Virus record (IMG/VR): IMGVR_UViG_3300043446_005562
Coordinates: 124,001-188,000 of that record
Length of the DNA stretch: 64,000 nucleotides
Reading direction: 5' to 3' (one strand)
In this document: positions 1 to 64,000 of the stretch, piece by piece
How positions within the stretch are numbered: position 1 is the first letter of the stretch
Layout: the number at the start of each line of letters is the position of its first letter
The notes under the pieces: model-generated
What the model was told of the DNA's origin: nothing
The model's database searches: none
The model's input: only the letters and a program-made list of their open reading frames with translations
Position numbers and translations under genes: made by a program

Positions 1-2
1 GA

Positions 3-632
3 GCTGAATTCCTAAGAACTCAGCTTTCTCAAAAGTATCCAGATAATGCAGGCCGAGACACCGCAGACCTCTTTGCTGAAAAATCAGCCTTACAGGCAGA
101 ATTTGGCAGAATTGTGTGCATTTCATTCGGTAAGGTCAAATTTAACGAGGATGGAGAGCCAAGCGCACAAATCGTTTCATATACTGGCTCCGAAGAAGAG
201 ATCCTAACAAATGCTTTCAAACTTATTAGCGGTCTAACCAAACAAGGCAGTAAATTACTAGGTCACAATATTAAAAGATTTGATATTCCATTCCTGTGCA
301 AACGAGCCTTCATTAATCGAATTGAGGTTCCAGCTGCTCTTCAGGTCTGGGATCGTAAGCCTTGGGAAATTCCAGTGGTCGATACCTCAGAATTATGGAG
401 CTTTGGCGCATGGCAGGAGGGTTTCACCTCACTTGATCTGCTCTCAGCCGTTTTGGGAATTCCTTCACCAAAGGACGAGATGCAAGGCTCACAGGTTCAT
501 TCCGAGTTTTACGCTGGCAATATTTTAGAGATTCAAAAATACTGTCAAAAAGACGTTATCTCCTTAATAAAGATAATTCTTTCGCTTGCAAACCTAAACC
601 AAGTGGAAGAATCTAATATAATAATCAAGTAA
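3..632 (+). CDS. 3'-5' exonuclease related to the PolB proofreading domain (5'-partial)
   Basis: Frame is open back to the window edge (AEFLRTQ...AEFGRIVCISFG). DEDD-type motifs GHNIKRFDIPFL, DT..W and YCQKDV resemble the stand-alone PolB-exo-like family common in Bacteroidota. Confidence 0.8.
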   Translation, partial: AEFLRTQLSQKYPDNAGRDTADLFAEKSALQAEFGRIVCISFGKVKFNEDGEPSAQIVSYTGSEEEILTNAFKLISGLTKQGSKLLGHNIKRFDIPFLCKRAFINRIEVPAALQVWDRKPWEIPVVDTSELWSFGAWQEGFTSLDLLSAVLGIPSPKDEMQGSQVHSEFYAGNILEIQKYCQKDVISLIKIILSLANLNQVEESNIIIK

Positions 633-646
633 AATAACCAAATTAG

Positions 647-2227
647 ATGAAAGAAATCATTTTTAAGACTGATGCTAGAACTCAGTTAGGTAATGGAATC
701 AATGCTCTAGCTGAAGCCGTTAAAGTGACACTTGGTCCACGTGGCCGCAATGTTGTCATCTCACGCGATAACAGTGTTGCTATAACAAAAGACGGAGTGA
801 CCGTTGCTAGGGAAGTACATTTAGAAAATAACTTAGAGAACGTTGGAGCCCAGATGGTGAAACAGGTCGCAAACAAAGTTGCAATCGAAGCTGGTGACGG
901 TACCACAACTGCGACGGTATTGGCTCATGCTATTTTTAACGAGGGTAATAAACTTGTTGTAGCTGGAACACACCCAATGGAACTTAAAAAGGGAATTGAA
1001 CTTGCCTCAAAGCAAATCATTGAATCTCTAAAATCTCAAGCCATCATGGTTGAAGACTTTGCAACAATCAAACAGGTTGCAACAATCTCAGCCAATAATG
1101 ATGAAGAGATCGGACAAATTATAGCTGACGCAATGGAGGCTGTGGGTTTTGATGGAATCATTACAACCGGTGAGAGTAAAACTGGGGAAACCTATGTTGA
1201 ATTAGTTGAAGGTATGCAATTTACAAGCGGCTATCTTTCGCCGTACTTCATCAATACCGAAAAATCCACAGTTGAATTTGACAAACCTCTTATTCTACTG
1301 TATGACGGCCGTATCACAAATTTACAAGACTGCTTGCAGTACTTGGAACACTCAAACAAATCAATGCGCCCGTTACTAATCATTAGCGAGAGCGTTGATG
1401 GTGAAGCCCTAAATACCCTATTGGTCAATAAGATCAAGGGAACTCTTAGAGTTGCTGCCGTAAAATCACCAGGCTTTGGCGATCAACGTAAATTAAAACT
1501 AGACGATATTGCCGTTTTAACCGGTGCAAAAACCGTATCTGAAATGGAAGGAGATACTCTAAAAGAGTCAATCGCTGCTAATTTTGTTGGTAGTTGTGAT
1601 CGAGTTGTGATTACCAACGATTCAACAATGATTATCGGCGGTCACGGCCAATCTTCTAAAATTGAGGCACACGTTAAAGATCTTGAAGCACAAATTGAGA
1701 ATCAAACGGACGACTCTAAAAAGTTGGTACTAAAGGAGCGCCTTTCTAAATTTAAAGGTGGAGTTGCAATCATCAAGATTGGTGCAACCTCTGAAATTGA
1801 AGCTCGCGAAAAATTCGACAGAATTGATGATGCGCTAGGCGCAACCCGATCAGCTGTGTCAGAGGGAATCATTCCAGGTGGAGGTATCACTCTTGCGCTA
1901 ACCGCCGATTCTTTAACCATTAATTTACCAAATCGCGAACAGCAACTTGGTGTAGAATTATTAAAACGGGCATGCCAGCAACCATTTAGAGTTATTTTAG
2001 AAAATGCAGGTCTTAGCCCAGACGTTGTTTGGAATGAAATTAAAGCCAAGGGCCTAGGTTTCAATGTTAAAAACGAAGAGTACGTTGACATGATCCAGGC
2101 TGGAATTATTGACCCAGTTAAGGTCACAAAAACTGCTCTTGAGAACGCAGTTTCAATTTCAGCTCTGTTATTGACAACTGACTGTTTAATGGTACAAAAA
2201 ACTCAAGTGAACCCACAAGTTCAATAG
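647..2227 (+). CDS. groEL: Group I chaperonin GroEL
   Basis: VKVTLGPRGRNV, ITKDGVTVA, AGDGTTTATVLA, VKSPGFGD, GIIDPVKVT; 526 aa; lacks the GGM tail. Confidence 0.97.
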   Translation: MKEIIFKTDARTQLGNGINALAEAVKVTLGPRGRNVVISRDNSVAITKDGVTVAREVHLENNLENVGAQMVKQVANKVAIEAGDGTTTATVLAHAIFNEGNKLVVAGTHPMELKKGIELASKQIIESLKSQAIMVEDFATIKQVATISANNDEEIGQIIADAMEAVGFDGIITTGESKTGETYVELVEGMQFTSGYLSPYFINTEKSTVEFDKPLILLYDGRITNLQDCLQYLEHSNKSMRPLLIISESVDGEALNTLLVNKIKGTLRVAAVKSPGFGDQRKLKLDDIAVLTGAKTVSEMEGDTLKESIAANFVGSCDRVVITNDSTMIIGGHGQSSKIEAHVKDLEAQIENQTDDSKKLVLKERLSKFKGGVAIIKIGATSEIEAREKFDRIDDALGATRSAVSEGIIPGGGITLALTADSLTINLPNREQQLGVELLKRACQQPFRVILENAGLSPDVVWNEIKAKGLGFNVKNEEYVDMIQAGIIDPVKVTKTALENAVSISALLLTTDCLMVQKTQVNPQVQ

Positions 2228-2242
2228 TCAATAGCCATCGAC

Positions 2243-2288
2243 GAGTAATACGCCTGGGTCAGTAACTTGCCTGGGCGTTTGCTTTTTT
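2243..2288 (+). terminator. Probable intrinsic terminator after groEL
   Basis: Hairpin ACGCCTGGG...CCTGGGCGT (with G-U pairs) followed by TTGCTTTTTT. Confidence 0.55.
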
Positions 2289-2321
2289 AAAGGCGTCGAT
2301 AGATAAAATAAACACAAGTAG

Positions 2322-5300
2322 ATGGCGCAAAATACGCTATTCAAAGAGCTAATAAAACAGGTTTCATGTGAGGCAATCAAGGCCCCAAGCTTTACCCAAG
2401 ATGACCTTGATAAGGTAAAGGCCTGTATTAGTAATGTGACTCCTCCGCCAAGACCTCCGCTTGAAATTCCAGCAGAGTCCGATGAGATAAATTGTGTGCC
2501 AACCGCAACCGAACAGGTCAAACAGATAATTGCAGCAGAGCAGAAAAAAATGCCAATTGCAATTCGAAAATCTATTGTCAAGGCCAAGGTGCAGGAGGTC
2601 AAAGATAATTTAGTACCCATTAAAGCCTACTTTGATGCTCGATACGATTTTTACACAGCAACAATTGAAGCAGTCGAACCTTTTACTCTACAGTATCGAT
2701 ATTGGACAGATGAGTTTAATCGACTAAAGGCTTTAGCTGATTCCAAGTACTTACTAGCACGCAATCAGTATCCAAGCATAACTCCAAGCCAAGAACTTGC
2801 AATCACCGCAATTAGCTCAGCATTTCAATCCCCATCGGCCTACTCCCAGCTCATCATTGATTTAAAGGCAGATCTTTCTAATTTTGACTATTTTTACCAA
2901 TCAGCAACATTCAGCTCTCAAATATTGAATCCAGAGGCTATCGCCTCATTAGCCAGTAACCAGCCCTTTAAAAACTGGCTGGTCTATGTTAAAGCAGCAG
3001 CAGCAGCCTATCTTAAAATGGAAGTTGCAATCTCAGCTGCGGCCAATGCCCAAAATCAAAATATACAAACCCTTGCGCCACTTACCGGAACCGCAACCTC
3101 AATTAAATTACAACTACAACAGGCTTTTCAAAAAATATCAAATCAATTAATCGTTAGTTACTCAAACAATGGAGAAACTATAAATGGATTAACCGTGCCG
3201 GGTCGAACTTTGGGAGTCACACTGCGGCTTATTGACCAACAGGTTGTCAAAACCAAATTGCCAGTCATTCATGATGACGGTACGACCGAACAGGTTGATG
3301 CATTTTTACCAATTAAAGACAGCCAAGATTTAACCGAGAATATTTTTGACAAGCAATTGAGCTGTTTTAAAATATTCAATGTCAATAAGTACGACCCAGA
3401 ATCACCTCTTCAATTTTTGCCAGGAACAGGCGAGCTAGTCACCCAAGAAGAGTCAGACTATGCTGAGATTCCCGGTCTACTCTATAACGGTAAAATAGAT
3501 GGATCTGAATATGACGGCCTCTACAATAAACTGGCAAAGCCAATTACCAAACTGTTCACGCTGGAAGAGAGAGGTTTGACCACCAATCCTAATCAAATAG
3601 ACCCAGTCTTGGCATTAACAAAAGACGCACCGGTCTCAATCAAGCAAGATGAAATTCAATTCTATATAGCAAATCAAAAAACCTATGAAAAGTTCTTTGA
3701 AAATCTAGATACTGAGTATCCAAAGAGACTCAAAAACGAACTCGAAGAAGTCTATCCCGGAGAAATAGCCGGGCCAATCGCAGATCTCAAGTTACTGGCT
3801 CAACGTGAAGCAGCTCAAGTGTTTAGAGCACAGCCCAACACCTTTCTTGGTTTTGCTAGACCGACAAGCTATACATCAAACCCAGGTTCAAATATCTACA
3901 CAACCGCGACCTTTGAATACTCGGAGGTAAATCAATTTCTATCAGAAAGACTTGAATACTACACACGGGCAAAGCAAGAGGTTGATGAACTCTTTGCAAT
4001 GTGTGAAGCTGAATTGGTGCAACTACAAGCGGGTATTGAAGAAAACTCAATGACCGAAGCCAAGCTTTCCAAACTAATCTTGGAAATTCCATGCTTTGCA
4101 GCTAAGAAACCAAAACAAGATCCAGACTGTGAGGCCAAGACCCTTGCAAAACTTGGAAAGGATCCACTTGCAATTAGAACGCTTGGTGGAAATGACGGCT
4201 CATTACCAGATTACACGTCTATGTGCTATTGGCGAGAATTCACAAAATCATTAAATCAAGTTTCGATATTACCATTTCCGGATTTATCTGGCCCGCCGCC
4301 TGCCAATTTAGCATTCAGGTATTGGCCAATTTCCTGTATTCTACCGGTTGGAGTGGGCCTTGCGCTAATTCCATTACCTCAAAAATTTAAACCTCTATTT
4401 GTTTTACCAACGCCATTAGGTACTCTTGTCTGCCTTTTAACAATGCCGGCTGCTCCAATTGGAATACCTTTACCATCGGTTCACCTATTTTATTTTGCGC
4501 CAGACACAAGCAAGTACCTAATTGCGAGTCCAAACTTTCCATTGCTATTTTCAGATCCATCTGCTAAAACTTTAAAATTTGGATTTGAATTAGATGAATC
4601 ACCTGCCTCAATAAATCCGTTGGGCCTAAATCCAGCAAATGCGTATAAAGGTCAATTTGTTAAAGGCTCTATTCAAGTACCAGTTGCTGTGCAGGCTGCA
4701 ATTGAAAAGAGCAAAAGGCTTGCAGAAATAGCCGCTTTGATTGCAAGAGGAGAAATTCCCGATATTTTACCTGGCGCCTATGAAGAGATTTTATCTCTTC
4801 TATCGATTCCTCAAAGTAAAGAATTTTCCCTATTAGTAAAAGAATTTCAAAAAGATGCAAATCGTCAAATCGATAGACTTGGTGATATGCAGACCACTGC
4901 TATTGAAAATTTAAAAATAAAATTACAGCAAATAAAACAGACGGCCCTAGATAAAACTCTAGGTGAAAAGGACCCAGCAACTAGGGAAAAAACCAGAAAT
5001 GAGATCAATGATTTGCTTTTTTACAGTCAATTAACCGTCAATGACGCGGTTGCTGCCGCTCAGGAATCTTTTGAAAAGTGGTTTGACAATATTAAATTTG
5101 GAACCCTAACCTATCCCAAGGACGCTACTAAACACAATCCGGAATTACCAAAATGGGCAAAGGCAACTCTTGATCTAATTGAAGCCTATGCTCGTGGAGA
5201 ATTTGAAATTGAAAGCACCACTCTCAATAAAAAATTAAAAAAGGTAATTAGTCAAATTGACATAAAAAAATTCGTTAAAAAAACCGAATTTAATTTAGAT

Positions 5301-6800
5301 CTTGAGGAGGATTTGCTTGAATTCAAGGAGGCACTAAAGACTCTTGCAAAAAAGGGAATTGATTATTTAAAAGGAGATGATGTTGATACCCAAATAGATG
5401 AGAGTCTATCTAAAGAAGAACAGGAAAAGCAGAGAGCTGCTGCAAAGGCAATTCAAGAAAATGTTGCAAAATACATTAAATTAACAAAGCTCGCAGTCAG
5501 TATTCCAATTCCAGTTCCGACATTTGATCTAGCAAAGCCATGCTGCTCAACTCCACCTCCACCCGAGCCCCTAATTGATCCAGCAATTACTGCAGCCTTT
5601 TTACTCATAACTTCTCTAATTGAGGCTCTAATTGATAGTATGAATGCTGACGATATCATCAAATCTTTGGGTTTGCCAAACGGTAAGGTGAGCGCGCAAA
5701 TAATATTTGATTATCTAGATTCAATACTTGCATCAATGCCAGAGGTTCCATTTCCGGATCCAGCTAGCATAATTGATATTTACAAACATACAGTTTTACC
5801 AGTATTAACTGCAACAAGTTTACCGAAAGCGCCAAATCCATTACATTCGCCGGTTATTCCAATAATTATTCCATTGGATCCAATTCTTAAACCTCTAATA
5901 AAAGTTGCAATTGCGCTGCTACTTGAAGCCATTATTAAGTTGCTGTTTAGAGCCGGCGAAGCCCTAACCGATTCAGCAAAAAGGGCCGCAAACGCAGTCA
6001 GAACTGATTCAAAACTTTTAACTCAAATATTTACAGAAGCCTGTGGAGATAGTGGAATGACCGCAACCTTAACCATGACAACTTCATCGACTACAACAGC
6101 TTCATCCGCAACGGCATCGATATCAATTACAACACCAGACGGATTCAAGTTCACTTTACCTGAAATTCCTCAATTTGCTATTGATATATTCAAATACTTT
6201 GAATTATTGAGCAGCGCTGATCTAATTGAATTCATTAGACTAATGATAAACAAGCTATTTGATCAATTTTTAAATCCAATTGCTACAATTGCAGATACTA
6301 TTTCCGCAATCGCAAAAGCAATAGACTCTTCTAGTTACCAGACAATTGAGGCCGGTATTCCCCAGCTGACAATACTTAAGCTTATAAAAATGAAGTTGGA
6401 GTCAGAGATTCCAAAATTCTTAAAATTAAAAGTTATTAGTCCAGAAATAAATGCACTAATTAAATTGTCAATAATTCCTGCCTTGACCATTGCGGAGCCA
6501 GTATTGGCACCAACTGCATGGATTGGAGTTTTAGCACTATGTGCTTTTGCGCCACCTCCAACCTATAATACTGTGACATTTGCCCGGGCAATTCATCCAA
6601 TCTTGAATCAAGACGATTTGCCTCCTTGGGAAAGACTAACTCACAAAAATCCACTGTTTGCAATTTTTCTAGATGAAATTGCTTGGAGGACATCGATTTA
6701 TTCAACAGGTTCCTTGATATTTCAAACCAAGACACCAGCGGTTCTGCCTTACACACCAATTTTTCCAATTGTTCATATTTCACCGCATTTGGCCGGATAA
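2322..6800 (+). CDS. Large hypothetical protein (1492 aa), possibly virion-associated
   Basis: Long ORF with coiled-coil stretches and Pro-rich hydrophobic blocks; no recognisable catalytic motif; near-consensus late box GATAGATAA at 2298-2306. Confidence 0.6.
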   Translation: MAQNTLFKELIKQVSCEAIKAPSFTQDDLDKVKACISNVTPPPRPPLEIPAESDEINCVPTATEQVKQIIAAEQKKMPIAIRKSIVKAKVQEVKDNLVPIKAYFDARYDFYTATIEAVEPFTLQYRYWTDEFNRLKALADSKYLLARNQYPSITPSQELAITAISSAFQSPSAYSQLIIDLKADLSNFDYFYQSATFSSQILNPEAIASLASNQPFKNWLVYVKAAAAAYLKMEVAISAAANAQNQNIQTLAPLTGTATSIKLQLQQAFQKISNQLIVSYSNNGETINGLTVPGRTLGVTLRLIDQQVVKTKLPVIHDDGTTEQVDAFLPIKDSQDLTENIFDKQLSCFKIFNVNKYDPESPLQFLPGTGELVTQEESDYAEIPGLLYNGKIDGSEYDGLYNKLAKPITKLFTLEERGLTTNPNQIDPVLALTKDAPVSIKQDEIQFYIANQKTYEKFFENLDTEYPKRLKNELEEVYPGEIAGPIADLKLLAQREAAQVFRAQPNTFLGFARPTSYTSNPGSNIYTTATFEYSEVNQFLSERLEYYTRAKQEVDELFAMCEAELVQLQAGIEENSMTEAKLSKLILEIPCFAAKKPKQDPDCEAKTLAKLGKDPLAIRTLGGNDGSLPDYTSMCYWREFTKSLNQVSILPFPDLSGPPPANLAFRYWPISCILPVGVGLALIPLPQKFKPLFVLPTPLGTLVCLLTMPAAPIGIPLPSVHLFYFAPDTSKYLIASPNFPLLFSDPSAKTLKFGFELDESPASINPLGLNPANAYKGQFVKGSIQVPVAVQAAIEKSKRLAEIAALIARGEIPDILPGAYEEILSLLSIPQSKEFSLLVKEFQKDANRQIDRLGDMQTTAIENLKIKLQQIKQTALDKTLGEKDPATREKTRNEINDLLFYSQLTVNDAVAAAQESFEKWFDNIKFGTLTYPKDATKHNPELPKWAKATLDLIEAYARGEFEIESTTLNKKLKKVISQIDIKKFVKKTEFNLDLEEDLLEFKEALKTLAKKGIDYLKGDDVDTQIDESLSKEEQEKQRAAAKAIQENVAKYIKLTKLAVSIPIPVPTFDLAKPCCSTPPPPEPLIDPAITAAFLLITSLIEALIDSMNADDIIKSLGLPNGKVSAQIIFDYLDSILASMPEVPFPDPASIIDIYKHTVLPVLTATSLPKAPNPLHSPVIPIIIPLDPILKPLIKVAIALLLEAIIKLLFRAGEALTDSAKRAANAVRTDSKLLTQIFTEACGDSGMTATLTMTTSSTTTASSATASISITTPDGFKFTLPEIPQFAIDIFKYFELLSSADLIEFIRLMINKLFDQFLNPIATIADTISAIAKAIDSSSYQTIEAGIPQLTILKLIKMKLESEIPKFLKLKVISPEINALIKLSIIPALTIAEPVLAPTAWIGVLALCAFAPPPTYNTVTFARAIHPILNQDDLPPWERLTHKNPLFAIFLDEIAWRTSIYSTGSLIFQTKTPAVLPYTPIFPIVHISPHLAG

Positions 6801-6814
6801 TTAGGCATTTTTTA

Positions 6815-6841
6815 AAACCAGAGGTGAAATCTCTGTATAAT
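6815..6841 (+). promoter_or_regulatory. Early/middle promoter (AAAC-N17-TATAAT) for the S1-like gene
   Basis: One of 7 copies with identical 17-nt spacing upstream of non-structural genes. Confidence 0.7.
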
Positions 6842-6869
6842 TTATTACTTAACACTCAAAAAATACAGA

Positions 6870-8051
6870 ATGGAAAACACCCAATTCACGCCGGAAGAAC
6901 TAGACGCCCTGTTCAACCAATCTACGTCCAAGTACAACACATCAGTTAAAATAACTGAGGCTGATCGTCGAGACGGGGTTAGAGTTCTATGCAAAGAGCC
7001 CTATGCTCAAGAACTTTATGACCTCTATTCAAAATACGATGGAGGCTCCCAATTTACATCCAAGGACTTTACAGTCGGTCAATTATGTTCAGTTATAGCA
7101 AAGAGCATTGACTTTGAAAATAAAGTAATCATTGCTGACGAAAAATTCTCAAAATCAACAATCTTTATTCCTTTCCGTGAATTTACTGAGGAACCATCTC
7201 TGCTACTCCACGATGGAGATCTTAGAGAATTCAAAGTAGTAATCACCAGAGCAGAGGCAGGCGATTATTTGGGTTCAGAAAGACGTTGCGCAGCCATAAC
7301 CTATAGAGATAATCTAAACAGCTTCATGAAAGAAGATAAGTGGTTCTACGTTAAAGTAACAAGCCTAGTAAAAGGAGGCTATCTTGCGCTTTACAAAGGA
7401 ACAGTTAAATGTTTCTTACCAGGTTCGCATGCAGCGGCTAACGTAATCCGAGACTTTAATGATTACTTGAATACTGAAATTCCAGTAATGATTGAGAATT
7501 TCGATGCAGCAAATGATCTATTCATTGTCTCTTACAAGAAATATATCAAACACACTCTACCTCAAAAGGTTTACGAATTGGAATTTGGTAAAGAGTACAC
7601 AGGTATTCTAACCAATAATCCTTATGATTTTGGAATATTTGTTGAGTTTCAAAATTATTACACAGGTCTTATCCACAAAAGCGAATTTGAAAACTATGCA
7701 GACTTTGCAAATGGCCGTAAATCCGGCGATGAAATCAAATTTTACATCAAGGATATCATCATTAAAAAGGGAGAGCCTAGAATTGTTCTGACTGACTCTC
7801 TAGATAAAGTTGATCACGAAAAGGTTCAATGGCAATCTTTAAAAGACCGAGTAGAGGGTCATACTTTAAACTTCACTCTGGACAAAGAGGACTTTGCTCT
7901 TGAATTAGAGATGCCAGATGAAGATTTGATCTTTAGAACTGACGTAAGTCACCTTAAGGGCAGAATTCGAATACCGGAGTCCGGCCAGGTTAAAATTGTG
8001 CGAGTTGACACTTTTAGAAAAAATTTAAAATTTGATTTCCTACAGGCTTAG
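6870..8051 (+). CDS. Ribosomal protein S1-like multi-S1-domain RNA-binding protein
   Basis: Tandem S1/OB repeats: VKGGYLALYKGTVKCFLPGSH...FIVSYK (RpsA D2-like) and DFGIFVEFQNYYTGLIHKSEF (D3-like), preceded by a D1-like domain (IFIPFREF). Confidence 0.8.
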   Translation: MENTQFTPEELDALFNQSTSKYNTSVKITEADRRDGVRVLCKEPYAQELYDLYSKYDGGSQFTSKDFTVGQLCSVIAKSIDFENKVIIADEKFSKSTIFIPFREFTEEPSLLLHDGDLREFKVVITRAEAGDYLGSERRCAAITYRDNLNSFMKEDKWFYVKVTSLVKGGYLALYKGTVKCFLPGSHAAANVIRDFNDYLNTEIPVMIENFDAANDLFIVSYKKYIKHTLPQKVYELEFGKEYTGILTNNPYDFGIFVEFQNYYTGLIHKSEFENYADFANGRKSGDEIKFYIKDIIIKKGEPRIVLTDSLDKVDHEKVQWQSLKDRVEGHTLNFTLDKEDFALELEMPDEDLIFRTDVSHLKGRIRIPESGQVKIVRVDTFRKNLKFDFLQA

Positions 8052-8068
8052 TTATAATTTGGTACTTT

Positions 8069-8077
8069 AATAAATAA
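8069..8077 (+). promoter_or_regulatory. Late promoter box AATAAATAA
   Basis: T4 late-like TAAATA core, 5 nt before the ATG at 8083. Confidence 0.6.
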
Positions 8078-8082
8078 CTAAG

Positions 8083-8226
8083 ATGGGTAAGTCAATATTT
8101 AAAACAGAGCTTTCGGGTCAACAGGTTGGTAAAAATCATACCTTAAAACTAAACACTAACCGCCCTTTAAGCACCAGAACTTATACCCAAAACACAAGTA
8201 TTAACCGTAAAATTTATTTAAACTAA
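8083..8226 (+). CDS. Small basic ORF (47 aa, [14 protein letters not shown]...RKIYLN), absent from the ORF track
   Basis: ATG-TAA frame fills the gap between the S1-like gene and nrdB, directly after a late box. Confidence 0.5.
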
Positions 8227-8230
8227 AGTG

Positions 8231-9190
8231 ATGGAACCTATTCTAGTAGAGAATCCAAATCGATTCGTTGTCTTCCCAATTCAGCACCATGATCTGTGGG
8301 AATTTTATAAGAAATCTGAGGCGAGTTTTTGGACAGCTGAGGAAATTGATCTAGCTGCTGACCTAGTAGACTGGCGTAACAAATTAAACGATGATGAACG
8401 TCATTTCATTAAACACGTTCTTGCCTTTTTTGCAGCAAGTGACGGTATTGTCAATGAAAACCTAGCGGAAAATTTCGTTAAAGAAGTCCAGTACCCAGAG
8501 GCAAAGTTTTTTTATGGATTTCAGATAATGATGGAGAACATACATTCTGAAACCTATTCATTGCTGATCGACACTTATATTACTGATCCGGAGGAAAAAA
8601 TGAAGCTCTTTAGAGCAATCGACACAATTCCAGCTGTTGCCAAGAAGGCAGACTGGGCTCTACGTTGGATCAAGAATTCAACCTTTCAAGAACGACTTGT
8701 TGCATTTGCAGCAGTTGAAGGAATCTTCTTTTCAGGATCCTTTTGTTCCATATTTTGGCTTAAGAAACGCGGCCTAATGCCAGGATTAAGTTTTTCAAAT
8801 GAACTTATCTCTAGGGATGAGGGCTCGCATACGGATTTTGCAGTTCACCTACACAACAATCACATTGTAAATAAAGTTCCTAAAGACAGAATCAAAGAGA
8901 TCTTGTTGTCTGCTCTAGAAATTGAAAAAGAATTTATTATTGATGCCTTACCAGTTAAATTAATTGGTATGAACTCTGAACTAATGGCTCAATACCTAGA
9001 GTTTGTGACAGATCGATTACTACAAGACCTTGGTTGTGAAAAGGTTTTTAACGTGCAGAATCCATTTGATTTTATGGTAAACATCGCATTGAACGGAAAA
9101 ACCAACTTCTTTGAAAAAAGAGTAGGCGAATATCAAAAAGCTGGTGTAAAAACTGGCGATACAGGTTTTTCAATGGATGCAGATTTTTAA
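8231..9190 (+). CDS. nrdB: Ribonucleotide reductase class Ia beta subunit
   Basis: [59 protein letters not shown]. Confidence 0.97.
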
Positions 9191-9214
9191 CAATAAAAAA
9201 CAAGGATTTAAGAA

Positions 9215-11626
9215 ATGAAAGTAATAAAAAGAGATGGCCATGCAGAGACTCTGCGCCTTGACAAAATCACAAACCGAATTAAAAAACAAACCTACGGACT
9301 GGACACAGATCACGTAGATGCACTTGAAGTTGCAACAAAAGTAGTTTCCGGCCTATATGATGGAATCAGTACTGAAAAATTAGACAATTTAGCGGCTGAA
9401 ACCTCTGCTGCTCTAGCGTACATTCACCCAGACTATTCTATTCTAGCAGCCAGAATCGCAATCACGAGACTTCATAAAACAATTACAAAATCGTTCAGCG
9501 ATACGATTGAACACCTTTACAACTACATTGATCCAAAGACTGGCCAAAACGCTGGCTTAATTTCTGATGAAACCTATGCGGCAGTAAAAAAGAACTCAAG
9601 CACTTTGAATGAGGCAATAATTCACGATAGGGATCTTAATTTTGACTATTTTGGATTTAAGACTCTTGAGAGAAGTTATTTGTTAAAAACAAACGGGCAA
9701 CCTGCCGAGTCTCCGCAACACATGTACATGAGAGTTGCAGTTGGTATTTGGGGCACAGATGTTCAAAATGTTTTAAAAACATACGAGTTATTATCAACTC
9801 ATCAAATGACTCATGCAACGCCAACTCTATTCAATGCTGGCACAAAACGTCCACAACTCTCTTCGTGTTTTCTATTGACAATGCACGAAGACTCAATTGC
9901 AGGTATCTACAAAACCCTAACCGACGTTGCAGCAATCTCTCAAAATGCTGGAGGTATCGGCTTATCAATTTCAAATATTAGAGCAACCGGTTCCTATATT
10001 AAAGGCACCAACGGTACCTCAAATGGAATTGTACCAATGCTTAAAGTATTTAATGAAACTGCTCGCTATGTTGATCAAGGCGGTGGCAAACGTAAGGGAT
10101 CATTTGCAATTTATCTAGAGCCATGGCATGCAGACATTGAAGACTTTTTAGAATTAAGAAAAAATCATGGTAAAGAAGAAAGGCGTGCACGCGATCTATT
10201 CTTGGCACTATGGACTCCAGATCTTTTCATGAAACGTGTTGAAGAGGATGCTGATTGGACCCTGTTTTGTCCAGCCGAAATTGACTGTGAGCTTTGGGAA
10301 ATGTACGGCGAAGAATTTGAAAAGAATTATGTTCGCTTGGAAAAAGAGGGCAAGGGTCGGCATACGGTAAAGGCTAGAGTACTTTGGCAAAAAGTATTAG
10401 AGGCACAGGTTGAGACCGGTACGCCGTATATCCTATTCAAGGATGCAGCGAATCTTAAATCAAATCAGAAAAACCTGGGAACAATCAAGTCTTCAAACCT
10501 GTGTACTGAAATTATTGAATACACCTCAACTGATGAGCAGGCTGTCTGTAATTTAGCCTCAATTCCAGTCAATCAATTCATTGATCTTGGTAAGAGGTCA
10601 GGTAAATTAAGAAAGCACACATGTGAATATAACTTTACTGAACTCTATGAAGTTGCCTATCAGACTGCTTTAAATCTCAATAAGGTAATTGATGTAAACT
10701 ATTATCCAACAGTTGAGACCAAAAATTCAAATCTAAAGCATCGACCGATTGGAATCGGCGTTCAAGGATTGGCTGACACCTTTGCAATCATGGGTTATGA
10801 ATTCACGGGCGAAGAGGCCAAGAAATTAAACAGCGATATTTTTGAAACCATCTACTATGCAGCAATGGAGGCCTCAATTGATTTAGCTAAAAAAGAAGGC
10901 GCCTATTCATCGTATGAAGGTTCACCATTAAGTCAAGGCCAATTTCAATTTAATCTATGGGGAGTAAATGAATCTGAACTCTCAGGCCTCTGGGATTGGG
11001 CAGCACTTCGTAAAAAATTAATGAAGTGGGGCGCTAGAAATTCCCTATTACTTGCTCCAATGCCAACTGCCTCAACTGCTCAAATCATGGGCAATAACGA
11101 AGCGTTTGAGCCGTTTACCTCAAATATTGGTACCCGTCGAACCCTAGCAGGCGAATTCATTGTTGTCAACAAGCATCTAGTAAAAGATCTAGTTGAATTA
11201 GACCTATGGAATGAGTCAATGCGAAATAGAATTATTGCAGAAAAGGGATCAATTCAAAATATCCCAGAAATTCCAGTTGAGCTCAAAATGATTTACAAAA
11301 CAGTTTGGGAAATCAAACAAAAGGATCTAATTGACATGTCGGCTGATAGAGGTAAATTCATTTGCCAGTCTCAATCTCTTAATATTTTTATTAGAGACGT
11401 AAACACCGCTAAATTAACATCAGCTCACTTTCATGCATGGCGAAAAGGTTTAAAAACAGGCATGTACTATTTGAGAACTGAAGCTGCCTCTTCTGCAATT
11501 GCCTCATTGGGCTTGGATTTCAGTTCAAATAAGCCAGAAGTTAAAATTGAACCGATTATTGAAAACTTGGAAAATATAACCTGTTCCCTGGATAACCCGG
11601 AGGACTGTATTGCCTGCGGTTCATAA
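9215..11626 (+). CDS. nrdA: Ribonucleotide reductase class Ia alpha subunit with ATP cone
   Basis: [11 protein letters not shown] cone, [44 protein letters not shown]-terminal [14 protein letters not shown]. Confidence 0.97.
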
Positions 11627-11653
11627 TCTGATCAATATTTAGTTAACCAATAC

Positions 11654-11681
11654 AAAGGGAGGAAATTATCCTCCCTTTTTT
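11654..11681 (+). terminator. Intrinsic terminator after nrdA
   Basis: AAAGGGAGGA-aatta-TCCTCCCTTT followed by a T run. Confidence 0.85.
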
Positions 11682-11690
11682 AATAAATAA
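11682..11690 (+). promoter_or_regulatory. Late promoter box AATAAATAA
   Basis: AATAAATAACCTAG; the same extended context recurs on the - strand at 35459 and 59416. Confidence 0.75.
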
Positions 11691-11713
11691 CCTAGTAAAA
11701 ACACGTACAAGTC

Positions 11714-12265
11714 ATGAGAATATTAGAATTTAAAGAATTCAAGCACTTACTATTGGAAGATGATCCTGCGGCACCACCGGCTGATGCTGCGGCTCCGCCG
11801 CCACCGCCTGCTGATGCAGCTGCCCCACCTCCACCGCCACCGCCGCCAATGGATCCAGGCGCGCCGCCTGCTCTACCAGCTGATCCAAATGCTGCACCTG
11901 CCGGCCCAGCCGCGCCAAGTGGCATGAAATTCATTTTTATCCAGGATGCTGAGAATAAAAAATGGCATGGTGCTCACGGAGAAGACGGAGGAACCAAAAG
12001 ATTTACTCAATACGAAGTAACCGCTGACGAATTAACAAAATGGTTAGAAGTTCATAAATTTGACAAGGAAAAGGATGTAGTTTTAGCGGCGCTTGCGGGT
12101 CGTCGACCAATGCCGCAAACTGTGTACACAACCTTCAAGAAAGAGGTTGTAGCTGGCGAATTGGGCACAGACAAGGGAATTTTGGACATTAAATTTGATT
12201 CCGAAGAAAACTTCAGCAATCCATCAACCTCTGATCTTGAAGTAGTTTTCTTAAAATCTAAATAA
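11714..12265 (+). CDS. Hypothetical late protein with Pro/Ala-rich linker; putative head-internal protein
   Basis: N-terminus MRILEFKEFKHLLLE (CTS-like), then a poly-Pro/ADAAAP tract and a globular C-terminus. Confidence 0.65.
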   Translation: MRILEFKEFKHLLLEDDPAAPPADAAAPPPPPADAAAPPPPPPPPMDPGAPPALPADPNAAPAGPAAPSGMKFIFIQDAENKKWHGAHGEDGGTKRFTQYEVTADELTKWLEVHKFDKEKDVVLAALAGRRPMPQTVYTTFKKEVVAGELGTDKGILDIKFDSEENFSNPSTSDLEVVFLKSK

Positions 12266-12999
12266 TGAGAAAATTTAAACGTTTCATATACGAATCAAAA
12301 TTCGATTCGTTCTCTAATATTATTGCAGATGAAATTCTTAGACTTGTAAAGGAGAGCTCTGCAAACAAGAGAACGATAACTCGTGATCTTAATTACGATG
12401 ATCCAGTTTCATTCTTTTTGACTCTGCATATTTCAAGATCCACAACATTTTCACCAGCAAAATCTAAAGCCTTTAAGCAGTTACCTTGGGAAACAATTAA
12501 TTTTGAGAGACGCGGCTTTGTGATTGATGCAAATTCTTATGTGCCAAGCGGCGATGAGGAACCGGAAGTTGAAATGTCAATAATCATTAGTCCAGAGGCT
12601 GAGCCAAATTGCTATCAAGCTCTCTATTTCAAAGTGCTAGACATTATTCGGCATGAAATGGAGCATCTACTTCAAAAGGGAGCCAATCAACAAGACGGCC
12701 ATATTGTTACAACTCGTCAAAAGACTAGATCAGCGGCCGAAGAGTCGTATCGATATTTTTTACTTGCTGACGAAATTCCATCAATGGTCTCAGGCATGCA
12801 CCTAGCTGCAGTTAAAAAGAGAATTCCAATTGATGTGGAATTTGAAGATTACCTATTTCCATTCATTGAATCTGGTTTTATAACAAGAGAAGAGGCGGAT
12901 AAAGTTATTAAAGTTTGGTTAGATTTTGCAGTGCAACATTTTCCGACCGTCAAAGTTAGTAATAATTTTAAATTTTTAAAACCGGGTGAGACTCGTTGA
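12265..12999 (+). CDS. Putative zincin-like metallopeptidase with CTS-like leader
   Basis: IIRHEMEHLLQ (HExxH) plus downstream DEIPS; N-terminus MRKFKRFIYES. Confidence 0.6.
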   Translation: MRKFKRFIYESKFDSFSNIIADEILRLVKESSANKRTITRDLNYDDPVSFFLTLHISRSTTFSPAKSKAFKQLPWETINFERRGFVIDANSYVPSGDEEPEVEMSIIISPEAEPNCYQALYFKVLDIIRHEMEHLLQKGANQQDGHIVTTRQKTRSAAEESYRYFLLADEIPSMVSGMHLAAVKKRIPIDVEFEDYLFPFIESGFITREEADKVIKVWLDFAVQHFPTVKVSNNFKFLKPGETR

Positions 13000-13005
13000 T
13001 ATAAG
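12979..13005 (+). promoter_or_regulatory. Early/middle promoter AAAC-N17-TATAAG
   Basis: Same spacing as the other copies; upstream of the Hc1-like gene. Confidence 0.6.
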
Positions 13006-13025
13006 ATACTAAAAATTGATTGAAA

Positions 13026-13217
13026 ATGAATCCACAATGGTTAGAAGATCTTAAAGCTGCAATGACTCAATTGGAAGCAGAAACCTCTAAGTTCTACGAA
13101 AAGGGTAACAAATCAGCCGGAACACGCGCTCGTAAATCTTTACAAGATATTAAAGCGTTGTGTCAAGCAGGACGTGCTCACATTCAAGAGTCTAAGGTTG
13201 AATCTCCAAAGGCGTAA
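13026..13217 (+). CDS. Histone H1-like (Hc1 family) nucleoid protein
   Basis: KFYEKGNKSAGTRARKSLQDIK signature of the short Hc1-like proteins of Bacteroidota and Chlamydia. Confidence 0.85.
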   Translation: MNPQWLEDLKAAMTQLEAETSKFYEKGNKSAGTRARKSLQDIKALCQAGRAHIQESKVESPKA

Positions 13218-13242
13218 GCTCAAGATTAACAGAATTATCACT

Positions 13243-13275
13243 AGGGGCAAGGTTTTAAAAACTTTGCCCTTTTTT
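13243..13275 (+). terminator. Intrinsic terminator after the Hc1-like gene
   Basis: AGGGGCAAGGTT...AACTTTGCCCT followed by a T run. Confidence 0.8.
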
Positions 13276-13279
13276 ATTG

Positions 13280-13306
13280 AAACTCCACCAACTTTCTTAG
13301 TACAAT
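13280..13306 (+). promoter_or_regulatory. Early/middle promoter AAAC-N17-TACAAT
   Basis: Upstream of the SSB gene; conserved spacing. Confidence 0.65.
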
Positions 13307-13338
13307 TTATAAGTAAACAATAAAAATCATAAAGAACA

Positions 13339-14370
13339 ATGGAAGATCTATTTAATCTCAATCCAGATGATTTCTCAGGTAAATCATCTTCTGCCGCCCG
13401 CAAGATGGACGACAACATTTACAATCCAGGCCCAGACCAAGGCCAAAACGGAATCTACAAATCAGTAGTTCGTTTTATTCCATGGGTAGGAGACCCATCT
13501 AAAAGTAAGTACAAAAAGTACGCAGCTAAATTGGTCAATCCTTTAACAAACGAACGTTTAATCGTGGACTGTCCATCAACCAATGGCGGCCCCTCAATTT
13601 TATGGTCGCTTGATCTTGAATTGAAAAAATTGGCAAACGAGGAGCCAACTGTGGTTGAAGAAATTCGCAAGAATTTTAATCGCTACTACAATTATTACTC
13701 TTGCGTTTACATCAAAAAGGATCCACAATTTCCAGCAAACGAAGGTAAAATCAAAGTTTATTCCTATGGATACACGATTGATAACCTGATTCAGCAAGAA
13801 ATCAATCCGGAAGCAGAGTTAGTCACAACTCAAAAAATCAATCCGTTCTCACTGACTCAAGGAAAAGATTTTGTCCTAGTTATCAAACGTAAGACTAAAG
13901 CCTGGAGAGATTTTAGCTCAAGTAAATTCATGAGTGAAGTAAGTCCGCTTATCATTACTCACAATGGTAAAGAGATTCCAGTTTCAAATGATCCAAAGGT
14001 GATGAGCTTTGTGACTGAGTATTTTAAAAAGAACTCGCCGGATCTAAGCCAATACTTCTACAAAGAGTGGACAGATTACGAATACGAAAAGGTTGCAGAG
14101 TTCATCAAAGCGATTGTGCCTTACAAGCAAATCATTGATAACTTAGTTAGCGGCTTAAAGGATGAAAAGATGAAAAAGTATTTCACCAATTCAAAACCGG
14201 TAAGTCGTACAGCTGCGCCAGCCGGTGAAGACCTAGAATTTACGCCAGCTCCAGCTCAGACAAAGAGCGCAAGCGTATCGGTTGATTTAGACATGGATTT
14301 TGATTCACCTGCTGCAAAAACTTCAGCTAAACCAGCAGACGATCTAGACGATCTTTTTGCAAATCTTTAA
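13339..14370 (+). CDS. gp32: Single-stranded DNA-binding protein, T4 gp32-like
   Basis: VVRFIP, DCPST, NEGKIKVYSYG, NPFSLTQGKDFVL, and acidic tail DDLDDLFANL like gp32. Confidence 0.85.
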   Translation: MEDLFNLNPDDFSGKSSSAARKMDDNIYNPGPDQGQNGIYKSVVRFIPWVGDPSKSKYKKYAAKLVNPLTNERLIVDCPSTNGGPSILWSLDLELKKLANEEPTVVEEIRKNFNRYYNYYSCVYIKKDPQFPANEGKIKVYSYGYTIDNLIQQEINPEAELVTTQKINPFSLTQGKDFVLVIKRKTKAWRDFSSSKFMSEVSPLIITHNGKEIPVSNDPKVMSFVTEYFKKNSPDLSQYFYKEWTDYEYEKVAEFIKAIVPYKQIIDNLVSGLKDEKMKKYFTNSKPVSRTAAPAGEDLEFTPAPAQTKSASVSVDLDMDFDSPAAKTSAKPADDLDDLFANL

Positions 14371-14385
14371 AAATAATTAAGTCGA

Positions 14386-14691
14386 ATGTCAGATAATAAA
14401 GAACAGATCGAGGAAATCAGCGAAACAACTCAACAGGAAGCAACGGCTGACCAAAAAAAGCCGATTGCTACCCTGCTTGGGGCAATAAGCTATGAAAACC
14501 AAAAAGACTATGATAATTTTCTTAATGGTTTAACTCTAGAGCACGCAGCAATTGTTTTAATTACAGCGGCTAATTACGCTCACTCAAAGGGTATATTTAC
14601 TTTAGATGAGTCTGAACTTATTGCAAAAGCAATTAAGCGAATGACAACTAAAGCTGAAGAATCCACCGAAACCTCTAACCCAGAACAATAA
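14386..14691 (+). CDS. Hypothetical protein
   Basis: 101-aa ORF tightly packed in the operon. Confidence 0.6.
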   Translation: MSDNKEQIEEISETTQQEATADQKKPIATLLGAISYENQKDYDNFLNGLTLEHAAIVLITAANYAHSKGIFTLDESELIAKAIKRMTTKAEESTETSNPEQ

Positions 14692-14694
14692 AGC

Positions 14695-15807
14695 ATGAAT
14701 ATAGTAATCGACGGTAATGCCTTCTTAAACGTTGCAACAAGCATTGTTAAGAATATCCTCTCAACGGACAAGCGTATCGGCGAGAAATACTATGTTTCAG
14801 ACTTGATGTCGGACGAAGAGTTTATCTTGAAACAGGCCAGCAAAGATGCATTTAGATCGTTTTCTCTAAACTACCTTGGTAGCATCTTTGCGCCTTTCAA
14901 AGATAATATTTCATCGGTATTCTTTGTATTTGACTCAAAAAGCTGGCGTAAAAAATTTATTAAAGAACACTTTGCTGAACACGGTGAAGGTGACTTTAGT
15001 TACAAAGGCCAGCGCAAATACGACGATAAAATATATCTTTTCTTTGACTACTTTCAAAATGAGATTTTACCAACCCTATCTGACGAATACGGCATTCTAG
15101 CAAATCGTGTTCAAGGCGCAGAAGGCGATGATCTAATTACCTACATTTGTGAAAATCTTAAAGAGGATATCTGTATTTGGTCGGTCGATAAAGATTTGAC
15201 CCAATTGTTGGAAAGCCGTGATCGTAAGGTCATTTTGCTTATGCCAAAGATGATGACTAAATTCAAGAAGATTTTTACAACTGAAGATTTTGATGCAACT
15301 GGCCCAGCGCCGGAAGTTGATCTCTTTAATTTTGAAATGGACTCAATTGACAATTCAACCGTGTCAAATGTGCTAAACGATCTACTTAAAAAGGATTATC
15401 AGCATTTCAAGATTGATCCAACCCTTGATGTTTTGACCAAGGTTATTGCAGGTGATCAGTCAGATAACATTCCAAGAGCTCATCCAAAATTAACTGCAAG
15501 TAAAGTAACAAAGGTTGTTGACACAATCAAGGAAAGAATAGAGTGGACAAACATTAAATCTTTAATTGACCAGAATGACCCGGGTTTCATGAATTCTCTT
15601 AATGAGATAATATGTGAGACCTTGAAAATAGATGAACCTGGTGAAAGCCAGACGATCAGAAACAACATTAACCGTAATCGAACTATAATTAGATTAAGTA
15701 CCTCAGTTTTTCCACAAGAGATTACTGAGGCAATCTCAAAATCAATTAAATTAGAGAATCGTAGACGGTTTAACTATTTTAAATTCAAAAAAACCTATAA
15801 GAGCTAA
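14695..15807 (+). CDS. rnh: 5'-3' exonuclease / T4 RNase H (FEN family)
   Basis: IVIDGN, VFDSKSWRK, YKGQR, AEGDDLI, SVDKDLTQL, GDQSDNIP. Confidence 0.9.
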   Translation: MNIVIDGNAFLNVATSIVKNILSTDKRIGEKYYVSDLMSDEEFILKQASKDAFRSFSLNYLGSIFAPFKDNISSVFFVFDSKSWRKKFIKEHFAEHGEGDFSYKGQRKYDDKIYLFFDYFQNEILPTLSDEYGILANRVQGAEGDDLITYICENLKEDICIWSVDKDLTQLLESRDRKVILLMPKMMTKFKKIFTTEDFDATGPAPEVDLFNFEMDSIDNSTVSNVLNDLLKKDYQHFKIDPTLDVLTKVIAGDQSDNIPRAHPKLTASKVTKVVDTIKERIEWTNIKSLIDQNDPGFMNSLNEIICETLKIDEPGESQTIRNNINRNRTIIRLSTSVFPQEITEAISKSIKLENRRRFNYFKFKKTYKS

Positions 15808-16133
15808 TGAGCGAAAATAAAGAATTTACACCGTTATTCGAACGCGTCCTAATCAAACCAGACAGCGTTGAAACAAAAACAGAGACAGGCATCATTTTAC
15901 CAGTTGAATCACGTAAGCGCCCAAATACCGGCGTCGTTATTTCAATCGGACACCTGGTAGCCGAAAATTCAAAATGTCCAGTAAAAGTAGGGGATAGGGT
16001 TCTCTATCAACGCTATTCCGGACTAGACGTAAAAGTAAATGGTGATTTGCATCACTTAGTTATGGCCAATGATCTTGTTGGCATTATAAATAATACTGCA
16101 AACAGCACAATTGAAATTGCGGACTATGCTTAA
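15807..16133 (+). CDS. groES: Co-chaperonin GroES
   Basis: PLFERVLIKP, KTETGIILP mobile loop, GVVISIG, VKVGDRVLY. Confidence 0.92.
   Translation: MSENKEFTPLFERVLIKPDSVETKTETGIILPVESRKRPNTGVVISIGHLVAENSKCPVKVGDRVLYQRYSGLDVKVNGDLHHLVMANDLVGIINNTANSTIEIADYA
16085..16093 (+). promoter_or_regulatory. Late promoter TATAAATAA inside the groES 3' end
   Basis: Exact T4 late consensus 32 nt upstream of the ATG at 16126. Confidence 0.6.
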
Positions 16134-16704
16134 AAACTTCTCACAATTTATTACTGAAAAACGCGGCGGCACCAAACAGATCTTTTGTGATCTAGACGGT
16201 GTGCTAGTTGATTTCAATCGGGGTTTTAAAAACCTTGAAGCAAACGAGGATAAGTTGACCCCGGAAGAATACAACAAGAAGCACGGAAAACACTCAATAT
16301 GGAAAATAATCGATCCTGAGGGAGAAAAATTCTGGATCAAACTTAAATGGACAAAGGACGGTCGCGAACTATGGGATTACTTAAGTCGCTATAATCCAAT
16401 TATTCTGTCTTCACCAAGCCGTAGTAAGCACTCAATTCCAGGTAAAATGGAATGGGTAAAGCGTAACTTGGGCATAAGTCAAGCAAAGCCAACAACTTCT
16501 GCATCAGATTGGGATCCAGCTAGCCGAATTATCCTAAGTTCAGATAAATTCAAGTTTGCCAGGTCAAAGGACGATATCTTGATTGATGACACTCGTGCTA
16601 AATTAGACAAATGGACTGCTGCTGGCGGAACTGGCGTGTTTCATAATGATGCAACCGATACAATTCGGGTTCTTGAAGAAATATTCACAAGTAAAAAAGA
16701 CTAG
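16126..16704 (+). CDS. HAD-superfamily 5'(3')-nucleotidase-like protein with CTS-like leader
   Basis: FCDLDGVLVDF (motif I), ILSSP, GKMEW, ILIDD (motif IV); N-terminus MLKNFSQFITEK. Confidence 0.8.
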   Translation: MLKNFSQFITEKRGGTKQIFCDLDGVLVDFNRGFKNLEANEDKLTPEEYNKKHGKHSIWKIIDPEGEKFWIKLKWTKDGRELWDYLSRYNPIILSSPSRSKHSIPGKMEWVKRNLGISQAKPTTSASDWDPASRIILSSDKFKFARSKDDILIDDTRAKLDKWTAAGGTGVFHNDATDTIRVLEEIFTSKKD

Positions 16705-16757
16705 TTCTTGGACTTAAACCAAGTGGTGGAATCTGGCCAAATCCGGTCGGCCCTAAC

Positions 16758-16790
16758 AAAAAAGGACTCTTTCGAGTCCTTTTCTTTTTA
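16758..16790. terminator. Bidirectional terminator between the HAD gene and tail sheath
   Basis: AAAAAAGGACTC-tttc-GAGTCCTTTT, flanked by A and T runs, between convergent genes. Confidence 0.85.
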
Positions 16791-16802
16791 TCTAAATTTT
16801 TA

Positions 16803-19800
16803 TTAGAATGATGGAGTAAATCCAGTAGAGTTAGAAGCAAGTTGGCCACCAGCTCTTGTGATAGTGATGCGGTTGATAAATTTGTGAATTCCACGTGGGA
16901 AGTCAACAATAATATCAATGATACCTGCATTGTTCTCAAGAACTTCAACTCCATTATTTGAATCGTCAAATATTACCTCAGCGCTTGCAATACCTCTAGC
17001 ATCTTGAACTGACGCTAAGTAGTTCTTAACTAGGGTTTTAACTCGCATTCTGGTAGTAACATCATTGAAATCGAATAGGAAGTTTAACAAGATTCTTTCA
17101 ATATCTCTTTCAATTGTAACTAGAGCCTCTCTAACGTGGATGTTATTAAGTGCAGATTTTACTCTTTGATAACCTGTGTTATTTGAGAATACCATTACAC
17201 CAAAACCTCTACGTCTAACGATTAGGTTAAAACCGGCTGGCTCTAAGTAGTCACGATCTTCATTTGTTAAATCGTATTCCAATCCAGTAATTTCACCATC
17301 AGTCAAGATACCGCGTTTACCACCAACAATTGAGAAGGTATTACCGCTTGTGTATTTTTTCATGAAAGCATTTGCAACGTACATTGCTGGAGGAATTGAT
17401 TTATTCTTACCATTTTCGTAAATTACAACGTTTGGCATAAAATACGCAGAATAAGATGAGATAGGAATTCCGTTCTTATCGCCAGATGCAAATCCCATTG
17501 TGAAAGCTGGATTTGAACCAAGATCTCCGCCTGTTGAAATTGCTTCAGTTGAAACTAATCGAGTGGTCAAGTCAATAAAGCTTGGATCTACTGATTTTTC
17601 GTATTGTGCAAAAGAGGGTGCATTACAGATAGCCAAGGCTTTTCCGTGATTTGCCGCCAATTGAACAATTTGCTGTTTTGATTGAGATGAAATTTGACCT
17701 TCAAAAGAGTCAATAATGTATCTAAAATCAACAGTCTCATTGTCAGCTAAAGTCGATCCTAAATTACTACCTGTCATTACGTAATCTAGGATAACGTCCT
17801 GACGATCGGCTGTTCCATTAGGATAAAGGTCAACATCTGAAAGATTCATAGCTGGAACAAGGGCTCCTTTAAGATTCTTAACGAAATTCTTGATTCCTTT
17901 GATTGCTCTAATGCTAGAGTTATCAGTATCAAACCAGATTCCTAAATTGTTTTCATCAACTGAAGAGTCAGTTGTGATTGTGTATTTAAGAGTAGTCACC
18001 GTACTGCTAGATGGACCAAATCCAGTTTTTTGAATTTTTTGAGCATATACAGATTTAATTCTTAAAGCACGATTTCTTTCAATTGGATCACCGTTTCCGT
18101 CAACCTTGATTTTTGCTTTAAGGTATTGACCTGGCTTAAAGAAATCGTCAACTAGAGAACGTTTAGTTGCAGAATACGCATATCCAGCAGCAATGTTTGC
18201 AGTGTTAGATTCGCTCTTACTTGGGTTACCGTAAAGAGTTGGATCAACTTCAAAAACAATTTTGTTTGGTGCAAAATAGCTGTATGTAATGAACATGCCA
18301 GTATCAGCTAGGTCGAAATCATGTTTGAATGTTGAAGAGGTTGCATTGGCAATCCAAAGATAATCGCTACCACCGTCTGCTATTGATTCAACGTCTACCT
18401 GATTTGTTCTAGTGATATCTGAGTAAGCTGAGAATACTAAATATTTTACAGAGTTCTGAGTCTTGAATTCGCCATCCGTTCCAAGATACAGCGACTGCGT
18501 ATTGCTTGAAGCGTCTGTGTATTTCAAAAGATCTCCACTCTTGATAAAGCCATTCGAGTATGCATTGTAGAGCTTACTACCCTGAACCGCAATGATTGTG
18601 TCGGTGCCGGTTGTTTTAATGTAAGTTTCACCGCTTGCATAGGTTGCACTATATGTATCCAATGCAAAATAGAAAGTTGAATCGGCTGGCTTAGTATAAG
18701 AAAGAACATCAACTAGTGCAACTGGATTAACTCCAGTAATTCCATCGTCAACAATGTATTGAGTTTTTGAATTGTCAGTTGTGTTTAGTTCGTCAAAACC
18801 ATAACCAACTAGGTCAATTCTTTGTTCAGACATAGCCTCAATTGAAGAACCGCTATCAAATGTTGCATTTGTTAAGTCAATTAAATCAACTTTTTTAGAG
18901 TCAATTGCGCAATAGATTCCAGTTTGAGCAAAAAGGCGATTGAATACGTTATCTATTGAAACTACTGTGCCAGTTAAGTCTCTGAAATCTGGAATAATTG
19001 CACCTTGAGATTTAGCAATTAATTTGACCTCTTTTAGAGAAACGAAATCTCCAATCTTAGAATCAATGATTCCAGCTGCTGTAAAATACTGCTTGTAAAC
19101 AGGGTCGTTTGCTAATTTCAAATAATCTGTCCAATTTCCCTCAACTACAATTAGTTCAACAAAATAGTCAGCAACAATATCGTCAACATTTAAGTATTCA
19201 GGTATTTCAGCCTTATCGCTAAGTAGTCTATAATAATCCTTAACGCTAATGTCATATCCGTTAGTATCAGCTACTCTAACCCAAGCCGTAATATCCTTGC
19301 GAGATAAGTTAACTAGGGTAAAGATCTTGTTTGCGTCTTTGTCAGCTTCTCCATAGGTTCCTGGGCTAACAATATAGTCATCACCAAGATTAATATTTTT
19401 GTACTTACTAACCTGATTACCGTCTGCAAACCATAATTTTTGAGTGTTATAGAAATGCGACATTGAGTCAGAATTGGTGTTTGCTGACCAAGTTGAATTA
19501 TTTGAAGCAGATTCAGTATTAAAAGTTTTAAAATAAGCAATATCTGTATCGCTCACTGGTAAAACGTTCAACGCATAAACTGGTCCAAGTTTCAAACCAA
19601 CATCGATGGTACGATGAAAGTAACTACCATTTTTTTCTAACTTAGTATCAATGTCTCCATATACTGCGTTTAAGGTTCGAGTATCATTTACGAGTACCAC
19701 TGAGTTAATTGGGCCCTTTTTACTTGAACCAATAACTAGTCTGCCAGTTGAAATTGGAAGACTAAGGTTAGTGCTTTCATCAATTTCGATAGTGTATACA

Positions 19801-19841
19801 CCACTGGACTTGAACCTGTTCAGATTTAATTTTTCTGCCAT
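16803..19841 (-). CDS. gp18: Contractile tail sheath protein (gp18-like, 1012 aa with large insertions)
   Basis: N-terminal SSGVYTIEIDES...GSSKKGPIN; C-terminal IPPAMYVA, RDYLEPAGFN, SALNNIHVRE, FDFNDVTTR, FDDSNN. Confidence 0.9.
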   Translation of the reverse strand: MAEKLNLNRFKSSGVYTIEIDESTNLSLPISTGRLVIGSSKKGPINSVVLVNDTRTLNAVYGDIDTKLEKNGSYFHRTIDVGLKLGPVYALNVLPVSDTDIAYFKTFNTESASNNSTWSANTNSDSMSHFYNTQKLWFADGNQVSKYKNINLGDDYIVSPGTYGEADKDANKIFTLVNLSRKDITAWVRVADTNGYDISVKDYYRLLSDKAEIPEYLNVDDIVADYFVELIVVEGNWTDYLKLANDPVYKQYFTAAGIIDSKIGDFVSLKEVKLIAKSQGAIIPDFRDLTGTVVSIDNVFNRLFAQTGIYCAIDSKKVDLIDLTNATFDSGSSIEAMSEQRIDLVGYGFDELNTTDNSKTQYIVDDGITGVNPVALVDVLSYTKPADSTFYFALDTYSATYASGETYIKTTGTDTIIAVQGSKLYNAYSNGFIKSGDLLKYTDASSNTQSLYLGTDGEFKTQNSVKYLVFSAYSDITRTNQVDVESIADGGSDYLWIANATSSTFKHDFDLADTGMFITYSYFAPNKIVFEVDPTLYGNPSKSESNTANIAAGYAYSATKRSLVDDFFKPGQYLKAKIKVDGNGDPIERNRALRIKSVYAQKIQKTGFGPSSSTVTTLKYTITTDSSVDENNLGIWFDTDNSSIRAIKGIKNFVKNLKGALVPAMNLSDVDLYPNGTADRQDVILDYVMTGSNLGSTLADNETVDFRYIIDSFEGQISSQSKQQIVQLAANHGKALAICNAPSFAQYEKSVDPSFIDLTTRLVSTEAISTGGDLGSNPAFTMGFASGDKNGIPISSYSAYFMPNVVIYENGKNKSIPPAMYVANAFMKKYTSGNTFSIVGGKRGILTDGEITGLEYDLTNEDRDYLEPAGFNLIVRRRGFGVMVFSNNTGYQRVKSALNNIHVREALVTIERDIERILLNFLFDFNDVTTRMRVKTLVKNYLASVQDARGIASAEVIFDDSNNGVEVLENNAGIIDIIVDFPRGIHKFINRITITRAGGQLASNSTGFTPSF

Positions 19842-19870
19842 CGCGTGCTATTGTTATTTTTTAAAGTTAT

Positions 19871-19940
19871 TTATTTATCAGTCTATTCCCAAATTTGAGT
19901 TTTTAACAGTTTGATTTTGGCATCGCCAAGGTTATTTATC
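19871..19940 (-). promoter_or_regulatory. Two late promoter boxes (GATAAATAA at 19871-19879 and 19932-19940) for the tail sheath
   Basis: TTATTTATC twice on the + strand upstream of the sheath start. Confidence 0.7.
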
Positions 19941-19961
19941 AATTGTCCAGATGCTAAAGTT

Positions 19962-19988
19962 AAACCTTTTTCATTTTCTGAATAAAAG
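19962..19988 (+). promoter_or_regulatory. Early/middle promoter AAAC-N17-TAAAAG
   Basis: Divergent from the sheath late promoters; upstream of the dCTPase gene. Confidence 0.55.
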
Positions 19989-20009
19989 AGAGTATAAAAC
20001 TGTACAAAT

Positions 20010-20489
20010 ATGGCAAATACTGACAATTCTTGCGCAAACCTCGATATTAAAGACTATTGGAGAGATCGAGTTGACTCAAATCAGGACACTTTAGGTGACA
20101 TTATGACAATTCAGGCTCAAACTCAAAAAAATGCATACGGTTATAATTTCGAAGAGATGACCTTGCGTGATTTAATGAACTTTTGGCACATGAACAATCA
20201 TGCAATGATTGACGAAATTCATGAAGCGACCGACGCGCTAGGCGGAATCAAGGACGGCGACGGCAATGCTATCTGGAAACGTTGGAAAAAAGCCCACGAG
20301 AGCTTTTCTGACAAAAAGTTCTCAGATCTATCTGCTTCTGACCAATTAGAATGTAAATTCGAGATTATTGATATGCTTCATTTCTTTATGAATTATGCAA
20401 TTTCAGTTGGAATGACTGCCCAGGAAATGTATAACATGTACATGGTCAAAAATGAAGAAAATTGGGCTAGGCAACAGAGGGGCTATTAA
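20010..20489 (+). CDS. gp56: dCTP/dUTP pyrophosphatase, T4 gp56-like (all-alpha NTP-PPase)
   Basis: NSCANL, IDEIHEA, AIWKRWK, DQLECKFEIIDMLHFFMN and KNEENWARQQRGY closely parallel T4 gp56. Confidence 0.85.
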   Translation: MANTDNSCANLDIKDYWRDRVDSNQDTLGDIMTIQAQTQKNAYGYNFEEMTLRDLMNFWHMNNHAMIDEIHEATDALGGIKDGDGNAIWKRWKKAHESFSDKKFSDLSASDQLECKFEIIDMLHFFMNYAISVGMTAQEMYNMYMVKNEENWARQQRGY

Positions 20490-20506
20490 TTTAGTATATT
20501 AAACCC

Positions 20507-20863
20507 ATGATACAGGAAATTTTAACCAATAGCTTGGGTTGGCCAGGCCGAATGATATCCGGTAGTAAAAGCGGATATCGTAATACTAATCCAAAAAACT
20601 TTGCAATTTTCAATGCAAATATTTGTACTAGAGCAGGTAAAGTTTGGTTTGGCGACATTGATCTCACTTTACAAAAAGCCAAGCTACAGGAGATTGCCCA
20701 GAGCCTAAATGAAACTCTGTACGTGCTTTATGAAATGGATGCGCGTTTTGAAAATGAGAATTCTCCACTACTTGAAAAGGCTGCCGCTACTTTTCTACCA
20801 GACGGCACAGTTGAAGTAAAACCAGATTTAGTACAATATATTGATAAAAGCTTTTTTGAATGA
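20507..20863 (+). CDS. Hypothetical protein
   Basis: 118-aa ORF; ATGA overlap with the polymerase gene. Confidence 0.6.
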   Translation: MIQEILTNSLGWPGRMISGSKSGYRNTNPKNFAIFNANICTRAGKVWFGDIDLTLQKAKLQEIAQSLNETLYVLYEMDARFENENSPLLEKAAATFLPDGTVEVKPDLVQYIDKSFFE

Positions 20864-22251
20864 TAGTAAGCACAGAATTTAACGGACAAGACTCCACGCT
20901 AGTTGTTTCATATTATGATGAGACTGGTAATATTGCATTTGTAAAAAAACCAATACAGCAAGCAGATCTTTTTAACTGGGCAACCACGCCAAATCCAACT
21001 GAATTTAGAAATTGGGATAACCGATTTCTTAAAAAGGTTCCAAACAAGTGGTTGAGCCGATTTAGGCTTGAAGAATTGACGCAAAGCCGCCTTAACCAAT
21101 CTGAACTAGATTTGATCTATTCGGATCTTAGTCCAAAGAAATACTATCTAGATATTGAGATTCAATTAACTTCTCAAGAATTTCCGGATCCAGCAAAAGC
21201 CTTAATGCCGGTCAATCTAATTACATTTGTTAATGAAGATAACGTATGCTTCATCATGTCAACCATGAAAGATCTGCAGCCAACAGTAATGAAGCAAATG
21301 GAGTCCGAGGTCAATGACTATTTCAAAGCTCACAATCAAACATTTACACTTAAATATCTTTTCTTTGAGAAAGAAGAAGATTTAATGGCAACGTTTTTTC
21401 ACAAAGTTCTTCCAAAAATTCCATTCTTAACTGGCTGGAATGTAATTGGTTTTGACTGGATCTATTTGATAAATCGTTGCAAGCGTTTAAACATTGATCC
21501 AATGGAAACCATGCCGTGCAGCAAATTAATCGGTCAATCAAAAATGCCAGTGCACTTAGGTTTGCTCGATTACATGGAAGTTTTCATGAATACCAAGCCT
21601 TATAAAGTAGTTGAAAATTACAAGCTCGACTATATTGCAAATCTAGTATTGGGTACAACTAAATTACACAGCGAATACGCAACAATGATGGAAGCTCAGC
21701 AAGACATTGAGAACTTCGTCAAGTACAACGTGATTGATACAATTCTAGTCAAACTACTAGAAGACAAACTTGGTCTACTTGATGTTGCCTTTGCAATTTC
21801 AAAATTTGCGAAAGTCGACGTGTCAAAAGTATTCTCAGCAGTATTCATTACCGAAACTCTGATGTGTCGTGAATTCTTAGAGCGCGGCCGTTTTATGGCA
21901 AATGACAAGCGTGATATTGAAAGCGAAGCGACCTATGATGGCGCGTATGTTGCAAAACCTGAACCCGGATATTATAAGTACGTTTCATGTTTCGACTTTG
22001 CATCAATGTATCCAAACATTCAGATTCAATTTAACATTTCGCCAGATGCCTATATGGGTAAAAAGAAGTCAGATTCGCAACTTACCCCGGAAACTATCTT
22101 GACAAAAAATGATACAATATTTACAAAGAAGTTTGATTCGGCAGCTCGAACCATTTTAACAAGATTATACAATGGTCGTGTTGAAACCAAAGGTCAAATG
22201 AAAAAACTAGAAGAACAACTTCAAAGTGAAAAAAATACTAAAAAAGCTTAA
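20860..22251 (+). CDS. gp43: Family B DNA polymerase, N-terminal subunit (exonuclease + motif A); split gp43A-like
   Basis: YLDIE (ExoI), TGWNVIGFDW (ExoII), YKLDYIA, YNVIDT (ExoIII), YDGAYV, FDFASMYP (motif A); ends in the first fingers helix, with no KxxxNSxYG or YGDTDS. Confidence 0.88.
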   Translation: MIVSTEFNGQDSTLVVSYYDETGNIAFVKKPIQQADLFNWATTPNPTEFRNWDNRFLKKVPNKWLSRFRLEELTQSRLNQSELDLIYSDLSPKKYYLDIEIQLTSQEFPDPAKALMPVNLITFVNEDNVCFIMSTMKDLQPTVMKQMESEVNDYFKAHNQTFTLKYLFFEKEEDLMATFFHKVLPKIPFLTGWNVIGFDWIYLINRCKRLNIDPMETMPCSKLIGQSKMPVHLGLLDYMEVFMNTKPYKVVENYKLDYIANLVLGTTKLHSEYATMMEAQQDIENFVKYNVIDTILVKLLEDKLGLLDVAFAISKFAKVDVSKVFSAVFITETLMCREFLERGRFMANDKRDIESEATYDGAYVAKPEPGYYKYVSCFDFASMYPNIQIQFNISPDAYMGKKKSDSQLTPETILTKNDTIFTKKFDSAARTILTRLYNGRVETKGQMKKLEEQLQSEKNTKKA

Positions 22252-22261
22252 GAAAATTATT

Positions 22262-22897
22262 ATGGGTTACGATATAGATGCTCTTATTGCTGTCAAGGAC
22301 AGTTTTCAGGGAAACAACTTTCAATGGATAAAAACAAACGATCGTTCCAAACTTGGAAAGGTGGTTAGAGTGGTTGATGTTGCCCCAGGCAGAAATGGCT
22401 ACATTGCAAAATTATCAGACGGTTCAACCATTCCAACCGATCAATTGACCAGCAATTTAATGATGTTGATGGATGATCAGCCAGCGCTAAGCATGGAAGA
22501 GGTAATGTCAATCAATTATGTGCCTGGTCTTGACGGTGAAGTCAAAGTTGCTGAAACAATCCCAGCTGATTTTAAAGAAGAAATTTTATCGCAGCCTGGA
22601 CCCAAGGCCCAACCTGTTGCAGCTGCTCCTCAGCAAAAATCTCAAGCTGATCCGGGAGATCTATTTGGCATGTTTTCTCTTGAGGATACTGACATGACCC
22701 TAACAGTTTCAGTTAAATTACCTGCAAAGAATCTATTAAAAATGATGTATTCTAACTCGCAGGATCAGGATCAATTCTTAAATCGATTGGCCAGCTATAT
22801 AAATAATAGTGTTACGCCTGATTCAATTAAAGACTCCTTAAAAAAGTCATTGGGTCAAGATAAAAAGAAGAAAACTGATGTACCTTCAGCCCAATAA
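22262..22897 (+). CDS. Hypothetical protein
   Basis: ORF in operon, likely start MGYDID; no polymerase motifs. Confidence 0.6.
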   Translation: MGYDIDALIAVKDSFQGNNFQWIKTNDRSKLGKVVRVVDVAPGRNGYIAKLSDGSTIPTDQLTSNLMMLMDDQPALSMEEVMSINYVPGLDGEVKVAETIPADFKEEILSQPGPKAQPVAAAPQQKSQADPGDLFGMFSLEDTDMTLTVSVKLPAKNLLKMMYSNSQDQDQFLNRLASYINNSVTPDSIKDSLKKSLGQDKKKKTDVPSAQ

Positions 22898-23465
22898 GAT
22901 AAACAAGAGCACTTCTCAATTATTAAATGGAGATTTTGATCTGGTCTCATTGACTCGAGACTCACAAAAGCTTGATAAACTTACCTGCAAGCTCAATTAT
23001 ATTGCAATTTTACCGTTTGAAAGAACTGCAGACGACAGAATTAAAGCAGTGTACGGCTTAAAATTTGAAAATCATGCAACTGGGCAGACCGATACAAGTT
23101 TATTAATTGATATAGTTGATCCAACCAAGGATCAGACCCCATTTGATACAGTTTGTAGAGCTCTACTCGAAGAAGCTGGCGTAAATGTTGAAGAGCTTGG
23201 CGTTGATGAAAATGACATTTTTTATCTGGGCACAATTTCAACCACAACCCCCGTTAATTCTAAATTCAAATGTTATGCAGTTGACCTAACTAATGCTGCA
23301 AACCCGGAGTCCCCAATCGAGTTCGCAAGAACTCTTTCCAAGTCCAATTTTGACAAGGACTCCTCAGAAATAGTTAAAATTGGCTTTCATCAAGTCGTAA
23401 ATGGCGACTTCACCGACTCAACCATTCTTGCCGGCTCATTTTTATTGGTTTCATATTTTAATTGA
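22878..23465 (+). CDS. Nudix-fold protein with degenerate Nudix box
   Basis: IAILPF...TPFDTVCRALLEEAGV...FYLG; TATAAATAA late box at 22798-22806 upstream. Confidence 0.6.
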   Translation: MYLQPNKINKSTSQLLNGDFDLVSLTRDSQKLDKLTCKLNYIAILPFERTADDRIKAVYGLKFENHATGQTDTSLLIDIVDPTKDQTPFDTVCRALLEEAGVNVEELGVDENDIFYLGTISTTTPVNSKFKCYAVDLTNAANPESPIEFARTLSKSNFDKDSSEIVKIGFHQVVNGDFTDSTILAGSFLLVSYFN

Positions 23466-23491
23466 AACTAGGGTAAATCTCAGTGTAAAAG
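23465..23491 (+). promoter_or_regulatory. Early/middle promoter AAAC-N17-TAAAAG
   Basis: Upstream of uvsX; conserved spacing. Confidence 0.55.
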
Positions 23492-23516
23492 AATACTGAA
23501 ATTAAACTCTAATAAA

Positions 23517-24710
23517 ATGGCAAAAACTACAATGGACGCTTTCGCAAAGTTTAACGACTTGCTAGAGAAAAAGGTAAAATCAAAAATTGAAATTCGCGGA
23601 TTTTCGGATATTGAGGAGTACATCCCAACCGGAAACTATTTGTTAAATGCTCAAATGTCGGGCTCTCTATTTGGCGGATACCCAAACACTAGAAGCATTG
23701 GAATCGCTGGTGACTCTGGTGCTGGTAAAACATTCTTGTGCTTAAATGCGGTTCGCGAGCTGCAAAAAAAGGACTACATGGTCATTTACATTGATACCGA
23801 GGGCGCAATTGACTCAACTGACTATGTAAAATTCGGAGTTGATCTAAGCAAATTAAAGTATTTAAGAATGGGTATGATTAGCGAAGTTAAATTCTTTGTT
23901 AATGACCTTATTGAAACAATCAAGGAGAACCCTGGCCTTAAGATTGCTCTTTTTGTTGACTCAGTCGGCATGCTAGACACTGATAAGAGTAAGCGAGATA
24001 TGGAAGCTGGTAAAAATGCAGCTGATATGGGTCTTCGTGCAAAGGAGATGCGCGCACTATTCAAATCTTTGACCCTAGATCTTTCTAACTACAAGGTGCC
24101 TTTTATTTTTACTAATCACACCTATGCGTCAATGGATCAATACACGCCAAAGGGCATGTCAGGCGGAGGCGGTCCAGAATTCTCAGCTTCAATTATTTTG
24201 ATGCTAAGTAAGGGAACTTTACGTGATGAGGCTAAGACAACGACCGGCATCATTGTTAGATCTAAAACCAAAAAGAATCGTCTTGCCAAACCTATCGATA
24301 TTGAATTTCACATTTCATTTCATAAAGGTATGAATCCATTCGTTGGACTAGAGCAATACGTGAATTGGGAAAACTGTGGAGTTGGTCGCGGTAATAAATT
24401 GACCGAAAAAGAATTTTTAAAGCTTAAGTCAGATGAGTCTGAACTGTGCTCAAAATTTGAAGTAAACGGCGAAACTTTTTATTTTCTACCTAAAAAATTA
24501 GGTAAAACCTATATCATTAGACACAATGGAGACGCTGTTCCAGTTAAGGAATTCTTTTCAGCTCGACTTTTCACAAATGAGGTCTTGACTGAACTTGATG
24601 AGAAGATTATTAAACCTACTTTTAAATTCCCAGAAACACAAGACGGAATTGACAGTATGGAAACTGACGAATTAGAAGACTTAACCACAAACGAAGAGCA
24701 TGACCTTTAA
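23517..24710 (+). CDS. uvsX: RecA-like recombinase UvsX
   Basis: IPTGNYLLN, GDSGAGKT (Walker A), YIDTE, FVDSVGML, DMGLRAK, FTNHTY, MSGGGG. Confidence 0.93.
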   Translation: MAKTTMDAFAKFNDLLEKKVKSKIEIRGFSDIEEYIPTGNYLLNAQMSGSLFGGYPNTRSIGIAGDSGAGKTFLCLNAVRELQKKDYMVIYIDTEGAIDSTDYVKFGVDLSKLKYLRMGMISEVKFFVNDLIETIKENPGLKIALFVDSVGMLDTDKSKRDMEAGKNAADMGLRAKEMRALFKSLTLDLSNYKVPFIFTNHTYASMDQYTPKGMSGGGGPEFSASIILMLSKGTLRDEAKTTTGIIVRSKTKKNRLAKPIDIEFHISFHKGMNPFVGLEQYVNWENCGVGRGNKLTEKEFLKLKSDESELCSKFEVNGETFYFLPKKLGKTYIIRHNGDAVPVKEFFSARLFTNEVLTELDEKIIKPTFKFPETQDGIDSMETDELEDLTTNEEHDL

Positions 24711-25038
24711 GATACAAGATGGGTTGCCTATTAAATATTCCCTAGCCCTACACCCAGCTCTACCAGGTTATCCAAGCCAGTCTGATTTCATGTTTGATGT
24801 AGCCTCACATATTGTTAGGGTTACTGAATTAAAGTCAAAGGACTGGGCCTCAAACGATATCAAGTTTTCAACAAAAACTCTTAAGTATGTTTTTGGAGAA
24901 CACATGAAATCTGAAACTTTCAAGGAAAAGATCAAGACCATCCTGAAAGACCTACTTGAATCCGGTAAACTAGTAAAAAAAGGCGAATTTATTTTTATAC
25001 CCGAATCCGAATTTTCTAAGTACTATATAATAGCGTAA
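24700..25038 (+). CDS. Hypothetical protein, possible winged-helix
   Basis: C-terminal ILKDLLESGKLVKKGEFIFI resembles a recognition helix plus wing. Confidence 0.5.
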   Translation: MTFKIQDGLPIKYSLALHPALPGYPSQSDFMFDVASHIVRVTELKSKDWASNDIKFSTKTLKYVFGEHMKSETFKEKIKTILKDLLESGKLVKKGEFIFIPESEFSKYYIIA

Positions 25039-25059
25039 ATACACGCTCACCCAAAAACT

Positions 25060-26601
25060 ATGATGATTGATTTTAAAGAAAATATCGAACTCTTAGAGAA
25101 GATAATTTTCAATTTTATTTTGACAGAGGAAGATAATGAAGTCGTAATTAAACCCAAGAATTACGATTCGTTGGACATGAGAGAAATCATCCCAATGGTA
25201 AAGCCTCACTATTTTAATGATGATAATTTACAGAGACTTTATCGTGAAGCTAAAAAATTCTTTCTAGAATACAAGAAAATTCCAACTCGAAATGAATTGA
25301 AACAGCTTGCAAATCTTGCAAATATGGATATCCCGGATGCAAAATTTAATAGCTATTTTGAAGTTGATTTGGGCAGCTATAATTACGATTTCTTATTTAA
25401 GTACACAAAGGCTTTCATCTTTTACAAGAATCTAAATGAGTCCGTAATTGACGTTTTATCGTTTATTAAGACAACCGACGTCAATCCTGAAAACGTTGAG
25501 ATTATAACAAATCAAGTAAGAGAAAAATTTAATGAGAAGCTCAATGTCTCTTTTACAAGCGCAGAGTCTGGTCTAAACTTCTTTAATTCAATAGATCATA
25601 TTCAGTTGAGTAAAATCGGAAATCCAAGTGGCTTTAAATTCTTTGACAAGACTCTAGGCGGAGGTTGGAACCCCAAAACCCTGGTCGTTTTTCAGGGCAG
25701 ACCAAAGGTTGGTAAATCGATGGTGCTCTCGAATATTGCAGGCCGAGCCTTTATTTCGGGCTGTAATGTTGGTATTGCAACTCTTGAGTTATCCGATCGT
25801 AAATACATGAAGCGATTAGGCTCAATGATTCTAGATATTCCATTCAAGGATTACGATTCAATGCTTGAGCCGGGTCATGTTTCTACAGTTGAGGCAAGAA
25901 TGAAGACCTTAAAAGAAACTGTTACAACGCTTGGTGAATTACAAGTAAAGGAATTTCCAACCGGAACAGCAACGGCAATCGATATTGAAAACTATTTCTT
26001 AAAGGTTCAGCAGAACACTGGTAAAAAATTCACAGTAATTGTTGTGGACTACATCAATCTGATGAGACCTATGCGAGAACAGGGCAATACTTATGAAAAG
26101 ATCAAGGTAATTTCTGAGGAGCTTAGGGCCGTTGCAATTCGAAACGAATGGTGCATTATCACAGCAACTCAAATCAAAAGGGACGCGGTTGACGATCAAG
26201 ATCTTAGTATGTCAGACATTGCCGAATCATTTGGTTTAGTTCATACAGTAGATTCTCTATTCGGTCTTATGCGAGGTCCAATGGAGAAGAGAATGAAGAT
26301 TAAACTGATTGCGAATCGAGATGGAGGCTATAATGAAAGTTTCAAAATGTTTCGTATGAGTTATGAATTCGCAAAATTAATTGAGGAAACCGACCCAGCA
26401 TCAGAATTCTATTCAGACGATGATGACACGCAATCATTAGAAAATCAAATGCGTAATCAATATCAAACCGCCGCAACAACTACATTACCTCCAAATTTAA
26501 TTCCGTATGACGTTGCAATTAGCCCAGACTATCCAGTAAAAGAGGCAATTGCGCCAAAACCTTCAACGAATTACGATGACATATTAAACATGATTCAATA
26601 A
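25060..26601 (+). CDS. gp41: Replicative DnaB-like helicase, T4 gp41-like
   Basis: GRPKVGKS, ATLELS, VKEFPTG, IVVDYINLM, ISEELRAVA, TATQIKR, IAESFG. Confidence 0.92.
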   Translation: MMIDFKENIELLEKIIFNFILTEEDNEVVIKPKNYDSLDMREIIPMVKPHYFNDDNLQRLYREAKKFFLEYKKIPTRNELKQLANLANMDIPDAKFNSYFEVDLGSYNYDFLFKYTKAFIFYKNLNESVIDVLSFIKTTDVNPENVEIITNQVREKFNEKLNVSFTSAESGLNFFNSIDHIQLSKIGNPSGFKFFDKTLGGGWNPKTLVVFQGRPKVGKSMVLSNIAGRAFISGCNVGIATLELSDRKYMKRLGSMILDIPFKDYDSMLEPGHVSTVEARMKTLKETVTTLGELQVKEFPTGTATAIDIENYFLKVQQNTGKKFTVIVVDYINLMRPMREQGNTYEKIKVISEELRAVAIRNEWCIITATQIKRDAVDDQDLSMSDIAESFGLVHTVDSLFGLMRGPMEKRMKIKLIANRDGGYNESFKMFRMSYEFAKLIEETDPASEFYSDDDDTQSLENQMRNQYQTAATTTLPPNLIPYDVAISPDYPVKEAIAPKPSTNYDDILNMIQ

Positions 26602-26616
26602 AAAAACCAGCATATT

Positions 26617-27261
26617 TTGAAAAAGAAGAAAAATGAAGAGCTGTTTGAGGATCTAGGATTCGAAGAACAGGATAATTTAGTAGATGATGATTCGGATTTT
26701 GAGCTGTACGACGTTGATGAAGAAGAAGATCCAGCTGAGTTAGAAAGACGTAGAGTTGAATACGCAAAACTTCGTAAGAACGATAAGATATTCAATAACT
26801 CATACAACATGGGTCAAAATCTCTCAGAAGACGAAGAGGATCTCCGGTCAAGTTCTGAAATTAAGTTGGACGTAAGTTCTCCAGACTATCATCTATACGA
26901 TCGAGATCAATACTCAGATCACATGGACAACAAGATAACACAGTACGATATTGATCAATATGTCATGGAATCCAGTGAAATACAGGGAATCTTGGGTGAC
27001 CAGCCGGACAAACGTAAATTCAGCAAAGCTGAGATAAATCAAATATTCATATTGATTTTAAACGGCGTAAGCCGTGGCCAAACCGCTAGCGTGTTCGTAA
27101 GCCCAATTCACGTGTTGGATGCAATTTCTTCCTTAACAACGATGGAATACAAGAAACTTTTTGACATGTTAACGTATGAACATAAAGAGCTACTGCTGCT
27201 GGAACTAAATAAAAAATATGGATTTTTGGACAAGCCTTCTAAAAATCTAAAAATGTTTTAA
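26617..27261 (+). CDS. Hypothetical acidic protein
   Basis: 214-aa ORF (TTG start) between the helicase and gp47. Confidence 0.6.
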   Translation: MKKKKNEELFEDLGFEEQDNLVDDDSDFELYDVDEEEDPAELERRRVEYAKLRKNDKIFNNSYNMGQNLSEDEEDLRSSSEIKLDVSSPDYHLYDRDQYSDHMDNKITQYDIDQYVMESSEIQGILGDQPDKRKFSKAEINQIFILILNGVSRGQTASVFVSPIHVLDAISSLTTMEYKKLFDMLTYEHKELLLLELNKKYGFLDKPSKNLKMF

Positions 27262-27263
27262 TA

Positions 27264-28379
27264 ATGAAATTAGCTAACATTAGAAAAATAAATCTGGTTG
27301 GAGATTTACATCTTGGTATTAGAAATAACTCAGTTGAGTGGTTAGAGATTCAAAAGGACTTTTTAACAGACTTTTTATTTCAAACAATCGATCAGGACTT
27401 TGATGAAGATCGGGACATTTTAATTCTAGAAGGCGATATTTTTCATTCTAGAGAATCAATCAATGTCAGAATTCAGAACGAAGCTTTTGATATTTTTAAA
27501 AAGCTTGCTGCTAAATTTAAACGTGGAGTCTATATCATAATTGGCAACCATGACGTCTACTATAAGGATAAGAATGAAGTTCACTCGCTAAAATCATTAA
27601 GTTACCTATCGGATAATATTCATGTATTTGAAACGCCTGAGGTCTTGACAATAAATGAATCTCATAATTTTTTGATGTTGCCATGGATTGAAGACGTGTC
27701 TAGGCTATCTAATGTAGTAAATGATTACCGTAATATTTGTCAGTATATTGTCTGCCATGCCGATATCAAGGGTTTAAAATTTAACAAGTGGACTCATGTT
27801 GAACATGGTATTGAGATTGATGCGCTTGACTCCTATAAAAGAGTTTGGGGCGGACACATTCACCATCGTCAAGAAAGTCGTAATGTTCTCTATACCGGTA
27901 CTCCATATCAAATGGATCGTGGCGATATGGGCAATGTCAAAGGCTTTTATCAGTTAAGAGTAGACACGCCAGTCTTGACTGAAGAGTTTATAGAAAATAC
28001 TCAGTCTCCAAGCTTTGTTAAATTTGATATTATGAATGTCTTGGAAATGCCATTAGCCGAAATTCAAGAAAAATTCAATAATAATTTTGTTGATCTAATG
28101 ATTAACGTTAATTTTGCAAACAGATTTTCGGTTACCAGATTTCTAGAAGAGATTTCAGATATCCCACACCGCAAAATAGAATTCTTTACCTATGTTGATC
28201 AGACTCAAGCTGAGGCTGAAATGAACTCTGAGTTCAATCCGGAAGAAGGTTTCAATATTACTGATATTTTCAAAATGTACGTCAAGTCTAGAGACTATTC
28301 TCAAGAATTCAAATCGGATTTGGCTCGTAAATTTGTGGAAATCCATCAACTAGTAAAACAAGATAATTCGTATGCCTAA
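27264..28379 (+). CDS. gp47: Recombination nuclease subunit (gp47/Mre11/SbcD)
   Basis: GDLHLG, GDIFH, GNHD and GHIH metallophosphoesterase motifs; YTGTPYQ. Confidence 0.93.
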   Translation: MKLANIRKINLVGDLHLGIRNNSVEWLEIQKDFLTDFLFQTIDQDFDEDRDILILEGDIFHSRESINVRIQNEAFDIFKKLAAKFKRGVYIIIGNHDVYYKDKNEVHSLKSLSYLSDNIHVFETPEVLTINESHNFLMLPWIEDVSRLSNVVNDYRNICQYIVCHADIKGLKFNKWTHVEHGIEIDALDSYKRVWGGHIHHRQESRNVLYTGTPYQMDRGDMGNVKGFYQLRVDTPVLTEEFIENTQSPSFVKFDIMNVLEMPLAEIQEKFNNNFVDLMINVNFANRFSVTRFLEEISDIPHRKIEFFTYVDQTQAEAEMNSEFNPEEGFNITDIFKMYVKSRDYSQEFKSDLARKFVEIHQLVKQDNSYA

Positions 28380-28863
28380 TCAGCCATTTATTAGTAGGAA
28401 CGTTACCATTGTTGAACGTGGTCGATCTCATGTAGCCATTGCGGCTAATGATATTTTAGAAAACACGGTGATTGAAATTTCGCCAGTTGTGATGCTAACT
28501 GCAAAAACCGCAATTTCAATAATCAATAACACTCAAGATTTTGAGAACCGCCTAATTATGGATGAGGCTGCAGTTGATCGAGAATATGAAATCTTTGCAA
28601 GCCTTGGTGAAATGGAACTTGAAAGAAGATTAAACAGCGGTCAAATAAGTCCAGACGAATATCAAAAAATTCTTAGGTCTAAAATAAATCTCAATGCGCT
28701 CATTAATGCAAAAACTCACGCAATGCCTCTTGGTTACGGGCTATTATATGGGATCAGCGATTTCCCAAATTTGGTTAGAGAATATGATTCTGCTCATAAA
28801 CTTTGTTATTATCGAACAGTACAATACATAACAGCAGGCACGGACTTAACCTATTCTAAATAA
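28372..28863 (+). CDS. SET-domain-like protein (degenerate catalytic motifs)
   Basis: AANDILENTVIEISPV ... PLGYGLLYGISDFPN ... YITAGTDLTY follows the bacterial SET pattern (A..DI..G..IE..PV / LGYGSLYNHS..PN / I..GEELT.Y), but NHS is replaced by GIS. Confidence 0.6.
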   Translation: MPNQPFISRNVTIVERGRSHVAIAANDILENTVIEISPVVMLTAKTAISIINNTQDFENRLIMDEAAVDREYEIFASLGEMELERRLNSGQISPDEYQKILRSKINLNALINAKTHAMPLGYGLLYGISDFPNLVREYDSAHKLCYYRTVQYITAGTDLTYSK

Positions 28864-28869
28864 TAGCGA

Positions 28870-30540
28870 ATGAAGATAACTCAATTCTCCTTTAAGAACA
28901 TTTGTTCATACGGCAATAAATTACAAACTTTTAAATTCTCAGACGATCCTCAGCTTGTTCTAGTTCAGGGTAAAAACGGCAGTGGAAAATCTTCTATCTC
29001 TGATGCCCTAACTGTCGCGCTATACGGAAAATCTTCAATCCGAAAAACCAAAGAGATTCCAAATCGAATCAATAAAAATGCCTATACTCATGTTGAATTT
29101 TTGACAGGTTCAGGTGAGGTTATTGAAATTGAAAGAGGTCTTGAGCCGAATTTTTCCAAGCTCTTGATTAATGGATCCGAGCACAATCTTCCCGATAAAA
29201 GAAGAGTCGATGATTTTATTGAAGAAGAATTGACAAAGATTCCATTCAATGTATTTTCAAATACAATTAGCCTGTCGGTAAATGATTTTAAGAGTTTTGT
29301 AAAATTAAGCCCCCATGACAAGCGCCAGATTATTGATAAAATATTTGGACTAGATATCGTAAATGACATGTCCAGAATAAGTAAAGAAGAGGTTCGAGAA
29401 TTAAAGATCTCAATTCAGTCCCTTGACTCAACTATTTTAAATAATGAGGCCATTTTGGAAAATTCCAAAGACCAGCTAAATAACCTAAAGCAGGATCTGT
29501 CTTCAGCTAAAGAGACTAGAATTTCCGAACTTACTCAAGAGATTTCTGAGCTAAGTAGGGTCAAAGAGTCTCATAAAGCCGAGTATACTGGATTCTCATC
29601 TCAACTTCAAGACTTAGAAAAAGCGGTTAATGAAGCAAAGGAGACGCGTACCACAATTCAATTCAATATCTCAGAGATTCAAAAGAAATTAGATCTCTAT
29701 TCCAAGAACAAGTGTCCACACTGTCTATCTGATTTGACCGATGCGGCTCACTTGAATATCAAAGAGAAACTTTCAAATAAAAAAGAGGAGCAAGCCAGCT
29801 TATTACCTGAGACTGCCGTAAAGATTCAGGATGCAATCCATATTTTGGATAAGGCAAAGGCCGCACAGAGCGCAGCTAGAGACAAATATTTTCAAATAGA
29901 CGGGCTCTTAGCTCCACTAAAAAAGGAATTATCTGACCTGTCAACAACGGACGTTACCACCCAACAGTCGGGAACAGAATACATAAACGGGGTAATTGAA
30001 TCAATAGAGAATGAAATTTCAGACCTAAATTCAAAGCGTGCAAAATTAATGAGTCAGCTCTCAATTTCACAAGAAATGGAAGATATTTTATCTGACAACG
30101 GTATGAAACGTTTGTTAATGAGCCAAATCATTCCAATGTTGAATAAAAAGATCTTAAAGACTTCAAAGCTATTGGAATTCAAATTCGCATTCGAATTTGA
30201 TCTTGAATTCAATCCAATCATTACTCATTTGGGCATGCAGATTTCACCAGATTCACTTTCAGCCGGAGAGCAGAAAAAAATGAATTTGATTGTTTTGCTC
30301 TGTATTCTAGAGCTTTTAAAATTAAAACATCACAAGGTCAATTTATTGTTTCTGGATGAAGTATTTTCATCACTAGACGTTGAATCCATCTATAGAGTGG
30401 TGGATTTATTGAAAACTTTTGCTAAAAAGTACAATATGACGGTCTTTGTAATTTCACACGATCCTCTACCTGAAGAGTTTTTCGATACAAAATTGATGGT
30501 TGAGAACACTGATCACTTCTCCGACATTAAGATTCTGTAA
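28870..30540 (+). CDS. gp46: Recombination ATPase subunit (gp46/Rad50/SbcC)
   Basis: GKNGSGKS, coiled coil with CPHC zinc hook, LSAGE signature, LFLDE, VISH. Confidence 0.94.
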   Translation: MKITQFSFKNICSYGNKLQTFKFSDDPQLVLVQGKNGSGKSSISDALTVALYGKSSIRKTKEIPNRINKNAYTHVEFLTGSGEVIEIERGLEPNFSKLLINGSEHNLPDKRRVDDFIEEELTKIPFNVFSNTISLSVNDFKSFVKLSPHDKRQIIDKIFGLDIVNDMSRISKEEVRELKISIQSLDSTILNNEAILENSKDQLNNLKQDLSSAKETRISELTQEISELSRVKESHKAEYTGFSSQLQDLEKAVNEAKETRTTIQFNISEIQKKLDLYSKNKCPHCLSDLTDAAHLNIKEKLSNKKEEQASLLPETAVKIQDAIHILDKAKAAQSAARDKYFQIDGLLAPLKKELSDLSTTDVTTQQSGTEYINGVIESIENEISDLNSKRAKLMSQLSISQEMEDILSDNGMKRLLMSQIIPMLNKKILKTSKLLEFKFAFEFDLEFNPIITHLGMQISPDSLSAGEQKKMNLIVLLCILELLKLKHHKVNLLFLDEVFSSLDVESIYRVVDLLKTFAKKYNMTVFVISHDPLPEEFFDTKLMVENTDHFSDIKIL

Positions 30541-30565
30541 ACTATTTTCATTTTTTTAGTATATT
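30539..30565 (+). promoter_or_regulatory. Early/middle promoter AAAC-N17-TATATT
   Basis: Immediately upstream of the ATG at 30572 (near-leaderless mRNA). Confidence 0.6.
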
Positions 30566-30571
30566 TTATTT

Positions 30572-31453
30572 ATGATAGTATTTAAAGGCCAGACTTTTGC
30601 AGACTGTTATCGTGATTCATTGATTCACTTATTCAATGAAGGCGCTGAAAACAATGCAAGAGGAACTGTTAGTAAAGAATTATTGGATGTTGCGCTAGTC
30701 GTTGAAGATCCAACTCAGTGCCTGTATCAAAACGACAAGCGAGGCTCTCAAATCAAATACATTGCTGCCGAATTTTTATGGTATTACTCGGGCCGAAATG
30801 ATGTAAAATTCATCTCTAACTGGGCTAAGTTTTGGGAGACTATTCAAAATGAAGACGGTACTGCTAATTCAGCATACGGCAATCTAATTTTTAGGGTTAA
30901 AAATCAGCATAATGTTTCCCAATATCAGTGGGCAATGCAGAGCCTTATTTCAGATGCCAACACTCGACAAGCTGTGATGCATTTCAATATGCCAACTCAT
31001 CAATATTCTGGCAATAAGGATTTTGTTTGTACAATGTATGCAAATTGTCACATTCGAAACAATAAATTCTATATGTCAGTTTACATGAGAAGCAACGATG
31101 CCGTTTGGGGTACACCAACCGACGTTGCCTTTTTCTGTTCTTTACAAATGCAGATGTTTGCTCAATTAAAGAGCTTTTATCCGGACTTGGAATTGGGTAG
31201 CTATACTCACGTTGCAAATTCATATCATGTCTACGATCGTCATTATGAATTGGGTCAAGCCATGTTGCAATCAGAATTCAAAGCTGACTCGCTACCGTCA
31301 ATCGTTGCTGATCTAGTTGATGTTGATGGAACTCCAAGCAGAAATTTACTCATCTTAATGGATGCATTAGAAGCAGATGACGAGCCGTATTTGATTTTCC
31401 AAGACGGTGACGATCTATTGAAATGGATTCATAAAAACATTACAAAGAAATGA
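30572..31453 (+). CDS. Thymidylate synthase-family enzyme, probable dCMP hydroxymethylase/methylase (T4 gp42-like)
   Basis: NSAYG, TRQA, DFVCT (catalytic Cys), MRSNDAVWGTPTD with Asp at the dCMP/dUMP specificity position, SYHVYDRH. Confidence 0.8.
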   Translation: MIVFKGQTFADCYRDSLIHLFNEGAENNARGTVSKELLDVALVVEDPTQCLYQNDKRGSQIKYIAAEFLWYYSGRNDVKFISNWAKFWETIQNEDGTANSAYGNLIFRVKNQHNVSQYQWAMQSLISDANTRQAVMHFNMPTHQYSGNKDFVCTMYANCHIRNNKFYMSVYMRSNDAVWGTPTDVAFFCSLQMQMFAQLKSFYPDLELGSYTHVANSYHVYDRHYELGQAMLQSEFKADSLPSIVADLVDVDGTPSRNLLILMDALEADDEPYLIFQDGDDLLKWIHKNITKK

Positions 31454-31908
31454 TAACGTCTAAACAGCATAAAATTGACGTTGCGTATATCAAAATGGCT
31501 CAAGTTTGGGCAGAACTCTCTCATGCAACTCGTAAAAAAGTTGGCGCTCTAATTGTAAAAAACAACACAATCATTTCAGATGGATTTAATGGAACCCCCT
31601 CGGGTTTTGAAAATGAATGTGAAGAGGCTGTGTGTAATGACGATGGCTCATTTAGGGAATACAAAACAAAATGGTATGTTTTGCATGCCGAGTCAAATGC
31701 CTTAGCTAAGGTTGCTAAATCAACTCAAAGTAGCGAGGGCGCAACTCTCTATATTACCTATTCACCATGTACGGATTGCAGTAAATTAATTTTACAGGCC
31801 GGTATCAAACGCGTTGTCTATCTAGAAGAATACCGCGATACCAATGGATTAGACTTTTTAAGAAGAGCTGGTGTAGAGATCAAAAAAATCAGCCTAGATA
31901 ATGATTGA
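31450..31908 (+). CDS. cd: dCMP deaminase
   Basis: KVGALIV, GFNGTPSG, HAESNA, SPCTDC zinc motifs. Confidence 0.95.
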   Translation: MITSKQHKIDVAYIKMAQVWAELSHATRKKVGALIVKNNTIISDGFNGTPSGFENECEEAVCNDDGSFREYKTKWYVLHAESNALAKVAKSTQSSEGATLYITYSPCTDCSKLILQAGIKRVVYLEEYRDTNGLDFLRRAGVEIKKISLDND

Positions 31909-32299
31909 TAGCAATCGAACTCTTGAGATAGTTTTTGTAAAAGACCAAAAGCAATTTGTCCATGTACTTCAAAAGAAGTGCAAATCTGACTATTTACTCA
32001 ATGTCAACAAAATCATTCGTGAGAAATTTGAGCAGGACATTTTGGTGCCCAATAAGATCCAATCTTTTTTAATAAACTATGAAATTAAGAAATTGATTGA
32101 CAAGGCAGTTAACGTCAGAAACCGAAAATACAATAGAATAATTTACGTTAATTCAAGTCTTTCCGCGAATACTGTTCTAAATACAATAGATTTTCTATCG
32201 AGCGCATACGACGGAGTTAAATTTAGTCCATTAATAATTGATTTAGAAGAGGAATTTTGTAAGGGCCTAAAGATTAAGACAATAAAAAAGGGGCGTTAA
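31901..32299 (+). CDS. Hypothetical protein
   Basis: 132-aa ORF ending at the terminator. Confidence 0.55.
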   Translation: MIDSNRTLEIVFVKDQKQFVHVLQKKCKSDYLLNVNKIIREKFEQDILVPNKIQSFLINYEIKKLIDKAVNVRNRKYNRIIYVNSSLSANTVLNTIDFLSSAYDGVKFSPLIIDLEEEFCKGLKIKTIKKGR

Positions 32300-32307
32300 G
32301 CCCCTTT
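32284..32307. terminator. Terminator at the convergence of the + and - blocks
   Basis: AAAAAAGGGGC-gttaa-GCCCCTTT. Confidence 0.8.
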
Positions 32308-32330
32308 AAAGTATCAAAAGATCAATAAGA

Positions 32331-32975
32331 TTAAACTTCCTCGTTTTGCTCTTCGTCTTCTAATGGCTTTTTACTTTCGTCAGCCATTTTTTCAGAGTCT
32401 TCTTCCTCTTCTTCGGTCTTGCACATCTTTTCGATTGCTGCGCATAATAGATCGCAAACTTCTTCTTTTTCAAGTTCCATCTTTTCGCAAATATTATCAA
32501 TCATTTCTTGAAGATCATCTCCGAATTCTTCAGTTAATTGTTCAAGTAATTCCTCGTCTACTTCGTATCCGAGTTCAACATTTTCGTCATTTTCTAGAGG
32601 TTCTTCAGCTTCATTAAATTCATAGCCGTAGTTTTCATTTACGAATTCTTCGTATCTAGCAATTTTGCCTTCTTCGACTGCTTCTACTGTTGCAATGGTT
32701 GGTTTAGCGTACATTTGTGTATAAGGTTTTTTCTTTGCTGTTCTGTAAACGATATCGCTTGAAAAACCTTTCCAAGCAGAATCATAATTTGGATTGAAAC
32801 GCCCGCCTTCAGCATTGGGGTCGCGCTCAACAATTCTTTGATATCCATCAAGAGATTTTCTCTTTGATTTATCAAAATCTTCTTTTTCAGAAGGACCACC
32901 AAACGCAGGCTTCTTTAAATTAGTCCATCTGTCTAGTGAAGGATTATCTCTGCGTTTTATGTTAAACATGTCCAT
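32331..32975 (-). CDS. Hypothetical late protein (basic N-half, acidic C-half), putative head-internal
   Basis: Follows the tail tube gene; internal KIARYEEFVNE motif. Confidence 0.6.
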   Translation of the reverse strand: MDMFNIKRRDNPSLDRWTNLKKPAFGGPSEKEDFDKSKRKSLDGYQRIVERDPNAEGGRFNPNYDSAWKGFSSDIVYRTAKKKPYTQMYAKPTIATVEAVEEGKIARYEEFVNENYGYEFNEAEEPLENDENVELGYEVDEELLEQLTEEFGDDLQEMIDNICEKMELEKEEVCDLLCAAIEKMCKTEEEEEDSEKMADESKKPLEDEEQNEEV

Positions 32976-32992
32976 GTCTTACTTTAATATTT

Positions 32993-33595
32993 TTATTGAC
33001 CAACTCGAGTTTCAACGTAACGATCTGCTACGAATCCAATAGTAAGATCCGCAATCTTATCGTCAGCGTAACTAAGAGTTTGTTCAGTGAATTTATCCAT
33101 ATCTAAGAAAACTGGTGAAAATACAAATTCCCTAAAGATTACACCTGAACGATTGAATTGAGTTACTTGAACCACTGCTGGATTTGCAACGGTACCTGCA
33201 TAATCTTTCTTTAATCCTTGAGCGCCTGTCATTGGATCATAAATCAAATTAGACCAAGCACGGAATGCATTGTAAATGTAATTATCGTTATCGTCGTTTA
33301 AGTTTAATTCGAATGCAATCTTGAATTTAGCTAAAGTAGTTTGAGGTTTAGCTGCAGCATAAGCTCTTTCAGAGAATTTGAATCTTTGAGTTTGAAGAGC
33401 TCCTCCAGCATTACCGTGAAGTTCTGGAAGTCCCGTAACGGTTTTAACATGCTCTAGAGTTAGATTATTGTTAAATCCAATTTTTCCCGAAACTGCAGGT
33501 GGCGGAGTAATAATTACTTCAAACTGATTTAAGTAAATCGGTTCATATCTTCCAGGACCTGCTGTTGAATTTTTAAAATGTGGTAGACCAGCCAT
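32993..33595 (-). CDS. gp19: Tail tube protein (gp19-like)
   Basis: YLNQFEVII, FRAWSNLIYDPMTG, KKDYAG, VTQFNRSG, LSY, FVADRY; late box at 33615-33623. Confidence 0.85.
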   Translation of the reverse strand: MAGLPHFKNSTAGPGRYEPIYLNQFEVIITPPPAVSGKIGFNNNLTLEHVKTVTGLPELHGNAGGALQTQRFKFSERAYAAAKPQTTLAKFKIAFELNLNDDNDNYIYNAFRAWSNLIYDPMTGAQGLKKDYAGTVANPAVVQVTQFNRSGVIFREFVFSPVFLDMDKFTEQTLSYADDKIADLTIGFVADRYVETRVGQ

Positions 33596-33638
33596 CTTGT
33601 CTTATTTTTTTAGTTTATTTATTCGAGGTATTCTCAGT

Positions 33639-34535
33639 TTATTTTGGAGAGCTTGCCAGTTTTGCTTCAGATTCTTTACGAATTTCATCTCTAACCTCTA
33701 TAAATTCGCGTTCCTTTGCGCCGCTGCCTTTTAAATCTTTAAGGGCTTTGATCAACCAGTCTTCGTCCTCCTGTTCTTTACCGCTTGGCACGACTGTATT
33801 GTCTCCAGGAATAAAGGTTAATTCAATTGATGGAATTACCTGAACCAGCAGATTCGATCCATCTTCTGTTTCAAATTCTCTAAGTCCCAACTCAATAGTT
33901 TCTCCCAGTAAACCTGGCAGTTTAACTAGCGCTTTGATTTTTGAAGAATTATCAACAGTTTCATCACCAACTGCCTTTGTTATGTTGTTAGACATTCTAT
34001 AAGAAATGGTTACTCCACTGCCTCTTTGTGATTGAACATCAATCAATCTAACTCTATCTGCTATAACGGTAACTGTGTACTCCCGGGGTTCACCAGATTC
34101 TTTGGGCTCATCTTTCTTGGGTTCATCATTAACTACTTCATCCTCCAAGTTAGGGCTCTCTGGTTCATCCTGAGACTTATCAGAGATCGTTGCCGGTAAT
34201 CCGGGTTTTTGTGATACGGCTGGTAAATTTGACGAAGGCTCTGAGCCAGCCGGCAGAGCCAGCGTTTCATTAGTCGGCTTTGCCCCAATTAATTTTGAAT
34301 CAATAATTGAGTTAATATCCTTTAATAGACTAATTAGTTTTTCAGCAGATGAGTACTTGTAATATGTTGCTAATGCACTGGCCTGTTTGTAGTCAAGATC
34401 CGGATAGAGATCGGTCGTGTGAAGTTCAATGTATTGCGCATTTTGGTCCCAAATAGGCTGTTCGCCTGCACCAGGATTATTCCAAGTTATCTTGAAACTT
34501 GCATAAGATTCTGCAATTACACCGTCTCCAACCAT
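33639..34535 (-). CDS. Hypothetical late protein
   Basis: 298-aa ORF downstream of the capsid cluster. Confidence 0.6.
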   Translation of the reverse strand: MVGDGVIAESYASFKITWNNPGAGEQPIWDQNAQYIELHTTDLYPDLDYKQASALATYYKYSSAEKLISLLKDINSIIDSKLIGAKPTNETLALPAGSEPSSNLPAVSQKPGLPATISDKSQDEPESPNLEDEVVNDEPKKDEPKESGEPREYTVTVIADRVRLIDVQSQRGSGVTISYRMSNNITKAVGDETVDNSSKIKALVKLPGLLGETIELGLREFETEDGSNLLVQVIPSIELTFIPGDNTVVPSGKEQEDEDWLIKALKDLKGSGAKEREFIEVRDEIRKESEAKLASSPK

Positions 34536-34538
34536 TTA

Positions 34539-35042
34539 TTATCCGATTTCTTTATCACCACGAAATTCTTTTCCGCGGTTTGATTTTTTCTTGTCTGGGT
34601 CAACTGGTTTGTAATTAGCCCAAATTTCATTGTAAATACGGCAAGATGCGCCCATGAAATTAACAATGCCGACGTATTTCTTACGATCGTCACCTTTCAT
34701 TTTTGAAATTCTTTTGCCAATTGTGCGAGCATCATCCAAATCCAATTCTTCATCATCCGACTTTCCAACTAAATCCTTTAGTGAATTTGTTTCAGTCACG
34801 TAAGATTCAAAGGTTGGATGCACATGAGGGCCATGTGGACCCATTGGATCCAAGTCAGTATCTTCTGATTCAAGATCAGCAGATCCGCCCATTCTTTCTA
34901 TTTGAGCAAGGCCTTCTTCCTGAGAGTTTACTGGAATTAAAGTATTTCGACCAACGACATAGTAGCCGTCTTCTCTTTCTTCAATTCTAAGTGGACCCGA
35001 CAGATCGAATTCCATGCCATCACTAAACTTAAGTTTTGACAT
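34539..35042 (-). CDS. Hypothetical late protein with internal CTS-like motif
   Basis: HPTFESYVTET separates two small domains. Confidence 0.6.
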   Translation of the reverse strand: MSKLKFSDGMEFDLSGPLRIEEREDGYYVVGRNTLIPVNSQEEGLAQIERMGGSADLESEDTDLDPMGPHGPHVHPTFESYVTETNSLKDLVGKSDDEELDLDDARTIGKRISKMKGDDRKKYVGIVNFMGASCRIYNEIWANYKPVDPDKKKSNRGKEFRGDKEIG

Positions 35043-35053
35043 GTTAATTTGAT

Positions 35054-35413
35054 TTATTTAGGCATCTTTGCCATAGAAGGATCAACCTTCTTGTTAAGGG
35101 CTTTTCCTTTGATAACTAATTTAGAAATCTTTGGATCAACTTCTTTTTTAGAAGCAGTTCCGCGACCCTTTGGCAAATCAGCAATACCGGTTTTTACCAT
35201 TTTCTTAGGCTCAGAACCACGACCCTTTGGCAAATCTGCCATTTCAGGTTTAACAGTTTTGCTGATAGACTTGCCCTTTCCAGCAGGAAGGTCAGAAGTT
35301 TCATCATCAACTTGTTTGGTGATCTTTTTACCTTTAGCAGGAGCACCCTTAGAAAGATCTTGATTCATTTTCTTTTCGAAAAGATACTCTTCGTAGCTTA
35401 AAACTGATTTCAT
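35054..35413 (-). CDS. Lys-rich repeat protein with CTS-like leader; putative DNA-condensing internal protein
   Basis: MKSVLSYEEYLFEKK, then 19-aa repeats around DLP(K/A)G(R/K)G; late box at 35459-35467. Confidence 0.7.
   Translation of the reverse strand: MKSVLSYEEYLFEKKMNQDLSKGAPAKGKKITKQVDDETSDLPAGKGKSISKTVKPEMADLPKGRGSEPKKMVKTGIADLPKGRGTASKKEVDPKISKLVIKGKALNKKVDPSMAKMPK
35164..35300 (-). repeat. 57-bp period coding repeat (DLPKGRG units)
   Basis: GACCCTTTGGCAAATC at 35164 and 35221, with a diverged third copy near 35275. Confidence 0.75.
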
Positions 35414-35481
35414 GTGAACTTTGTTTTTTTAAATATTTTTTTGCTAATCCTAGCTAGGTTATTTATTAGCGAATCTTTACT

Positions 35482-35515
35482 AAAAAAGAAAAGGCTCCCT
35501 TTTGAGGAGCCTTTT
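35482..35515 (-). terminator. Intrinsic terminator after the major capsid gene
   Basis: AAAAGGCTCC...GGAGCCTTTT stem with a T-rich tail on the - strand. Confidence 0.85.
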
Positions 35516-35537
35516 ACTATGATTAACCTAGTTAAGA

Positions 35538-37250
35538 TTAATATGCAGTTGAAGGAGCTACAGAACCTGTCAATACTCCTAGTCCTGTTACAGACATTGT
35601 GATGTATTGAGTTTCTGGGTGCCATCCTGCTTCTGTAATAGCATAACGAGATTTCATACCTAATTTTGGAGAGAAAGTACCCTCTGCGATAGTTTGAAGA
35701 CTCTCAGCCATGATATATGGAAGGAATTTAACACCTGGTTCTTCATCAGCACCTTTACGACCGATGTGGATACGGTTATCAGTGAACTTCAAGTTAGGAT
35801 CAACGTATACAGTTAGACCGTGTACTTTACCAGCTGGGTAAAGTTGGCCAGGACCTGAAGGAAGATCGTTATTGAATGGAGCGAAAGAATAACCAGCAAC
35901 ATCAGCAAGAGCTGAAGCTACACGACCGTTAGTAACGATGTATGTACCAGCACCGAAACGACCTCTGTGATAAATCAAGTTAGCCATTTCAAGGATTTTA
36001 GTAACAACACGACGTTGTAGAGTTGAGATGTTTTCGAAACCAGAACCTACAGTAAGATCTAAAGTAGTGATTCCTGAACCTTCAACTGAGTTAACGCTAG
36101 TTGCGTGAGTAGCACCTAAGTTCAATACTCTGTCAACTAATTTTTTGTTGATACCTTGTGCAAGTTCGTTAACCGCAACGTTTTCCAACATAGAGATTAC
36201 GTCGAAATTCCAAACACGGTTAAGATCTTGGATTTGCTCAACAGTTGCAGAGATTGCTACTTGGTCACCTTTTGCTTCGATGAACTTAGTGAACATACGA
36301 AGACCCATTTGACGGAATTTAGAAACTTCAGCAACTTCACGTTTCATACCGTCGAAGTTAACTTGCGAACCGTTTGAACCTAAGAAAGGACCATCGAATG
36401 CAGTTGAAGCATAGTCAGAATCGCTTACTGAAGTGAAACCTGAAATGTGATTTTCTAGAGCAGATACTAAAGTAGCTGTCATACCGTTAGCACCACCGAA
36501 ACCTTTCCAAGGTTCAGCTGAAGTACCAGCAGCAGAGTTACCTGTATCGGTACGTGAACCTGTGTAAGTAACGTTATCAAGAGCAGCAACTGCGTCAGCT
36601 ACAGTAGTAGTAGATGAATCAGTAGTACCACCTTGGATTACTTTTAGGATAGGTAAACCGTCGATACGAGATTTTCCAACGTATTGGAATTTGAAAGCAG
36701 CGCCAGTGTTACCAGTATCACCTTGGATATAGTCACCAATTGTAATACCTGCATTAAGAGCAGAAGACAATTTAACCATATAAGGTTCGTACTGAGTATC
36801 TAAGTTACCACCTTGGTATACGTAGTCCAAGTAAGGTAAGAAACCTACTGGAGAATCCATAGGAACTACACCAACTAGGTCGAAACCGATAGTTTTAGCA
36901 GCTACTTGGATAGCTACTGGAAGAAGGCTTGGGAATTTATCACCAGAACCAGATACAGAAGCACCGTAACCATTTTTTACACCAGCTGTGAATGGTGTCA
37001 TTGAGCTAGTTGGAGCAGAGATTGCACCAATTGAGCTGATAGAACCAGGTTGTTGTAAGAACAAACCAGGAGCTGAACCTGAAGCCAAAGCTTCGTTCAA
37101 TGAGCCTGCGTTATCGAAGATAGCGTGGTTGTGAGCGTAGTCAACTAACCAAGGGCGAGCTTTGATGTCTGCACCGTAACCTTCTAATACTGGAGCCCAA
37201 GTTTCAGTAACTGAAGCGTCATTCAGTCTTTTGAAAATTTTTGTTGCCAT
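35538..37250 (-). CDS. gp23: Major capsid protein (gp23-like)
   Basis: TWAPVLEG, IGFDLVGVVPM, TVEQIQDL, ELAQGINK, GRFGAGTYIV, FLPYI, TFSPKLGMKSRYA; SLNEA probable maturation site; strongly biased codons; TATAAATAA late box at 37389-37397. Confidence 0.93.
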   Translation of the reverse strand: MATKIFKRLNDASVTETWAPVLEGYGADIKARPWLVDYAHNHAIFDNAGSLNEALASGSAPGLFLQQPGSISSIGAISAPTSSMTPFTAGVKNGYGASVSGSGDKFPSLLPVAIQVAAKTIGFDLVGVVPMDSPVGFLPYLDYVYQGGNLDTQYEPYMVKLSSALNAGITIGDYIQGDTGNTGAAFKFQYVGKSRIDGLPILKVIQGGTTDSSTTTVADAVAALDNVTYTGSRTDTGNSAAGTSAEPWKGFGGANGMTATLVSALENHISGFTSVSDSDYASTAFDGPFLGSNGSQVNFDGMKREVAEVSKFRQMGLRMFTKFIEAKGDQVAISATVEQIQDLNRVWNFDVISMLENVAVNELAQGINKKLVDRVLNLGATHATSVNSVEGSGITTLDLTVGSGFENISTLQRRVVTKILEMANLIYHRGRFGAGTYIVTNGRVASALADVAGYSFAPFNNDLPSGPGQLYPAGKVHGLTVYVDPNLKFTDNRIHIGRKGADEEPGVKFLPYIMAESLQTIAEGTFSPKLGMKSRYAITEAGWHPETQYITMSVTGLGVLTGSVAPSTAY

Positions 37251-37267
37251 TTTATTAAAATGTTTTT

Positions 37268-38545
37268 TTAATTTTGTGCTCTTCTTTTGAGAGCGTCTAA
37301 ATAGTTACTTGAGTAACCTCTTAGACTTTCGTGTACTTGTGTTAACGAAACATAGCCCTCTTTACCTTGGCTTTCGTTAATTGTTTGATTATTTATATTG
37401 TTTGCTTGCGCAATTCTTTCGCTGATTGCTCTAAGATCACGTGAATCCCAGAAAGCTTTTGCTTGGTAAGGAGTGTTGATCACTTGAGTAGAGGCCTGTG
37501 CCGCAATCCAGTTACGCTCATTATCTGTCATACCTTCAAACACTGATTTGTATTTTTCTGGCATGAAACGAACGTAGGCTGGGGTGTTTTCTACCTGTTT
37601 GTTCAATACTGCTTCCATGATATTGATAACTTCACCTTCAGTAAAGAAGATAGCGCCTTTCATCGTTTCAACGATTGCAGATTTAGTTTCAGTATCTAAA
37701 GCATAGAATTTTTGTTTATTAGATTCGCTAAGAAGTTTTAGGAATGGATACTTGTTCTCAAGAACAGCATTTGCTGAATTTGATTTAATGTGAGCAAGAA
37801 TTCCGTCAACTGCATTAGTTAATTCATCAACACCAGAGGCATCATTAACTTCGTAGCTTGCATTTTCATTAAGTTTCTTAACGTCAGCTAATAGTCTACG
37901 AGCTTTGATGTTGGTATTTGGAGTGATCTTTTCGTTCATTGTTTCAGCAATGTACTCAGAATAGGCAATACCTTTTTGTAAGTTTTCGCCTAAATACTCA
38001 GAATATTTAATAGCTGCATCAAGATTTTCAGCTAAGTAATTTGCAAATTTGATACCCTTTTCAGCATTTTCTGCAACGTATTCAGCGTATTGAATACCCT
38101 TGTCAACGTTTTGAGCTAGATAGTTTGAATAGGCAATATTCTTTTCAACGTTTTCAGCAATGTATTCGCCGTAATTGATGGATTGATTTACCTTTTCGCC
38201 TAAGTAGTCAGAGTATTGAATATTCTTCTCAATTTTTTCTGCTAAGTAATCGCCGTAATCGATCACGTTGTTTACCTTTTCAGCAACGTGTTCAGTATAA
38301 CCAATACCCTTATTCAACATGGTTGAAAGGTAATTAGAATACTCCACCATTTTTTCCATTTCACCAGCTAGGTAATTTACATACTCAACTAGTTTTCCAG
38401 TTTCTGGTGATTCGTTACTATTTTCGTTAAGAGCACGTAGACCAGCGTTATTTTTCGAAAGGTTTTCTTGAAGAGCGTCGAATTTCTTCTTTACCAATTG
38501 CGAATACTGGTTCATTTCTTCTCTTGATACAAAGTCATTAGCCAT
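37268..38545 (-). CDS. Nested in-frame scaffold/core protein (425 aa, starts MANDFVSREE)
   Basis: Internal late box AATAAATAA at 38583-38591 and an A-rich leader (AAACAACAAAATAACAATAAGCAA) precede the in-frame ATG (codon 236). Confidence 0.6.
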   Translation of the reverse strand: MANDFVSREEMNQYSQLVKKKFDALQENLSKNNAGLRALNENSNESPETGKLVEYVNYLAGEMEKMVEYSNYLSTMLNKGIGYTEHVAEKVNNVIDYGDYLAEKIEKNIQYSDYLGEKVNQSINYGEYIAENVEKNIAYSNYLAQNVDKGIQYAEYVAENAEKGIKFANYLAENLDAAIKYSEYLGENLQKGIAYSEYIAETMNEKITPNTNIKARRLLADVKKLNENASYEVNDASGVDELTNAVDGILAHIKSNSANAVLENKYPFLKLLSESNKQKFYALDTETKSAIVETMKGAIFFTEGEVINIMEAVLNKQVENTPAYVRFMPEKYKSVFEGMTDNERNWIAAQASTQVINTPYQAKAFWDSRDLRAISERIAQANNINNQTINESQGKEGYVSLTQVHESLRGYSSNYLDALKRRAQN

Positions 38546-39250
38546 TTGCTTATTGTTATTTTGTTGTTTAGGAATTTCAGAATTATTTATTCTATAGATC
38601 TTCACAGAATCTTCAAAAGAGAAGCTTTCTGATATATCTGTTAATTTATTTGTGATTGAAGCAGTCTTTAAAGTATCCAAAGACTCAAACAGAACTGAGA
38701 AATTGTCCTTAAGGCTTTCAGATACCTGAGTTAGGGATGCTTGCGAGAAACCAGGTTCAGCAACAATATCGTAGGTAAAGATTTTTTGAATCTTAACAAC
38801 ACCGCTCTCATTTACATTACCTGCAGCTCTTGATGAGGTTGAGATAGTACAGCCTGACTCAACTAGGGTCTTTGCAATACGACCGCATGGAGTATCAAGT
38901 ACTCTTAATTTGATACGAACAGTATTTGAAGGCTCGTCATAGTTAAGAGATTCAACCACGTGAGATACGTTCTTTAAGGAAACGTCAAAGCTTTGTGGAT
39001 GATCAAGCTCTCCAAATAACTGACCCTTTTTGATTTTTTCGTTTAGATAGGAAAGATGAGGCAAGTACTCTTGCTTCTCATAGATACGATTGTTTTCGTT
39101 CTTTTGTCCAAAGACTGCGCAAATACCTTCAAGGATAATTGAACCGTCATTTGATTTTGAAACATTTAATGCTTCATTAACTCGTTCAATGATGAATAAT
39201 TGACTTTCATCAAAGCCGGTCTTTAGTAAGTTTGTTTTAGCGCTAGTCAA
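37268..39250 (-). CDS. gp21: Prohead protease (gp21-like) fused to core/scaffold domain
   Basis: LEGICA, NENNRIY, GELDHP, NVSH, LDTPCG, STSSRAAG, TYDIVAEPGF; long helical repeat C-terminus; TTG start; late boxes at 39269-39277 and 39316-39324. Confidence 0.88.
   Translation of the reverse strand: MTSAKTNLLKTGFDESQLFIIERVNEALNVSKSNDGSIILEGICAVFGQKNENNRIYEKQEYLPHLSYLNEKIKKGQLFGELDHPQSFDVSLKNVSHVVESLNYDEPSNTVRIKLRVLDTPCGRIAKTLVESGCTISTSSRAAGNVNESGVVKIQKIFTYDIVAEPGFSQASLTQVSESLKDNFSVLFESLDTLKTASITNKLTDISESFSFEDSVKIYRINNSEIPKQQNNNKQMANDFVSREEMNQYSQLVKKKFDALQENLSKNNAGLRALNENSNESPETGKLVEYVNYLAGEMEKMVEYSNYLSTMLNKGIGYTEHVAEKVNNVIDYGDYLAEKIEKNIQYSDYLGEKVNQSINYGEYIAENVEKNIAYSNYLAQNVDKGIQYAEYVAENAEKGIKFANYLAENLDAAIKYSEYLGENLQKGIAYSEYIAETMNEKITPNTNIKARRLLADVKKLNENASYEVNDASGVDELTNAVDGILAHIKSNSANAVLENKYPFLKLLSESNKQKFYALDTETKSAIVETMKGAIFFTEGEVINIMEAVLNKQVENTPAYVRFMPEKYKSVFEGMTDNERNWIAAQASTQVINTPYQAKAFWDSRDLRAISERIAQANNINNQTINESQGKEGYVSLTQVHESLRGYSSNYLDALKRRAQN
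37934..38395 (-). repeat. Eleven tandem 14-aa repeats in the scaffold domain (K.I.Y..Y[LIV]AE...)
   Basis: KLVEYVNYLAGEME / KMVEYSNYLSTMLN / ... / KGIAYSEYIAETMN; 42-bp periodicity. Confidence 0.85.
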
Positions 39251-39315
39251 CTTTGTAAGACTTTTTTATTATTTATATAGCGATCTATCTGCTAAAATAG
39301 ATGGCTATACTAACA

Positions 39316-40194
39316 TTATTTATCAAAGTCTTTTAGCAATTCTCTAAGAGTTGAGAGGTTTTGTTCTGATTGATTGGTGAGATCAGGTTTATTTACCTTG
39401 ACTTCAAAAATAAAAGCTCCACGATGGCCAAGCGGTGAGACTAGACCCTGGTCGGGAATGCGCACTCTAATATCTGATAGATTAGTAACATTAAGCGATT
39501 TTATGCGATATTTTTTACCCAGAGGATTCTCCAGGATGATTTCTTCAGCAAAAAGAACATCATGTAGGCTTAAATTAACAGTCTGTATAAGATCAATTTC
39601 CCTGATTTCAAGACCGACTTTGTCAATTATTACCCTAATTATTAGGTCTCCAACCGCACTTGCCTGTCGAGCCCGGCCAAAAAAGTCAGATCTTTCAAAT
39701 ATTTGACTTGAGCCAGCTCCCCTAATCCTGAGCGTAATTACTTCGTTTGAGCCAACTTGGGTAATCGGATAGGCTGTCTTACTTAGGTCAAGCCGAATAC
39801 GATAAGTTTTATTCTCAAAGCTCGACCGGTCCAATCCAATCTTGGATATTTGATAGTCCACAACAAATTCAACGCCAGCCATTAGTTCAGTAAGAGAGAA
39901 CTTTCTATCCCTAATCACATGCAAATGGGTAGGAGTCTCAAAACTACCAAATGAAAAGTCATGAAAAGAGGTAAAATGGTCCTGAAACTGAGGGCCCATT
40001 TGTGCACGATCGTATTCAGCGCGCTTGGCCGGATCACTAAGCGTGTTATAGGCATCCGCTATCTGTTTGAAGAGTTCCTCGCCATCCGGATTTTTATCAG
40101 GGTGGTATATCTTAGTTAATTTTCGATATGCCTTTTTTATCTCGTCAGGAGTTGCCTCTTGCGAAATCTCAAGAATTTCATAATAATTTTTCAA
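39316..40194 (-). CDS. dnaJ: DnaJ-family co-chaperone
   Basis: [23 protein letters not shown]-domain; C-terminal GDLIIRV and GAFIFEV; no zinc finger. Confidence 0.9.
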
Positions 40195-40224
40195 AATAGA
40201 TAGATCTAAACCGGTCTTTCTAGT

Positions 40225-40251
40225 ATAATACTACGATATCGGCTCGAGTTT
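40225..40251 (-). promoter_or_regulatory. Early/middle promoter AAAC-N17-TATTAT for dnaJ
   Basis: Same motif and spacing on the - strand; overlaps a + strand TATAAT (40224-40229) facing the glycosylation island. Confidence 0.6.
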
Positions 40252-40281
40252 ATAAAGAACCGTTATAAAAAATCCAATTAG

Positions 40282-42648
40282 GTGGCAGCAATCATTTTTA
40301 CCTACTATTCAGAAACAGTATCTCATTCATTTTTAACTAACATTGAGTCCTTTCTAGCAAATGGCGAAAAATACGACTCTTTGGTAATTTGTTCGGATTT
40401 AGAAATTCCCAGAAAAATCGTAAATAAGTTAACTGAGGTAATTAAGGTTCAGCGAATATTGCCAGCTCAAATGACAAAGGACGTTAGAAAACGGTCAAAT
40501 CGAGCAGTCTCTTGGCACGTAAATCCATCAATCCTGACAGCTTTTTCATATTCATTAGCTGATTCAATAACGGTCTTTGACCCAAATCTATTCATCATAA
40601 AGCCAATTGACTTTGCAAAAACCGATAGCGTTTTCTTTAAATCTCATGCTGGATTTGTTTCTCCAAATCTTTTCAAGTTTAAATACAGCCCTGCTCTAGA
40701 AAAGGCAGTTAGTCAGCTTTTGGCAAAAATAGATTTTCAATCAGCTTCGAGCGATTTGATGTTTAGTCAATTTGTCACTCAATGCACATTCTTCGGCACA
40801 AAAACCTTTTCATCAAGCTCTTTTATTTTTTCAAAACCAGAAAGGGGCCACAAGCTACTGGAGTCAAAATTATTTGCAATAGATTTTTCAAATATCGCAG
40901 AAGTCTCAAGATTCAAAGAGCTATTGGCAATAAAGGAACTTCATACATCAAAGCGAAAAACCAATTTTTTGACAAGAATTCGAAAGTCCCTTCATGAATT
41001 CATTGATTCAGTCAATCTAACTCCAAATCAATTATTGACGACCGTGCCGGTCCTTGCCTCAAATTATGAGAAATACAAGGACGCAAAGATTAAAAATTTT
41101 CCAATAACAATAATCCATACCAAGCAGGTCGCAAATCACGCAAAGAGACTTGAAGAAATACTAAAGTCTTATGGTTTTGACATAACTAATCGATTAATGA
41201 ATCCAAATTCGCCAATTGGAAAAGAGTCAAAGGATTTACACATAATCATGTGCCCAAACGTATTCTATGACTTTCCTCAAAATTATATAGCGTATCAATT
41301 TGAACAGGCTCATTCTAAATGGTTTACTCCCGATTACATCAACAAATTAAACAATTCAATTGAGATTTGGGAATACTCAGAATACAATATTCAATATTTT
41401 AACGGGTCATTCAAAAAGCCGCATGTGTATGTGCCGATTGGGGATTTAGGAGTCGGCGAACAGGACCTCTCTCAAACTCGTGATATTGATATTCTGTTCT
41501 ATGGAGAATTCATGAACAGCCCACGTAGAAAGCAGTTCTTAGAAGAGATCAAAAAATATAAAGACATAAAGATTGTTGACGGTTTTTCAAGTAATAATAC
41601 GTTCGGTAGTTCAATAACAGATCTTCTTAAAAGAACCAAAGTAGTATTGAATCATCACTTCTATGAGAACGGTCAGCTTGAAGTAGTTAGGCTGTATGAA
41701 GCTCTAAGTTATGGCTGTAAAGTTGTATCTGAAGTATCGATAGATGACAATTTCCATAATTTACCGATTTTAAAATATTCAAATATAGATCAGGCAATAA
41801 TTTCATTAGATCAAGCACTTGACGGTGAAGCTCCCGAAAAATTTGTTAGAGACTCAGCGGTTCACATAAAAAATGCTCTTGGTAGATTGGGTTTTAATTT
41901 TACAAAATCAACAATAACCGTCGATAATCTTAGCACAGTACTAACCTCTCCCAGAAAAAAAAGAGTTGCCGTTTATTTACACCTTTATTACACGGATTTA
42001 TGGCAAGAGCTTGATTCGTATTTACAAAATATTCCGGAAGAGTTTGATCTATATGTAAATTTTGTTGAGGATACTTATGACCAAAAAATAGCGTATCAAA
42101 TAATTGATCAGTACCCTCACGCTAAAATTTTCAAATCTAAAAATGCAGGTAGGGATTTTGGCGGATTCTATACGATGCTACGCTATTCAACTTCAGGTCA
42201 GAGCGATGTTTCTATTTTAATTCACAGCAAAAAAAGTAAAACCAGCAACGTTAAGAATGGAGATCAGTGGCGAAGGGATCTGCTTGAACCAATACTTGGT
42301 TCTAGAGAAATTGCTGCAAACACGCTTGCTAAAATCCGTCTTGAAAACGCTGGAGTAGTTTCAGCAAAGCGGTGGAGAAAAACAGATCCATCGCAAATAG
42401 GTTCAAATGCCAATAATCTATCAGTACTAAGCGCTAGACTCGGTTATGACTATTCAAAATATGCACTGGACTTTACAGCAGGTTCAATTATTGCCGTGAA
42501 TACAATACTGCTAGAAGACATTTTCAAATCATTGAATTATTCCGATTTTATTGAAGGGGATTACATTGATGGTACAATGGCTCATGCACTAGAGAGATTC
42601 ATTCCAAATTACGCAGTTCACAAAAAATATAAATTAGAGTATGTCTAA
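40282..42648 (+). CDS. Multidomain glycosyltransferase (degenerate GT-A-like + GT-B-like + RgpF rhamnan-synthesis-like)
   Basis: RDIDILFYG...KVVLNHHFYE...VVRLYEALSYGCKVVSE; VYLHLYYTDLW, NAGRDFGGF, IHSKKS, GDQWRRDL, DGTMAHALER (RgpF-like). Confidence 0.78.
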   Translation: MAAIIFTYYSETVSHSFLTNIESFLANGEKYDSLVICSDLEIPRKIVNKLTEVIKVQRILPAQMTKDVRKRSNRAVSWHVNPSILTAFSYSLADSITVFDPNLFIIKPIDFAKTDSVFFKSHAGFVSPNLFKFKYSPALEKAVSQLLAKIDFQSASSDLMFSQFVTQCTFFGTKTFSSSSFIFSKPERGHKLLESKLFAIDFSNIAEVSRFKELLAIKELHTSKRKTNFLTRIRKSLHEFIDSVNLTPNQLLTTVPVLASNYEKYKDAKIKNFPITIIHTKQVANHAKRLEEILKSYGFDITNRLMNPNSPIGKESKDLHIIMCPNVFYDFPQNYIAYQFEQAHSKWFTPDYINKLNNSIEIWEYSEYNIQYFNGSFKKPHVYVPIGDLGVGEQDLSQTRDIDILFYGEFMNSPRRKQFLEEIKKYKDIKIVDGFSSNNTFGSSITDLLKRTKVVLNHHFYENGQLEVVRLYEALSYGCKVVSEVSIDDNFHNLPILKYSNIDQAIISLDQALDGEAPEKFVRDSAVHIKNALGRLGFNFTKSTITVDNLSTVLTSPRKKRVAVYLHLYYTDLWQELDSYLQNIPEEFDLYVNFVEDTYDQKIAYQIIDQYPHAKIFKSKNAGRDFGGFYTMLRYSTSGQSDVSILIHSKKSKTSNVKNGDQWRRDLLEPILGSREIAANTLAKIRLENAGVVSAKRWRKTDPSQIGSNANNLSVLSARLGYDYSKYALDFTAGSIIAVNTILLEDIFKSLNYSDFIEGDYIDGTMAHALERFIPNYAVHKKYKLEYV

Positions 42649-43726
42649 ACCCAAAGTACTGGCTTTTTATTTACCGCAGTTTTATCCAATTCCAGAGAAT
42701 GATGCCAATTGGGGCGTCGGTTTTACAGAATGGACAAATTTGACCAGAGCAAAGCCTAGATTTGAAAATCACGTGATTCGAAAAGAGTCTCTTGAATTTG
42801 GTCAATACGATCTTCGCAGTTATCAAGTCAGAAAAAGACATGCAGACTTAGCAAAGGATCATGGAGTTTACGGTTTCGTCTATTATCACTATTGGTTTTA
42901 TGGAAATTCTCCAGAAAAAGTGATGTACGAACCGCTAGAGAGAATGCTGATTGACGGCGAACCTGATTTACCATTTTGTTTTGAATGGGCCAATGAGCCA
43001 TGGACAAAAACCTGGGATGGATCCGAAAAAAATGTACTACTTCCGCAAACGTACGGCACACCAGCCGAATGGAAAAAGCATTTTGAGTATTTGCTTCCAT
43101 TCTTCAAGCACAAAAATTACATATTGGTCGACAATAAACCAGTATTTATGATATACAGAATAGGTCATTTCAAACAGTTTAATCAATTTAAAAATTTTGT
43201 AAATGAGCTTGCCATCAAAGAGGGTTTTTCAGGAATCCACTTTGTTCAACTGTTAAATCATTTTAGCGATTCTGAGGATTTGTTTGACCTAAGCGTCGAT
43301 GCCTATGCAGAATATCATCCAATGTACGTGAACCGGTTCATTAATCCTATTGTTATGGATAGCGAACAATTTACCCTACATGATGCTGTGCAAAAATGGC
43401 AAAAAATACCGGAAATACCGTTGCCAACTCATTTGCTCAGGGATAAACACTACTATCGAGGTTATTACAGCGGCTGGGACGCATCCCCTCGAGGTTTAAA
43501 TCGAAAATTTTCAATTGATGTAAATAATACACCGGATAATTTTAAAAAGAATTTGGGCAAACAGCTAGACCTAGTCGTGAATGACAAATTTAATCCGGAA
43601 AATTTTCTTTTTATTTTTGCCTGGAATGAATGGGGCGAGGGCGCAATACTTGAACCAGACACAGTGTTTAAATACGAATATTTGAATGCAATAAGAGATA
43701 GCGTTAAAAAATATACCAGTACATGA
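42641..43726 (+). CDS. WbsX-like glycosyltransferase / GH99-like domain protein
   Basis: LAFYLPQFYPIPEND, GFTEWTN, YYHYWF, WANEPW, GWDASPR, AWNEWGEGAILEPD. Confidence 0.88.
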   Translation: MSKPKVLAFYLPQFYPIPENDANWGVGFTEWTNLTRAKPRFENHVIRKESLEFGQYDLRSYQVRKRHADLAKDHGVYGFVYYHYWFYGNSPEKVMYEPLERMLIDGEPDLPFCFEWANEPWTKTWDGSEKNVLLPQTYGTPAEWKKHFEYLLPFFKHKNYILVDNKPVFMIYRIGHFKQFNQFKNFVNELAIKEGFSGIHFVQLLNHFSDSEDLFDLSVDAYAEYHPMYVNRFINPIVMDSEQFTLHDAVQKWQKIPEIPLPTHLLRDKHYYRGYYSGWDASPRGLNRKFSIDVNNTPDNFKKNLGKQLDLVVNDKFNPENFLFIFAWNEWGEGAILEPDTVFKYEYLNAIRDSVKKYTST

Positions 43727-44514
43727 AAGTTGGAATAGTTGCTATCGCTAAAGACGAGGAAAGATATTTAGCTGAATGGTTGCAGTATCATTCGCTGCTT
43801 GGCTTTGATAATTTTTACATATACGATAATTCCTCAAATAATCGATTAATGAATTTTGCAACAGATAAAATCAAAATAATTTATTATCCTGGGCGAGTTA
43901 AGCAGATTGAGGCGTACAACGATTTTATTCAAAACTTTTCAAATGAAATAGACTATGTTATTGCGCTAGATATCGATGAATTTCTAGTAATTCACAATGG
44001 TTTAACTTTGCAAAATTTCATAAAAAAGTATGTACTTTCTTCTGGTGTATGTATTAATTGGAGATTTTTTGGCGCAAATGGCCATAAATACTTTAAGGAC
44101 CAGTCGGTGTTAGAAAGATTCACAATGAGGCAACCTGATTTTGATCACAATGTAAAAACTCTGGTCAAAACTGAGACCCTATTGAGATATTCAAATCCAC
44201 ACTGCCCGGATCTGATAACAGTCGGTCAAATTACAGATCTGTTGGGTAATCCAATAAATCTTAATGATCCAGTCTCCGAGGTAGATACCATTGGAATTGC
44301 TCAAATAAATCACTATTTCTGTAAATCTTGGCAGGAATTCAACTGGAAAATAAATAGAGGTAGAGCAACAACTATGAAAGAAAAGAGATCAACCGACGAT
44401 TTTGTTTGGTCAAATAGAAACGATGTACTTGACCTCAGTGCAATTAAATTTAGAGATAAAAAAAATAATCATATAAACAATGTACTTACCGATTCCTTAC
44501 AAAATTCAGTATGA
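43723..44514 (+). CDS. Glycosyltransferase family 2/92-like
   Basis: AIAKDEERYLAEWLQYH, GFDNFYIYDN, LDIDEF (DxD), INHYFCKS. Confidence 0.82.
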   Translation: MKVGIVAIAKDEERYLAEWLQYHSLLGFDNFYIYDNSSNNRLMNFATDKIKIIYYPGRVKQIEAYNDFIQNFSNEIDYVIALDIDEFLVIHNGLTLQNFIKKYVLSSGVCINWRFFGANGHKYFKDQSVLERFTMRQPDFDHNVKTLVKTETLLRYSNPHCPDLITVGQITDLLGNPINLNDPVSEVDTIGIAQINHYFCKSWQEFNWKINRGRATTMKEKRSTDDFVWSNRNDVLDLSAIKFRDKKNNHINNVLTDSLQNSV

Positions 44515-45118
44515 CACCAAAAAATTCAATTTCAAGGAGATTGTTGAAAATATGTTGGGTGTGACCGATCTTTATCAGTTACATCAACTTAAAGATTATG
44601 AATTCTTTTCAAGAGAAAAGGATCAGTCAACCGAATGGCATAAATCGTATTATTCAAAATTTGAAACCGAGTTTTATCCAACCTATCTTGAGTTGATTAA
44701 ATTTCTGGCAAAACAATTTGATTATAACGAACTCATATATCAAAAAATTCCAACCTTTAGAACTCAACTGGTCAATAATCTAGGAGTTGGTGAATGGCAC
44801 CGGGACAGAACCTACAACCACGGAATAACTGAGGTCAATTTTTGGATGCCGTTTACTGATACTAACGAAACCAATACCATTTGGATGGAGAGCCGAGAAG
44901 GCAATGAGGACTTTATGCCCTATACTGTAAAATACGGAGAAATCCTAGTCTTTGATGGCGCTAACCTACTACACGGTAATAAAACAAACATGTCAGACAC
45001 AACCAGGGTCTCGGTTGACTTTAGGCTAGTTGATCCAGAGCTCTTTATTCCAAATCAGGCTGGCTCAATTAACATGAATGCACCATTCGATCTAGGTGGT
45101 TACTTTGAAAAAATTTAG
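44480..45118 (+). CDS. Fe(II)/2-oxoglutarate dioxygenase-like protein (StrG/PhyH-like)
   Basis: QKIPTFR, WHRD (HxD), NFWMPFTD, LLHGN, TRVSVDFR. Confidence 0.72.
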   Translation: MYLPIPYKIQYDTKKFNFKEIVENMLGVTDLYQLHQLKDYEFFSREKDQSTEWHKSYYSKFETEFYPTYLELIKFLAKQFDYNELIYQKIPTFRTQLVNNLGVGEWHRDRTYNHGITEVNFWMPFTDTNETNTIWMESREGNEDFMPYTVKYGEILVFDGANLLHGNKTNMSDTTRVSVDFRLVDPELFIPNQAGSINMNAPFDLGGYFEKI

Positions 45119-45121
45119 TAA

Positions 45122-45949
45122 ATGAAATTAGCCGCAGGTTATGTTGTATTCGATGGCCTTGAGACTCTTGGCGCGTCCCTGAAGTCAATCAGAAATCAGG
45201 TTAATATAATCATTGTCTCATATCAAACTGTTTCCTGGGGAGGAACCAGTGCGAAACCTGGGCTTGTGCAAGAGCTCAATGAGTTAAAGGCACAAGGCCT
45301 AATTGATCACATAATTGAGTTTAAAAATTTTAGACCCAGCACATTAAAAACGCCAGAATCGGTCATTCAGGCCAAGGCGTTTGAGCTCAATAAAAGACAG
45401 GGCTGTCTAAACCTGGCTAGGGAATTGGGGGCAACTCATTATCTATCAATTGATGCTGATGAGTGCTATCGAGAAAAAGAATTTGCTTGGGCCAAATCCG
45501 AAATTGAAAAAAATTCGCTGGACGCAACCGCTCTGCACTACATTAATTACGTTACTCCAACTCTACATCGGGGTTATTCGCGTTGGAAAATTCCTTTTAT
45601 TTACAGAATCACGCCGAGCTGTCGACACCATAATCTGCAGCAGATATTTTCAGGAGTAGATCCAACTCGTGGCCTGCTTGACGAAGATTATCGAAAGAGC
45701 CGAGTTTTTGAAAGAGAGCTAATCTCAATGCATCACATGGAAATGGTTCGCCATGACATTGGTGAAAAGTATCGGGCATCAAGCCGCTACTTTCCGAATC
45801 GCGAAAAAATTCCAATGCTGGAACAGGACATTGTGACCGCTCAACAGACCGGCGCTCTTAAATTTACAGGACCCCATTTGGGAGATGATGACCCAAAGAA
45901 GAGCACCCAATTGATCAAGTGTGATAACGAATTTGGAATAGATTTTTAA
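45122..45949 (+). CDS. GT-A fold glycosyltransferase-like protein
   Basis: ELNKRQGCL, HYLSIDADE (DxD), MHHMEMVR. Confidence 0.65.
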   Translation: MKLAAGYVVFDGLETLGASLKSIRNQVNIIIVSYQTVSWGGTSAKPGLVQELNELKAQGLIDHIIEFKNFRPSTLKTPESVIQAKAFELNKRQGCLNLARELGATHYLSIDADECYREKEFAWAKSEIEKNSLDATALHYINYVTPTLHRGYSRWKIPFIYRITPSCRHHNLQQIFSGVDPTRGLLDEDYRKSRVFERELISMHHMEMVRHDIGEKYRASSRYFPNREKIPMLEQDIVTAQQTGALKFTGPHLGDDDPKKSTQLIKCDNEFGIDF

Positions 45950-46746
45950 TTGCCCTTGGCAATTATGACATCGGTACTAAGTGCATTACCCATACCTATT
46001 TGTACAGCGTTTGTTGCTGCACCCGCTCCGCCTGGAGCCTTTGAATCAATTATTGCTGCAAGCTGAGTTAATAGAGCCTTTAACGGCTCGCCAAGTACAG
46101 CTGAGTGCTTTGTACCGTCCTTGCCTACCTGTACTCGGCCGCCCAAGAGCTTAATCATTGGGCTGTCAACCGTCACAGCCGACCCGGTTGTAACATTGAC
46201 TTGGGAATTTGCATTGATTCGAATAATATTGTTCTCGAAAGAGATTTGAGACTGGTGATCCTTATGCTCAATTAAGATATTTGAGGTTTTATTGTCAATT
46301 CGAATGAACGATTTCTTTAGCTCCATTTGTAGACCAATCTCACGATCAAACCAAAATCTAATCTGCTCATCGCCGTCAAACAGGATAAAATGAGCCCCTT
46401 CGTATTTTGCACCGCCCTTTTTAAGTTCTTCCTTGATATCCTCGCCGACCTCCTGGGGTTGCATGTACTCGGGTGAATAGATATCGCCATGATTGAACTT
46501 TACTTGCACAACCGCACCGACCTTGGGTATTGATAATGAACCGCCTCTAGCGTGCTTACCAAAGAACATTGGCTTGTTGGCAGGTACCGCCCATGGTAAA
46601 TCTTCTACTGCAATATCATCAAACAGCGAAAAAACTCGAATTCGACAGCGACCCTCAAATTTCGGGTCCATAATGTCTTCCACCTTTCCAAGGTATACAT
46701 CTGAAAATTCTTCAGACTCAGCGTTTGTTTTAATTGAAGTTGCCAT
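45946..46746 (-). CDS. Baseplate central spike, gp5/VgrG-like OB-fold (no lysozyme domain)
   Basis: GKVEDIMDPKFEGRCRIRV, LPWA, IPKVGAVVQVKF, followed by beta-strand repeats. Confidence 0.8.
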   Translation of the reverse strand: MATSIKTNAESEEFSDVYLGKVEDIMDPKFEGRCRIRVFSLFDDIAVEDLPWAVPANKPMFFGKHARGGSLSIPKVGAVVQVKFNHGDIYSPEYMQPQEVGEDIKEELKKGGAKYEGAHFILFDGDEQIRFWFDREIGLQMELKKSFIRIDNKTSNILIEHKDHQSQISFENNIIRINANSQVNVTTGSAVTVDSPMIKLLGGRVQVGKDGTKHSAVLGEPLKALLTQLAAIIDSKAPGGAGAATNAVQIGMGNALSTDVIIAKGN

Positions 46747-46778
46747 ACTCTATTTTATACTCTAGATTTATTGATTGG

Positions 46779-47993
46779 TTATGGATAAACATCACCAAGG
46801 TTACCCAACACAATTGGAGTTTCTTCAGGATTGGGCAGCGCTCGCGTGCCGGTTAGATCAGCGATCGGCGGGCCGACTGGCGCCTGTCTACCTGTGATTG
46901 ATGCTCCAAACTTATTGATTGCTCCGCTTATTCCATTCAGGCCGCCTTCCTCATACACATTACCTAACGCGGTGCCCTCTATGCCAGTCTGTATGTCATT
47001 CAGCACAGAACCTGCGATTGCGCCAGGCAGTCTAGTGATAGAACTTAGCACATTACTCAATCGATTGCTCAGTGCATTAAAAGCGCCCGTTAATAAACCC
47101 GACTTGTGTACATCATTTGCCTCTGACGCGGGTACCGCAACCTGTTCAACCCAACCAACATTTACCTTGAAGCTAGGCGAAAATGGCTTGTCCTCAGTAG
47201 AGGCTTTAAATTCAGTCTGGCCGGTTCCACCCAAGAATTCAGCAAAATCAAATTCGCACTGTTTGAGTCTAAATCTAATTGTTTTTAGACCCCTTACTAG
47301 ATTTTTACTGGAATCGTATTGATAAAAATCATTTTCGGTATCGCTGAACAGCCCCTTTGTGCCGTGATCAACGATATCCCGAATCTCAATCAACCAAATT
47401 TCCATGTCAAACCAGCGCAAGTTATCCGGCAGACGATACGCTAATCTGTCGTTATCGTATACCGCATACCTGTAATTTTCAGCAATATCGGTTAGAGGTT
47501 GTCTAATTGATTCCAGACAGTTAAAGGTCAGAGTTGCCTTTTTGTTTCCTTCTTTTACACGATGAGTGGTTTTCCATAAATCGGAGATTCCTTGCACTGA
47601 CTGAAAATACCATGGCGAAGACTGCAGATCAAGCAGGCCGGTAATGCAGTTTGCAAGGCACAGGCTTGGCGTAAGATTTGAACCAATCGTGGCTGGGACC
47701 GTGTAGCCCCCGTAATAGTCTGTGAGCCATTGGTATGCAGAGTACTCAACCAGTCTGTTGGTTGGGCCGTTATCGGGCTCCTCTATGAATCTATCGGCTG
47801 AGATATTTGACTCTGTGCCAAACAGCGCAGCTGGCCCCATTAATAAATTATCATTGTAAATACCGTCGTTTTGAAAGGTTGTTCTGACTGGAAAAAAGTC
47901 AAGATGAAAAGTCAAAAAGACCGGATCGTTAAAATCCGCAACTGACGATTTTATAAAACTATCTACTTTGGTTGGTTGGCCGAATCTTCTCAT
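46779..47993 (-). CDS. Probable baseplate/tail-tube-associated structural protein
   Basis: Position within the baseplate operon; beta-rich pattern suggestive of a tube-like fold. Confidence 0.45.
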   Translation of the reverse strand: MRRFGQPTKVDSFIKSSVADFNDPVFLTFHLDFFPVRTTFQNDGIYNDNLLMGPAALFGTESNISADRFIEEPDNGPTNRLVEYSAYQWLTDYYGGYTVPATIGSNLTPSLCLANCITGLLDLQSSPWYFQSVQGISDLWKTTHRVKEGNKKATLTFNCLESIRQPLTDIAENYRYAVYDNDRLAYRLPDNLRWFDMEIWLIEIRDIVDHGTKGLFSDTENDFYQYDSSKNLVRGLKTIRFRLKQCEFDFAEFLGGTGQTEFKASTEDKPFSPSFKVNVGWVEQVAVPASEANDVHKSGLLTGAFNALSNRLSNVLSSITRLPGAIAGSVLNDIQTGIEGTALGNVYEEGGLNGISGAINKFGASITGRQAPVGPPIADLTGTRALPNPEETPIVLGNLGDVYP

Positions 47994-47995
47994 TT

Positions 47996-49528
47996 TTATG
48001 TACCTTTAATTTCATTTTTTGGACTTGGTAATAACCAGTGGCGTCTGGCCAAGTACATGGTTGTTTCAAACTCGCCATCATTGTATGCATAGTTAACAGA
48101 AGACACATAGTAAAAACCCGTCAAGGCCTTGTCTAAAAAATGAGAATCTGCGTAACTATCATAAGCGTCATTACCGCTACTAATTTCATTTTTCTGGTCG
48201 ATTACATCGCCTAATTCGCGTCTTGCCTTGGCCGCGGCCATTGCGGCTTCTCTCTCCAGAAAGATTGCAACAGCCACCCTTGAACCCCGCAGTACTGTCG
48301 TGTTAAATCCGCTCAATTTTATCTTGAGCTGGTTTTTGTAGGTCTCCTTTAGGTTATGATCATTTAATAAATTAGCGTATTTGTACTCAGCGTGAGCATT
48401 GCCGTAATCAACACCCTTCCACACGCCGACGACCGTATCCGAATTGGAATATTCGTCAATCGTAACGGTTTGCGGCGCGGTGCCGTCATTGCCGGGTAAA
48501 GTTATTAGGGGCTCGACCGGATGATTTATGAAATTCACATCGTCCGATTTGGAATTGGGTGAATCGTTACCGCCGTGATCGTACCAATAGATCTCCTTCT
48601 TTAAACTGTTTTCTAAAAGTATTTCACCGTGATTGCTGATCATTGAAAAGTCTTTGATGAATGTCTCGGAACCCTTTAATTGTCGATAGTTGCTAAGCAC
48701 CAAATCAACCTCAGCATCGTTCGCCTCCTCCTTATCCAATTCAACCCTGGTCTTGTTGATTGCGTTTTGCACAAGCGCAATGACTGTTGTGTCGGTCTCC
48801 GGATCCTGCGAAAACATTTTTTCTACGTTTATGAAGTTTAGAGTGTAGTATCGATCTATGAAACAGTCAAAGAAAGATTCTTCGCCCGAATACGCCATTT
48901 TTTTGACGTGATTTATGAAAGATTTGTAAGAGTAGTTTGGCATCAGCCAGGTCATTTCGTCCTTAGTATCTTCCGGTTGATTGTCTGCAAAGCCCAACTG
49001 CAATTCATCAGCCACTTTTTTTAGAGTTGCAAGTGAAGTTGATTTTGAGAATGATTTTGAGAATTGACCGTTTAGTTTTGGCACATGGAGCTCACCGCTA
49101 ATCGTGTAGACTGAGGTGTTGCTGCCAGGTAGAGAGATTGAATTTATTGAGGTAATTATGTAGTCGCCGGAAAAACTTTTTAGCTTTGAGTGTTGAGATT
49201 GAATGTAAACGCTCGCAATAATGTTGGTTAGAGGATAACCGCCCGCACCAAACACAGAATTTTCATCAATTAGGGTAATTGAAACCCTAGGCACAAGCTC
49301 ATCATACCAAACGCTAAGGCTCTTTATCATGTCTTCGGACAGGAGTAGTGTTCCCAATTTAACGATGGGTCTCATCAAACCCTTTCGCTGAGCAAATCCG
49401 GTCGGGCTAAGATTCTTGCTGAAAAGAAGACGACCGTCTTCGTTCTTTAGAGTATCGGTATCCAGCACAGTGATGAGGCTGGGCGTGATCTTTGGAGTTG
49501 ATCTAATTAAAATTTTATCAACAGCCAT
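47996..49528 (-). CDS. Probable baseplate hub protein (gp27-like)
   Basis: SITLID, SKSFSKSTSLATLKKVA, FFDCFID..YTLNFINV, C-terminal LTGFYYVSSVNY...TTMYLAR typical of hub proteins; lies next to the gp5 and gp53 homologs. Confidence 0.6.
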   Translation of the reverse strand: MAVDKILIRSTPKITPSLITVLDTDTLKNEDGRLLFSKNLSPTGFAQRKGLMRPIVKLGTLLLSEDMIKSLSVWYDELVPRVSITLIDENSVFGAGGYPLTNIIASVYIQSQHSKLKSFSGDYIITSINSISLPGSNTSVYTISGELHVPKLNGQFSKSFSKSTSLATLKKVADELQLGFADNQPEDTKDEMTWLMPNYSYKSFINHVKKMAYSGEESFFDCFIDRYYTLNFINVEKMFSQDPETDTTVIALVQNAINKTRVELDKEEANDAEVDLVLSNYRQLKGSETFIKDFSMISNHGEILLENSLKKEIYWYDHGGNDSPNSKSDDVNFINHPVEPLITLPGNDGTAPQTVTIDEYSNSDTVVGVWKGVDYGNAHAEYKYANLLNDHNLKETYKNQLKIKLSGFNTTVLRGSRVAVAIFLEREAAMAAAKARRELGDVIDQKNEISSGNDAYDSYADSHFLDKALTGFYYVSSVNYAYNDGEFETTMYLARRHWLLPSPKNEIKGT

Positions 49529-49530
49529 GG

Positions 49531-50112
49531 TTATTTAGCGTTTTTATTTTTAATCAAGGTCTCCATTAACTTTGCTCTCGAAATTGGAATTGCACAATCC
49601 TCCTTTTTAACCGAAGTCACATCCGCGCCAAACACAATTTTTCCATTTGCAATTTTAACGCTGGCATCAAGCGCAACGTTTGGAGCAACTGGCGGAACCG
49701 AGCCGGCCTTATTGAGCAGAAACTCGACTCTGCGCTTGTCCTTTTTCTTGGTTGGATTGAGCTTAACGTTTGATGCCTTTTTTCGAGCGGGATACTCTGC
49801 GAGTTTAGGCTTTGCCCCAAATTTAAGAATGGTCTCGCCGTCGGGTATTCTGATGACATCTCCGATATTTAGAGAAAATGGATTGGAATAGCCATTGTAT
49901 TTTAAAATCAGGTCCGCAAAATCCGTTCTCTGATAAAAAATATTTGAAATAAGATCAGGTCTCATGCAAGTATCCTCAGTAACAATATAGGCCTTACCGC
50001 CATTTATTCGGATATTGAGATAGGCCACCGCTCTGCGAATGAGATCAATGACAGTATCGCCATTTGATTTTGTATAAGTATCCTTGTTTAGTAGAGAAGT
50101 TAAATTAAGCAT
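49531..50112 (-). CDS. Baseplate wedge protein with LysM-like domain (gp53-like)
   Basis: RPDLISNIFY...DLILKYNGYSNPFSLNIGDVIRIP. Confidence 0.75.
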   Translation of the reverse strand: MLNLTSLLNKDTYTKSNGDTVIDLIRRAVAYLNIRINGGKAYIVTEDTCMRPDLISNIFYQRTDFADLILKYNGYSNPFSLNIGDVIRIPDGETILKFGAKPKLAEYPARKKASNVKLNPTKKKDKRRVEFLLNKAGSVPPVAPNVALDASVKIANGKIVFGADVTSVKKEDCAIPISRAKLMETLIKNKNAK

Positions 50113-50121
50113 GCCAATTAA

Positions 50122-52137
50122 TTATTGTTTATGTTGACGTCTATCGTAGTACATGTACAGGATAGAATCATTTATTTTAGCAGGGTTTAATGGATCCTGC
50201 TTAGCCTGATCGGTTGCATTGCCCGCGTATCCGTACGCGCGTCTAACCCTATCCCTGTATTTTTCAAAGGTGCCTCCGCCCAAACCTTTCTTGATTGATT
50301 CAATCTCGTCCGATGTAAATTGTTTTGTCAATTGAGCGTACATTGTATTGTTGCTCTCTCCAAAACTATCGTCAGCTGAAGAAAATCCTCTGAGTTTTGA
50401 GTCCATCATTTTGGTTTCGCCCAAGTTGAACATTCTTTCAATTGCAACCTTGTCCCTGGGCTTGCCCTGTTTTAGCTTCACATCGAAAGTTACGCCGGTC
50501 GGAAAATCGTCTGGGCCCATCTCTTCATCGAACGCCATATCACAGCCTGTACACACCAGGTCGCCCATTACCATTATTGGATTTAGTGGATTGCCCACGA
50601 CCAGGTGCCATTCACCGACCGGTCTGTCTGATTGGGCCGCCTTAATTGACAAGAGATTGGGTACAGCATTAGCTAATTCTGCAATCGCGGCAGTCTGTGC
50701 GACTCGAAGAGCCTTCTCCTTTAGTTTTGTAGGGTCGCCCTTTGCAGCATCCTTTGCAATTGCCAAACCCTCTGAGGCTGTTGCCTTGAGCGCGTCCATT
50801 ACTTTGGATGAAAGCGCCATGATATCAGCAGTATTGTCCCCAGTAAAGCTTGTTGCCCAGCTTGTTAAGATATCTCCAATCTGTTGAGTTGTCGTCTGAT
50901 CAAATTTAACACCAAGTCTTGGGAAATAACGCCCCAGTTGGCCTAAAAATTCGGCGTCATTATAGGTTAAGTTTAAAAATGAAGCAATTAGGTCAAGCGC
51001 AACTATTTTTGGGCTTAATCCGCTGAACGATCTAAACGAATAGTGAAATTTAATAGTGAACGGCGTGCTCCAACCGTCTTGCATGCCGCGTTCTCGTCTG
51101 GTGGTCTGGTGTATCCGATTGACTGGTCCGTATATTCTGTTCCAATAAGGGCCGCTTGTTGTGTATAGATTTTTAAGGTATTCCTGCATTTTGCCCTCCA
51201 TTCCACTAAGCTCCTGTAATTGTTTGTCATTGCCAGCCAAGCCAACTCCAATTTTCTTTAATTGTTCGCCCAGTTTTTCCAAACCCTTTATTTTTGAAAA
51301 TGCTCCAGCCAAATCGTCAACCGTTACCTCATTACCCGTAATGGTTTGTTCGCTTACAGTAAGGTCTCCCCATTTAAGATTCCACTTCATTACGCCGATT
51401 GAAGACAGCTTATTATCGGTGCCGTCTCCCCACCAGGTCACAGCCTGTGCAACCGGAATGAGAGCCCTTTGCCCACCGGCTATCCTGAGCTGATCCTCAA
51501 CTGGAAATGGGTATCTACGTAGGGTTATTAAACGATTATTTGGAATTTTTCCGTAGTTTTTACAGAACATAAAATCCGTCATTGAATAGGGCTGAAAACC
51601 CATCACCGATTGGCTGGACTGCTCTGCACCCCATTTGATGATATTAGCCGCGGTCGGATTTGCAAGAGTCGAGGCATTCCTAACCAAAAAATTAGCAGCG
51701 TCCTGTTTTTTCTGTTCAATTGCGGTTAGGGCATCCTGGATTGTTTGTTTTGATTTGGCTATATCAGCGTCAACCGATTGGCCGGCCGTGCTTTTTTTAC
51801 CCAAGGTTCTTAAATTCTGTTTTTCCCTAATGATCCTATCCTGAATCTTTTGATTCTGCTGCTGGTTGAATTCATCAGCTGTTTTGGTGTTTTTGGCATG
51901 GTAGCCGATAAAATGAGCAGCCGGCTCGTATGAGGAACCGTTAATGAATTTGGAATACTTAAAAATTGAGAATTTATTGAAAATGGACTCAGCTGCATTC
52001 TCAGTAATTGAGGCTTCCGGATTACCTTCCGCAATTTTTGCAGCAATTTCATCAAGGCTACTTACGTCCTTGAGGAATTCCAAGTACTGTGTACCTGCGA
52101 ATGCGCGTTCAACTGTTAAACCAGCCTGTGATGCCAT
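50122..52137 (-). CDS. Probable baseplate tail-tube cap/initiator (gp48/gp54-like)
   Basis: C-terminal GDLVCTGCDMAFD...DDFPTGVTFDVKL pattern; first gene of the baseplate operon after the late box at 52159-52167. Confidence 0.5.
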   Translation of the reverse strand: MASQAGLTVERAFAGTQYLEFLKDVSSLDEIAAKIAEGNPEASITENAAESIFNKFSIFKYSKFINGSSYEPAAHFIGYHAKNTKTADEFNQQQNQKIQDRIIREKQNLRTLGKKSTAGQSVDADIAKSKQTIQDALTAIEQKKQDAANFLVRNASTLANPTAANIIKWGAEQSSQSVMGFQPYSMTDFMFCKNYGKIPNNRLITLRRYPFPVEDQLRIAGGQRALIPVAQAVTWWGDGTDNKLSSIGVMKWNLKWGDLTVSEQTITGNEVTVDDLAGAFSKIKGLEKLGEQLKKIGVGLAGNDKQLQELSGMEGKMQEYLKNLYTTSGPYWNRIYGPVNRIHQTTRRERGMQDGWSTPFTIKFHYSFRSFSGLSPKIVALDLIASFLNLTYNDAEFLGQLGRYFPRLGVKFDQTTTQQIGDILTSWATSFTGDNTADIMALSSKVMDALKATASEGLAIAKDAAKGDPTKLKEKALRVAQTAAIAELANAVPNLLSIKAAQSDRPVGEWHLVVGNPLNPIMVMGDLVCTGCDMAFDEEMGPDDFPTGVTFDVKLKQGKPRDKVAIERMFNLGETKMMDSKLRGFSSADDSFGESNNTMYAQLTKQFTSDEIESIKKGLGGGTFEKYRDRVRRAYGYAGNATDQAKQDPLNPAKINDSILYMYYDRRQHKQ

Positions 52138-52203
52138 TAATTATCCGGTTATTTCTTATTATTTATCAACGCGGATGAGAGTTACGAAAATAGGAATCTG
52201 AGC

Positions 52204-52659
52204 CTAGGAATAGGGATCAAGGTCCCGATTGGGAATATTCTTCCAGCGTTTTTCAGCATTACCGGTACCTCCTCTTGCAAGCTGAACCTCCTCAGCCGTG
52301 TCCTTTATGAATCTAAGAGCGCCCTCGTAATCGCCATCCGTTAACATATCATCAACCATGCCAGCGGCTGCCTCTGAAAGCTTGACCCTATAGACAACTG
52401 GATGGCGCTGATCATTAAATCTGCACCGCATTATCATCATGTTCAGGTTTCCACCAAACGCCTTTTTATCTGGGTCGTCCTTGCCGCTAACGTCGCTTAG
52501 ACCAAGACCGTGAAGTCTGTCCAGGTTCTGTGATCTAGCTAGGGAAGGTTCCTTGATAAAGGACTCTATGCCGTTACAGTCGGCGATACCGTAATACCAA
52601 TGAGATTCGCCAGTACCACGTGACTCGTTGAATGATTTGAATGAATTTGCGTACTTCAT
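52204..52659 (-). CDS. Hypothetical late protein with CTS-like leader
   Basis: MKYANSFKSFNES; late box at 52681-52689. Confidence 0.65.
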   Translation of the reverse strand: MKYANSFKSFNESRGTGESHWYYGIADCNGIESFIKEPSLARSQNLDRLHGLGLSDVSGKDDPDKKAFGGNLNMMIMRCRFNDQRHPVVYRVKLSEAAAGMVDDMLTDGDYEGALRFIKDTAEEVQLARGGTGNAEKRWKNIPNRDLDPYS

Positions 52660-52745
52660 AAGGTTAAAATTATTATACCTTTATTTATTCTGGTCAGGAT
52701 TACCCGTTTATGGTATAATATAATTAAGATTAAATGTTCAATTCT

Positions 52746-53297
52746 ATGAAAAAAATATTCATTCTACTAGTTTCATTATCATCTATCTTCACTACTAGCT
52801 TTGCTCAAAGTATTGAAAATGCAATTATCAAACAAATCAATCAACTAAGACTTCAAAAAGGCGGCCCAGATAGCGGATTATCGCCATTTGTTAGAAATTC
52901 TGCGCTGGATTCCGCGGCAATGTACCACGCACGATGGGTCGTTGCAAGTGGTCTTAGGAGTCATACTGAAACTCGAGAGGCTGGGTCAATAAAGCCTCTG
53001 CCTGGCTTTTGGGATAGATCTGCAAAATATGGTGCAACTTCAATTGCGGAAAATTTAATTCAATACTGTCAGTACGTCAAATCGGGCGAGACAGTTGATA
53101 CATTCAAGACTGCAACCGTTGCGTTTACTTCTTGGAAAAACTCGCCGGGTCACTTGGCTAATATGTTAATAACAATGCCCAAGCAGGTTCAGGCTAGAAT
53201 AGGTCTTGCGATTGTACCTTATTCTGATGGAAATTACTTTTGTATCGTAATGGTGGTTGGCGCAAATATTGATACAAATGGCCAATTAATTAAGTAG
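52746..53297 (+). CDS. Secreted CAP/SCP-domain protein
   Basis: Signal peptide MKKIFILL...SFA|Q; INQLR, AAMYHA, AENL, WKNSPGHLANML; TGGTCA-N17-TATAAT upstream (52691-52719). Confidence 0.82.
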   Translation: MKKIFILLVSLSSIFTTSFAQSIENAIIKQINQLRLQKGGPDSGLSPFVRNSALDSAAMYHARWVVASGLRSHTETREAGSIKPLPGFWDRSAKYGATSIAENLIQYCQYVKSGETVDTFKTATVAFTSWKNSPGHLANMLITMPKQVQARIGLAIVPYSDGNYFCIVMVVGANIDTNGQLIK

Positions 53298-54435
53298 TCT
53301 TTCCAGGAGAACACACCGACGAGATTGAGAAACTTGTTCCAGCAAGAGGTGAGAATACTCGAATTGTTAAATTGTCAAGATCAAAGCCTTTAGTTATCGC
53401 GAATGTAAAATTTACATTTTTTGCGCCCTGTTGATTTGGACCCGGCTGAACCTCAAATCTATTATTTACATATCCTCCATTTTTAGCCAGAGCAGTTTCG
53501 ACAGTCAATTTACCCCCGACTGCTGCAATCTCCTTGTTTATTGCATCCTTTAGGCCTGGACATTTTGCCGGATCATTCAATTCCTTTTCAAAATCTCTAT
53601 ATCGCGGGTCCGACGCATCGATTGTTGAATTTTTTCCAGTGGTCGCATCGTATACTGTTGTTCGAGTGGTTGATCCCAACCATGGGCTTAGGAATTCGGT
53701 TTCCTTATATTTAAAATACACCATATCCGGAACAGTCATTGGATCAAATGTTAAAGTTACAAGGTTTCCAACTGGGACGACCACAATCTGATCTTGATTG
53801 TATCCAACGTAATTGTTTGACTGATTCGCCTGGCCACCCTGTCGAGAGGCTGGCTTCATGTTGCACGTAATTTTTTGATTGTCCGGAATCGCATCGCCTG
53901 TTTGAGTTAGTGACATCGACACATATTGATATTTCTTGCGTTCTTCATCTGACGCATTTGCCTCACCTCCTGAATTTGGCCGAGAGACCTGTTTAATTTC
54001 AATCTTCTTTTTTAATTCTTCAGGTGAACAGCCTAGCCTTTCACAAAAATAAGAAACAGTAATTGACTCAAGCGTTTTTAATCTGGCTTGGCAAAGAGCC
54101 GCATTTCCATTGCCTGTGATTTGATAGCCGGCTGCCTGCAATTTAGCCTTAAGGTCTTGACCGAGTCCAAGTTTAGAAGTTGACGCAACCAGTGTAAGAG
54201 TGGTCTTTTGATTCAAGTATTTAGGGACGCGAATTAAACCAATAGGTTTATTCAAATCTGTTTTTAGTTGAGTCAGAGATGCTGCTGGAATGTCAGCTTG
54301 TTCATATTTACCTGATTCAAAATTAAAATTAAATTTTACTTCAGCACTCAAATCTCCAGGATTTGCTGCAGAAGAGTCTTCATTCAAAACATCCTTTAAA
54401 AATCCTAAAAAGTTTTTTATTATCGGGTCATTCAT
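53290..54435 (-). CDS. Hypothetical late protein with CTS-like leader and possible OmpA-like domain
   Basis: MNDPIIKNFLGFLKDVLNED; FNFESGKY...LVASTS...NAALCQARL resembles an OmpA_C pattern; late box at 54457-54465. Confidence 0.55.
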   Translation of the reverse strand: MNDPIIKNFLGFLKDVLNEDSSAANPGDLSAEVKFNFNFESGKYEQADIPAASLTQLKTDLNKPIGLIRVPKYLNQKTTLTLVASTSKLGLGQDLKAKLQAAGYQITGNGNAALCQARLKTLESITVSYFCERLGCSPEELKKKIEIKQVSRPNSGGEANASDEERKKYQYVSMSLTQTGDAIPDNQKITCNMKPASRQGGQANQSNNYVGYNQDQIVVVPVGNLVTLTFDPMTVPDMVYFKYKETEFLSPWLGSTTRTTVYDATTGKNSTIDASDPRYRDFEKELNDPAKCPGLKDAINKEIAAVGGKLTVETALAKNGGYVNNRFEVQPGPNQQGAKNVNFTFAITKGFDLDNLTIRVFSPLAGTSFSISSVCSPGKTT

Positions 54436-54522
54436 GATTGGCTTAGTATATTTGAATTATTTATCTTGCCAGCTGACAAGTTTATAGGTATATTATAATT
54501 AAGCAACTAAAAGCTATACGAT

Positions 54523-54966
54523 ATGAAAAAGTTAATGTTAATTGCACTAAGTCTCATAAGCCTAAACGCCGGAGCACAAAACCTTAAAAAGTTCTACAGA
54601 GTCGAATTAGACACAATCCAGCACATCAACTGGAGTCCAACCTTGACTCTTGATCAGGCACTGTCCCTGAATATGGTTAAGTACCCCTACTACTGGACCG
54701 ATCATGTGGTTTGGGAATTCGACCTTGTTAAAATGACCGCTACTTGGATCGGTGGTCCATCACAAAAAGTATTCACCATCCGCAAAGCCTCAAATCAGAA
54801 TGGAGTTTTAAGATTTGAAGTAGGTAATGAGAGCGCAACCGGCTGGGTGGATAGTTTCAAAACTCTCGCAAACGGTCAAATTCTATTAACTAGCGAAAAT
54901 GTTGATCTTGTGAATGGCATGAAGGACGGAAGCTTTACACGTAATGTCAAACTTACCAGCAAATAA
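54523..54966 (+). CDS. Secreted hypothetical protein
   Basis: Signal peptide MKKLMLIALSLISLNAGA|Q; beta-rich; TTGCCA-N17-TATATT upstream (54466-54494). Confidence 0.65.
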   Translation: MKKLMLIALSLISLNAGAQNLKKFYRVELDTIQHINWSPTLTLDQALSLNMVKYPYYWTDHVVWEFDLVKMTATWIGGPSQKVFTIRKASNQNGVLRFEVGNESATGWVDSFKTLANGQILLTSENVDLVNGMKDGSFTRNVKLTSK

Positions 54967-54983
54967 TCAAAACAGGCTAAACG

Positions 54984-55015
54984 AAAAAAGGAGGACTTGA
55001 TCCTCCTTTTTTTTT
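54984..55015. terminator. Bidirectional terminator
   Basis: AAAAAAGGAGGA-cttga-TCCTCCTTTTTTTTT between convergent genes. Confidence 0.88.
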
Positions 55016-55031
55016 GTATAATTGAATACGG

Positions 55032-55637
55032 TTAAGCCGTTGCAAGATTCGATAAACCGGCCTTAGTCAATTGCTCCTTCCAAATTATTGGAAAATTCTT
55101 GTTCCACTCAGCAACTCGACCTTTTCTATCCAGCTTGTCGCTGTCATTTAAAACGGAATACATGTTCTTAAGAGCCGTAACTTCAAGATTGGTATCGCCG
55201 GCTGCTTGCATAGCGTTCATTTGTTCAAGCGAGTAGGCTTTTTTCCAACCCAGTTTTGCGTGAAGTTCTAATGCATCTTCCACCGAATCTAAAATCATTC
55301 TGCCGAACATTTTTTTACCTGGATTATTTGGATCATTGCTCACAACCGGCTGAGCCGCTTGACTAGGCATAATCTTTTTAAGAGCCGCTTGCATTGAGGC
55401 CTGATCTTTACTAGCGCCGGTGTCGGTAACGGATCCCTCAGTTGCGTCCCAATAGGCATACATGCTGTGTGCTTTATCATCAGCGAATGGATACTTATAG
55501 GCAACTCCATTTGATTTTAGAGTGTAACCCTCAGGTTTTGCGCCCGGACCAGAAGTGCCGGCTGTTGCTGCTGGATTTGTTGGTGCGGCCGCTGCTTCCT
55601 CGTTCAACCACTGTGTATAACCTTTAATAATTTTCAT
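55032..55637 (-). CDS. Hypothetical late protein with CTS-like leader
   Basis: MKIIKGYTQWLNEE followed by an Ala/Pro linker; late box at 55661-55669. Confidence 0.65.
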   Translation of the reverse strand: MKIIKGYTQWLNEEAAAAPTNPAATAGTSGPGAKPEGYTLKSNGVAYKYPFADDKAHSMYAYWDATEGSVTDTGASKDQASMQAALKKIMPSQAAQPVVSNDPNNPGKKMFGRMILDSVEDALELHAKLGWKKAYSLEQMNAMQAAGDTNLEVTALKNMYSVLNDSDKLDRKGRVAEWNKNFPIIWKEQLTKAGLSNLATA

Positions 55638-55674
55638 AGAGTCTGTTTCTTTTTGTAATATTATTTATCTCTGC

Positions 55675-56007
55675 CTAGTTGACAAGTCGTCTTTCCTGAA
55701 TACGGTTCCAGCGATTAAATCGATTCACAGCAAGGCCGGAAAACCATTTACTCCGCCTGTTCTCGTTAACCTGATCAATTTTTTCCAAATTATCAACGTA
55801 GAGACCAGGCACAGTCTGGATTCTTTCACCATGTAACTCGATAGGCGTGTCCAGCTCAATCTCAATTCGAAAAACACCGGGTTCATAGGCATGTTGGTAT
55901 ACCTCGCTAACGGTTGCAGTTGCACCGTCTATTTCTTGAAATAGTGCGTTTTGCATCTCTTCAGCTTCCGCTCTAACGATTACTCTGTCCCCGATTCTAA
56001 ATTTCAT
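55675..56007 (-). CDS. Hypothetical protein (SH3/KOW-like N-terminus)
   Basis: MKFRIGDRVIV...ATVSEV; ATGA coupling to the upstream gene. Confidence 0.55.
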   Translation of the reverse strand: MKFRIGDRVIVRAEAEEMQNALFQEIDGATATVSEVYQHAYEPGVFRIEIELDTPIELHGERIQTVPGLYVDNLEKIDQVNENRRSKWFSGLAVNRFNRWNRIQERRLVN

Positions 56008-56282
56008 ACTGGCAATTTTGTGATTTTTAAGGTTAACTCGCCTGACCCCTTAATTAGTCGGTGCCACTCGTGTCTATTAATATTTATTGCGTGATCTATT
56101 GCAAAAGGCAAGCGATCTTCAAGCTGAATTTGCCAGTCAGTTTCGCCGACCGGCTCAATGACTCTAGACTCATCGTCTCGGTGCCACATAAGCTCAATCG
56201 GATCCAGGGTCTCATCGAATGTTCGAATGACCTGATTTTGGGAAATTAGAGTTTCGGAGTAGGGTAGTTTTACGGAGACCAT
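56004..56282 (-). CDS. Small cupin-like protein
   Basis: ELMWHRD...WQIQL...HEWHRLIKG; TAATG coupling to the upstream gene. Confidence 0.6.
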   Translation of the reverse strand: MVSVKLPYSETLISQNQVIRTFDETLDPIELMWHRDDESRVIEPVGETDWQIQLEDRLPFAIDHAININRHEWHRLIKGSGELTLKITKLPV

Positions 56283-56836
56283 TACCAAAATCCTGGGTAA
56301 GTTTTACCTCCCCATAGATGCGCGTAGCGGTTAATGCGACAGGCCCAATAACCCGCTTTGGTCTTGTCCTTTTTTTGACTGCACTGGTGTCTTGCAGCAA
56401 AAGAGGCTCTGGCCTTGGGATTGCTCACCTTTGCGGTCAACCCGCCGTGAACATCGCCAAATGAAATCTTTTTTACATTACCTGTTTTGGGATTCTTAAC
56501 GTAGACATGATACTTCTTTTCTCCACCGCGCTGTGGATATCCAAGCCTAACCTCCTTACCATGATACTTGGCCTCATTGAGCTCAAGCTCTTCGATTGGA
56601 AAGTCTAGCGGCACGATTTGACCCTCATAAAGATCAGTTTTACCCAAATCGGTCTCAATAAAAAGAATCTTATCGACACCGGTGAAATTCATTTCGCCAG
56701 CATCGAATCGGGTACGTGCCTCAACCAGCAGTTGAATATGAGCTTTGCTGCCGGGTCTAAAAATTGACTCGGTCACAGACATTCCTCGGTCGAGGTGATA
56801 CTGTAGATTCTCAGATATTAGGGTTGGATTTACCAT
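56282..56836 (-). CDS. Conserved phage protein with His/Cys-containing basic C-terminal domain
   Basis: LNEAKY, KKISFGD, ARASFAARHQC and KAGYWACR, a pattern seen in aquatic myovirus hypothetical proteins. Confidence 0.65.
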   Translation of the reverse strand: MVNPTLISENLQYHLDRGMSVTESIFRPGSKAHIQLLVEARTRFDAGEMNFTGVDKILFIETDLGKTDLYEGQIVPLDFPIEELELNEAKYHGKEVRLGYPQRGGEKKYHVYVKNPKTGNVKKISFGDVHGGLTAKVSNPKARASFAARHQCSQKKDKTKAGYWACRINRYAHLWGGKTYPGFW

Positions 56837-57279
56837 GCTTCATTCATTGGAACAATTTGACCGCCACACTCGCAAGTCATGTCTTCGTTGCACTCATAGG
56901 CTTCATAGGTCATATTACACTCATTACAAGTGTACGCGCCAGCCGATTCGTCAAGCTCATCACCAAATTTTTTGATTGGACCCTCGGCTCCAGCCTCAGG
57001 TGCTTCGGTCATTTCATTTATCAAGAAGTTTGCAACCTCCTCAATATCGTCCTTTGATGTTGCAATATGATCAGCTGCCCAGTCGTGACCATTGTGCAAT
57101 AGTTCATCAACTTTAGCTGGATCCATTTTTAACATGGCATCAACGTGACGTTTAATCGTTTCAAGATTACCAAAGAACATGTAGTGATCAGCTTCATGAT
57201 TGCCAGCTTGATCAACTTCAGGATTTGACATTTCTGGATCCTGTTCAAAGGCTTCAAATGTTTTTACTAGGTTTTTCAT
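56830..57279 (-). CDS. Hypothetical late protein with CTS-like leader and C-terminal zinc ribbon
   Basis: MKNLVKTFEAFEQ; HDWAADHI; CNEC...CECGG. Confidence 0.6.
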   Translation of the reverse strand: MKNLVKTFEAFEQDPEMSNPEVDQAGNHEADHYMFFGNLETIKRHVDAMLKMDPAKVDELLHNGHDWAADHIATSKDDIEEVANFLINEMTEAPEAGAEGPIKKFGDELDESAGAYTCNECNMTYEAYECNEDMTCECGGQIVPMNEAW

Positions 57280-57287
57280 CTATTCTA

Positions 57288-58799
57288 TTAGTTATTTTGG
57301 TTTATAAAATCTGAGAATTCCAAGATGTGACTTGTCTTCTTCTTTTTTTTCTTTTTGGTTGGATTAAAATTATCACCGGAACCCAGCGTAGTTGCGGTTG
57401 GCGGCGTGATTGGGCCCATAGCACCAATTGAGCCGGGCACTTGAATCGCCATGCCGGGTGCTGAGCCAGCCTCTTCAAAAGCCGCTTCCTTTTTAGTGTC
57501 CAACGCCGCTGTGCCGGGAATGAACATGCGACTTAGCGCATCCGCTTTCATCTCGCCCTCACGACCCTTTATCGCTTTACCGACAAGCTTGGCCGTGTTA
57601 TTTAGAGTTTTTGCGTATATGTTATGAATGTGTGAGCCAAAGTTAGCAAAGGCTTCGCCGGCTGGTGTCAGAGGCTTGCTTCCAGTTCCCAATAGAAAAT
57701 CCATTAATGATTGTAGACCTCTACGAAACTTCATTACTGCGCTCTCATCCGCGATCTGTTTGCCAGTCACAGGCAAAGAAACCTTTTCATAGAGTTTAAG
57801 TCGCTTGTTGAAATCAAAATGAATTCCCTTGGCCCTGTCCAGTTGCAGATCTTTGTTTTTCAACTTTGCAATCAGCGCAATCTCAGCCTTGTCCAGCATC
57901 TTTGATAATTCAGAAATGGTGTCCTCCTTGGATTGGCCCTGTAGAGCATTTATTTTTGCTCTGATTTGAGAAATTTCGGTTGTTAATTCCTTTTCGCTCT
58001 TGAAATCTGTGTACTTTAATTTGATAATTCTTTCCAGGACCTTGAGCTCTTCTCTGGAATAGGGTCTTTCGCCCATAAATCTTTCAAAGCGGTCTTCGCC
58101 GATCTGCTCCTTAACCTTGTCCTCGGTGTAGTCTTTTGCTCTGGCCAATTGATCCTTATCTTCATCGTTAAAGTCCTCAGTAATCTCATCTATTACGATC
58201 CATGAATCAATAATGTCTTCCGCAATCTGTTCCTTTTCTTGAGGGTCTTGACTCTTTTCGATTGAACTAAGATTTCTTTGATTTTGTTGAGCAGCCACCG
58301 TGATGAGAGTCACATAAGACTCCTGTAAGGTTCGCTGAACATCCTCAATCTTTTTTGAAATGTCTTCCGCCACTTTTTTAATCTGGGCGCTCTCCTTGGA
58401 TTTTAATTGACCGTATAGCTGATCCAATACGCTAATTCTCTTTGCGATTTGGCTCTGTTGAGCTGTCAAGCTCTTAAGTCTCTTCTTGTTTGCTTTACTG
58501 CCGCTGGCCAAAGCCTCTTTTATCTGATCGGTTATCTTTTGCAGGCGCTTCTTTGAATAGTCAAGATAGAACTCAACCGCCTGTTTGGTCTTGACAATAT
58601 CCGACTCTCTCCAAGAATCAACCTTGATTGATTTATCAATCATGCTGTCCAGGAATTTTTCCATTTCAGAGATTGCATTGAGCTGGTCTTGGGTCAATTG
58701 ATTAGAGTCCACATTGGGTTCTCCCGAGCTCGTCTGGATAAGATTTGCCTCGGTCAATAAATCTTCAATGTGCTTAAATCGTTTTACCTTTAGGAACAT
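57288..58799 (-). CDS. Coiled-coil late protein with CTS-like motifs at both ends
   Basis: MFLKVKRFKHIEDLLTE; C-terminus K8-TSHILEFSDFINQNN. Confidence 0.6.
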   Translation of the reverse strand: MFLKVKRFKHIEDLLTEANLIQTSSGEPNVDSNQLTQDQLNAISEMEKFLDSMIDKSIKVDSWRESDIVKTKQAVEFYLDYSKKRLQKITDQIKEALASGSKANKKRLKSLTAQQSQIAKRISVLDQLYGQLKSKESAQIKKVAEDISKKIEDVQRTLQESYVTLITVAAQQNQRNLSSIEKSQDPQEKEQIAEDIIDSWIVIDEITEDFNDEDKDQLARAKDYTEDKVKEQIGEDRFERFMGERPYSREELKVLERIIKLKYTDFKSEKELTTEISQIRAKINALQGQSKEDTISELSKMLDKAEIALIAKLKNKDLQLDRAKGIHFDFNKRLKLYEKVSLPVTGKQIADESAVMKFRRGLQSLMDFLLGTGSKPLTPAGEAFANFGSHIHNIYAKTLNNTAKLVGKAIKGREGEMKADALSRMFIPGTAALDTKKEAAFEEAGSAPGMAIQVPGSIGAMGPITPPTATTLGSGDNFNPTKKKKKKKTSHILEFSDFINQNN

Positions 58800-58804
58800 G
58801 TGAT

Positions 58805-59227
58805 TTACTTTTGTTGTAATAGATATTGAGTTTTATTGCTTAGGTCTAGAATCTCATCTACTAGATTATAGAGTTCAGAATCATCGTCCTTATCAAAGAT
58901 TTGTCTGAATGTTCCGCGTAGAGCGTCATTCACCAAGTCAAAGAAAACTGGCATTGCCATTTCATAATCATAGATCATGACAGCGGCTTCACCAAATTTA
59001 AGGTGTTGTGAACCGTATTTACCCGCGATTGCCTCAACCAGGGTGTCCATTTGATCAATGAAACCCTCATAGAACATGCCGAAATGACGATGTTCAGTAT
59101 CTAGGCCTGTTTGCCAGTGAATTATTTTTGCCTGATCGGCAATCTGCATTAACGAAAGCATGAAATAGCTGATTGTTGCTTTTTCTTGCATTTCTTGAGG
59201 TTCGGTTAAATCTTCCATTCCAAACAT
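58805..59227 (-). CDS. Ferritin/Dps-like four-helix bundle protein
   Basis: IIHWQT...EHRHFG.FYE..IDQMDTLVE..AGKYG...NLVDEIL...KTQYLL. Confidence 0.72.
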   Translation of the reverse strand: MFGMEDLTEPQEMQEKATISYFMLSLMQIADQAKIIHWQTGLDTEHRHFGMFYEGFIDQMDTLVEAIAGKYGSQHLKFGEAAVMIYDYEMAMPVFFDLVNDALRGTFRQIFDKDDDSELYNLVDEILDLSNKTQYLLQQK

Positions 59228-59409
59228 TATGATTTACGTAATTTTTGTCTCTTTTCCCAAGAACTAAACGGGGTCACCCAGAAGTTTCTTTCTACCTTTT
59301 TTTGTAGATAATCATATACATCATTGCCTTCCGGATGCTGCATTATGGCATTTTTTAGGGGTTCTTTACCCTTACGCCAATTGTCAACGTTCTTGTGAGT
59401 CTTTTCCAT
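59227..59409 (-). CDS. Small hypothetical late protein
   Basis: 60 aa; late box at 59416-59424, 6 nt upstream; TAATG coupling to the next gene. Confidence 0.6.
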   Translation of the reverse strand: MEKTHKNVDNWRKGKEPLKNAIMQHPEGNDVYDYLQKKVERNFWVTPFSSWEKRQKLRKS

Positions 59410-59424
59410 ACTAGGTTATTTATT

Positions 59425-59458
59425 AAAGCAAGAAGGGCCGCTTTTGGCGACCCTTTCT
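59425..59458 (-). terminator. Probable terminator after the 984-aa gene
   Basis: - strand AGGGTCGC-caaaa-GCGGCCCT followed by TCTTGCTTT. Confidence 0.65.
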
Positions 59459-59475
59459 AATAATGAGATTGGCTC

Positions 59476-62430
59476 TTACTTTATAACTATGCTAAAACGA
59501 TTGTGATTTTGCGGATCTGGCCAGTCCGGCCCGCCTGTACAGCGTAAATGCTTCTGGAATTCCTCAAAGCCCGAATCAACTTTAAAATAGGCAATTTTTG
59601 AGGTTTCTTTATCAACCACCATAAGTATCTTGAAGTCATCAACCTTTGCATAATACAGAAGAGAATGCCAGGCTAAAAAATCAATAAAATTTTGATACTC
59701 AATTTTTGTAGGAGTGTCGTTTTGAAAAAAATCCGAGATTCCTTTGCGCAAATTAGCTTTATGGCCGCAACCTTTTTCCCAAATTCCACCTGAAAAAATT
59801 TCTGAAAACCATTCAAAAAAGTCGTCCGGTTTTAGAGCAGACTCCTCAGAAATAATCTTGAAAAGAGGTTTCCATGTGTTAAGAAATCCTTTCTGTCTAA
59901 TATTGAACGCATTTAAACCATCTTTTGCAAAGCATTGATCCAAGAAGTTACTGACTTTCTGATTATTATTGACAAGACCGGCGAGTTCCGCTAATTTTGT
60001 TTCTATTATAAACTTACCGTTTGTAAAACCACCCTGCTTCGACGATACCAATCTTCCGCCGTTTCCTTTAACCTCAATGTTAATTTCACCAGCCGCAATA
60101 TCTCCTTCTCCAGATTTCTTCACACCATCTTGAAATAATATTGAAATCAATTCGCCAATACCTTTACCCTGAGTAGTTCCGGATTTAGTTGTTATCGAAA
60201 AATTTAGGATCTCACTAAATATCGTTGGATCAATTTCAGGAAAATCGGATTCATCTAATTTTCCTGAATTCTTCAGTCCTGAAATGTCATAACCACTAGA
60301 TTTTTCAATGTAGTCATACAGCTTATCTAGAGTCGGTTCGTGTCCGTGTGAAACCTCTGCGCATATTTGACTAAAACGATCAGCGTCAGTTTTTAGATAT
60401 CCACGATTTACAATTTCAGTGGATATGTTGTTCAACACCCCTGATGATTTATGAGTTGCAATAGATCTTTTGATTTGAGCTATTATTTTTTTGTAATCTT
60501 CTGGCGAGGATTGCCTTAGCGCAGCTAATTCTTGTTCAAACTCATCATCCATATTTAGAGGTGGAACCTCATTTGCGAATGTTGCCTCAACTGATTCATT
60601 TAATTTTGGCGAGGCCAACTCATTGATGTCTCGATTCATGTTAAAAAATTCGGAATGAATCGCGCCGGGAGCAGCCGCTTTGAAATTCTGATAGTCTTCG
60701 GATCTTAGAGAATTCATAATGGAATCCTTGACCCCAGCGATCGGTAATTCAATTAGAGCAACGTCATTTCTAAAATTAAGATTTCTTGAGCGTCTTTTTG
60801 CCAATTCCATCTGTAGTGCCAGATCCTTTATTCTACTCTTTGTACCTGAGATGATTACTGGTTCAAAATCCGGCTTTATTGCTCTTAATAGATTTTCAAC
60901 CTCGCCGTCCGGTACCATTCGATGACCGGTAACAAAACTTGGATGGTGGGTTGCTACTTTGTCCAAATAGCCCTTAACCGTTTCTTTTTTAAAGGGTTTC
61001 GTCTTGTTTACGGAGCCGTCGTGAATGCACACAAATAGGCATGGGAAACCATTCATATCAAACAGTTTCTGTGCGGATTTAAGATGACCTGGGTGAAATG
61101 GTTGAAAATCTGAAATGATTAGATTAACTCTTTTAGACTTTCTTTCCTCTTCTGGCACCTCCGCGAAAGTTTCAAAATAGCCGGGTTCAAGATCCTCTCC
61201 AACAAATTCACCAAATGTTGGAAAGTAATTTTCGTAAACCGCATCGCCTAATAACACATTACTAATCTTTTCAATTTGAGAAACAAGATTCGCGCGCATT
61301 GGCTTGGTAAAAAATGTTGAGCTCACCCTAATTGTCTTTTTTCTAAACATGTTCAAAAAGACACGATAGATCTCCTTGTAATTTGGGTTTGACTCAATTA
61401 GGTTTGTGACCTTTTTATTATGAATTAGGTTGTAATTAACGTTAAAGTCTTCTCTTTGTAAAAATTCTGGAATTTGAATGTCCAAATCAATGTACTTCTC
61501 TCCAAACTCAGCAATGAAATCAAGATAGATATGATTCACCAATGAGATATAGCGTTGCTCATAAGAATCGCCGCTTAGTTTAATATCACGTAATTCGCTT
61601 AATGAATATCTCTCAATGAAATTCATCAAGTCAATCACAATGATCCAAATGTAATCGTCCGATTTCTTTTGAACACGGTCCTGTGCCTTTTGTTTTGCGT
61701 TTGCCTGAAATACTGGATCAACCAACTTTGCCAAAAAGACAGAGTCTTCGGATTTATTTGCAGGATCGTAGAATCTAAATACTAGACCCTCAATGTCTTT
61801 GTCCAGCGTATCGCGTAAAAAAGTTGTTCCAAGCTCAGGATTTAGAACTGATACAATATATTTTGTGAATGATGTTGTCTTAAATTTATCAACCAATTCC
61901 TCAAACGGAGTATAGATGAACTCTTGAATTTTCTCCTTTTGATCTGGCGACAATTTGCCCTCAAATACAATCGGAGGTCTCTCAATCATGAGCAGGTCGG
62001 CCCATTTGTCAAGGGTCGCCTTGTCCTGAATGGTCTCTTTCATTTCGCCCTTATCATCAAGCACATGAATGTAGCTTAGGATAAGTCCATTTTTGGGCAA
62101 TCGGTCGTAGGCAATGGTCTGGGCTTTTGGGCTGGTAAACCATTCCATGCCAAAATGATAGTTTTCTGGAATCTGGGCTATGGTATCAGCCCCAAGGTTC
62201 TCAAAATGTCTAATAGCCGGTTCAAAGTAACGACTGAGTACTCGATCGATGTACGTAATTTCAGCGTTCCTTTTAAAGAAGCGGAACTTACTCGTATTAG
62301 GATCTTTTTGGGCGCCAAAGAAGGCCCCATCCATTTTTTCATTTACAATTACAGTTTTGTTTAAAAGGCCATCTAAGAAGTCCTTTCCGCGTTTGTCATA
62401 AACGTCTCTTAAGTGTGATAGTCCTGGCAT
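59476..62430 (-). CDS. Three-domain protein: ATP-dependent (RNA) ligase-like + HxGH nucleotidyltransferase-like + PD-(D/E)xK nuclease-like
   Basis: EKMDG (K32), GMEWF, DIEGLVFR and LAKLVD ligase motifs; FQPFHPGH at about aa 446; GKGIGE...GEGDI...IEVKG in the C-terminal third. Confidence 0.7.
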   Translation of the reverse strand: MPGLSHLRDVYDKRGKDFLDGLLNKTVIVNEKMDGAFFGAQKDPNTSKFRFFKRNAEITYIDRVLSRYFEPAIRHFENLGADTIAQIPENYHFGMEWFTSPKAQTIAYDRLPKNGLILSYIHVLDDKGEMKETIQDKATLDKWADLLMIERPPIVFEGKLSPDQKEKIQEFIYTPFEELVDKFKTTSFTKYIVSVLNPELGTTFLRDTLDKDIEGLVFRFYDPANKSEDSVFLAKLVDPVFQANAKQKAQDRVQKKSDDYIWIIVIDLMNFIERYSLSELRDIKLSGDSYEQRYISLVNHIYLDFIAEFGEKYIDLDIQIPEFLQREDFNVNYNLIHNKKVTNLIESNPNYKEIYRVFLNMFRKKTIRVSSTFFTKPMRANLVSQIEKISNVLLGDAVYENYFPTFGEFVGEDLEPGYFETFAEVPEEERKSKRVNLIISDFQPFHPGHLKSAQKLFDMNGFPCLFVCIHDGSVNKTKPFKKETVKGYLDKVATHHPSFVTGHRMVPDGEVENLLRAIKPDFEPVIISGTKSRIKDLALQMELAKRRSRNLNFRNDVALIELPIAGVKDSIMNSLRSEDYQNFKAAAPGAIHSEFFNMNRDINELASPKLNESVEATFANEVPPLNMDDEFEQELAALRQSSPEDYKKIIAQIKRSIATHKSSGVLNNISTEIVNRGYLKTDADRFSQICAEVSHGHEPTLDKLYDYIEKSSGYDISGLKNSGKLDESDFPEIDPTIFSEILNFSITTKSGTTQGKGIGELISILFQDGVKKSGEGDIAAGEINIEVKGNGGRLVSSKQGGFTNGKFIIETKLAELAGLVNNNQKVSNFLDQCFAKDGLNAFNIRQKGFLNTWKPLFKIISEESALKPDDFFEWFSEIFSGGIWEKGCGHKANLRKGISDFFQNDTPTKIEYQNFIDFLAWHSLLYYAKVDDFKILMVVDKETSKIAYFKVDSGFEEFQKHLRCTGGPDWPDPQNHNRFSIVIK

Positions 62431-62435
62431 AGTAT

Positions 62436-63023
62436 TTAGTCTAGTGAACCGAAATCGCCTCTGCTCATAGCTGCGGCAAATTCTCTATCGGCTTTTGAAT
62501 CTTTAGCGATATTAAGCCCGATAACGCGCTCGGCAATTTCCGGATTTTGTTTTAAAAATTTAATTAGGGCTCCTGTATCAATGTCCTGGTATTCTCCAGA
62601 TCCACCAAATTCAACAAGCTCTTTTTCTAACCTAAACATTGGCGATCTATTAGTCAGCTCAAGGTGCCAAATGCTAAACGTTATGATTTGACCGTTGCGC
62701 TCCATGTGATCGGCCATATCTGTCAAATCTTTGACTACGTCAGCTAACGCGTATTCCTTGTCCATTGCCCTGTCCCATTCGTTCCATTGCTTTCCATCAA
62801 CCTTTATGTTGATTGGAGTAGATGCGTTGGAGAATCCGGGCACCAATACAGTTTCCAGATTTGGGCACAGTTCAAATATTTCAGCCAGATCCACTGCAAA
62901 ATCCTCAATAGTTTCGCCCCTTAGACCGTGATCAGGTAGAAGACCCTTTGCTTTTAACCAGGCTCTGCGCTGTCTGTGAGCTGATTCGGCTATAAATTCG
63001 GTGAATCCTTTAAGATTTTTCAT
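62436..63023 (-). CDS. Hypothetical late protein with near-perfect T4-type capsid targeting sequence
   Basis: MKNLKGFTEFIAES compared with T4 MKTYQEFIAE; late box at 63040-63048. Confidence 0.7.
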   Translation of the reverse strand: MKNLKGFTEFIAESAHRQRRAWLKAKGLLPDHGLRGETIEDFAVDLAEIFELCPNLETVLVPGFSNASTPINIKVDGKQWNEWDRAMDKEYALADVVKDLTDMADHMERNGQIITFSIWHLELTNRSPMFRLEKELVEFGGSGEYQDIDTGALIKFLKQNPEIAERVIGLNIAKDSKADREFAAAMSRGDFGSLD

Positions 63024-63039
63024 GCAAGACACTTTCTTG

Positions 63040-63648
63040 TTATTTATTAGGCTCGATGCCTAAAAGTCTGTAACACTCAGCATTAAAGCTCTGGGCTGAT
63101 GCTGAATCAAAATGATTGAATGAAATGCTTAGGCCGTTATTTGAGCTTGAATTTGCAAGCCAGGTATTGCCAATATCCAATAGATGTGCCATGGTCGACT
63201 GTTCTTCTTGGGTTGAATGAGCTCCATCCCAAGTGTCCTTGGCTCTAGCTGAATCGCCGGTTTGGCCTGCAACCGATACGACCAGAGTTTTGCAATTTTT
63301 AAATAGATCAGAACTTAAGAGCGAAAAGTACTCTAACTCGGCTTTAGTTTTAGACAATCTGCCTCTAAGAATTGCCCATGTGTATGCTGAAACAATCGCT
63401 CGATCAAATATCCAAATCTTATCTTTGTATTCGGGCCGCTGATTCATTTCCATAATGGTCATGATGTTGCCAAGGCTAAAGTAGTGTAGGCTCGGACTCT
63501 TTTCATCGGAGACCATATCAAGAGTCTTGATGTGATTTGCGAAATAGAACTTGTAATACTCTAACCTTGGATCAGAGCACTCTTTTAAAAAGTTATTGAT
63601 TAAAAATGTTTTGCCCGAGTGTCTTGGGCCCTCAATGAATAATATCAT
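63040..63648 (-). CDS. P-loop deoxynucleoside monophosphate (thymidylate-like) kinase
   Basis: ILFIEGPRHSGKT; IFDRAIVSAY (DR..S motif of dTMP kinases). Confidence 0.75.
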   Translation of the reverse strand: MILFIEGPRHSGKTFLINNFLKECSDPRLEYYKFYFANHIKTLDMVSDEKSPSLHYFSLGNIMTIMEMNQRPEYKDKIWIFDRAIVSAYTWAILRGRLSKTKAELEYFSLLSSDLFKNCKTLVVSVAGQTGDSARAKDTWDGAHSTQEEQSTMAHLLDIGNTWLANSSSNNGLSISFNHFDSASAQSFNAECYRLLGIEPNK

Positions 63649-63998
63649 ACAATTCTAAGACGATCGGTCTCAGCAAATTCTTCAAGTGAACGCGCTGTAT
63701 CCCAATCAATTTTAATTATTTTACTCTTATCTACGAAAATAAAGTCGATATCGATGTTCAAGCCGGCGTCTAGGAACCAGGCTGTGTACTTTATGATCTC
63801 ATACAGGGAATCCTCAAAGATTGTAATTGAGGTGGCTTCATTTTGCCGAATCAAATCAATCGCTAATTCAGCCTTTTCGCCTTCCCGGCCCAAAAAGAAG
63901 GTTTTTTCAAATCTAATCTTGTGCTCGGCCAACAGCTCAATCACCCTTGGCTGACAAGCTTTCACTCGATGGGTTATCAAGTAGTTTAGGGCGTCATC
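63645..63998 (-). CDS. HAD-superfamily phosphatase (5'-partial)
   Basis: YLITHR (motif II), K, ITIFEDS (motif IV); frame is open to the window edge. Confidence 0.65.
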   Translation of the reverse strand, partial: DDALNYLITHRVKACQPRVIELLAEHKIRFEKTFFLGREGEKAELAIDLIRQNEATSITIFEDSLYEIIKYTAWFLDAGLNIDIDFIFVDKSKIIKIDWDTARSLEEFAETDRLRIV

Positions 63999-64000
63999 TT

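What the first reader, a model, noticed from the sequence alone, without database searches (positions are those of the whole stretch)
11714..63023. Large family of late proteins sharing a T4 capsid-targeting-like motif: a putative virion-cargo injection system
Seen in sequence: unrelated ORFs start with an aromatic-x-x-aromatic-hydrophobic-x-E motif. Examples: MRKFKRFIYE (12265), MLKNFSQFITE (16126), MKSVLSYEEYLFE (35413), MKIIKGYTQWLNE (55637), MKNLKGFTEFIAE (63023). Variants: MRILEFKEFKHLLLE (11714), MKYANSFKSFNE (52659), MNDPIIKNFLGFLKDVLNE (54435), MKNLVKTFEAFEQ (57279), MFLKVKRFKHIEDLLTE (58799). Internal copies: YEEFVNE (32975 gene), FESYVTE (35042 gene), FGEFVGE (62430 gene). All lie in units headed by a late NATAAATAA box, and I saw the motif on none of the early-promoter genes. 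Established: T4 internal proteins use MKTYQEFIAE to enter the prohead, gp21 removes it after (I/L)xE, and the proteins are ejected with the DNA. Inference: this phage packages at least 13 diverse cargo proteins (metallopeptidase, nucleotidase, ligase/nuclease, DNA binder, unknowns) for delivery at infection. They are candidates for anti-defence or host-takeover effectors.
Basis: partly seen in the sequence, partly recalled or inferred. Interest (0 to 1): 0.85.

Follow-up and report, generated by a model that had tools for sequence, protein, structure and literature searches.

The report
T4-style capsid-targeting tags on phage proteins
A large uncultured freshwater phage puts a short tag, matching the one phage T4 uses to load proteins into its head, on about ten unrelated late proteins and repeats it in its head scaffold, so it probably packages many proteins with its DNA.

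Summary
All quoted peptides are at the stated coordinates. The strict motif [FYW]xx[FYW][ILVM]xE starts within the first 15 residues of 5 of 64 window proteins. Shuffles give 0.16-0.36 and never reached 5 in 5000.

The motif covers the four positions mapped by mutagenesis in the T4 capsid-targeting sequence (CTS). On 67 annotated T4 genes the same pattern marks only IPII and IPIII at N-termini, plus the gp23 maturation site.

The window encodes a T4-type (S77) prohead protease with the His/Ser motifs and a gp23-type capsid protein.

New here: the protease ORF continues into a scaffold with 11 tandem 14-residue units, 7 of them strict motif copies. This scaffold is conserved in about 65 relatives and is common among the best 150 of 322 strong cluster matches. 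It probably has its own internal late promoter and start codon.

The tag is the best-conserved feature of three unrelated families: a HAD nucleotidase, an HExxH protein and an unknown. The linker behind it varies.

About 9-11 of the 13 candidates hold up, one is weak and one is uncertain. Packaging, cleavage, injection and any anti-defence role are inferred, not shown. I rate it a new variant of a known kind.

The parts
37268..39250 (-). 660-aa ORF. N-terminal T4 gp21-type prohead serine protease (GELDHP at aa 80, TSSR at aa 138) fused to a C-terminal scaffold-like region.
   Evidence: Pfam Peptidase_S77 1.1e-8 and S80 7e-7. PHROG head maturation protease 3.9e-38. BLASTP to T4 gp21 aligns the His and Ser motifs. 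ATAAATAA box 26 nt upstream.
37928..38389 (-). Eleven tandem 14-residue units (aa 288-441) in the scaffold region. Seven match [FY]xx[FY][ILV]xE exactly and four are degenerate.
   Evidence: Five to ten strict copies, mostly at 14-residue spacing, occur in all of about 65 related loci. 14 is the commonest spacing in 84 of the 150 best cluster representatives.
37271..38545 (-). Probable nested scaffold gene (425 aa from Met236), with its own late box at 38583-38590 inside the protease ORF.
   Evidence: A box followed by an in-frame ATG after a variable 21-75 nt linker occurs in every relative. The Ile and Asn codons of the box are always ATA-AAT, while flanking codons vary synonymously, and the Met is invariant. 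RNA contigs are 2.7-4 times deeper downstream of about 38.7 kb in 2 of 4 runs.
35538..37250 (-). gp23-type major capsid protein (570 aa), with an N-terminal region of about 55-100 aa holding conserved VLE and [LI]NE candidate cleavage sites.
   Evidence: Pfam Gp23 1.5e-40. tblastn hits 2393 phage records, T4-like phages (Escherichia, Synechococcus, Klebsiella and others) among them. BLASTP to T4 gp23 1e-14. N-terminal alignment of 28 relatives.
35375..35413 (-). Propeptide MKSVLSYEEYLFE| of a 119-aa basic (pI 9.9), Lys-rich protein encoded directly after the capsid gene (35054-35413). This is the best candidate for a T4 IP-like internal protein.
   Evidence: Motif present in 28 of 28 unique orthologues. 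Box at 35459-35466. The RNA contigs covering this unit end at 35430-35442 in all four metatranscriptomes.
12265..12294 (+). Propeptide MRKFKRFIYE| of a 244-aa protein (12265-12999) with an invariant RHExEH, a putative zinc metallopeptidase.
   Evidence: In 13 homologues F4 and F7 are invariant, and I8 and E10 are at least 90% conserved. No Pfam or PDB fold match.
16126..16158 (+). Propeptide MLKNFSQFITE| of a 192-aa HAD-type 5'(3')-deoxyribonucleotidase-like protein (16126-16704). Its late box lies inside the GroES gene at 16086-16093.
   Evidence: PHROG 2643 1.5e-23, with the domain starting at residue 17. 871 homologues in all. In 96 unique N-termini the two aromatic positions carry 4.1 and 4.0 bits against 1-1.6 bits in the flanks, and the linker is 14-54 aa.
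55599..55637 (-). Propeptide MKIIKGYTQWLNE| followed by an Ala/Pro-rich linker. 201-aa protein of unknown function (55032-55637).
   Evidence: The orthologue keeps YTQWLNE at 60% overall identity. Box 31 nt upstream.
62985..63023 (-). Propeptide MKNLKGFTEFIAE| of a 195-aa protein of unknown function (62436-63023). Its core FTEFIAE is nearly identical to T4's YQEFIAE.
   Evidence: M1, F7, F10 and E13 are invariant in 10 homologues down to 31% identity. In the AF2 model residues 1-15 are low-confidence and lie outside a confident globular domain. No PDB match.
11714..11758 (+). Variant propeptide MRILEFKEFKHLLLE| followed by a Pro/Ala-rich linker. 183-aa protein (11714-12265).
   Evidence: The orthologue in L089 keeps the peptide and the box while the linker differs.
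52624..52659 (-). Variant propeptide MKYANSFKSFNE| of a 151-aa protein (52204-52659).
   Evidence: FxxFNE is kept in orthologues at 84% and 53% identity. Box 29 nt upstream.
54379..54435 (-). Variant propeptide MNDPIIKNFLGFLKDVLNE| of a 381-aa protein (53290-54435).
   Evidence: Box 29 nt upstream. No orthologue among the six relatives' loci searched, so conservation is untested.
58749..58799 (-). Variant propeptide MFLKVKRFKHIEDLLTE| of a 503-aa protein (57288-58799). A second motif copy lies at the extreme C-terminus (FSDFINQ, 57297-57317), after a poly-Lys run.
   Evidence: Both ends are conserved in orthologues at 36-62% identity. The C-terminal copy is a strict FSEYLKE in L087 and L088.
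57244..57279 (-). Weak candidate, MKNLVKTFEAFE|Q, on a 149-aa protein (56830-57279).
   Evidence: Orthologues in L087 and L088 read TFESFDH, without the Glu.
32634..32654 (-). Internal motif YEEFVNE (aa 108-114) of a 214-aa acidic protein (32331-32975). It separates a conserved N-terminal half from a hypervariable acidic tail.
   Evidence: Motif present in 29 of 30 unique orthologues.
34791..34811 (-). Motif FESYVTE (aa 78-84) of the 167-aa ORF 34539-35042. In most relatives the protein is about 100 aa and the motif is N-terminal. Here Met67 (34842-34844) could be the real start.
   Evidence: Alignment of 33 orthologues. Met positions.
61195..61215 (-). Internal FGEFVGE (aa 406-412), and YLDFIAE (61507-61527), in the 984-aa protein 59476-62430 that has an RNA-ligase domain. 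Status uncertain.
   Evidence: Pfam RNA_ligase 2.5e-7. The motifs are kept in 5 orthologues, but the surrounding sequence is conserved too.

Best explanation
The motif is this phage lineage's version of the T4 capsid-targeting sequence (CTS). It is a 10-19-residue N-terminal peptide, occasionally internal or C-terminal.

Proposed mechanism, step by step:
1. The two aromatic residues (P7 and P4) dock the protein onto the assembling prohead core.
2. The [ILVM]-x-Glu (P3-P1) is then cut by the gp21-type (S77) prohead protease.
3. The core is built from a scaffold that carries 11 tandem 14-residue units of the same motif. It is probably made in bulk from a nested gene inside the protease ORF. Proteolysis would chop it into 14-mers that leave the head.
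4. The tagged proteins stay inside. These are a basic 119-aa IP-like protein, a HAD nucleotidase, an HExxH protein and several proteins of unknown function.
5. By analogy with T4 internal proteins, they would leave with the DNA at infection.

Shown here: the motif, its enrichment, its conservation, its presence in the scaffold, the protease and capsid homology, and the association with late boxes.
Inferred: docking, cleavage at the Glu, retention in the head, and injection.
For: 1. T4 IPII and IPIII start MKTYQEFIAE, and the gp23 maturation site is FGSFLTE(65). Both fit the pattern.
2. Mutagenesis cited in PMC9026906 places targeting at CTS residues 4 and 7 and processing at residues 8 and 10. 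These are exactly the four constrained positions.
3. The pattern finds only IPII and IPIII at the N-termini of 67 T4 CDSs.
4. An S77 protease with GELDHP and SSR motifs and a gp23-type capsid protein are present.
5. The window has 5 strict N-terminal hits against 0.16-0.36 expected.
6. Scaffold repeats are present in all of about 65 relatives and in most of the 150 best cluster representatives.
7. In three unrelated families the tag is the most conserved N-terminal feature and the linker behind it varies.
8. The PHROG nucleotidase domain starts only at residue 17. AF2 puts the tag outside the folded domain.
9. Late boxes are associated with motif genes. RNA contig ends lie just downstream of the box of the 119-aa gene in 4 runs.
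10. More tagged ORFs lie in flanking sequence of this genome (L084) and of a closely related 239-kb contig from another sample (L092, L093).
Against: - There is no protein-level evidence: no virion proteome, no cleavage data and no cultured relative.
- The predicted capsid-protein cleavage sites (VLE, [LI]NE) lack the aromatic pair. So the aromatics are not simply required by the protease, and their docking role is borrowed from T4.
- Residues after the Glu (S, K, E, D, A) differ from T4's usual Ala.
- Most candidates are acidic or neutral, unlike the classic basic IPs.
- A packaged nucleotidase has no precedent that I know of.
- A PSSM trained on the scaffold repeats alone ranks only 3 of the 5 strict N-termini among its top 14 hits.
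- A 42-kb stretch of the more distant huge phage LR756500.1 shows no strict N-terminal motif.
Confidence: 0.72

Rival explanations
1. The motif is only a prohead-protease recognition site on core or scaffold accessory proteins. These are degraded and expelled during maturation, like T4 gp22, gp67 and gp68. Nothing is delivered to the host.
For: The scaffold itself carries the motif every 14 residues. The 214-aa acidic protein has an internal site followed by an acidic tail that resembles T4 gp67 and gp68. Several candidates sit in the head-tail module.
Against: Tags sit on folded enzyme-like domains: a HAD nucleotidase and an invariant HExxH protein. A single N-terminal cut would leave those domains intact. 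In T4 the same architecture marks retained and injected proteins.
Confidence: 0.15
2. The peptide is an N-terminal signal for something other than the capsid. Examples are recognition by the phage's own GroEL/GroES, DnaJ or ClpB-like chaperones, oligomerisation, or targeting to another late-infection structure.
For: The phage encodes GroEL, GroES and a DnaJ-like protein in the window. A ClpB-like ATPase lies just beyond the window's right end in L092, a closely related 239-kb contig from another sample. No direct evidence ties the tag to heads.
Against: This does not explain the tandem copies inside the protease-scaffold protein. It does not explain the match to all four mapped T4 CTS positions. 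It does not explain the invariant Glu at the position where a gp21-type enzyme cuts.
Confidence: 0.08
3. The similarity is chance, a composition effect of an AT-rich genome, or shared ancestry of duplicated 5' gene ends.
For: The genome is AT-rich (GC 36-43%), so its proteins may be rich in Lys, Phe, Ile, Asn and Glu. The loose variant pattern also matches the UvsX-like protein. The pattern was chosen after inspecting the data.
Against: Shuffles and internal windows never reach the observed count. The T4 control shows no false N-terminal hits. Within each family the aromatic and Glu positions are conserved far above their flanks. The protein bodies are unrelated.
Confidence: 0.03

Closest known systems
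Bacteriophage T4 capsid-targeting sequence (CTS) of internal proteins IPI, IPII, IPIII and Alt, removed by prohead protease gp21
   Same: A short N-terminal peptide with aromatic residues at P7 and P4, an aliphatic residue at P3 and Glu at P1 (T4 YQEFIAE, here FTEFIAE, FSQFITE and others). A gp21-family protease, a gp23-family capsid protein, and late expression from a TATAAATA-like box. Unrelated protein bodies share one tag.
   Different: There are many more tagged proteins (about 10 in 64 kb, more in flanking sequence of this and a closely related genome), including enzyme-like ones. Most are not basic. The protease is fused to the scaffold, and the scaffold carries tandem copies of the tag motif. 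T4 gp22 has no strict copy. Copies also occur internally and at a C-terminus. Capsid protein identity to T4 is only about 25%.
Inner-body and ejection proteins of phiKZ, 201phi2-1 and SPN3US giant phages, processed by gp175/gp245 (S80) proteases
   Same: Jumbo phages with a gp21-related protease that cuts after Glu and loads many proteins into the head for ejection.
   Different: Those phages mostly use propeptides longer than 100 residues and a minimal (S/A/G)-x-E site without the aromatic pair. Here the propeptides are 10-19 residues with a T4-type core. The capsid protein belongs to the gp23 family.
Nested protease/scaffold genes such as lambda C/Nu3 (stated from general knowledge, not tested here)
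   Same: A scaffold protein is made from an internal in-frame start within the protease ORF, so the protease carries the scaffold sequence as its C-terminal part.
   Different: Here the protease is of the T4 S77 type and the internal start has its own late-promoter-like box. The scaffold contains periodic tag-like cleavage motifs.
Encapsulin cargo-loading peptides and the phage P1 Dar head-protein loading system (analogies only)
   Same: A short portable peptide or a dedicated pathway directs unrelated proteins into an HK97-fold shell. In P1 the cargo is anti-restriction (one search lists PMC9024508 and PMC12810830).
   Different: The signals and partners are different, and no homology was tested or is claimed.

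Membership tests
T4-type CTS / internal-protein system | N-terminal peptide of 10-20 residues with the targeting determinants (T4 residues 4 and 7, aromatic) and the processing determinants (residues 8 and 10, aliphatic and Glu) | tested here: met
   Five strict and four good variant N-termini. T4 sequences come from the GenBank record. The mapped positions come from PMC9026906.
T4-type CTS / internal-protein system | gp21-family (Peptidase S77) prohead protease with catalytic His and Ser | tested here: met
   Pfam PF03420 at 35.2 bits, above the 27-bit cut-off. BLASTP to T4 gp21 aligns GELDHP with GELNHP and SSR with SSR.
T4-type CTS / internal-protein system | gp23-family major capsid protein with a cleavable N-terminal region | tested here: inconclusive
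   Gp23 family membership is met. The cleavage site is only predicted from conserved VLE and [LI]NE.
T4-type CTS / internal-protein system | Late expression together with head genes | tested here: inconclusive
   The ATAAATAA box is enriched and heads the sheath, tube, protease and motif genes. RNA contig boundaries agree for one unit. However, contigs carry no direction or timing. A gp55-like small sigma-domain ORF was seen upstream of the window in L094 only as a weak Pfam hit.
T4-type CTS / internal-protein system | Tag is portable and independent of the cargo fold | tested here: met
   The same core sits on a HAD nucleotidase, an HExxH protein and unrelated unknowns. Linkers vary in length. 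The tag lies outside the folded domains.
T4-type CTS / internal-protein system | Tagged proteins are incorporated into proheads and cleaved after the Glu | not testable with these tools
   This needs virion proteomics or reconstitution. No cultured relative was found.
T4-type CTS / internal-protein system | Mature proteins are ejected into the host with the DNA | not testable with these tools
   Inference from T4 only.
phiKZ-like inner-body protein system | Long propeptides (over 100 residues) with a minimal (S/A/G)-x-E site | tested here: not met
   Propeptides here are 10-19 residues with an aromatic pair. The phiKZ and SPN3US features are taken from PMC5694885.

The most novel reading that the evidence does not exclude
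The tandem 14-residue units of the scaffold form the docking array, and a CTS is a single scaffold unit borrowed by cargo. If so, cargo co-assembles with the scaffold by the same aromatic contacts, and one protease specificity then frees cargo and dismantles scaffold at once.

Because the fused protease-scaffold family is very large (322 clusters at E<1e-30), this would give a sequence-only rule for listing the packaged, probably injected, proteins of a whole uncultivated clade of large aquatic phages. It would also explain what the T4 CTS binds.
Probability: 0.3. Interest if true: 0.75.

Novelty: new variant of a known kind. Interest (0 to 1): 0.6.

Why it matters
Proteins injected with phage DNA act before any phage gene is expressed, so they are prime candidates for counter-defence. 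T4 IPI*, which blocks the GmrSD restriction enzyme, is the classic example.

Here a simple sequence tag appears to mark such proteins in an abundant lineage of uncultured freshwater phages whose hosts are unknown. That turns 'which proteins are packaged?' into a question that can be asked from metagenomes and checked by metaproteomics.

The tag-bearing tandem scaffold and the nested scaffold gene also suggest how T4-type targeting could work physically. I found no account of what the T4 CTS binds in the T4 papers I consulted.

Tried and rejected
1. A PSSM trained only on scaffold repeats from other genomes was too tyrosine-specific. It ranked 62436, 35054 and 16126 at places 3, 4 and 14 of about 19,000 positions but missed the other two strict hits. 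I did not use it as a test.
2. Pfam, PHROG and NCBIfam gave no family for most candidates.
3. The ESM Atlas gave only unnamed viral clusters.
4. AF2 models of the HExxH protein (pLDDT 69.5) and the 195-aa protein (pLDDT 75.4) found no PDB match at E<0.001. Functions therefore stay open, and 'metallopeptidase' rests only on the invariant RHExEH.
5. Single-protein search for related loci recovered only 1-4 relatives for the cargo genes.
6. Megablast of 20 kb against GenBank phages found nothing. There is no cultured relative and no virion proteome to consult.
7. A 42-kb region of the distant huge phage LR756500.1 has only 2 strict copies in its protease-scaffold and no strict N-terminal hit. The expansion cannot be generalised that far.
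8. The internal FERFMGE in the 57288 protein is not conserved and is treated as chance.
9. The N-terminal YLEFLKD of the 671-aa protein at 52137 has Asp in place of Glu, and the gene lies among baseplate genes. I noted it but did not count it.
10. A literature search found no description of tag-like tandem scaffolds, nor of a CTS in the possibly related 'moraphage' lineage. The library is limited, so this is weak evidence.
Full report
**What the window is.** The window is part of a 252.6-kb IMG/VR contig, IMGVR_UViG_3300043446_005562, at contig positions 124001-188000. No GenBank phage is close at the DNA level.

It is a distant T4-type phage.
- It has a gp23-family capsid protein (35538-37250, minus strand), about 25% identical to T4 gp23 over the aligned 263 residues. 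The best GenBank matches are uncultured huge phages and Lak phages at 31-37%.
- It has a T4-like tail sheath, tail tube and baseplate hub, plus UvsX, gp32-like SSB, gp46/47-like nuclease, a helicase and a PolB fragment. It also encodes GroEL, GroES and a DnaJ-like protein.
- Near-identical sequence occurs in freshwater, reservoir, river and estuary metagenomes and in riverine metatranscriptomes.
- It may belong to the recently named aquatic 'moraphages' with predicted Bacteroidota hosts (PMC12619734). I did not test that membership.

- I defined a strict pattern, [FYW]xx[FYW][ILVM]xE. It starts within the first 15 residues of 5 of 64 proteins: 12265, 16126, 35413, 55637 and 63023.
- Shuffling residues 2-30 gives 0.16 such proteins on average. 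Random internal windows give 0.36. Neither exceeded 3 in 5000 trials.
- Per position the N-terminal excess is 14-fold (p = 1.5e-4).
- Because the pattern was written after seeing the data, I ran it on 67 annotated CDSs of T4 itself. At N-termini it marks only IPII and IPIII, the proteins for which the capsid-targeting sequence (CTS) was defined. One of its four internal hits is the gp23 maturation site FGSFLTE(65).
- The looser variants are less specific. The UvsX-like recombinase also fits a loose version.

**The late box holds too.** ATAAATAA occurs 20 times against 7 expected. It sits 14-53 nt upstream of the sheath, tube, protease, 52137 and 59409 genes and of seven motif genes. The other three N-terminal motif genes follow in the same box-headed runs. 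A box directly upstream is found for 7 of 10 motif genes against 5 of 54 others (p = 1.2e-4).

In four metatranscriptomes the capsid gene is 5-70 times deeper than its neighbours. That pattern argues for RNA rather than contaminating DNA. The contig covering the 119-aa motif gene ends at 35430-35442 in all four runs, which is 17-29 nt downstream of the box at 35459-35466. These are assembled contigs without direction, so this is supportive only.

**Why it is a T4-type targeting and cleavage tag.** A review of T4 head work reports that only the first 10 residues of IPIII are needed for incorporation. Targeting depends mainly on residues 4 and 7. Processing depends on residues 8 and 10. Asp at position 10 blocks processing but not targeting (PMC9026906).

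In MKTYQEFIAE those four residues are Tyr, Phe, Ile and Glu, which are exactly the four constrained positions of the motif here. The window's 660-aa ORF at 37268-39250 has a Peptidase_S77 domain and aligns to T4 gp21 across the GELNHP (His) and SSR (Ser) motifs.

The same ORF continues into a scaffold-like region. It holds eleven tandem 14-residue units (aa 288-441). Seven are strict copies of the motif and four are degenerate.
- Five to ten strict copies, mostly at 14-residue spacing, are present in the orthologue of every one of about 65 related loci, whose capsid proteins are 61-100% identical.
- A full-library search gives 322 clusters at E<1e-30. Among the best 150 representatives (down to 29% identity), 124 carry at least one strict copy, and 14 is the commonest spacing in 84.
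- T4 gp22 has no strict copy.
- In all relatives an ATAAATA box lies inside the ORF at the end of the protease domain. After a variable 21-75-nt linker comes an invariant in-frame Met that would start a 413-439-aa scaffold protein.
- The Ile and Asn codons that form the box are always ATA-AAT, while neighbouring codons vary synonymously.
- Two of the four RNA runs are 2.7-4 times deeper downstream of this point.
- I read this as a nested scaffold gene with its own late promoter.

**Conservation shows selection on the tag itself.**
- HAD nucleotidase family (871 homologues, contigs up to 293 kb). Among 96 unique N-termini the two aromatic positions carry 4.1 and 4.0 bits, the aliphatic position 2.4 and the Glu 2.65, against 1-1.6 bits in the flanks. 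The linker to the catalytic DxDG motif varies from 14 to 54 residues. The PHROG nucleotidase domain begins only at residue 17.
- HExxH family. F4 and F7 are invariant, and I8 and E10 are at least 90% conserved.
- 195-aa family. M1, F7, F10 and E13 are invariant down to 31% identity.
- AF2 models place the tag in a low-confidence N-terminal arm outside the folded domain.
- The 119-aa basic protein after the capsid gene keeps the motif in 28 of 28 unique orthologues.
- The 214-aa acidic protein keeps its internal copy in 29 of 30, followed by a hypervariable acidic tail.
- The motif of the 167-aa ORF is N-terminal in most relatives, which encode a protein of about 100 aa.
- The 503-aa protein keeps both its N-terminal variant and a C-terminal copy. 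This recalls the processing of both ends of T4 Alt.

**Grading the thirteen candidates.**
- Strong: 12265, 16126, 35054, 55032 and 62436.
- Good variants: 11714, 52204 and 57288.
- Plausible but without comparative data: 53290.
- Good internal sites: 32331 and 34539.
- Weak: 56830, where the Glu is lost in orthologues.
- Uncertain: 59476.
- Further tagged ORFs lie outside the window: a 261-aa protein starting MVKTFTQFITE in L084, from this same contig, and a 52-aa ORF with FTNFIEE in L093. L092 and L093 come from a 239-kb contig of another sample that encodes identical copies of the two query proteins.

**What remains inference.** No tool here can show packaging, cleavage or injection, and there is no cultured relative. 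The predicted capsid-protein cleavage sites lack the aromatic pair. This fits the T4 split between targeting and processing residues but does not prove it here. The functions of most cargo are unknown. The anti-defence idea is only an analogy with T4 IPI*.

**Verdict.** The CTS reading is well supported. The count and the functional claims are only partly supported. The system is a new variant of a known kind. The concept is established for T-even phages, whose diverse internal proteins share only a CTS. Three things appear to be undescribed: the expanded and enzyme-bearing repertoire, the protease-scaffold fusion with tandem tag units, and the nested scaffold gene in a large uncultivated clade (the literature search was limited).

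Noticed in passing
window 38583-38590 (-) and Met236 at 38543-38545 (-): A late-promoter-like box lies inside the protease ORF. It is followed by an invariant in-frame Met and probably marks a nested scaffold gene. The box codons are fixed as ATA-AAT in all relatives, while neighbouring codons vary synonymously.
   Followed up: yes
window 52660-52733 and 54436-54522: Two divergent intergenic regions share a 27-nt element (TTTAT.GGTATA.TATAATTAAG). The element lies just upstream of two small plus-strand genes with signal-peptide-like N-termini (52734-53297 and 54523-54966) that are interleaved among the late tagged genes. Its core is found nowhere else in the window.
   Followed up: partly
window 57297-57317 (-): The 503-aa tagged protein ends with a poly-Lys run followed by a second, C-terminal motif copy. 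That copy is a strict match in two orthologues.
   Followed up: partly
window 20860-22251 (+) and L084/L092 (window-equivalent 68630-70087): Family-B DNA polymerase appears as separate ORFs about 46 kb apart: a 463-aa PolB-like ORF in the window and a 485-aa DNA_pol_B ORF beyond its right end. A DNA_pol_B_exo2 ORF also overlaps the window's left end.
   Followed up: no
L094 7900-8343 (-), about 1.7 kb left of the window start: A 147-aa ORF has a weak Sigma70_r2 hit. It could be the counterpart of the T4 late sigma factor gp55 that would read the ATAAATAA boxes.
   Followed up: no
window 16086-16093 (+) inside 15807-16133: The late box for the tagged nucleotidase gene lies within the coding sequence of the GroES-like gene. 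The two genes overlap by 8 nt.
   Followed up: no
window 40282-45949 (+): A run of five plus-strand genes, not examined further, sits between the head module and the baseplate genes. I ran no searches on it.
   Followed up: no
window 36830-37260: The 5' part of the capsid gene is highly polymorphic in the riverine RNA contigs, with many substitutions, small indels and a variant that skips 102 nt. Several related strains appear to co-occur.
   Followed up: no
window 50122-52137 (-): A box-headed 671-aa protein among the baseplate genes has YLEFLKD at residues 18-24, which is the motif with Asp in place of Glu. In T4, Asp at that position allows targeting but blocks processing. It may be chance.
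   Followed up: no

What the first reader, a model, noticed from the sequence alone, without database searches (positions are those of the whole stretch)
20010..31908. Probable modified-cytosine pathway: dCMP-type TS homolog, gp56-like dCTPase, dCMP deaminase (plus dNMP kinase at 63 kb)
Seen in sequence: the TS-family protein reads MRSNDAVWGTPTD. It has Asp where dUMP-specific ThyA has Asn (Asn177 in E. coli) and T4 dCMP hydroxymethylase has Asp (MRSNDVVFGFRND). NSAYG and DFVCT also follow gp42. A close gp56-like pyrophosphatase is present. By eye, palindromic sites (GAATTC, AAGCTT, GGATCC, GATC) are plentiful, as expected for protected DNA; I did not count them. Inference: C is replaced by 5hmC, 5mC or another 5-substituted C. 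An equally interesting alternative is that the overlapping TS-homolog/deaminase pair makes dTMP via 5-methyl-dCMP.
Basis: partly seen in the sequence, partly recalled or inferred. Interest (0 to 1): 0.65.

Follow-up and report, generated by a model that had tools for sequence, protein, structure and literature searches.

The report
Phage pathway for hydroxymethylcytosine DNA
An uncultured 253-kb freshwater T4-like phage carries the enzymes that phage T4 uses to replace cytosine in its DNA with 5-hydroxymethylcytosine; this is a well-known anti-restriction strategy found here in a new phage lineage, and no chemical proof exists yet.

Summary
The core observation holds. The thymidylate-synthase (TS) homolog at 30572-31453 has every residue published as diagnostic for T4 dCMP hydroxymethylase: E67, S100, Y102, D150, C153, D176 and D184. 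All are invariant or nearly so in 120 metagenomic homologs. It lacks the Asn that marks 5-hydroxy-dCMP synthases, the Asn/Ala pattern seen in the one 5mC-phage enzyme examined (PaMx74), and MilA's ribose determinants.

A true gp56 homolog (20010-20489) and a dCMP deaminase (31450-31908) are present. The "dNMP kinase" at 63040-63648 is not a gp1 homolog, but its model matches thymidylate kinases. It is conserved with the TS homolog and deaminase in two distant relatives.

A canonical ThyA lies elsewhere in the 252.6-kb genome, so dTMP synthesis via 5-methyl-dCMP is not needed here. The gp56 homolog, ThyA and the glycosyltransferase genes are lineage-specific; one relative carries a MazG-type pyrophosphatase instead.

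The named palindromes occur at expectation. 6-mer palindromes overall are slightly depleted, and CATATG is absent.

Most likely the phage makes 5hm-dCTP and 5hmC-containing DNA, possibly decorated further. This is a new member of a known kind, and metavirome work has already described the TS(Asp177)-deaminase-pyrophosphatase signature. Virion DNA chemistry is untested.

The parts
30572..31453 (+). TS-superfamily enzyme, predicted dCMP 5-hydroxymethylase (gp42-like)
   Evidence: PF00303 at 75.9 bits. Best PDB matches are MilA (2e-20) and T4 gp42 (2.5e-15), ahead of ThyA (5e-11). 29% identity to T4 gp42. Signature residues E67, S100, Y102, R132, D150, C153, T154, R173, S174, D176, D184, H219 and Y221 all match gp42 and are invariant or nearly so (119-120 of 120) in 120 homologs.
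31450..31908 (+). dCMP deaminase, 4-bp overlap with the TS homolog
   Evidence: PF00383 at 80 bits and phrog_174 at 1e-51. PDB 4p9c (S-TIM5 dCMP deaminase) 5e-40 and T4 cd 7e-24. It lies directly downstream of the TS homolog in all 22 related IMG/VR loci that have downstream flank.
20010..20489 (+). gp56-like dCTP/dUTP pyrophosphatase (all-alpha NTP-PPase)
   Evidence: 30% identity to T4 gp56 (E 2e-26). 36-40% identity over 87-99% of its length to gp56-type genes of other T4-like phages. phrog_173 at 7e-17. Present in the nearest relative G001 but absent from G002, G003, G004 and LR756500.
63040..63648 (-). Thymidylate-kinase-like P-loop kinase, candidate 5hm-dCMP kinase
   Evidence: No similarity to T4 gp1. 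AF2 pLDDT 88.6; top Foldseek hits are yeast, vaccinia and M. tuberculosis thymidylate kinases and dNKs. Atlas look-alikes partly carry Thymidylate_kin. 54% identical homologs in G003 and G004, which also keep the TS homolog and deaminase.
31901..32299 (+). Conserved 132-aa ORF overlapping the deaminase end by 8 bp; role unknown
   Evidence: Present after the deaminase in all related loci. No Pfam, PHROG or Atlas hit. The AF2 model (pLDDT 78) resembles the kinase domain of T4 polynucleotide kinase (VIA Z 9.5), but the sequence has no Walker A loop.
8231..11626 (+). Class I ribonucleotide reductase, NrdB (8231-9190) and NrdA (9215-11626): dNDP supply
   Evidence: Ribonuc_red_sm at 376 bits; Ribonuc_red_lgC at 689 bits plus an ATP-cone domain.
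40471..45118 (+). Variable glycosyltransferase cassette (RgpF-like, WbsX, GT2_4/GT92, PhyH-like dioxygenase); possible 5hmC decoration, unproven
   Evidence: Pfam hits. At the same syntenic position G004 and G003 carry different GT/acyltransferase cassettes. No homologs of these four genes in G003 or G004.

Best explanation
The phage runs a T4-type pre-replicative cytosine-replacement pathway.

Proposed steps:
1. Phage NrdAB, probably together with host DNA breakdown, supplies deoxycytidine nucleotides.
2. The gp56-like pyrophosphatase converts dCTP/dCDP to dCMP. This removes the normal precursor and feeds the next step.
3. The TS homolog uses methylene-tetrahydrofolate to convert dCMP to 5-hydroxymethyl-dCMP. 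Cys153 attacks C6, Asp184 reads the cytosine, and Asp150/Ser100/Tyr102 hold the water that hydrates the exocyclic methylene.
4. The thymidylate-kinase-like P-loop kinase, and perhaps a guanylate-kinase-like protein elsewhere in the genome, phosphorylates the product. Host NDP kinase then yields 5hm-dCTP for the phage polymerase.
5. The adjacent dCMP deaminase diverts part of the dCMP to dUMP for the phage's canonical ThyA.

Virion DNA would therefore carry 5hmC in place of C, possibly further decorated.

Shown: gene identities, the active-site signature, synteny and its conservation. Inferred: every enzymatic activity, the choice of kinase, and the DNA composition.
For: TS homolog signature:
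- My alignments with T4 gp42, RB69 gp48, SPO1 gp29, PaMx11, PaMx74 and the phage's own ThyA give the query Asp/Cys/Thr/Asp/Asp at E. coli positions 143/146/147/169/177, plus Ser100 and Tyr102. This is identical to gp42.
- These residues are the published hydroxymethylase signature (PMC6400193; PMC13326640).
- They are invariant or nearly so in 120 homologs.
- Deoxyribose determinants Ser174/Arg132 are present, not MilA's Ala/Lys.
- A tree groups the family with the Asp177 enzymes.

Other pathway genes:
- gp56 homolog.
- dCMP deaminase.
- Thymidylate-kinase-like fold, conserved with the TS homolog and deaminase in distant relatives.
- Canonical ThyA and no ThyX in the genome.
- NrdAB.

Published associations:
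- A deaminase lies within 3 kb of a TS gene in 70% of experimentally C-modified contigs, against 6% of unmodified ones.
- Asp177 marks modified contigs.

Supporting context:
- Relative G004 lacks gp56 but has a MazG-type NTP pyrophosphatase.
- CATATG is absent from this genome and from G001 and depleted in G003/G004. NdeI (CATATG) is one of the few enzymes reported to cut heavily C-modified phage DNA.
- 100%-identical contigs over both genes occur in three riverine RNA libraries.
Against: - There is no chemical or enzymatic data.
- The gp56 homolog, ThyA and the guanylate-kinase-like gene were not found in relatives G003/G004. Those records are 67-83% complete, and only the first 153 kb of G003 was compared. 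The full T4-like set is therefore not a conserved unit.
- No gp1 homolog and no T4-type glucosyltransferase was found.
- 6-mer palindromes are slightly depleted, including those containing C/G, so the genome is not free of restriction pressure.
- CATATG avoidance is host-lineage specific (G002 has 43 sites) and would also arise in unmodified DNA.
- Some deaminases that sit next to TS genes act on 5mC/5hmC nucleotides.
Confidence: 0.7

Rival explanations
1. The TS homolog and the overlapping deaminase work as a pair. 5-substituted dCMP is deaminated to dTMP (via 5-methyl-dCMP) or to 5hm-dUMP, so the target base is thymine or a thymine derivative rather than cytosine.
For: TS-deaminase adjacency is conserved in all 22 loci with downstream flank. 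The preprint 10.1101/2024.12.05.627091 found TS-linked deaminases that act on 5mC/5hmC nucleotides and proposed dTMP synthesis from 5mdCMP. ThyA was not found in relatives G003/G004.
Against: This genome has a canonical ThyA. The TS homolog carries the hydroxymethylase residues Asp150/Ser100, not the Asn/Ala seen in the TS of the 5mC phage PaMx74. The deaminase is closest to the canonical S-TIM5 dCMP deaminase. Only 7 of 90 such deaminases acted on 5hmdC in vivo in the preprint.
Confidence: 0.1
2. The enzyme is a dCMP methyltransferase and the DNA carries 5-methylcytosine, as in Xp12 and PaMx74.
For: Asp at position 177 alone also fits 5mdCMP synthases. The pyrophosphatase-TS-deaminase triad also occurs in the 5mC Pamexvirus phages.
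Against: The PaMx74 enzyme has Asn at position 143, Pro at 147 and Ala at the Ser94 position. The query has Asp, Thr and Ser, like gp42. T4 D145N makes no 5hm-dCMP, which shows this Asp is specific to hydroxymethylation.
Confidence: 0.06
3. The enzyme is a flavin-dependent 5-hydroxy-dCMP synthase (RB69 gp48 type), and the DNA carries glycosylated 5-hydroxycytosine.
For: It is an Asp177 enzyme, the genome is rich in glycosyltransferases and sugar-nucleotide genes, and NdeI-site avoidance fits.
Against: All tested 5hodCMP synthases have Asn at E. coli position 169. RB69 gp48 shows this in my alignment, while the query and all 120 homologs keep Asp176. PDB chains 9iqu/9iqc, annotated only as thymidylate synthase and not identified further, score far lower (26 bits) than gp42 (60 bits).
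Confidence: 0.03
4. The genes serve only nucleotide-pool management (dUTP/dCTP sanitation, dTMP supply), and virion DNA is canonical or only partly substituted.
For: dCMP deaminase and gp56-type dUTPases also occur in phages without known modification. gp56 was not found in the other relatives searched (G002-G004, LR756500). Palindromes are mildly depleted.
Against: A second, dCMP-specific TS-family enzyme with an intact active site, conserved in 674 homologs, has no known role other than making modified dCMP. A canonical ThyA already covers dTMP.
Confidence: 0.1

Closest known systems
Phage T4 hydroxymethylcytosine pathway (gp42 dCMP hydroxymethylase, gp56 dCTPase, gp1 dNMP kinase, cd, td)
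   Same: A gp42-type active site identical at all signature residues, a true gp56 homolog, dCMP deaminase, canonical ThyA and NrdAB, all in a T4-like replication module.
   Different: Only 29-30% identity to gp42 and gp56. No gp1 homolog; a thymidylate-kinase-like kinase takes its place. No T4 alpha/beta-glucosyltransferase family was found (inconclusive). No frd (DHFR) family appeared in the Pfam batch scans, the third of which listed only 25 of 48 families. The TS homolog and deaminase are adjacent here but far apart in T4.
TS(Asp177)-dCMP deaminase-NTP pyrophosphatase clusters of C-modified environmental phages (MetaGPA: eLife 2021 PMC8670742; bioRxiv 10.1101/2024.12.05.627091); example Xanthomonas phage Xp15
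   Same: The same TS-then-deaminase adjacency and the same signature Asp/Cys/Thr/Asp/Asp.
   Different: No carbamoyltransferase family appeared in the Pfam scans (Xp15 has one). The pyrophosphatase is gp56-type and lies 10 kb away rather than being a PRA-PH/MazG gene next door. The genome is a 253-kb T4-like phage related to Lak phages.
RB69 gp48 / DLP3 gp80 5-hydroxy-dCMP synthases (NAR 2026, PMC13326640)
   Same: TS-superfamily enzyme with Asp177 and an acidic residue at position 143; a nucleotide kinase and glycosyltransferases are encoded in the genome.
   Different: The query keeps Asp at E. coli position 169, where all validated 5hodCMP synthases have Asn.
MilA CMP hydroxymethylase (Streptomyces, mildiomycin pathway)
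   Same: Best PDB sequence match (76 bits); same Asp143/Asp177-type hydroxymethylase active site.
   Different: MilA's ribose determinants Ala176/Lys133' are Ser174/Arg132 in the query, the deoxyribose type. The context here is a phage replication module.

Membership tests
T4-type dCMP hydroxymethylase (TS superfamily) | Thymidylate-synthase fold/domain | tested here: met
   PF00303 at 75.9 bits against a cut-off of 24.3; PDB hits to MilA, gp42 and ThyA.
T4-type dCMP hydroxymethylase (TS superfamily) | Catalytic Cys (T4 C148) and general catalytic set (E60, Y96, R168, S169, D171, H216, Y218) | tested here: met
   C153, E67, Y102, R173, S174, D176, H219 and Y221 align with gp42. All are invariant in the 120 homologs except C153, which is present in 119 of 120.
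T4-type dCMP hydroxymethylase (TS superfamily) | Asp at T4 179 / E. coli 177 (cytosine rather than uracil) | tested here: met
   D184 is present in 120 of 120 homologs. The dUMP enzymes SPO1 gp29, PaMx11 and the phage's own ThyA have Asn.
T4-type dCMP hydroxymethylase (TS superfamily) | Asp/Glu three residues before the Cys, plus Ser94 (hydroxymethyl rather than methyl) | tested here: met
   D150 and S100. Criterion from PMC6400193. The TS of 5mC phage PaMx74 has Asn and Ala at these positions.
T4-type dCMP hydroxymethylase (TS superfamily) | Makes 5hm-dCMP from dCMP and methylene-THF | not testable with these tools
   Needs an enzyme assay, or in vivo expression with LC-MS.
5-hydroxy-dCMP synthase (RB69 gp48 type) | Asn at E. 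coli position 169 (D169N) | tested here: not met
   The query and all 120 homologs have Asp176. RB69 gp48 shows Asn in the same alignment. Criterion.
dCMP methyltransferase (Xp12/PaMx74 type) | Asp177 with a non-acidic residue at 143 and no Ser94 | tested here: not met
   PaMx74 has Asn143, Pro147 and Ala; the query has Asp150, Thr154 and Ser100. Only one 5mC-phage sequence was compared.
Canonical ThyA (dUMP to dTMP) | Leu143, His147, Asn177 | tested here: not met
   The query has Asp, Thr and Asp. The genome's other TS gene (G000 28184-29389) has Leu, His and Asn and scores 279 bits.
T4 gp56 dCTPase/dUTPase | Full-length sequence homology to gp56 | tested here: met
   30% identity over 168 columns to T4 gp56, E 2e-26, with a shared C-terminal KN..N..RQ..GY motif. 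36-40% identity to gp56-type genes of other T4-like phages.
T4 gp56 dCTPase/dUTPase | Hydrolyses dCTP/dCDP to dCMP | not testable with these tools
   Needs an enzyme assay. The same family also acts on dUTP.
dCMP deaminase (zinc, CDA fold) | PF00383 domain with HAE and PCxxC zinc motifs | tested here: met
   PF00383 at 80 bits. The HAE and PCTDC motifs are visible in the alignment to 4p9c.
T4 gp1 dNMP kinase | Sequence homology to gp1 | tested here: not met
   No hit in the genome at E <= 10. Pairwise BLASTP against ORF 63040-63648 gives E 1.7.
Thymidylate kinase / dNK-type nucleotide kinase | P-loop NMP-kinase fold with Walker A | tested here: met
   A GPRHSGKT loop is present. AF2 pLDDT 88.6. 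Foldseek gives 3tmk at 1.7e-6 (TM 0.62), followed by further thymidylate kinases and dNKs. Substrate not testable.
T4 beta-glucosyltransferase | PF09198 domain | tested here: inconclusive
   No hit in G000-G004, but the control genomes also gave none.

The most novel reading that the evidence does not exclude
5hmC made by this pathway may be further decorated with unusual sugars or acyl-sugars.

- A glycosyltransferase cassette sits at a fixed locus between the head and baseplate genes. Its content differs in each lineage: RgpF/WbsX/GT2/dioxygenase here, GT1-GT2/KAS III/SDR in G004, and GT2/rhamnosyltransferase/ACP in G003.
- Phage-encoded sugar-nucleotide genes (dehydratase, DegT aminotransferase, PglD-like acetyltransferase) could feed it.
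- This would be a diversifying DNA glycan code in freshwater relatives of Lak megaphages.
- Purging of NdeI/EcoRV/AseI-type sites would then mark the residual weak points of the modification.
Probability: 0.2. Interest if true: 0.65.

Novelty: new member of a known kind. Interest (0 to 1): 0.4.

Why it matters
It extends the T4-type hydroxymethylcytosine pathway to an uncultured and widespread clade of freshwater jumbo phages. Their nearest named kin are the Prevotella Lak megaphages, and their hosts are probably Bacteroidota.

Modified DNA in these phages would affect several things: how well they are recovered and quantified in metagenomes, which host defences they escape or trigger, and whether their enzymes (hydroxymethylase, thymidylate-kinase-like kinase, deaminase, glycosyltransferases) are useful for epigenetic-sequencing tools.

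The comparison also shows which parts of the pathway are core (TS homolog, deaminase, kinase) and which are interchangeable accessories (gp56 versus MazG, ThyA, glycosyltransferases).

Tried and rejected
- Megablast of the region against GenBank phages found no match.
- A search for T4 gp1 in the genome found nothing at E <= 10, so the 'gp1-like' label was dropped.
- ThyX (PF02511) is absent.
- MazG and PRA-PH families are absent from this genome and G001; only G004 has one.
- The T4 beta-glucosyltransferase family gave no hit, but the control was also silent, so this is inconclusive.
- phmmer and an HMM of gp56 against six-frame ORFs of G004, the first 153 kb of G003 and a 25-kb stretch of LR756500 gave only noise.
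- Pfam and PHROGs found nothing for ORFs 20507-20863, 22226-22897, 22878-23465, 24700-25038, 28372-28863 and 31901-32299.
- The Atlas search gave no usable hit for ORF 31901-32299.
- Batch Pfam scans of 147 ORFs outside the window report families but not the member that carries them, and the third listed only 25 of 48 families. Absences of DHFR or carbamoyltransferase there are therefore soft.
- The tree has very long branches for the reference enzymes. Only the Asp177/Asn177 split (support 83/99) is used.
- Laid runs were Logan contigs only. They show presence in RNA libraries but cannot prove transcription and say nothing about base modification.
- Palindrome abundance was rejected as evidence for protection, because the class is in fact slightly depleted.

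Full report
**Setting**

The window is bases 124001-188000 of a 252,618-bp IMG/VR virus record, estimated 93% complete. It is a T4-like myovirus.

- Window genes include tail sheath, gp23-like capsid, UvsX, gp41-, gp46- and gp47-like genes, gp32 and NrdAB.
- UvsX and the capsid protein are closest to an uncultured 462-kb phage (LR756500, 35-37% identity) and to the Prevotella Lak megaphages (31-38%).
- No cultured phage is close, and megablast finds nothing.
- Near-identical DNA occurs in freshwater, reservoir, estuary, wastewater and river samples from 11 studies.
- A T9SS sorting domain elsewhere in the genome suggests a Bacteroidota host.

**The observation**

ORF 30572-31453 (293 aa) is a thymidylate-synthase-family protein (PF00303, 75.9 bits).

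- Its best solved relatives are the hydroxymethylases MilA (2e-20) and T4 gp42 (2.5e-15). Thymidylate synthases come after them (5e-11 and weaker).
- ORF 20010-20489 aligns end to end with T4 gp56 (30% identity, E 2e-26). It aligns with hundreds of gp56-type genes of other T4-like phages at 36-40% identity.
- ORF 31450-31908 is a dCMP deaminase, most like the cyanophage S-TIM5 enzyme (140 bits) and T4 cd (88 bits). It overlaps the TS homolog by 4 bp.

**What the TS homolog makes**

Three papers give residue-level rules.

- Asn177 to Asp (E. coli numbering) switches the substrate from dUMP to dCMP and marks experimentally C-modified contigs (PMC8670742).
- An acidic residue three positions before the catalytic Cys, together with Ser94 and Tyr96 (T4 numbering), is required for hydroxymethylation. 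T4 D145N is inactive (PMC6400193).
- Asp169 to Asn marks the recently discovered flavin-dependent 5-hydroxy-dCMP synthases (PMC13326640).

I fetched reference genes from GenBank records and aligned them (alignments). Residues at E. coli positions 143/146/147/169/177:

| Enzyme | Residues |
|---|---|
| Phage's own canonical ThyA | Leu/Cys/His/Asp/Asn |
| SPO1 gp29, PaMx11 (dUMP hydroxymethylases) | Asp/Cys/Asn/Asp/Asn |
| RB69 gp48 (5-hydroxy-dCMP synthase) | Glu/Cys/Thr/Asn/Asp |
| PaMx74 (5mC phage) | Asn/Cys/Pro/Asp/Asp, with Ala at the Ser94 position |
| T4 gp42 | Asp/Cys/Thr/Asp/Asp, with Ser94 |
| Query | Asp/Cys/Thr/Asp/Asp, with Ser100 |

- All 14 checked catalytic positions equal those of gp42. 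Eleven are invariant in the 120 best metagenomic homologs, and the other three hold in 119 of 120.
- MilA's ribose-preference residues (Ala176, Lys133') are Ser174 and Arg132 here, which is the deoxyribose type.
- A maximum-likelihood tree separates Asp177 enzymes, including the query family, from Asn177 enzymes (support 83/99). Its branches are long.
- The same signature occurs in phage TS genes that sit next to a beta-glucosyltransferase (Lactobacillus phage ATCCB, Enterococcus phage vipetofem). It also occurs next to a carbamoyltransferase plus dCMP deaminase (Xanthomonas phage Xp15).

I conclude that the enzyme is a dCMP 5-hydroxymethylase by every sequence criterion available. Its activity is inferred.

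**The rest of the pathway**

- The genome encodes a second, canonical ThyA (genome 28184-29389, 279 bits) and no ThyX. dTMP therefore does not need the TS-homolog/deaminase pair.
- NrdA and NrdB lie in the window.
- The '63-kb dNMP kinase' (63040-63648) is not related to T4 gp1 and hits no family.
  - It has a Walker A loop and a confident AF2 model (pLDDT 88.6).
  - Its best structural matches are thymidylate kinases and deoxynucleoside kinases. Its Atlas look-alikes are viral clusters that partly carry Thymidylate_kin.
- A guanylate-kinase-like ORF (genome 39608-40090) is a second kinase candidate.

**Comparative genomics**

- The TS homolog has 674 relatives in metagenomes, many on contigs of 100-295 kb.
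- In 24 IMG/VR loci the order polymerase B N-part, UvsX, gp41, gp47, gp46, TS, deaminase, ORF132 is fixed. All 22 loci with downstream flank have the deaminase directly after the TS homolog.
- I compared all 279 ORFs of this genome with two more distant relatives: G004 (214 kb) and the first 153 kb of G003.
  - Conserved: the TS homolog (64-67% identity), the deaminase (67-69%) and the thymidylate-kinase-like kinase (54%).
  - Not found: the gp56 homolog, ThyA, the guanylate-kinase-like gene and the glycosyltransferase genes.
- The gp56 homolog is present only here and in the nearest relative G001 (85% identity).
- G004 instead has a 145-aa MazG-type NTP pyrophosphatase. I read this as non-orthologous replacement of the dCTPase role; this is inference.
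- The core module of the clade is therefore hydroxymethylase + deaminase + kinase. This matches the association found experimentally in C-modified environmental phage contigs: a deaminase within 3 kb of a TS gene in 70% of modified contigs against 6% of unmodified ones.

**Palindromes**

- With a maximal-order Markov expectation, 4-mer palindromes are not depleted (median O/E 1.03).
- 6-mer palindromes as a class are slightly depleted: 0.91 against 0.995 for non-palindromes, p = 1.7e-4. Those containing C/G are depleted as much as AT-only ones. Site abundance is therefore not evidence for protection.
- One site stands out. CATATG is absent from all 252.6 kb, against 16 expected by the Markov model and about 80 by base composition.
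  - It is also absent from G001 and depleted in G003 (2) and G004 (6), but not in G002 (43).
  - G004 also avoids GATATC (5 against 42.5 expected) and ATTAAT (22 against 47.7).
  - NdeI (CATATG) and AseI (ATTAAT) are among the few enzymes reported to cut heavily C-modified phage DNA.
- The pattern fits a modified genome that must still purge sites its modification cannot shield. It would also arise in unmodified DNA facing such host enzymes, so it is weak support only.

**Possible further decoration**

- The window holds a four-gene cassette at 40471-45118: an RgpF-like protein, a WbsX glycosyltransferase (334 bits), a GT2_4/GT92 protein and a PhyH-like dioxygenase.
- At the same syntenic position G004 and G003 carry different cassettes.
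  - G004: a GT1/GT2 fusion, a hexapeptide transferase, KAS III and an SDR.
  - G003: two GT2 proteins, a rhamnosyltransferase, a hexapeptide transferase and an ACP.
- Elsewhere the genome has GT1/GT4, GT9 and GT2 proteins, a sugar dehydratase/epimerase, a DegT aminotransferase and a PglD-like acetyltransferase.
- These could decorate 5hmC, but they could equally glycosylate virion proteins or host glycans. The cassette lies between the head and baseplate genes. This remains open.

**Expression**

Contigs 100% identical to parts of the TS homolog and the deaminase occur in three riverine metatranscriptome runs. DNA carry-over cannot be excluded.

**Verdict**

It can be sharpened to a T4-type 5-hydroxymethyl-dCMP pathway. 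The dTMP-via-5mdCMP alternative is a published mechanism but is unlikely here. This kind of system is well known, and the TS(Asp177)-deaminase-pyrophosphatase signature has already been mined from IMG/VR. The finding is therefore a new member of a known kind, in a lineage where DNA modification has, to my knowledge, not been reported.

Noticed in passing
whole genome G000 (window included); relatives G001, G003, G004, G002: CATATG (NdeI site) is completely absent from the 252.6-kb genome (16 expected by Markov model, about 80 by composition). It is also absent from G001 and depleted in G003 and G004, but frequent in G002 (43 in 95 kb). G004 also avoids GATATC and ATTAAT.
   Followed up: yes
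whole genome G000 and G004: The non-palindromic hexamer GGAACC/GGTTCC is the most under-represented 6-mer here (130 observed against 239 expected). It is also depleted in G004 (146 against 205). Cause unknown.
   Followed up: no
window 20860-22251 (+): The family-B DNA polymerase is split. This ORF carries only the exonuclease domain and the start of the polymerase domain (463 aa). A separate DNA_pol_B hit lies among the ORFs of genome 122.5-221.5 kb outside the window (scan batch A3), probably at 188-221 kb. Split gene 43 is known in some T4-like phages.
   Followed up: partly
window 40471-45118 (+); L057:644-6140; L067:10642-14846: A glycosyltransferase/acyl-sugar cassette sits at a fixed position between a DnaJ-like gene and a conserved 275-aa gene. 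Its gene content is completely different in each of three related genomes.
   Followed up: partly
window 31901-32299 (+): A conserved 132-aa ORF is coupled to the deaminase by an 8-bp overlap. Its model has a P-loop-kinase-like fold (T4 Pnk kinase domain, Z 9.5) but no Walker A loop, so it may be a pseudo-kinase or a nucleotide-binding partner.
   Followed up: partly
G004:C1:144245-144679 (-): Relative G004 lacks the gp56 homolog but carries a MazG-type NTP pyrophosphatase, apparently a non-orthologous replacement.
   Followed up: partly
window 647-2227 (+): A phage-encoded GroEL-type chaperonin (Cpn60_TCP1, 222 bits).
   Followed up: no
window 59476-62430 (-): A 984-aa protein has an N-terminal RNA-ligase domain and a long unassigned remainder. 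At least two further RNA ligases and a Pnk-like AAA_33 kinase occur elsewhere in the genome.
   Followed up: no
genome outside the window (batches of ORFs at 1-41 kb and 188-252 kb): Unusual cargo by Pfam: non-specific endonuclease (Endonuclease_NS), UvdE, Fpg glycosylase, tyrosinase, histone-deacetylase domain, the Thoeris inhibitor Tad6, ClpB-like AAA+ protein, and a T9SS Por_Secre_tail domain (a hint to a Bacteroidota host). The members carrying these families were not located individually.
   Followed up: no
L023 (LR756500.1 139612-164478): The 462-kb uncultured phage has a TS homolog of the same signature (46% identity), but no deaminase or gp56 homolog within 12 kb on either side and no gp56 homolog in the whole record.
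   Followed up: partly
L025:2414-3076 (Agathobaculum phage AB434P2): A gene annotated as deoxyuridylate hydroxymethyltransferase has Asp at the Asn177 position and the full dCMP-hydroxymethylase signature, so the annotation is probably wrong about the substrate.
   Followed up: partly

Follow-up and report, generated by a model that had tools for sequence, protein, structure and literature searches.

The replicative family-B DNA polymerase (PolB) of a freshwater jumbo phage is very probably a non-covalent assembly of two polypeptides, as judged from modelling of the complex and from analogy with known split enzymes. The two halves, encoded in different gene clusters, are intact, single-copy, conserved and complementary to each other. 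Their physical association and activity are what we infer from the model and from three analogous systems, gp43A/B of phage 44RR, DNAP N+C of phage PhiKZ and the split Pfu polymerase. The source record (G000) is 252,618 bp in length with a CheckV completeness of 93%, and the stretch of DNA analysed here, hereafter called the window, is the 64-kb segment corresponding to its bases 124001-188000. The phage is a jumbo phage from freshwater with a T4-like portal and a contractile tail, and near-identical DNA is found in metagenomes of freshwater, lake, reservoir, estuary and river (12 studies). The window codes for a 1012-aa tail sheath, the major head protein, the prohead protease, baseplate proteins and a cluster of replication/recombination genes.

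Identification of the N-terminal half of PolB

The gene for the N-terminal half (N-half) encodes the N-terminal domain, the 3'-5' exonuclease, the beginning of the palm, where motif A is located, and the first fingers helix (Table 1). The initial annotation had described this open reading frame as a family-B polymerase carrying the exonuclease motifs and motif A and ending with TAA after the first fingers helix, and the Pfam matches, the motifs and the alignment with RB69 gp43 all agree with this description. In the Pfam search, DNA_pol_B_exo1 (PF03104) was detected at residues 97-215 with 40.8 bits against a cut-off of 23, and DNA_pol_B (PF00136) at residues 332-454, above the curated cut-off and corresponding to profile positions 16-145 of 453, which make up the first third of the polymerase domain. 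The family-B exonuclease signature is complete, including Exo I (DxE), Exo II (Nx2-3FD) and Exo III (Yx3D). Motif A provides one of the two catalytic aspartates of the polymerase. The alignment with RB69 gp43 extends over RB69 residues 107-491, the last of which lies within the fingers domain. Neither motif B nor motif C was detected in the window by a six-frame regular-expression scan, as had been noted for its open reading frames in the initial annotation.

Contigs from river metatranscriptome libraries (X15, X16) match window positions 20621-21086, 21160-21331 and 21697-21847 at 99-100% identity. Matches of these contigs fall on parts of the N-half gene and on the ORFs after it, and none spans the stop codon. 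These RNA-library matches are compatible with expression in nature, DNA carry-over being another possible source.

Table 1. Position of the two polymerase genes, the motifs of the N-half and the neighbouring genes (window positions unless otherwise indicated)
Feature	Position	Strand	Basis or remark
118-aa ORF upstream of N-half	20507..20863	+	no Pfam or PHROG match
PolB N-half gene	20860..22251	+	intact ORF, 463 aa, ATG start, stop TAA 22249-22251
Exo I motif LDIEI, residues 97-101	21148..21162	+	from translation; RB69 exonuclease-domain alignment
Exo II motif WNVIGFDWIYL, residues 193-203	21436..21468	+	from translation; RB69 alignment
Exo III motif YNVIDT, residues 289-294	21724..21741	+	from translation; RB69 alignment
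Polymerase motif A DFASMYP, residues 379-385	21994..22014	+	from translation; RB69 alignment
First fingers helix (helix N equivalent), includes RLYNGRVETKGQMK	22144-22221	+	read from sequence
First fingers helix and short variable tail, chain end at fingertip	22144..22248	+	RB69 alignment, sequence
Two ORFs after N-half	22226-22897, 22878-23465	+	no PHROG/Pfam match
Spacer between the polymerase genes (46,378 bp in all), first 41.7 kb	22252..64000		
UvsX/RecA-like recombinase	23517-24710	+	annotation
DnaB-like helicase	25060-26601	+	annotation
SbcD-like nuclease	27264-28379	+	annotation
SbcC-like nuclease	28870-30540	+	annotation
Thymidylate synthase, dCMP deaminase	within spacer	+	annotation
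Major head protein	35538-37250	-	annotation
Prohead protease	37268-39250	-	annotation
Baseplate genes	within spacer	-	annotation
PolB C-half gene, 485 aa	G000:C1:192630-194087 (window position 68630-70087)	+	PF00136 scan of record
Same C-half gene in extracted loci	L001:1498-2955; L089:6630-8087		

Authenticity of the stop codon

A stop codon in the middle of a polymerase might be an artefact of assembly or sequencing, or might be recoded and read through, and an alternative code is indeed used by related Lak megaphages (PMC7824862). Against both of these possibilities, the codon is TAA, and not TAG or TGA, and the coding density of the window is high under table 11. Recoding of TAA is not known from phages. 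An independent DNA run from another sample and another study (X3) gave a single 8.7-kb contig across positions 20500-23500, in which a total of 14 substitutions, none of them at the N-half stop, and no indels were found, and with this the assembly break at 22251 that had been considered in the initial annotation is removed. Furthermore, in all of the 58 related IMG/VR loci whose 3' end is complete, the reading frame terminates 0-7 residues from the N-half end point, and 29 different tail sequences are present at the N-half end among the related IMG/VR loci. The frame beyond the stop contains no PolB sequence, and the missing part, encoded at a distance of 46 kb, begins with an ATG of its own, the position of which is conserved. 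The artefact is effectively refuted already, and its probability is negligible.

Identification of the C-terminal half outside the window

Screening of the whole record with PF00136 identified exactly two places, the N-half and a second one outside the window. The latter is an ORF with motifs B and C, and encodes the C-terminal half (C-half) of 485 aa. It is located downstream of the N-half on the same strand after a gap of 46,378 bp, beginning 4,630 bp past the right end of the window; the palm/thumb half had been predicted to lie at least about 20 kb away. The C-half contains motif B (KILINSFYGAFG), motif C (YTDTDS), the KKKY motif and the thumb, starts 19 residues before motif B, and aligns to RB69 residues 559-750.

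The matches to PF00136 are tiled, with profile positions 16-145 on the N-half followed by 144-450 on the C-half, the junction being at 144/145. The polymerase motifs A (DxxSLYP), B (KxxxNSxYG) and C (YxDTDS) are complete once both halves are combined, and the summed length of 948 aa, compared with 903 for RB69, leaves no unassigned domain. Between the conserved Lys of helix N and the Lys of motif B, 19 + 19 residues are found on the two chains, compared with 37 in the single-chain enzyme of cyanophage S-SCSM1. As read from these sequences, the fingertip is complete across the two halves, with nothing missing and nothing added.

PolA (PF00476) is absent from the record and Pol III alpha (PF07733) gave no match above the cut-off. 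No DNA polymerase other than the two halves was detected in the 252.6-kb record, and the alternative of a full-length polymerase elsewhere with a decaying N-half, raised in the initial annotation, is made very unlikely by the presence of only two PF00136 places and by the strong purifying selection described below. A single sub-threshold match to Pol III alpha (13 bits, E 0.008) was observed at window 29419-29691 within the SbcC-like ORF and is probably due to chance; a split minimal Pol III alpha has been reported in related jumbo phages (PMC7824862). The gp45 sliding clamp profiles PF09116 and PF02916 gave no match in the genome by Pfam, from which divergent clamps may escape.

Gene organization around the two halves

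The N-half gene belongs to a plus-strand cluster together with the genes for NTP pyrophosphohydrolase, UvsX/RecA, DnaB-type helicase, SbcCD, thymidylate synthase and dCMP deaminase. The TGA of the preceding 118-aa ORF overlaps the ATG of the N-half as ATGA, suggesting that the N-half is translationally coupled to this ORF within a replication operon. The ORF after the N-half starts within about 10-25 nt of its stop codon. No accessory subunit can be named among the ORFs flanking the N-half, for which PHROG and Pfam were both blank.

The clusters of the N-half and the C-half are separated by minus-strand head and baseplate genes. The C-half is preceded by three minus-strand ORFs and then a spacer of 66 nt, and therefore needs its own promoter. 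On its 3' side, the C-half overlaps by 11 nt with a primase gene (phrog_47, E 1e-29), and a UvsW-like helicase gene upstream and the T4-like portal gene further downstream are also found around it. Since the halves are located in distinct clusters and the C-half stands behind minus-strand ORFs, co-transcription of the two does not take place. Separate regulation of the halves, proposed in the initial annotation, is no more than a possibility; both clusters are replication modules. Directly after the primase gene, a gene for a TnsA-like endonuclease (PF08722, E 7e-21) was found at L089:9207-9713 (G000:C1:195207-195713), which may represent a selfish nuclease in the replication module.

Conservation of the two halves in relatives

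By word-based searches at E <= 1e-10, 451 N-half-like and 786 C-half-like protein clusters were obtained, the lengths of which are tightly distributed (about 457-478 aa for N-half-like and 473-545 aa for C-half-like proteins). Five near-complete relatives retain both the order of the two halves and their location on one strand, with distances of 38.6-50.4 kb. In comparison with the closest relative (G002), pN/pS was 0.037/0.606 for the N-half and 0.075/0.745 for the C-half, and dN/dS of the N-half was about 0.03. Both halves are under strong purifying selection.

From the separation by 46 kb into different gene clusters, one might suppose that the halves no longer cooperate, the N-half serving by itself as an exonuclease for proofreading or being a remnant in decay, and that the phage is replicated by another polymerase of host or phage origin; at about 93% completeness of the record, such a gene could be missing. 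This is very unlikely, however, as all three polymerase motifs, A on the first half and B and C on the second, are intact and conserved, both halves are under the selection described above, no other polymerase was detected in the record, and the halves co-occur in all six of the long family records and in four distant records as well.

In tblastn searches against GenBank phages, the top matches were huge phages (LR7565xx, LR745206), Lak megaphages and Chryseobacterium phages MA9V-1/2, and all those examined among these phages are split at one and the same point of the structure. The distance between the halves varies widely, being 1.6 kb in a relative on a metagenome contig (L095), where one 524-aa Mom-like gene lies between them, 3.6 kb in MA9V-2, with a TnpB gene inside the gap, 10.5 kb in LR756500, about 101 kb in LR745206, about 133 kb in LR756502, 221 kb in Lak-A2 and 281 kb in LR756504. 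Among these relatives, the halves are on opposite strands whenever the gap is at least 100 kb. The MA9V-2 gene (L073 / OR513085.1 153006-154172) codes for a TnpB-family RNA-guided endonuclease.

An exhaustive search for the N-half was performed with no length filter, and the best 150 representatives were inspected. Most of them, with a length of 447-580 aa, terminate at the fingertip; the others are chiefly single chains of 744-980 aa, besides a few shorter fragments. A FastTree phylogeny of 152 N-terminal regions (representatives at 50% identity), rooted by T4-like enzymes only, placed 147 rows in one jumbo/megaphage clade with support 100, in which 120 split and 27 single-chain enzymes are interspersed, that is, a split share of about 80% of the clade representatives. 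The 8-row subclade holding the protein of the window is all split. The state changed 20 times within the clade by parsimony, of which at least 14 changes are forced by well-supported branches, fission and re-fusion being counted alike.

Predicted structure of the two-chain enzyme

In the proposed enzyme, the N-subunit (463 aa) has the exonuclease for proofreading, and with it motif A and the first fingers helix. Motif B, on the second fingers helix, and motif C belong to the C-subunit (485 aa), as do the remaining palm and the thumb. The chain break is at the hairpin tip of the fingers, from which it follows that the interface should be composed of the antiparallel finger helices and of a palm beta-sheet shared between the strands of motif A and motif C. 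The active site would be assembled from both chains.

The heterodimer proposed in the initial annotation was predicted with high score. The complex of N-half and C-half gave an ipSAE of 0.84 (median of three runs), and the best of three controls gave 0.00; the ipSAE mark was attained by 51 of 78 solved complexes and by two of 108 mismatched pairs. The runs share at least 95% of contacts, and the partner pLDDT is at least 78. In the model, residues 429-457 of the N-half contact residues 2-30 of the C-half through the finger helices, and the motif A strand of the N-half (369-378) contacts residues 102-107 and 160-169 of the C-half beside motif C. The predicted interface would thus correspond to the reconstituted palm and fingers of PolB, and a palm rebuilt in this way argues further against halves that act apart. 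The model supports binding and is not proof of it, and the score may in part reflect memory of single-chain PolB folds.

The two products might be joined covalently, by means of a split intein of the kind present in Nanoarchaeum PolB or through trans-splicing of intron halves. Phage PolB genes often contain inteins and group I introns, and among the enzymes compared here gp43B of phage Aes508 has both an intein and a group I intron and the C-half of one relative (P0161) has an intein. The split-intein or intron ends that the initial annotation had raised were, however, found at neither half. The 19 residues on either side make up a normal short fingertip and leave no space for intein halves, Pfam detected only PolB domains in both halves and no Hint or intein domain, a search of 7.4 kb around both genes against Rfam at E <= 1 gave no match to introns or RNA families, and the next ORF lies close to the N-half stop. 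Covalent rejoining of the halves is unlikely, extremely so in our estimation, and the non-covalent assembly is the reading adopted below.

The intein of P0161 (719 aa; PF14890) occupies residues 117-282, just past the motif C region, and therefore the polymerase halves are themselves targets of further selfish insertion.

Comparison with known split polymerases

Fingertip splits of T4-like phages and distantly encoded PolB halves of PhiKZ and Methanothermobacter are already known. The gp43A/gp43B split is known for the Aeromonas and Acinetobacter phages 44RR, 25, 31, 65 and 133 (PMC3061061, citing Petrov et al. 2006 and 2010). The parallel with gp43A/gp43B that was drawn in the initial annotation holds for the position of the break but not for the lineage, which is phylogenetically separate, nor for the gene arrangement, the two genes being non-adjacent here. 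As represented by Aes508, the structural break is the same, at the fingertip between the two long finger helices, and as in the present case the N-subunit of about 460-500 aa carries the exonuclease and motif A and the C-subunit carries motifs B and C and the thumb. The T4-like fingertip is, however, about 74 residues, compared with 38 here. The gp43A and gp43B cistrons are adjacent, separated by 2 bp to 3 kb and often with a homing endonuclease gene in between, whereas those described here are 46.4 kb apart in different clusters. The gp43 locus adjoins regA and clamp-loader genes (cf. Aes508, RB14), in contrast to NTP pyrophosphohydrolase/UvsX for the N-half and primase for the C-half. In the trees, the protein of the window is set apart from Aes508, RB14 and Metamorpho in a separate clade with support 100; Aes508 gp43A groups with the unsplit T4-like enzymes (support 99), and the protein of the window belongs to the jumbo/megaphage clade (support 100). 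These sequence comparisons indicate that the fingertip split described here arose independently of the gp43 split of T4-like phages (Straboviridae).

The DNAP-N (gp82) and DNAP-C (gp50) of the chimallivirus PhiKZ associate stably at a ratio of 1:1, and motif A is located on a different chain from motif C (PMC13648687). As in the present case, this is a family-B polymerase of a jumbo phage made from non-adjacent genes. In the PhiKZ enzyme, however, the split falls ahead of the fingers, within a large palm-insertion domain, and the total of 1369 aa includes extra domains (little-finger and palm-insertion); the enzyme described here is split at the fingertip, adds up to 948 aa and has no such additional domain. 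The PolB halves of Methanothermobacter (Mth) and Nanoarchaeum equitans are also encoded far apart (PMC3061061; PMC4104785), as they are here. The break of the Mth enzyme falls in the palm, about 83 residues beyond the Pfu fingertip position towards the C-terminus, in contrast to the fingertip split here, and the Nanoarchaeum halves are joined by a split intein, whereas here there is no intein domain and there are no spare residues at the break.

The split Pfu polymerase (Pfu SQ) regains full activity on reassembly of its fragments and shows wild-type-like behaviour (PMC3061061). Pfu SQ is split near the fingertip as is the enzyme described here, but is artificial, archaeal and bicistronic. By analogy, it is the best functional precedent for how the phage enzyme is expected to work.

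The unannotated split PolB enzymes of the huge phages, Lak megaphages and MA9V-1/2 belong to the same clade and share the same break point. The two ORFs of MA9V-1 were given as separate polymerases with no comment (PMC10537231), and no description of the PolB split in this jumbo/megaphage clade was found in the literature searched, from which both the extent of the split across the clade and the scatter distance of the halves are absent. A truncated-looking polymerase ORF in phage metagenomes may be half of a working enzyme, with the partner located tens to hundreds of kb away. When PolB is used as a single marker gene, annotation pipelines and phylogenies miscount or mis-size the polymerase of this clade, as exemplified by the treatment of the MA9V-1 ORFs. 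The tolerance of the PolB fingertip to interruption, represented before by a few T4-like phages, is extended to a large global group of jumbo phages from freshwater, gut and soil, and natural two-piece polymerases are on offer for enzyme engineering.

Probable origin and possible benefit of the split

In L095, the 524-aa gene (2843-4417), which gave matches to Mom (PF25680) and DUF7487, is located exactly at the fingertip loop, and in the unsplit sister enzyme P0356 the loop is continuous at the point where L095 has the Mom-like gene. At the level of sequence, this sister pair shows how the split would arise. Foreign DNA would be inserted into the fingertip-coding segment of the PolB gene, and a later genome rearrangement would carry the two halves apart. 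Fingertip insertion followed by rearrangement is the likely origin.

It may be speculated that the PolB fingertip is a recurrent site of fission and fusion in the jumbo/megaphage clade (the freshwater family, Lak and Chryseobacterium phages) and that the split, scattered state is kept for its usefulness rather than as a neutral scar of selfish-DNA insertion, but we hold this proposal as a whole to be doubtful. The separation would then be adaptive through differential regulation, wider tolerance to nucleotides such as modified bases, or escape from defences that sense PolB; stated as a benefit, the split state may allow looser nucleotide selection for modified DNA, evasion of PolB defences or control of subunit dosage. 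Such adaptation would be in line with the high proportion of split enzymes in the clade and the repeated changes of state, with the better acceptance of bulky nucleotide analogues by split Pfu (PMC3061061), with the presence of a Mom-like DNA-modification gene in the break of L095, and with the discussion of defences aimed at phage PolB (PMC11348598). Both halves are, however, located in replication modules, so that co-expression is equally likely, and the same pattern is accounted for, with no benefit, if selfish DNA has repeatedly entered a loop that tolerates it. An adaptive value of the separation is, altogether, rather improbable.

Other genes of the window

No tRNA genes were found within the 64-kb window. 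The tail sheath gene (window 16803-19841, minus strand) codes for a protein about twice the usual length, of which only the ends are matched by the standard sheath profiles (phrog_23, phrog_34521). An ORF of 984 aa at window 59476-62430 (minus strand) gave a single RNA-ligase-like match at its N-terminus (phrog_548, residues 23-254), the remaining 730 or so residues being unassigned.
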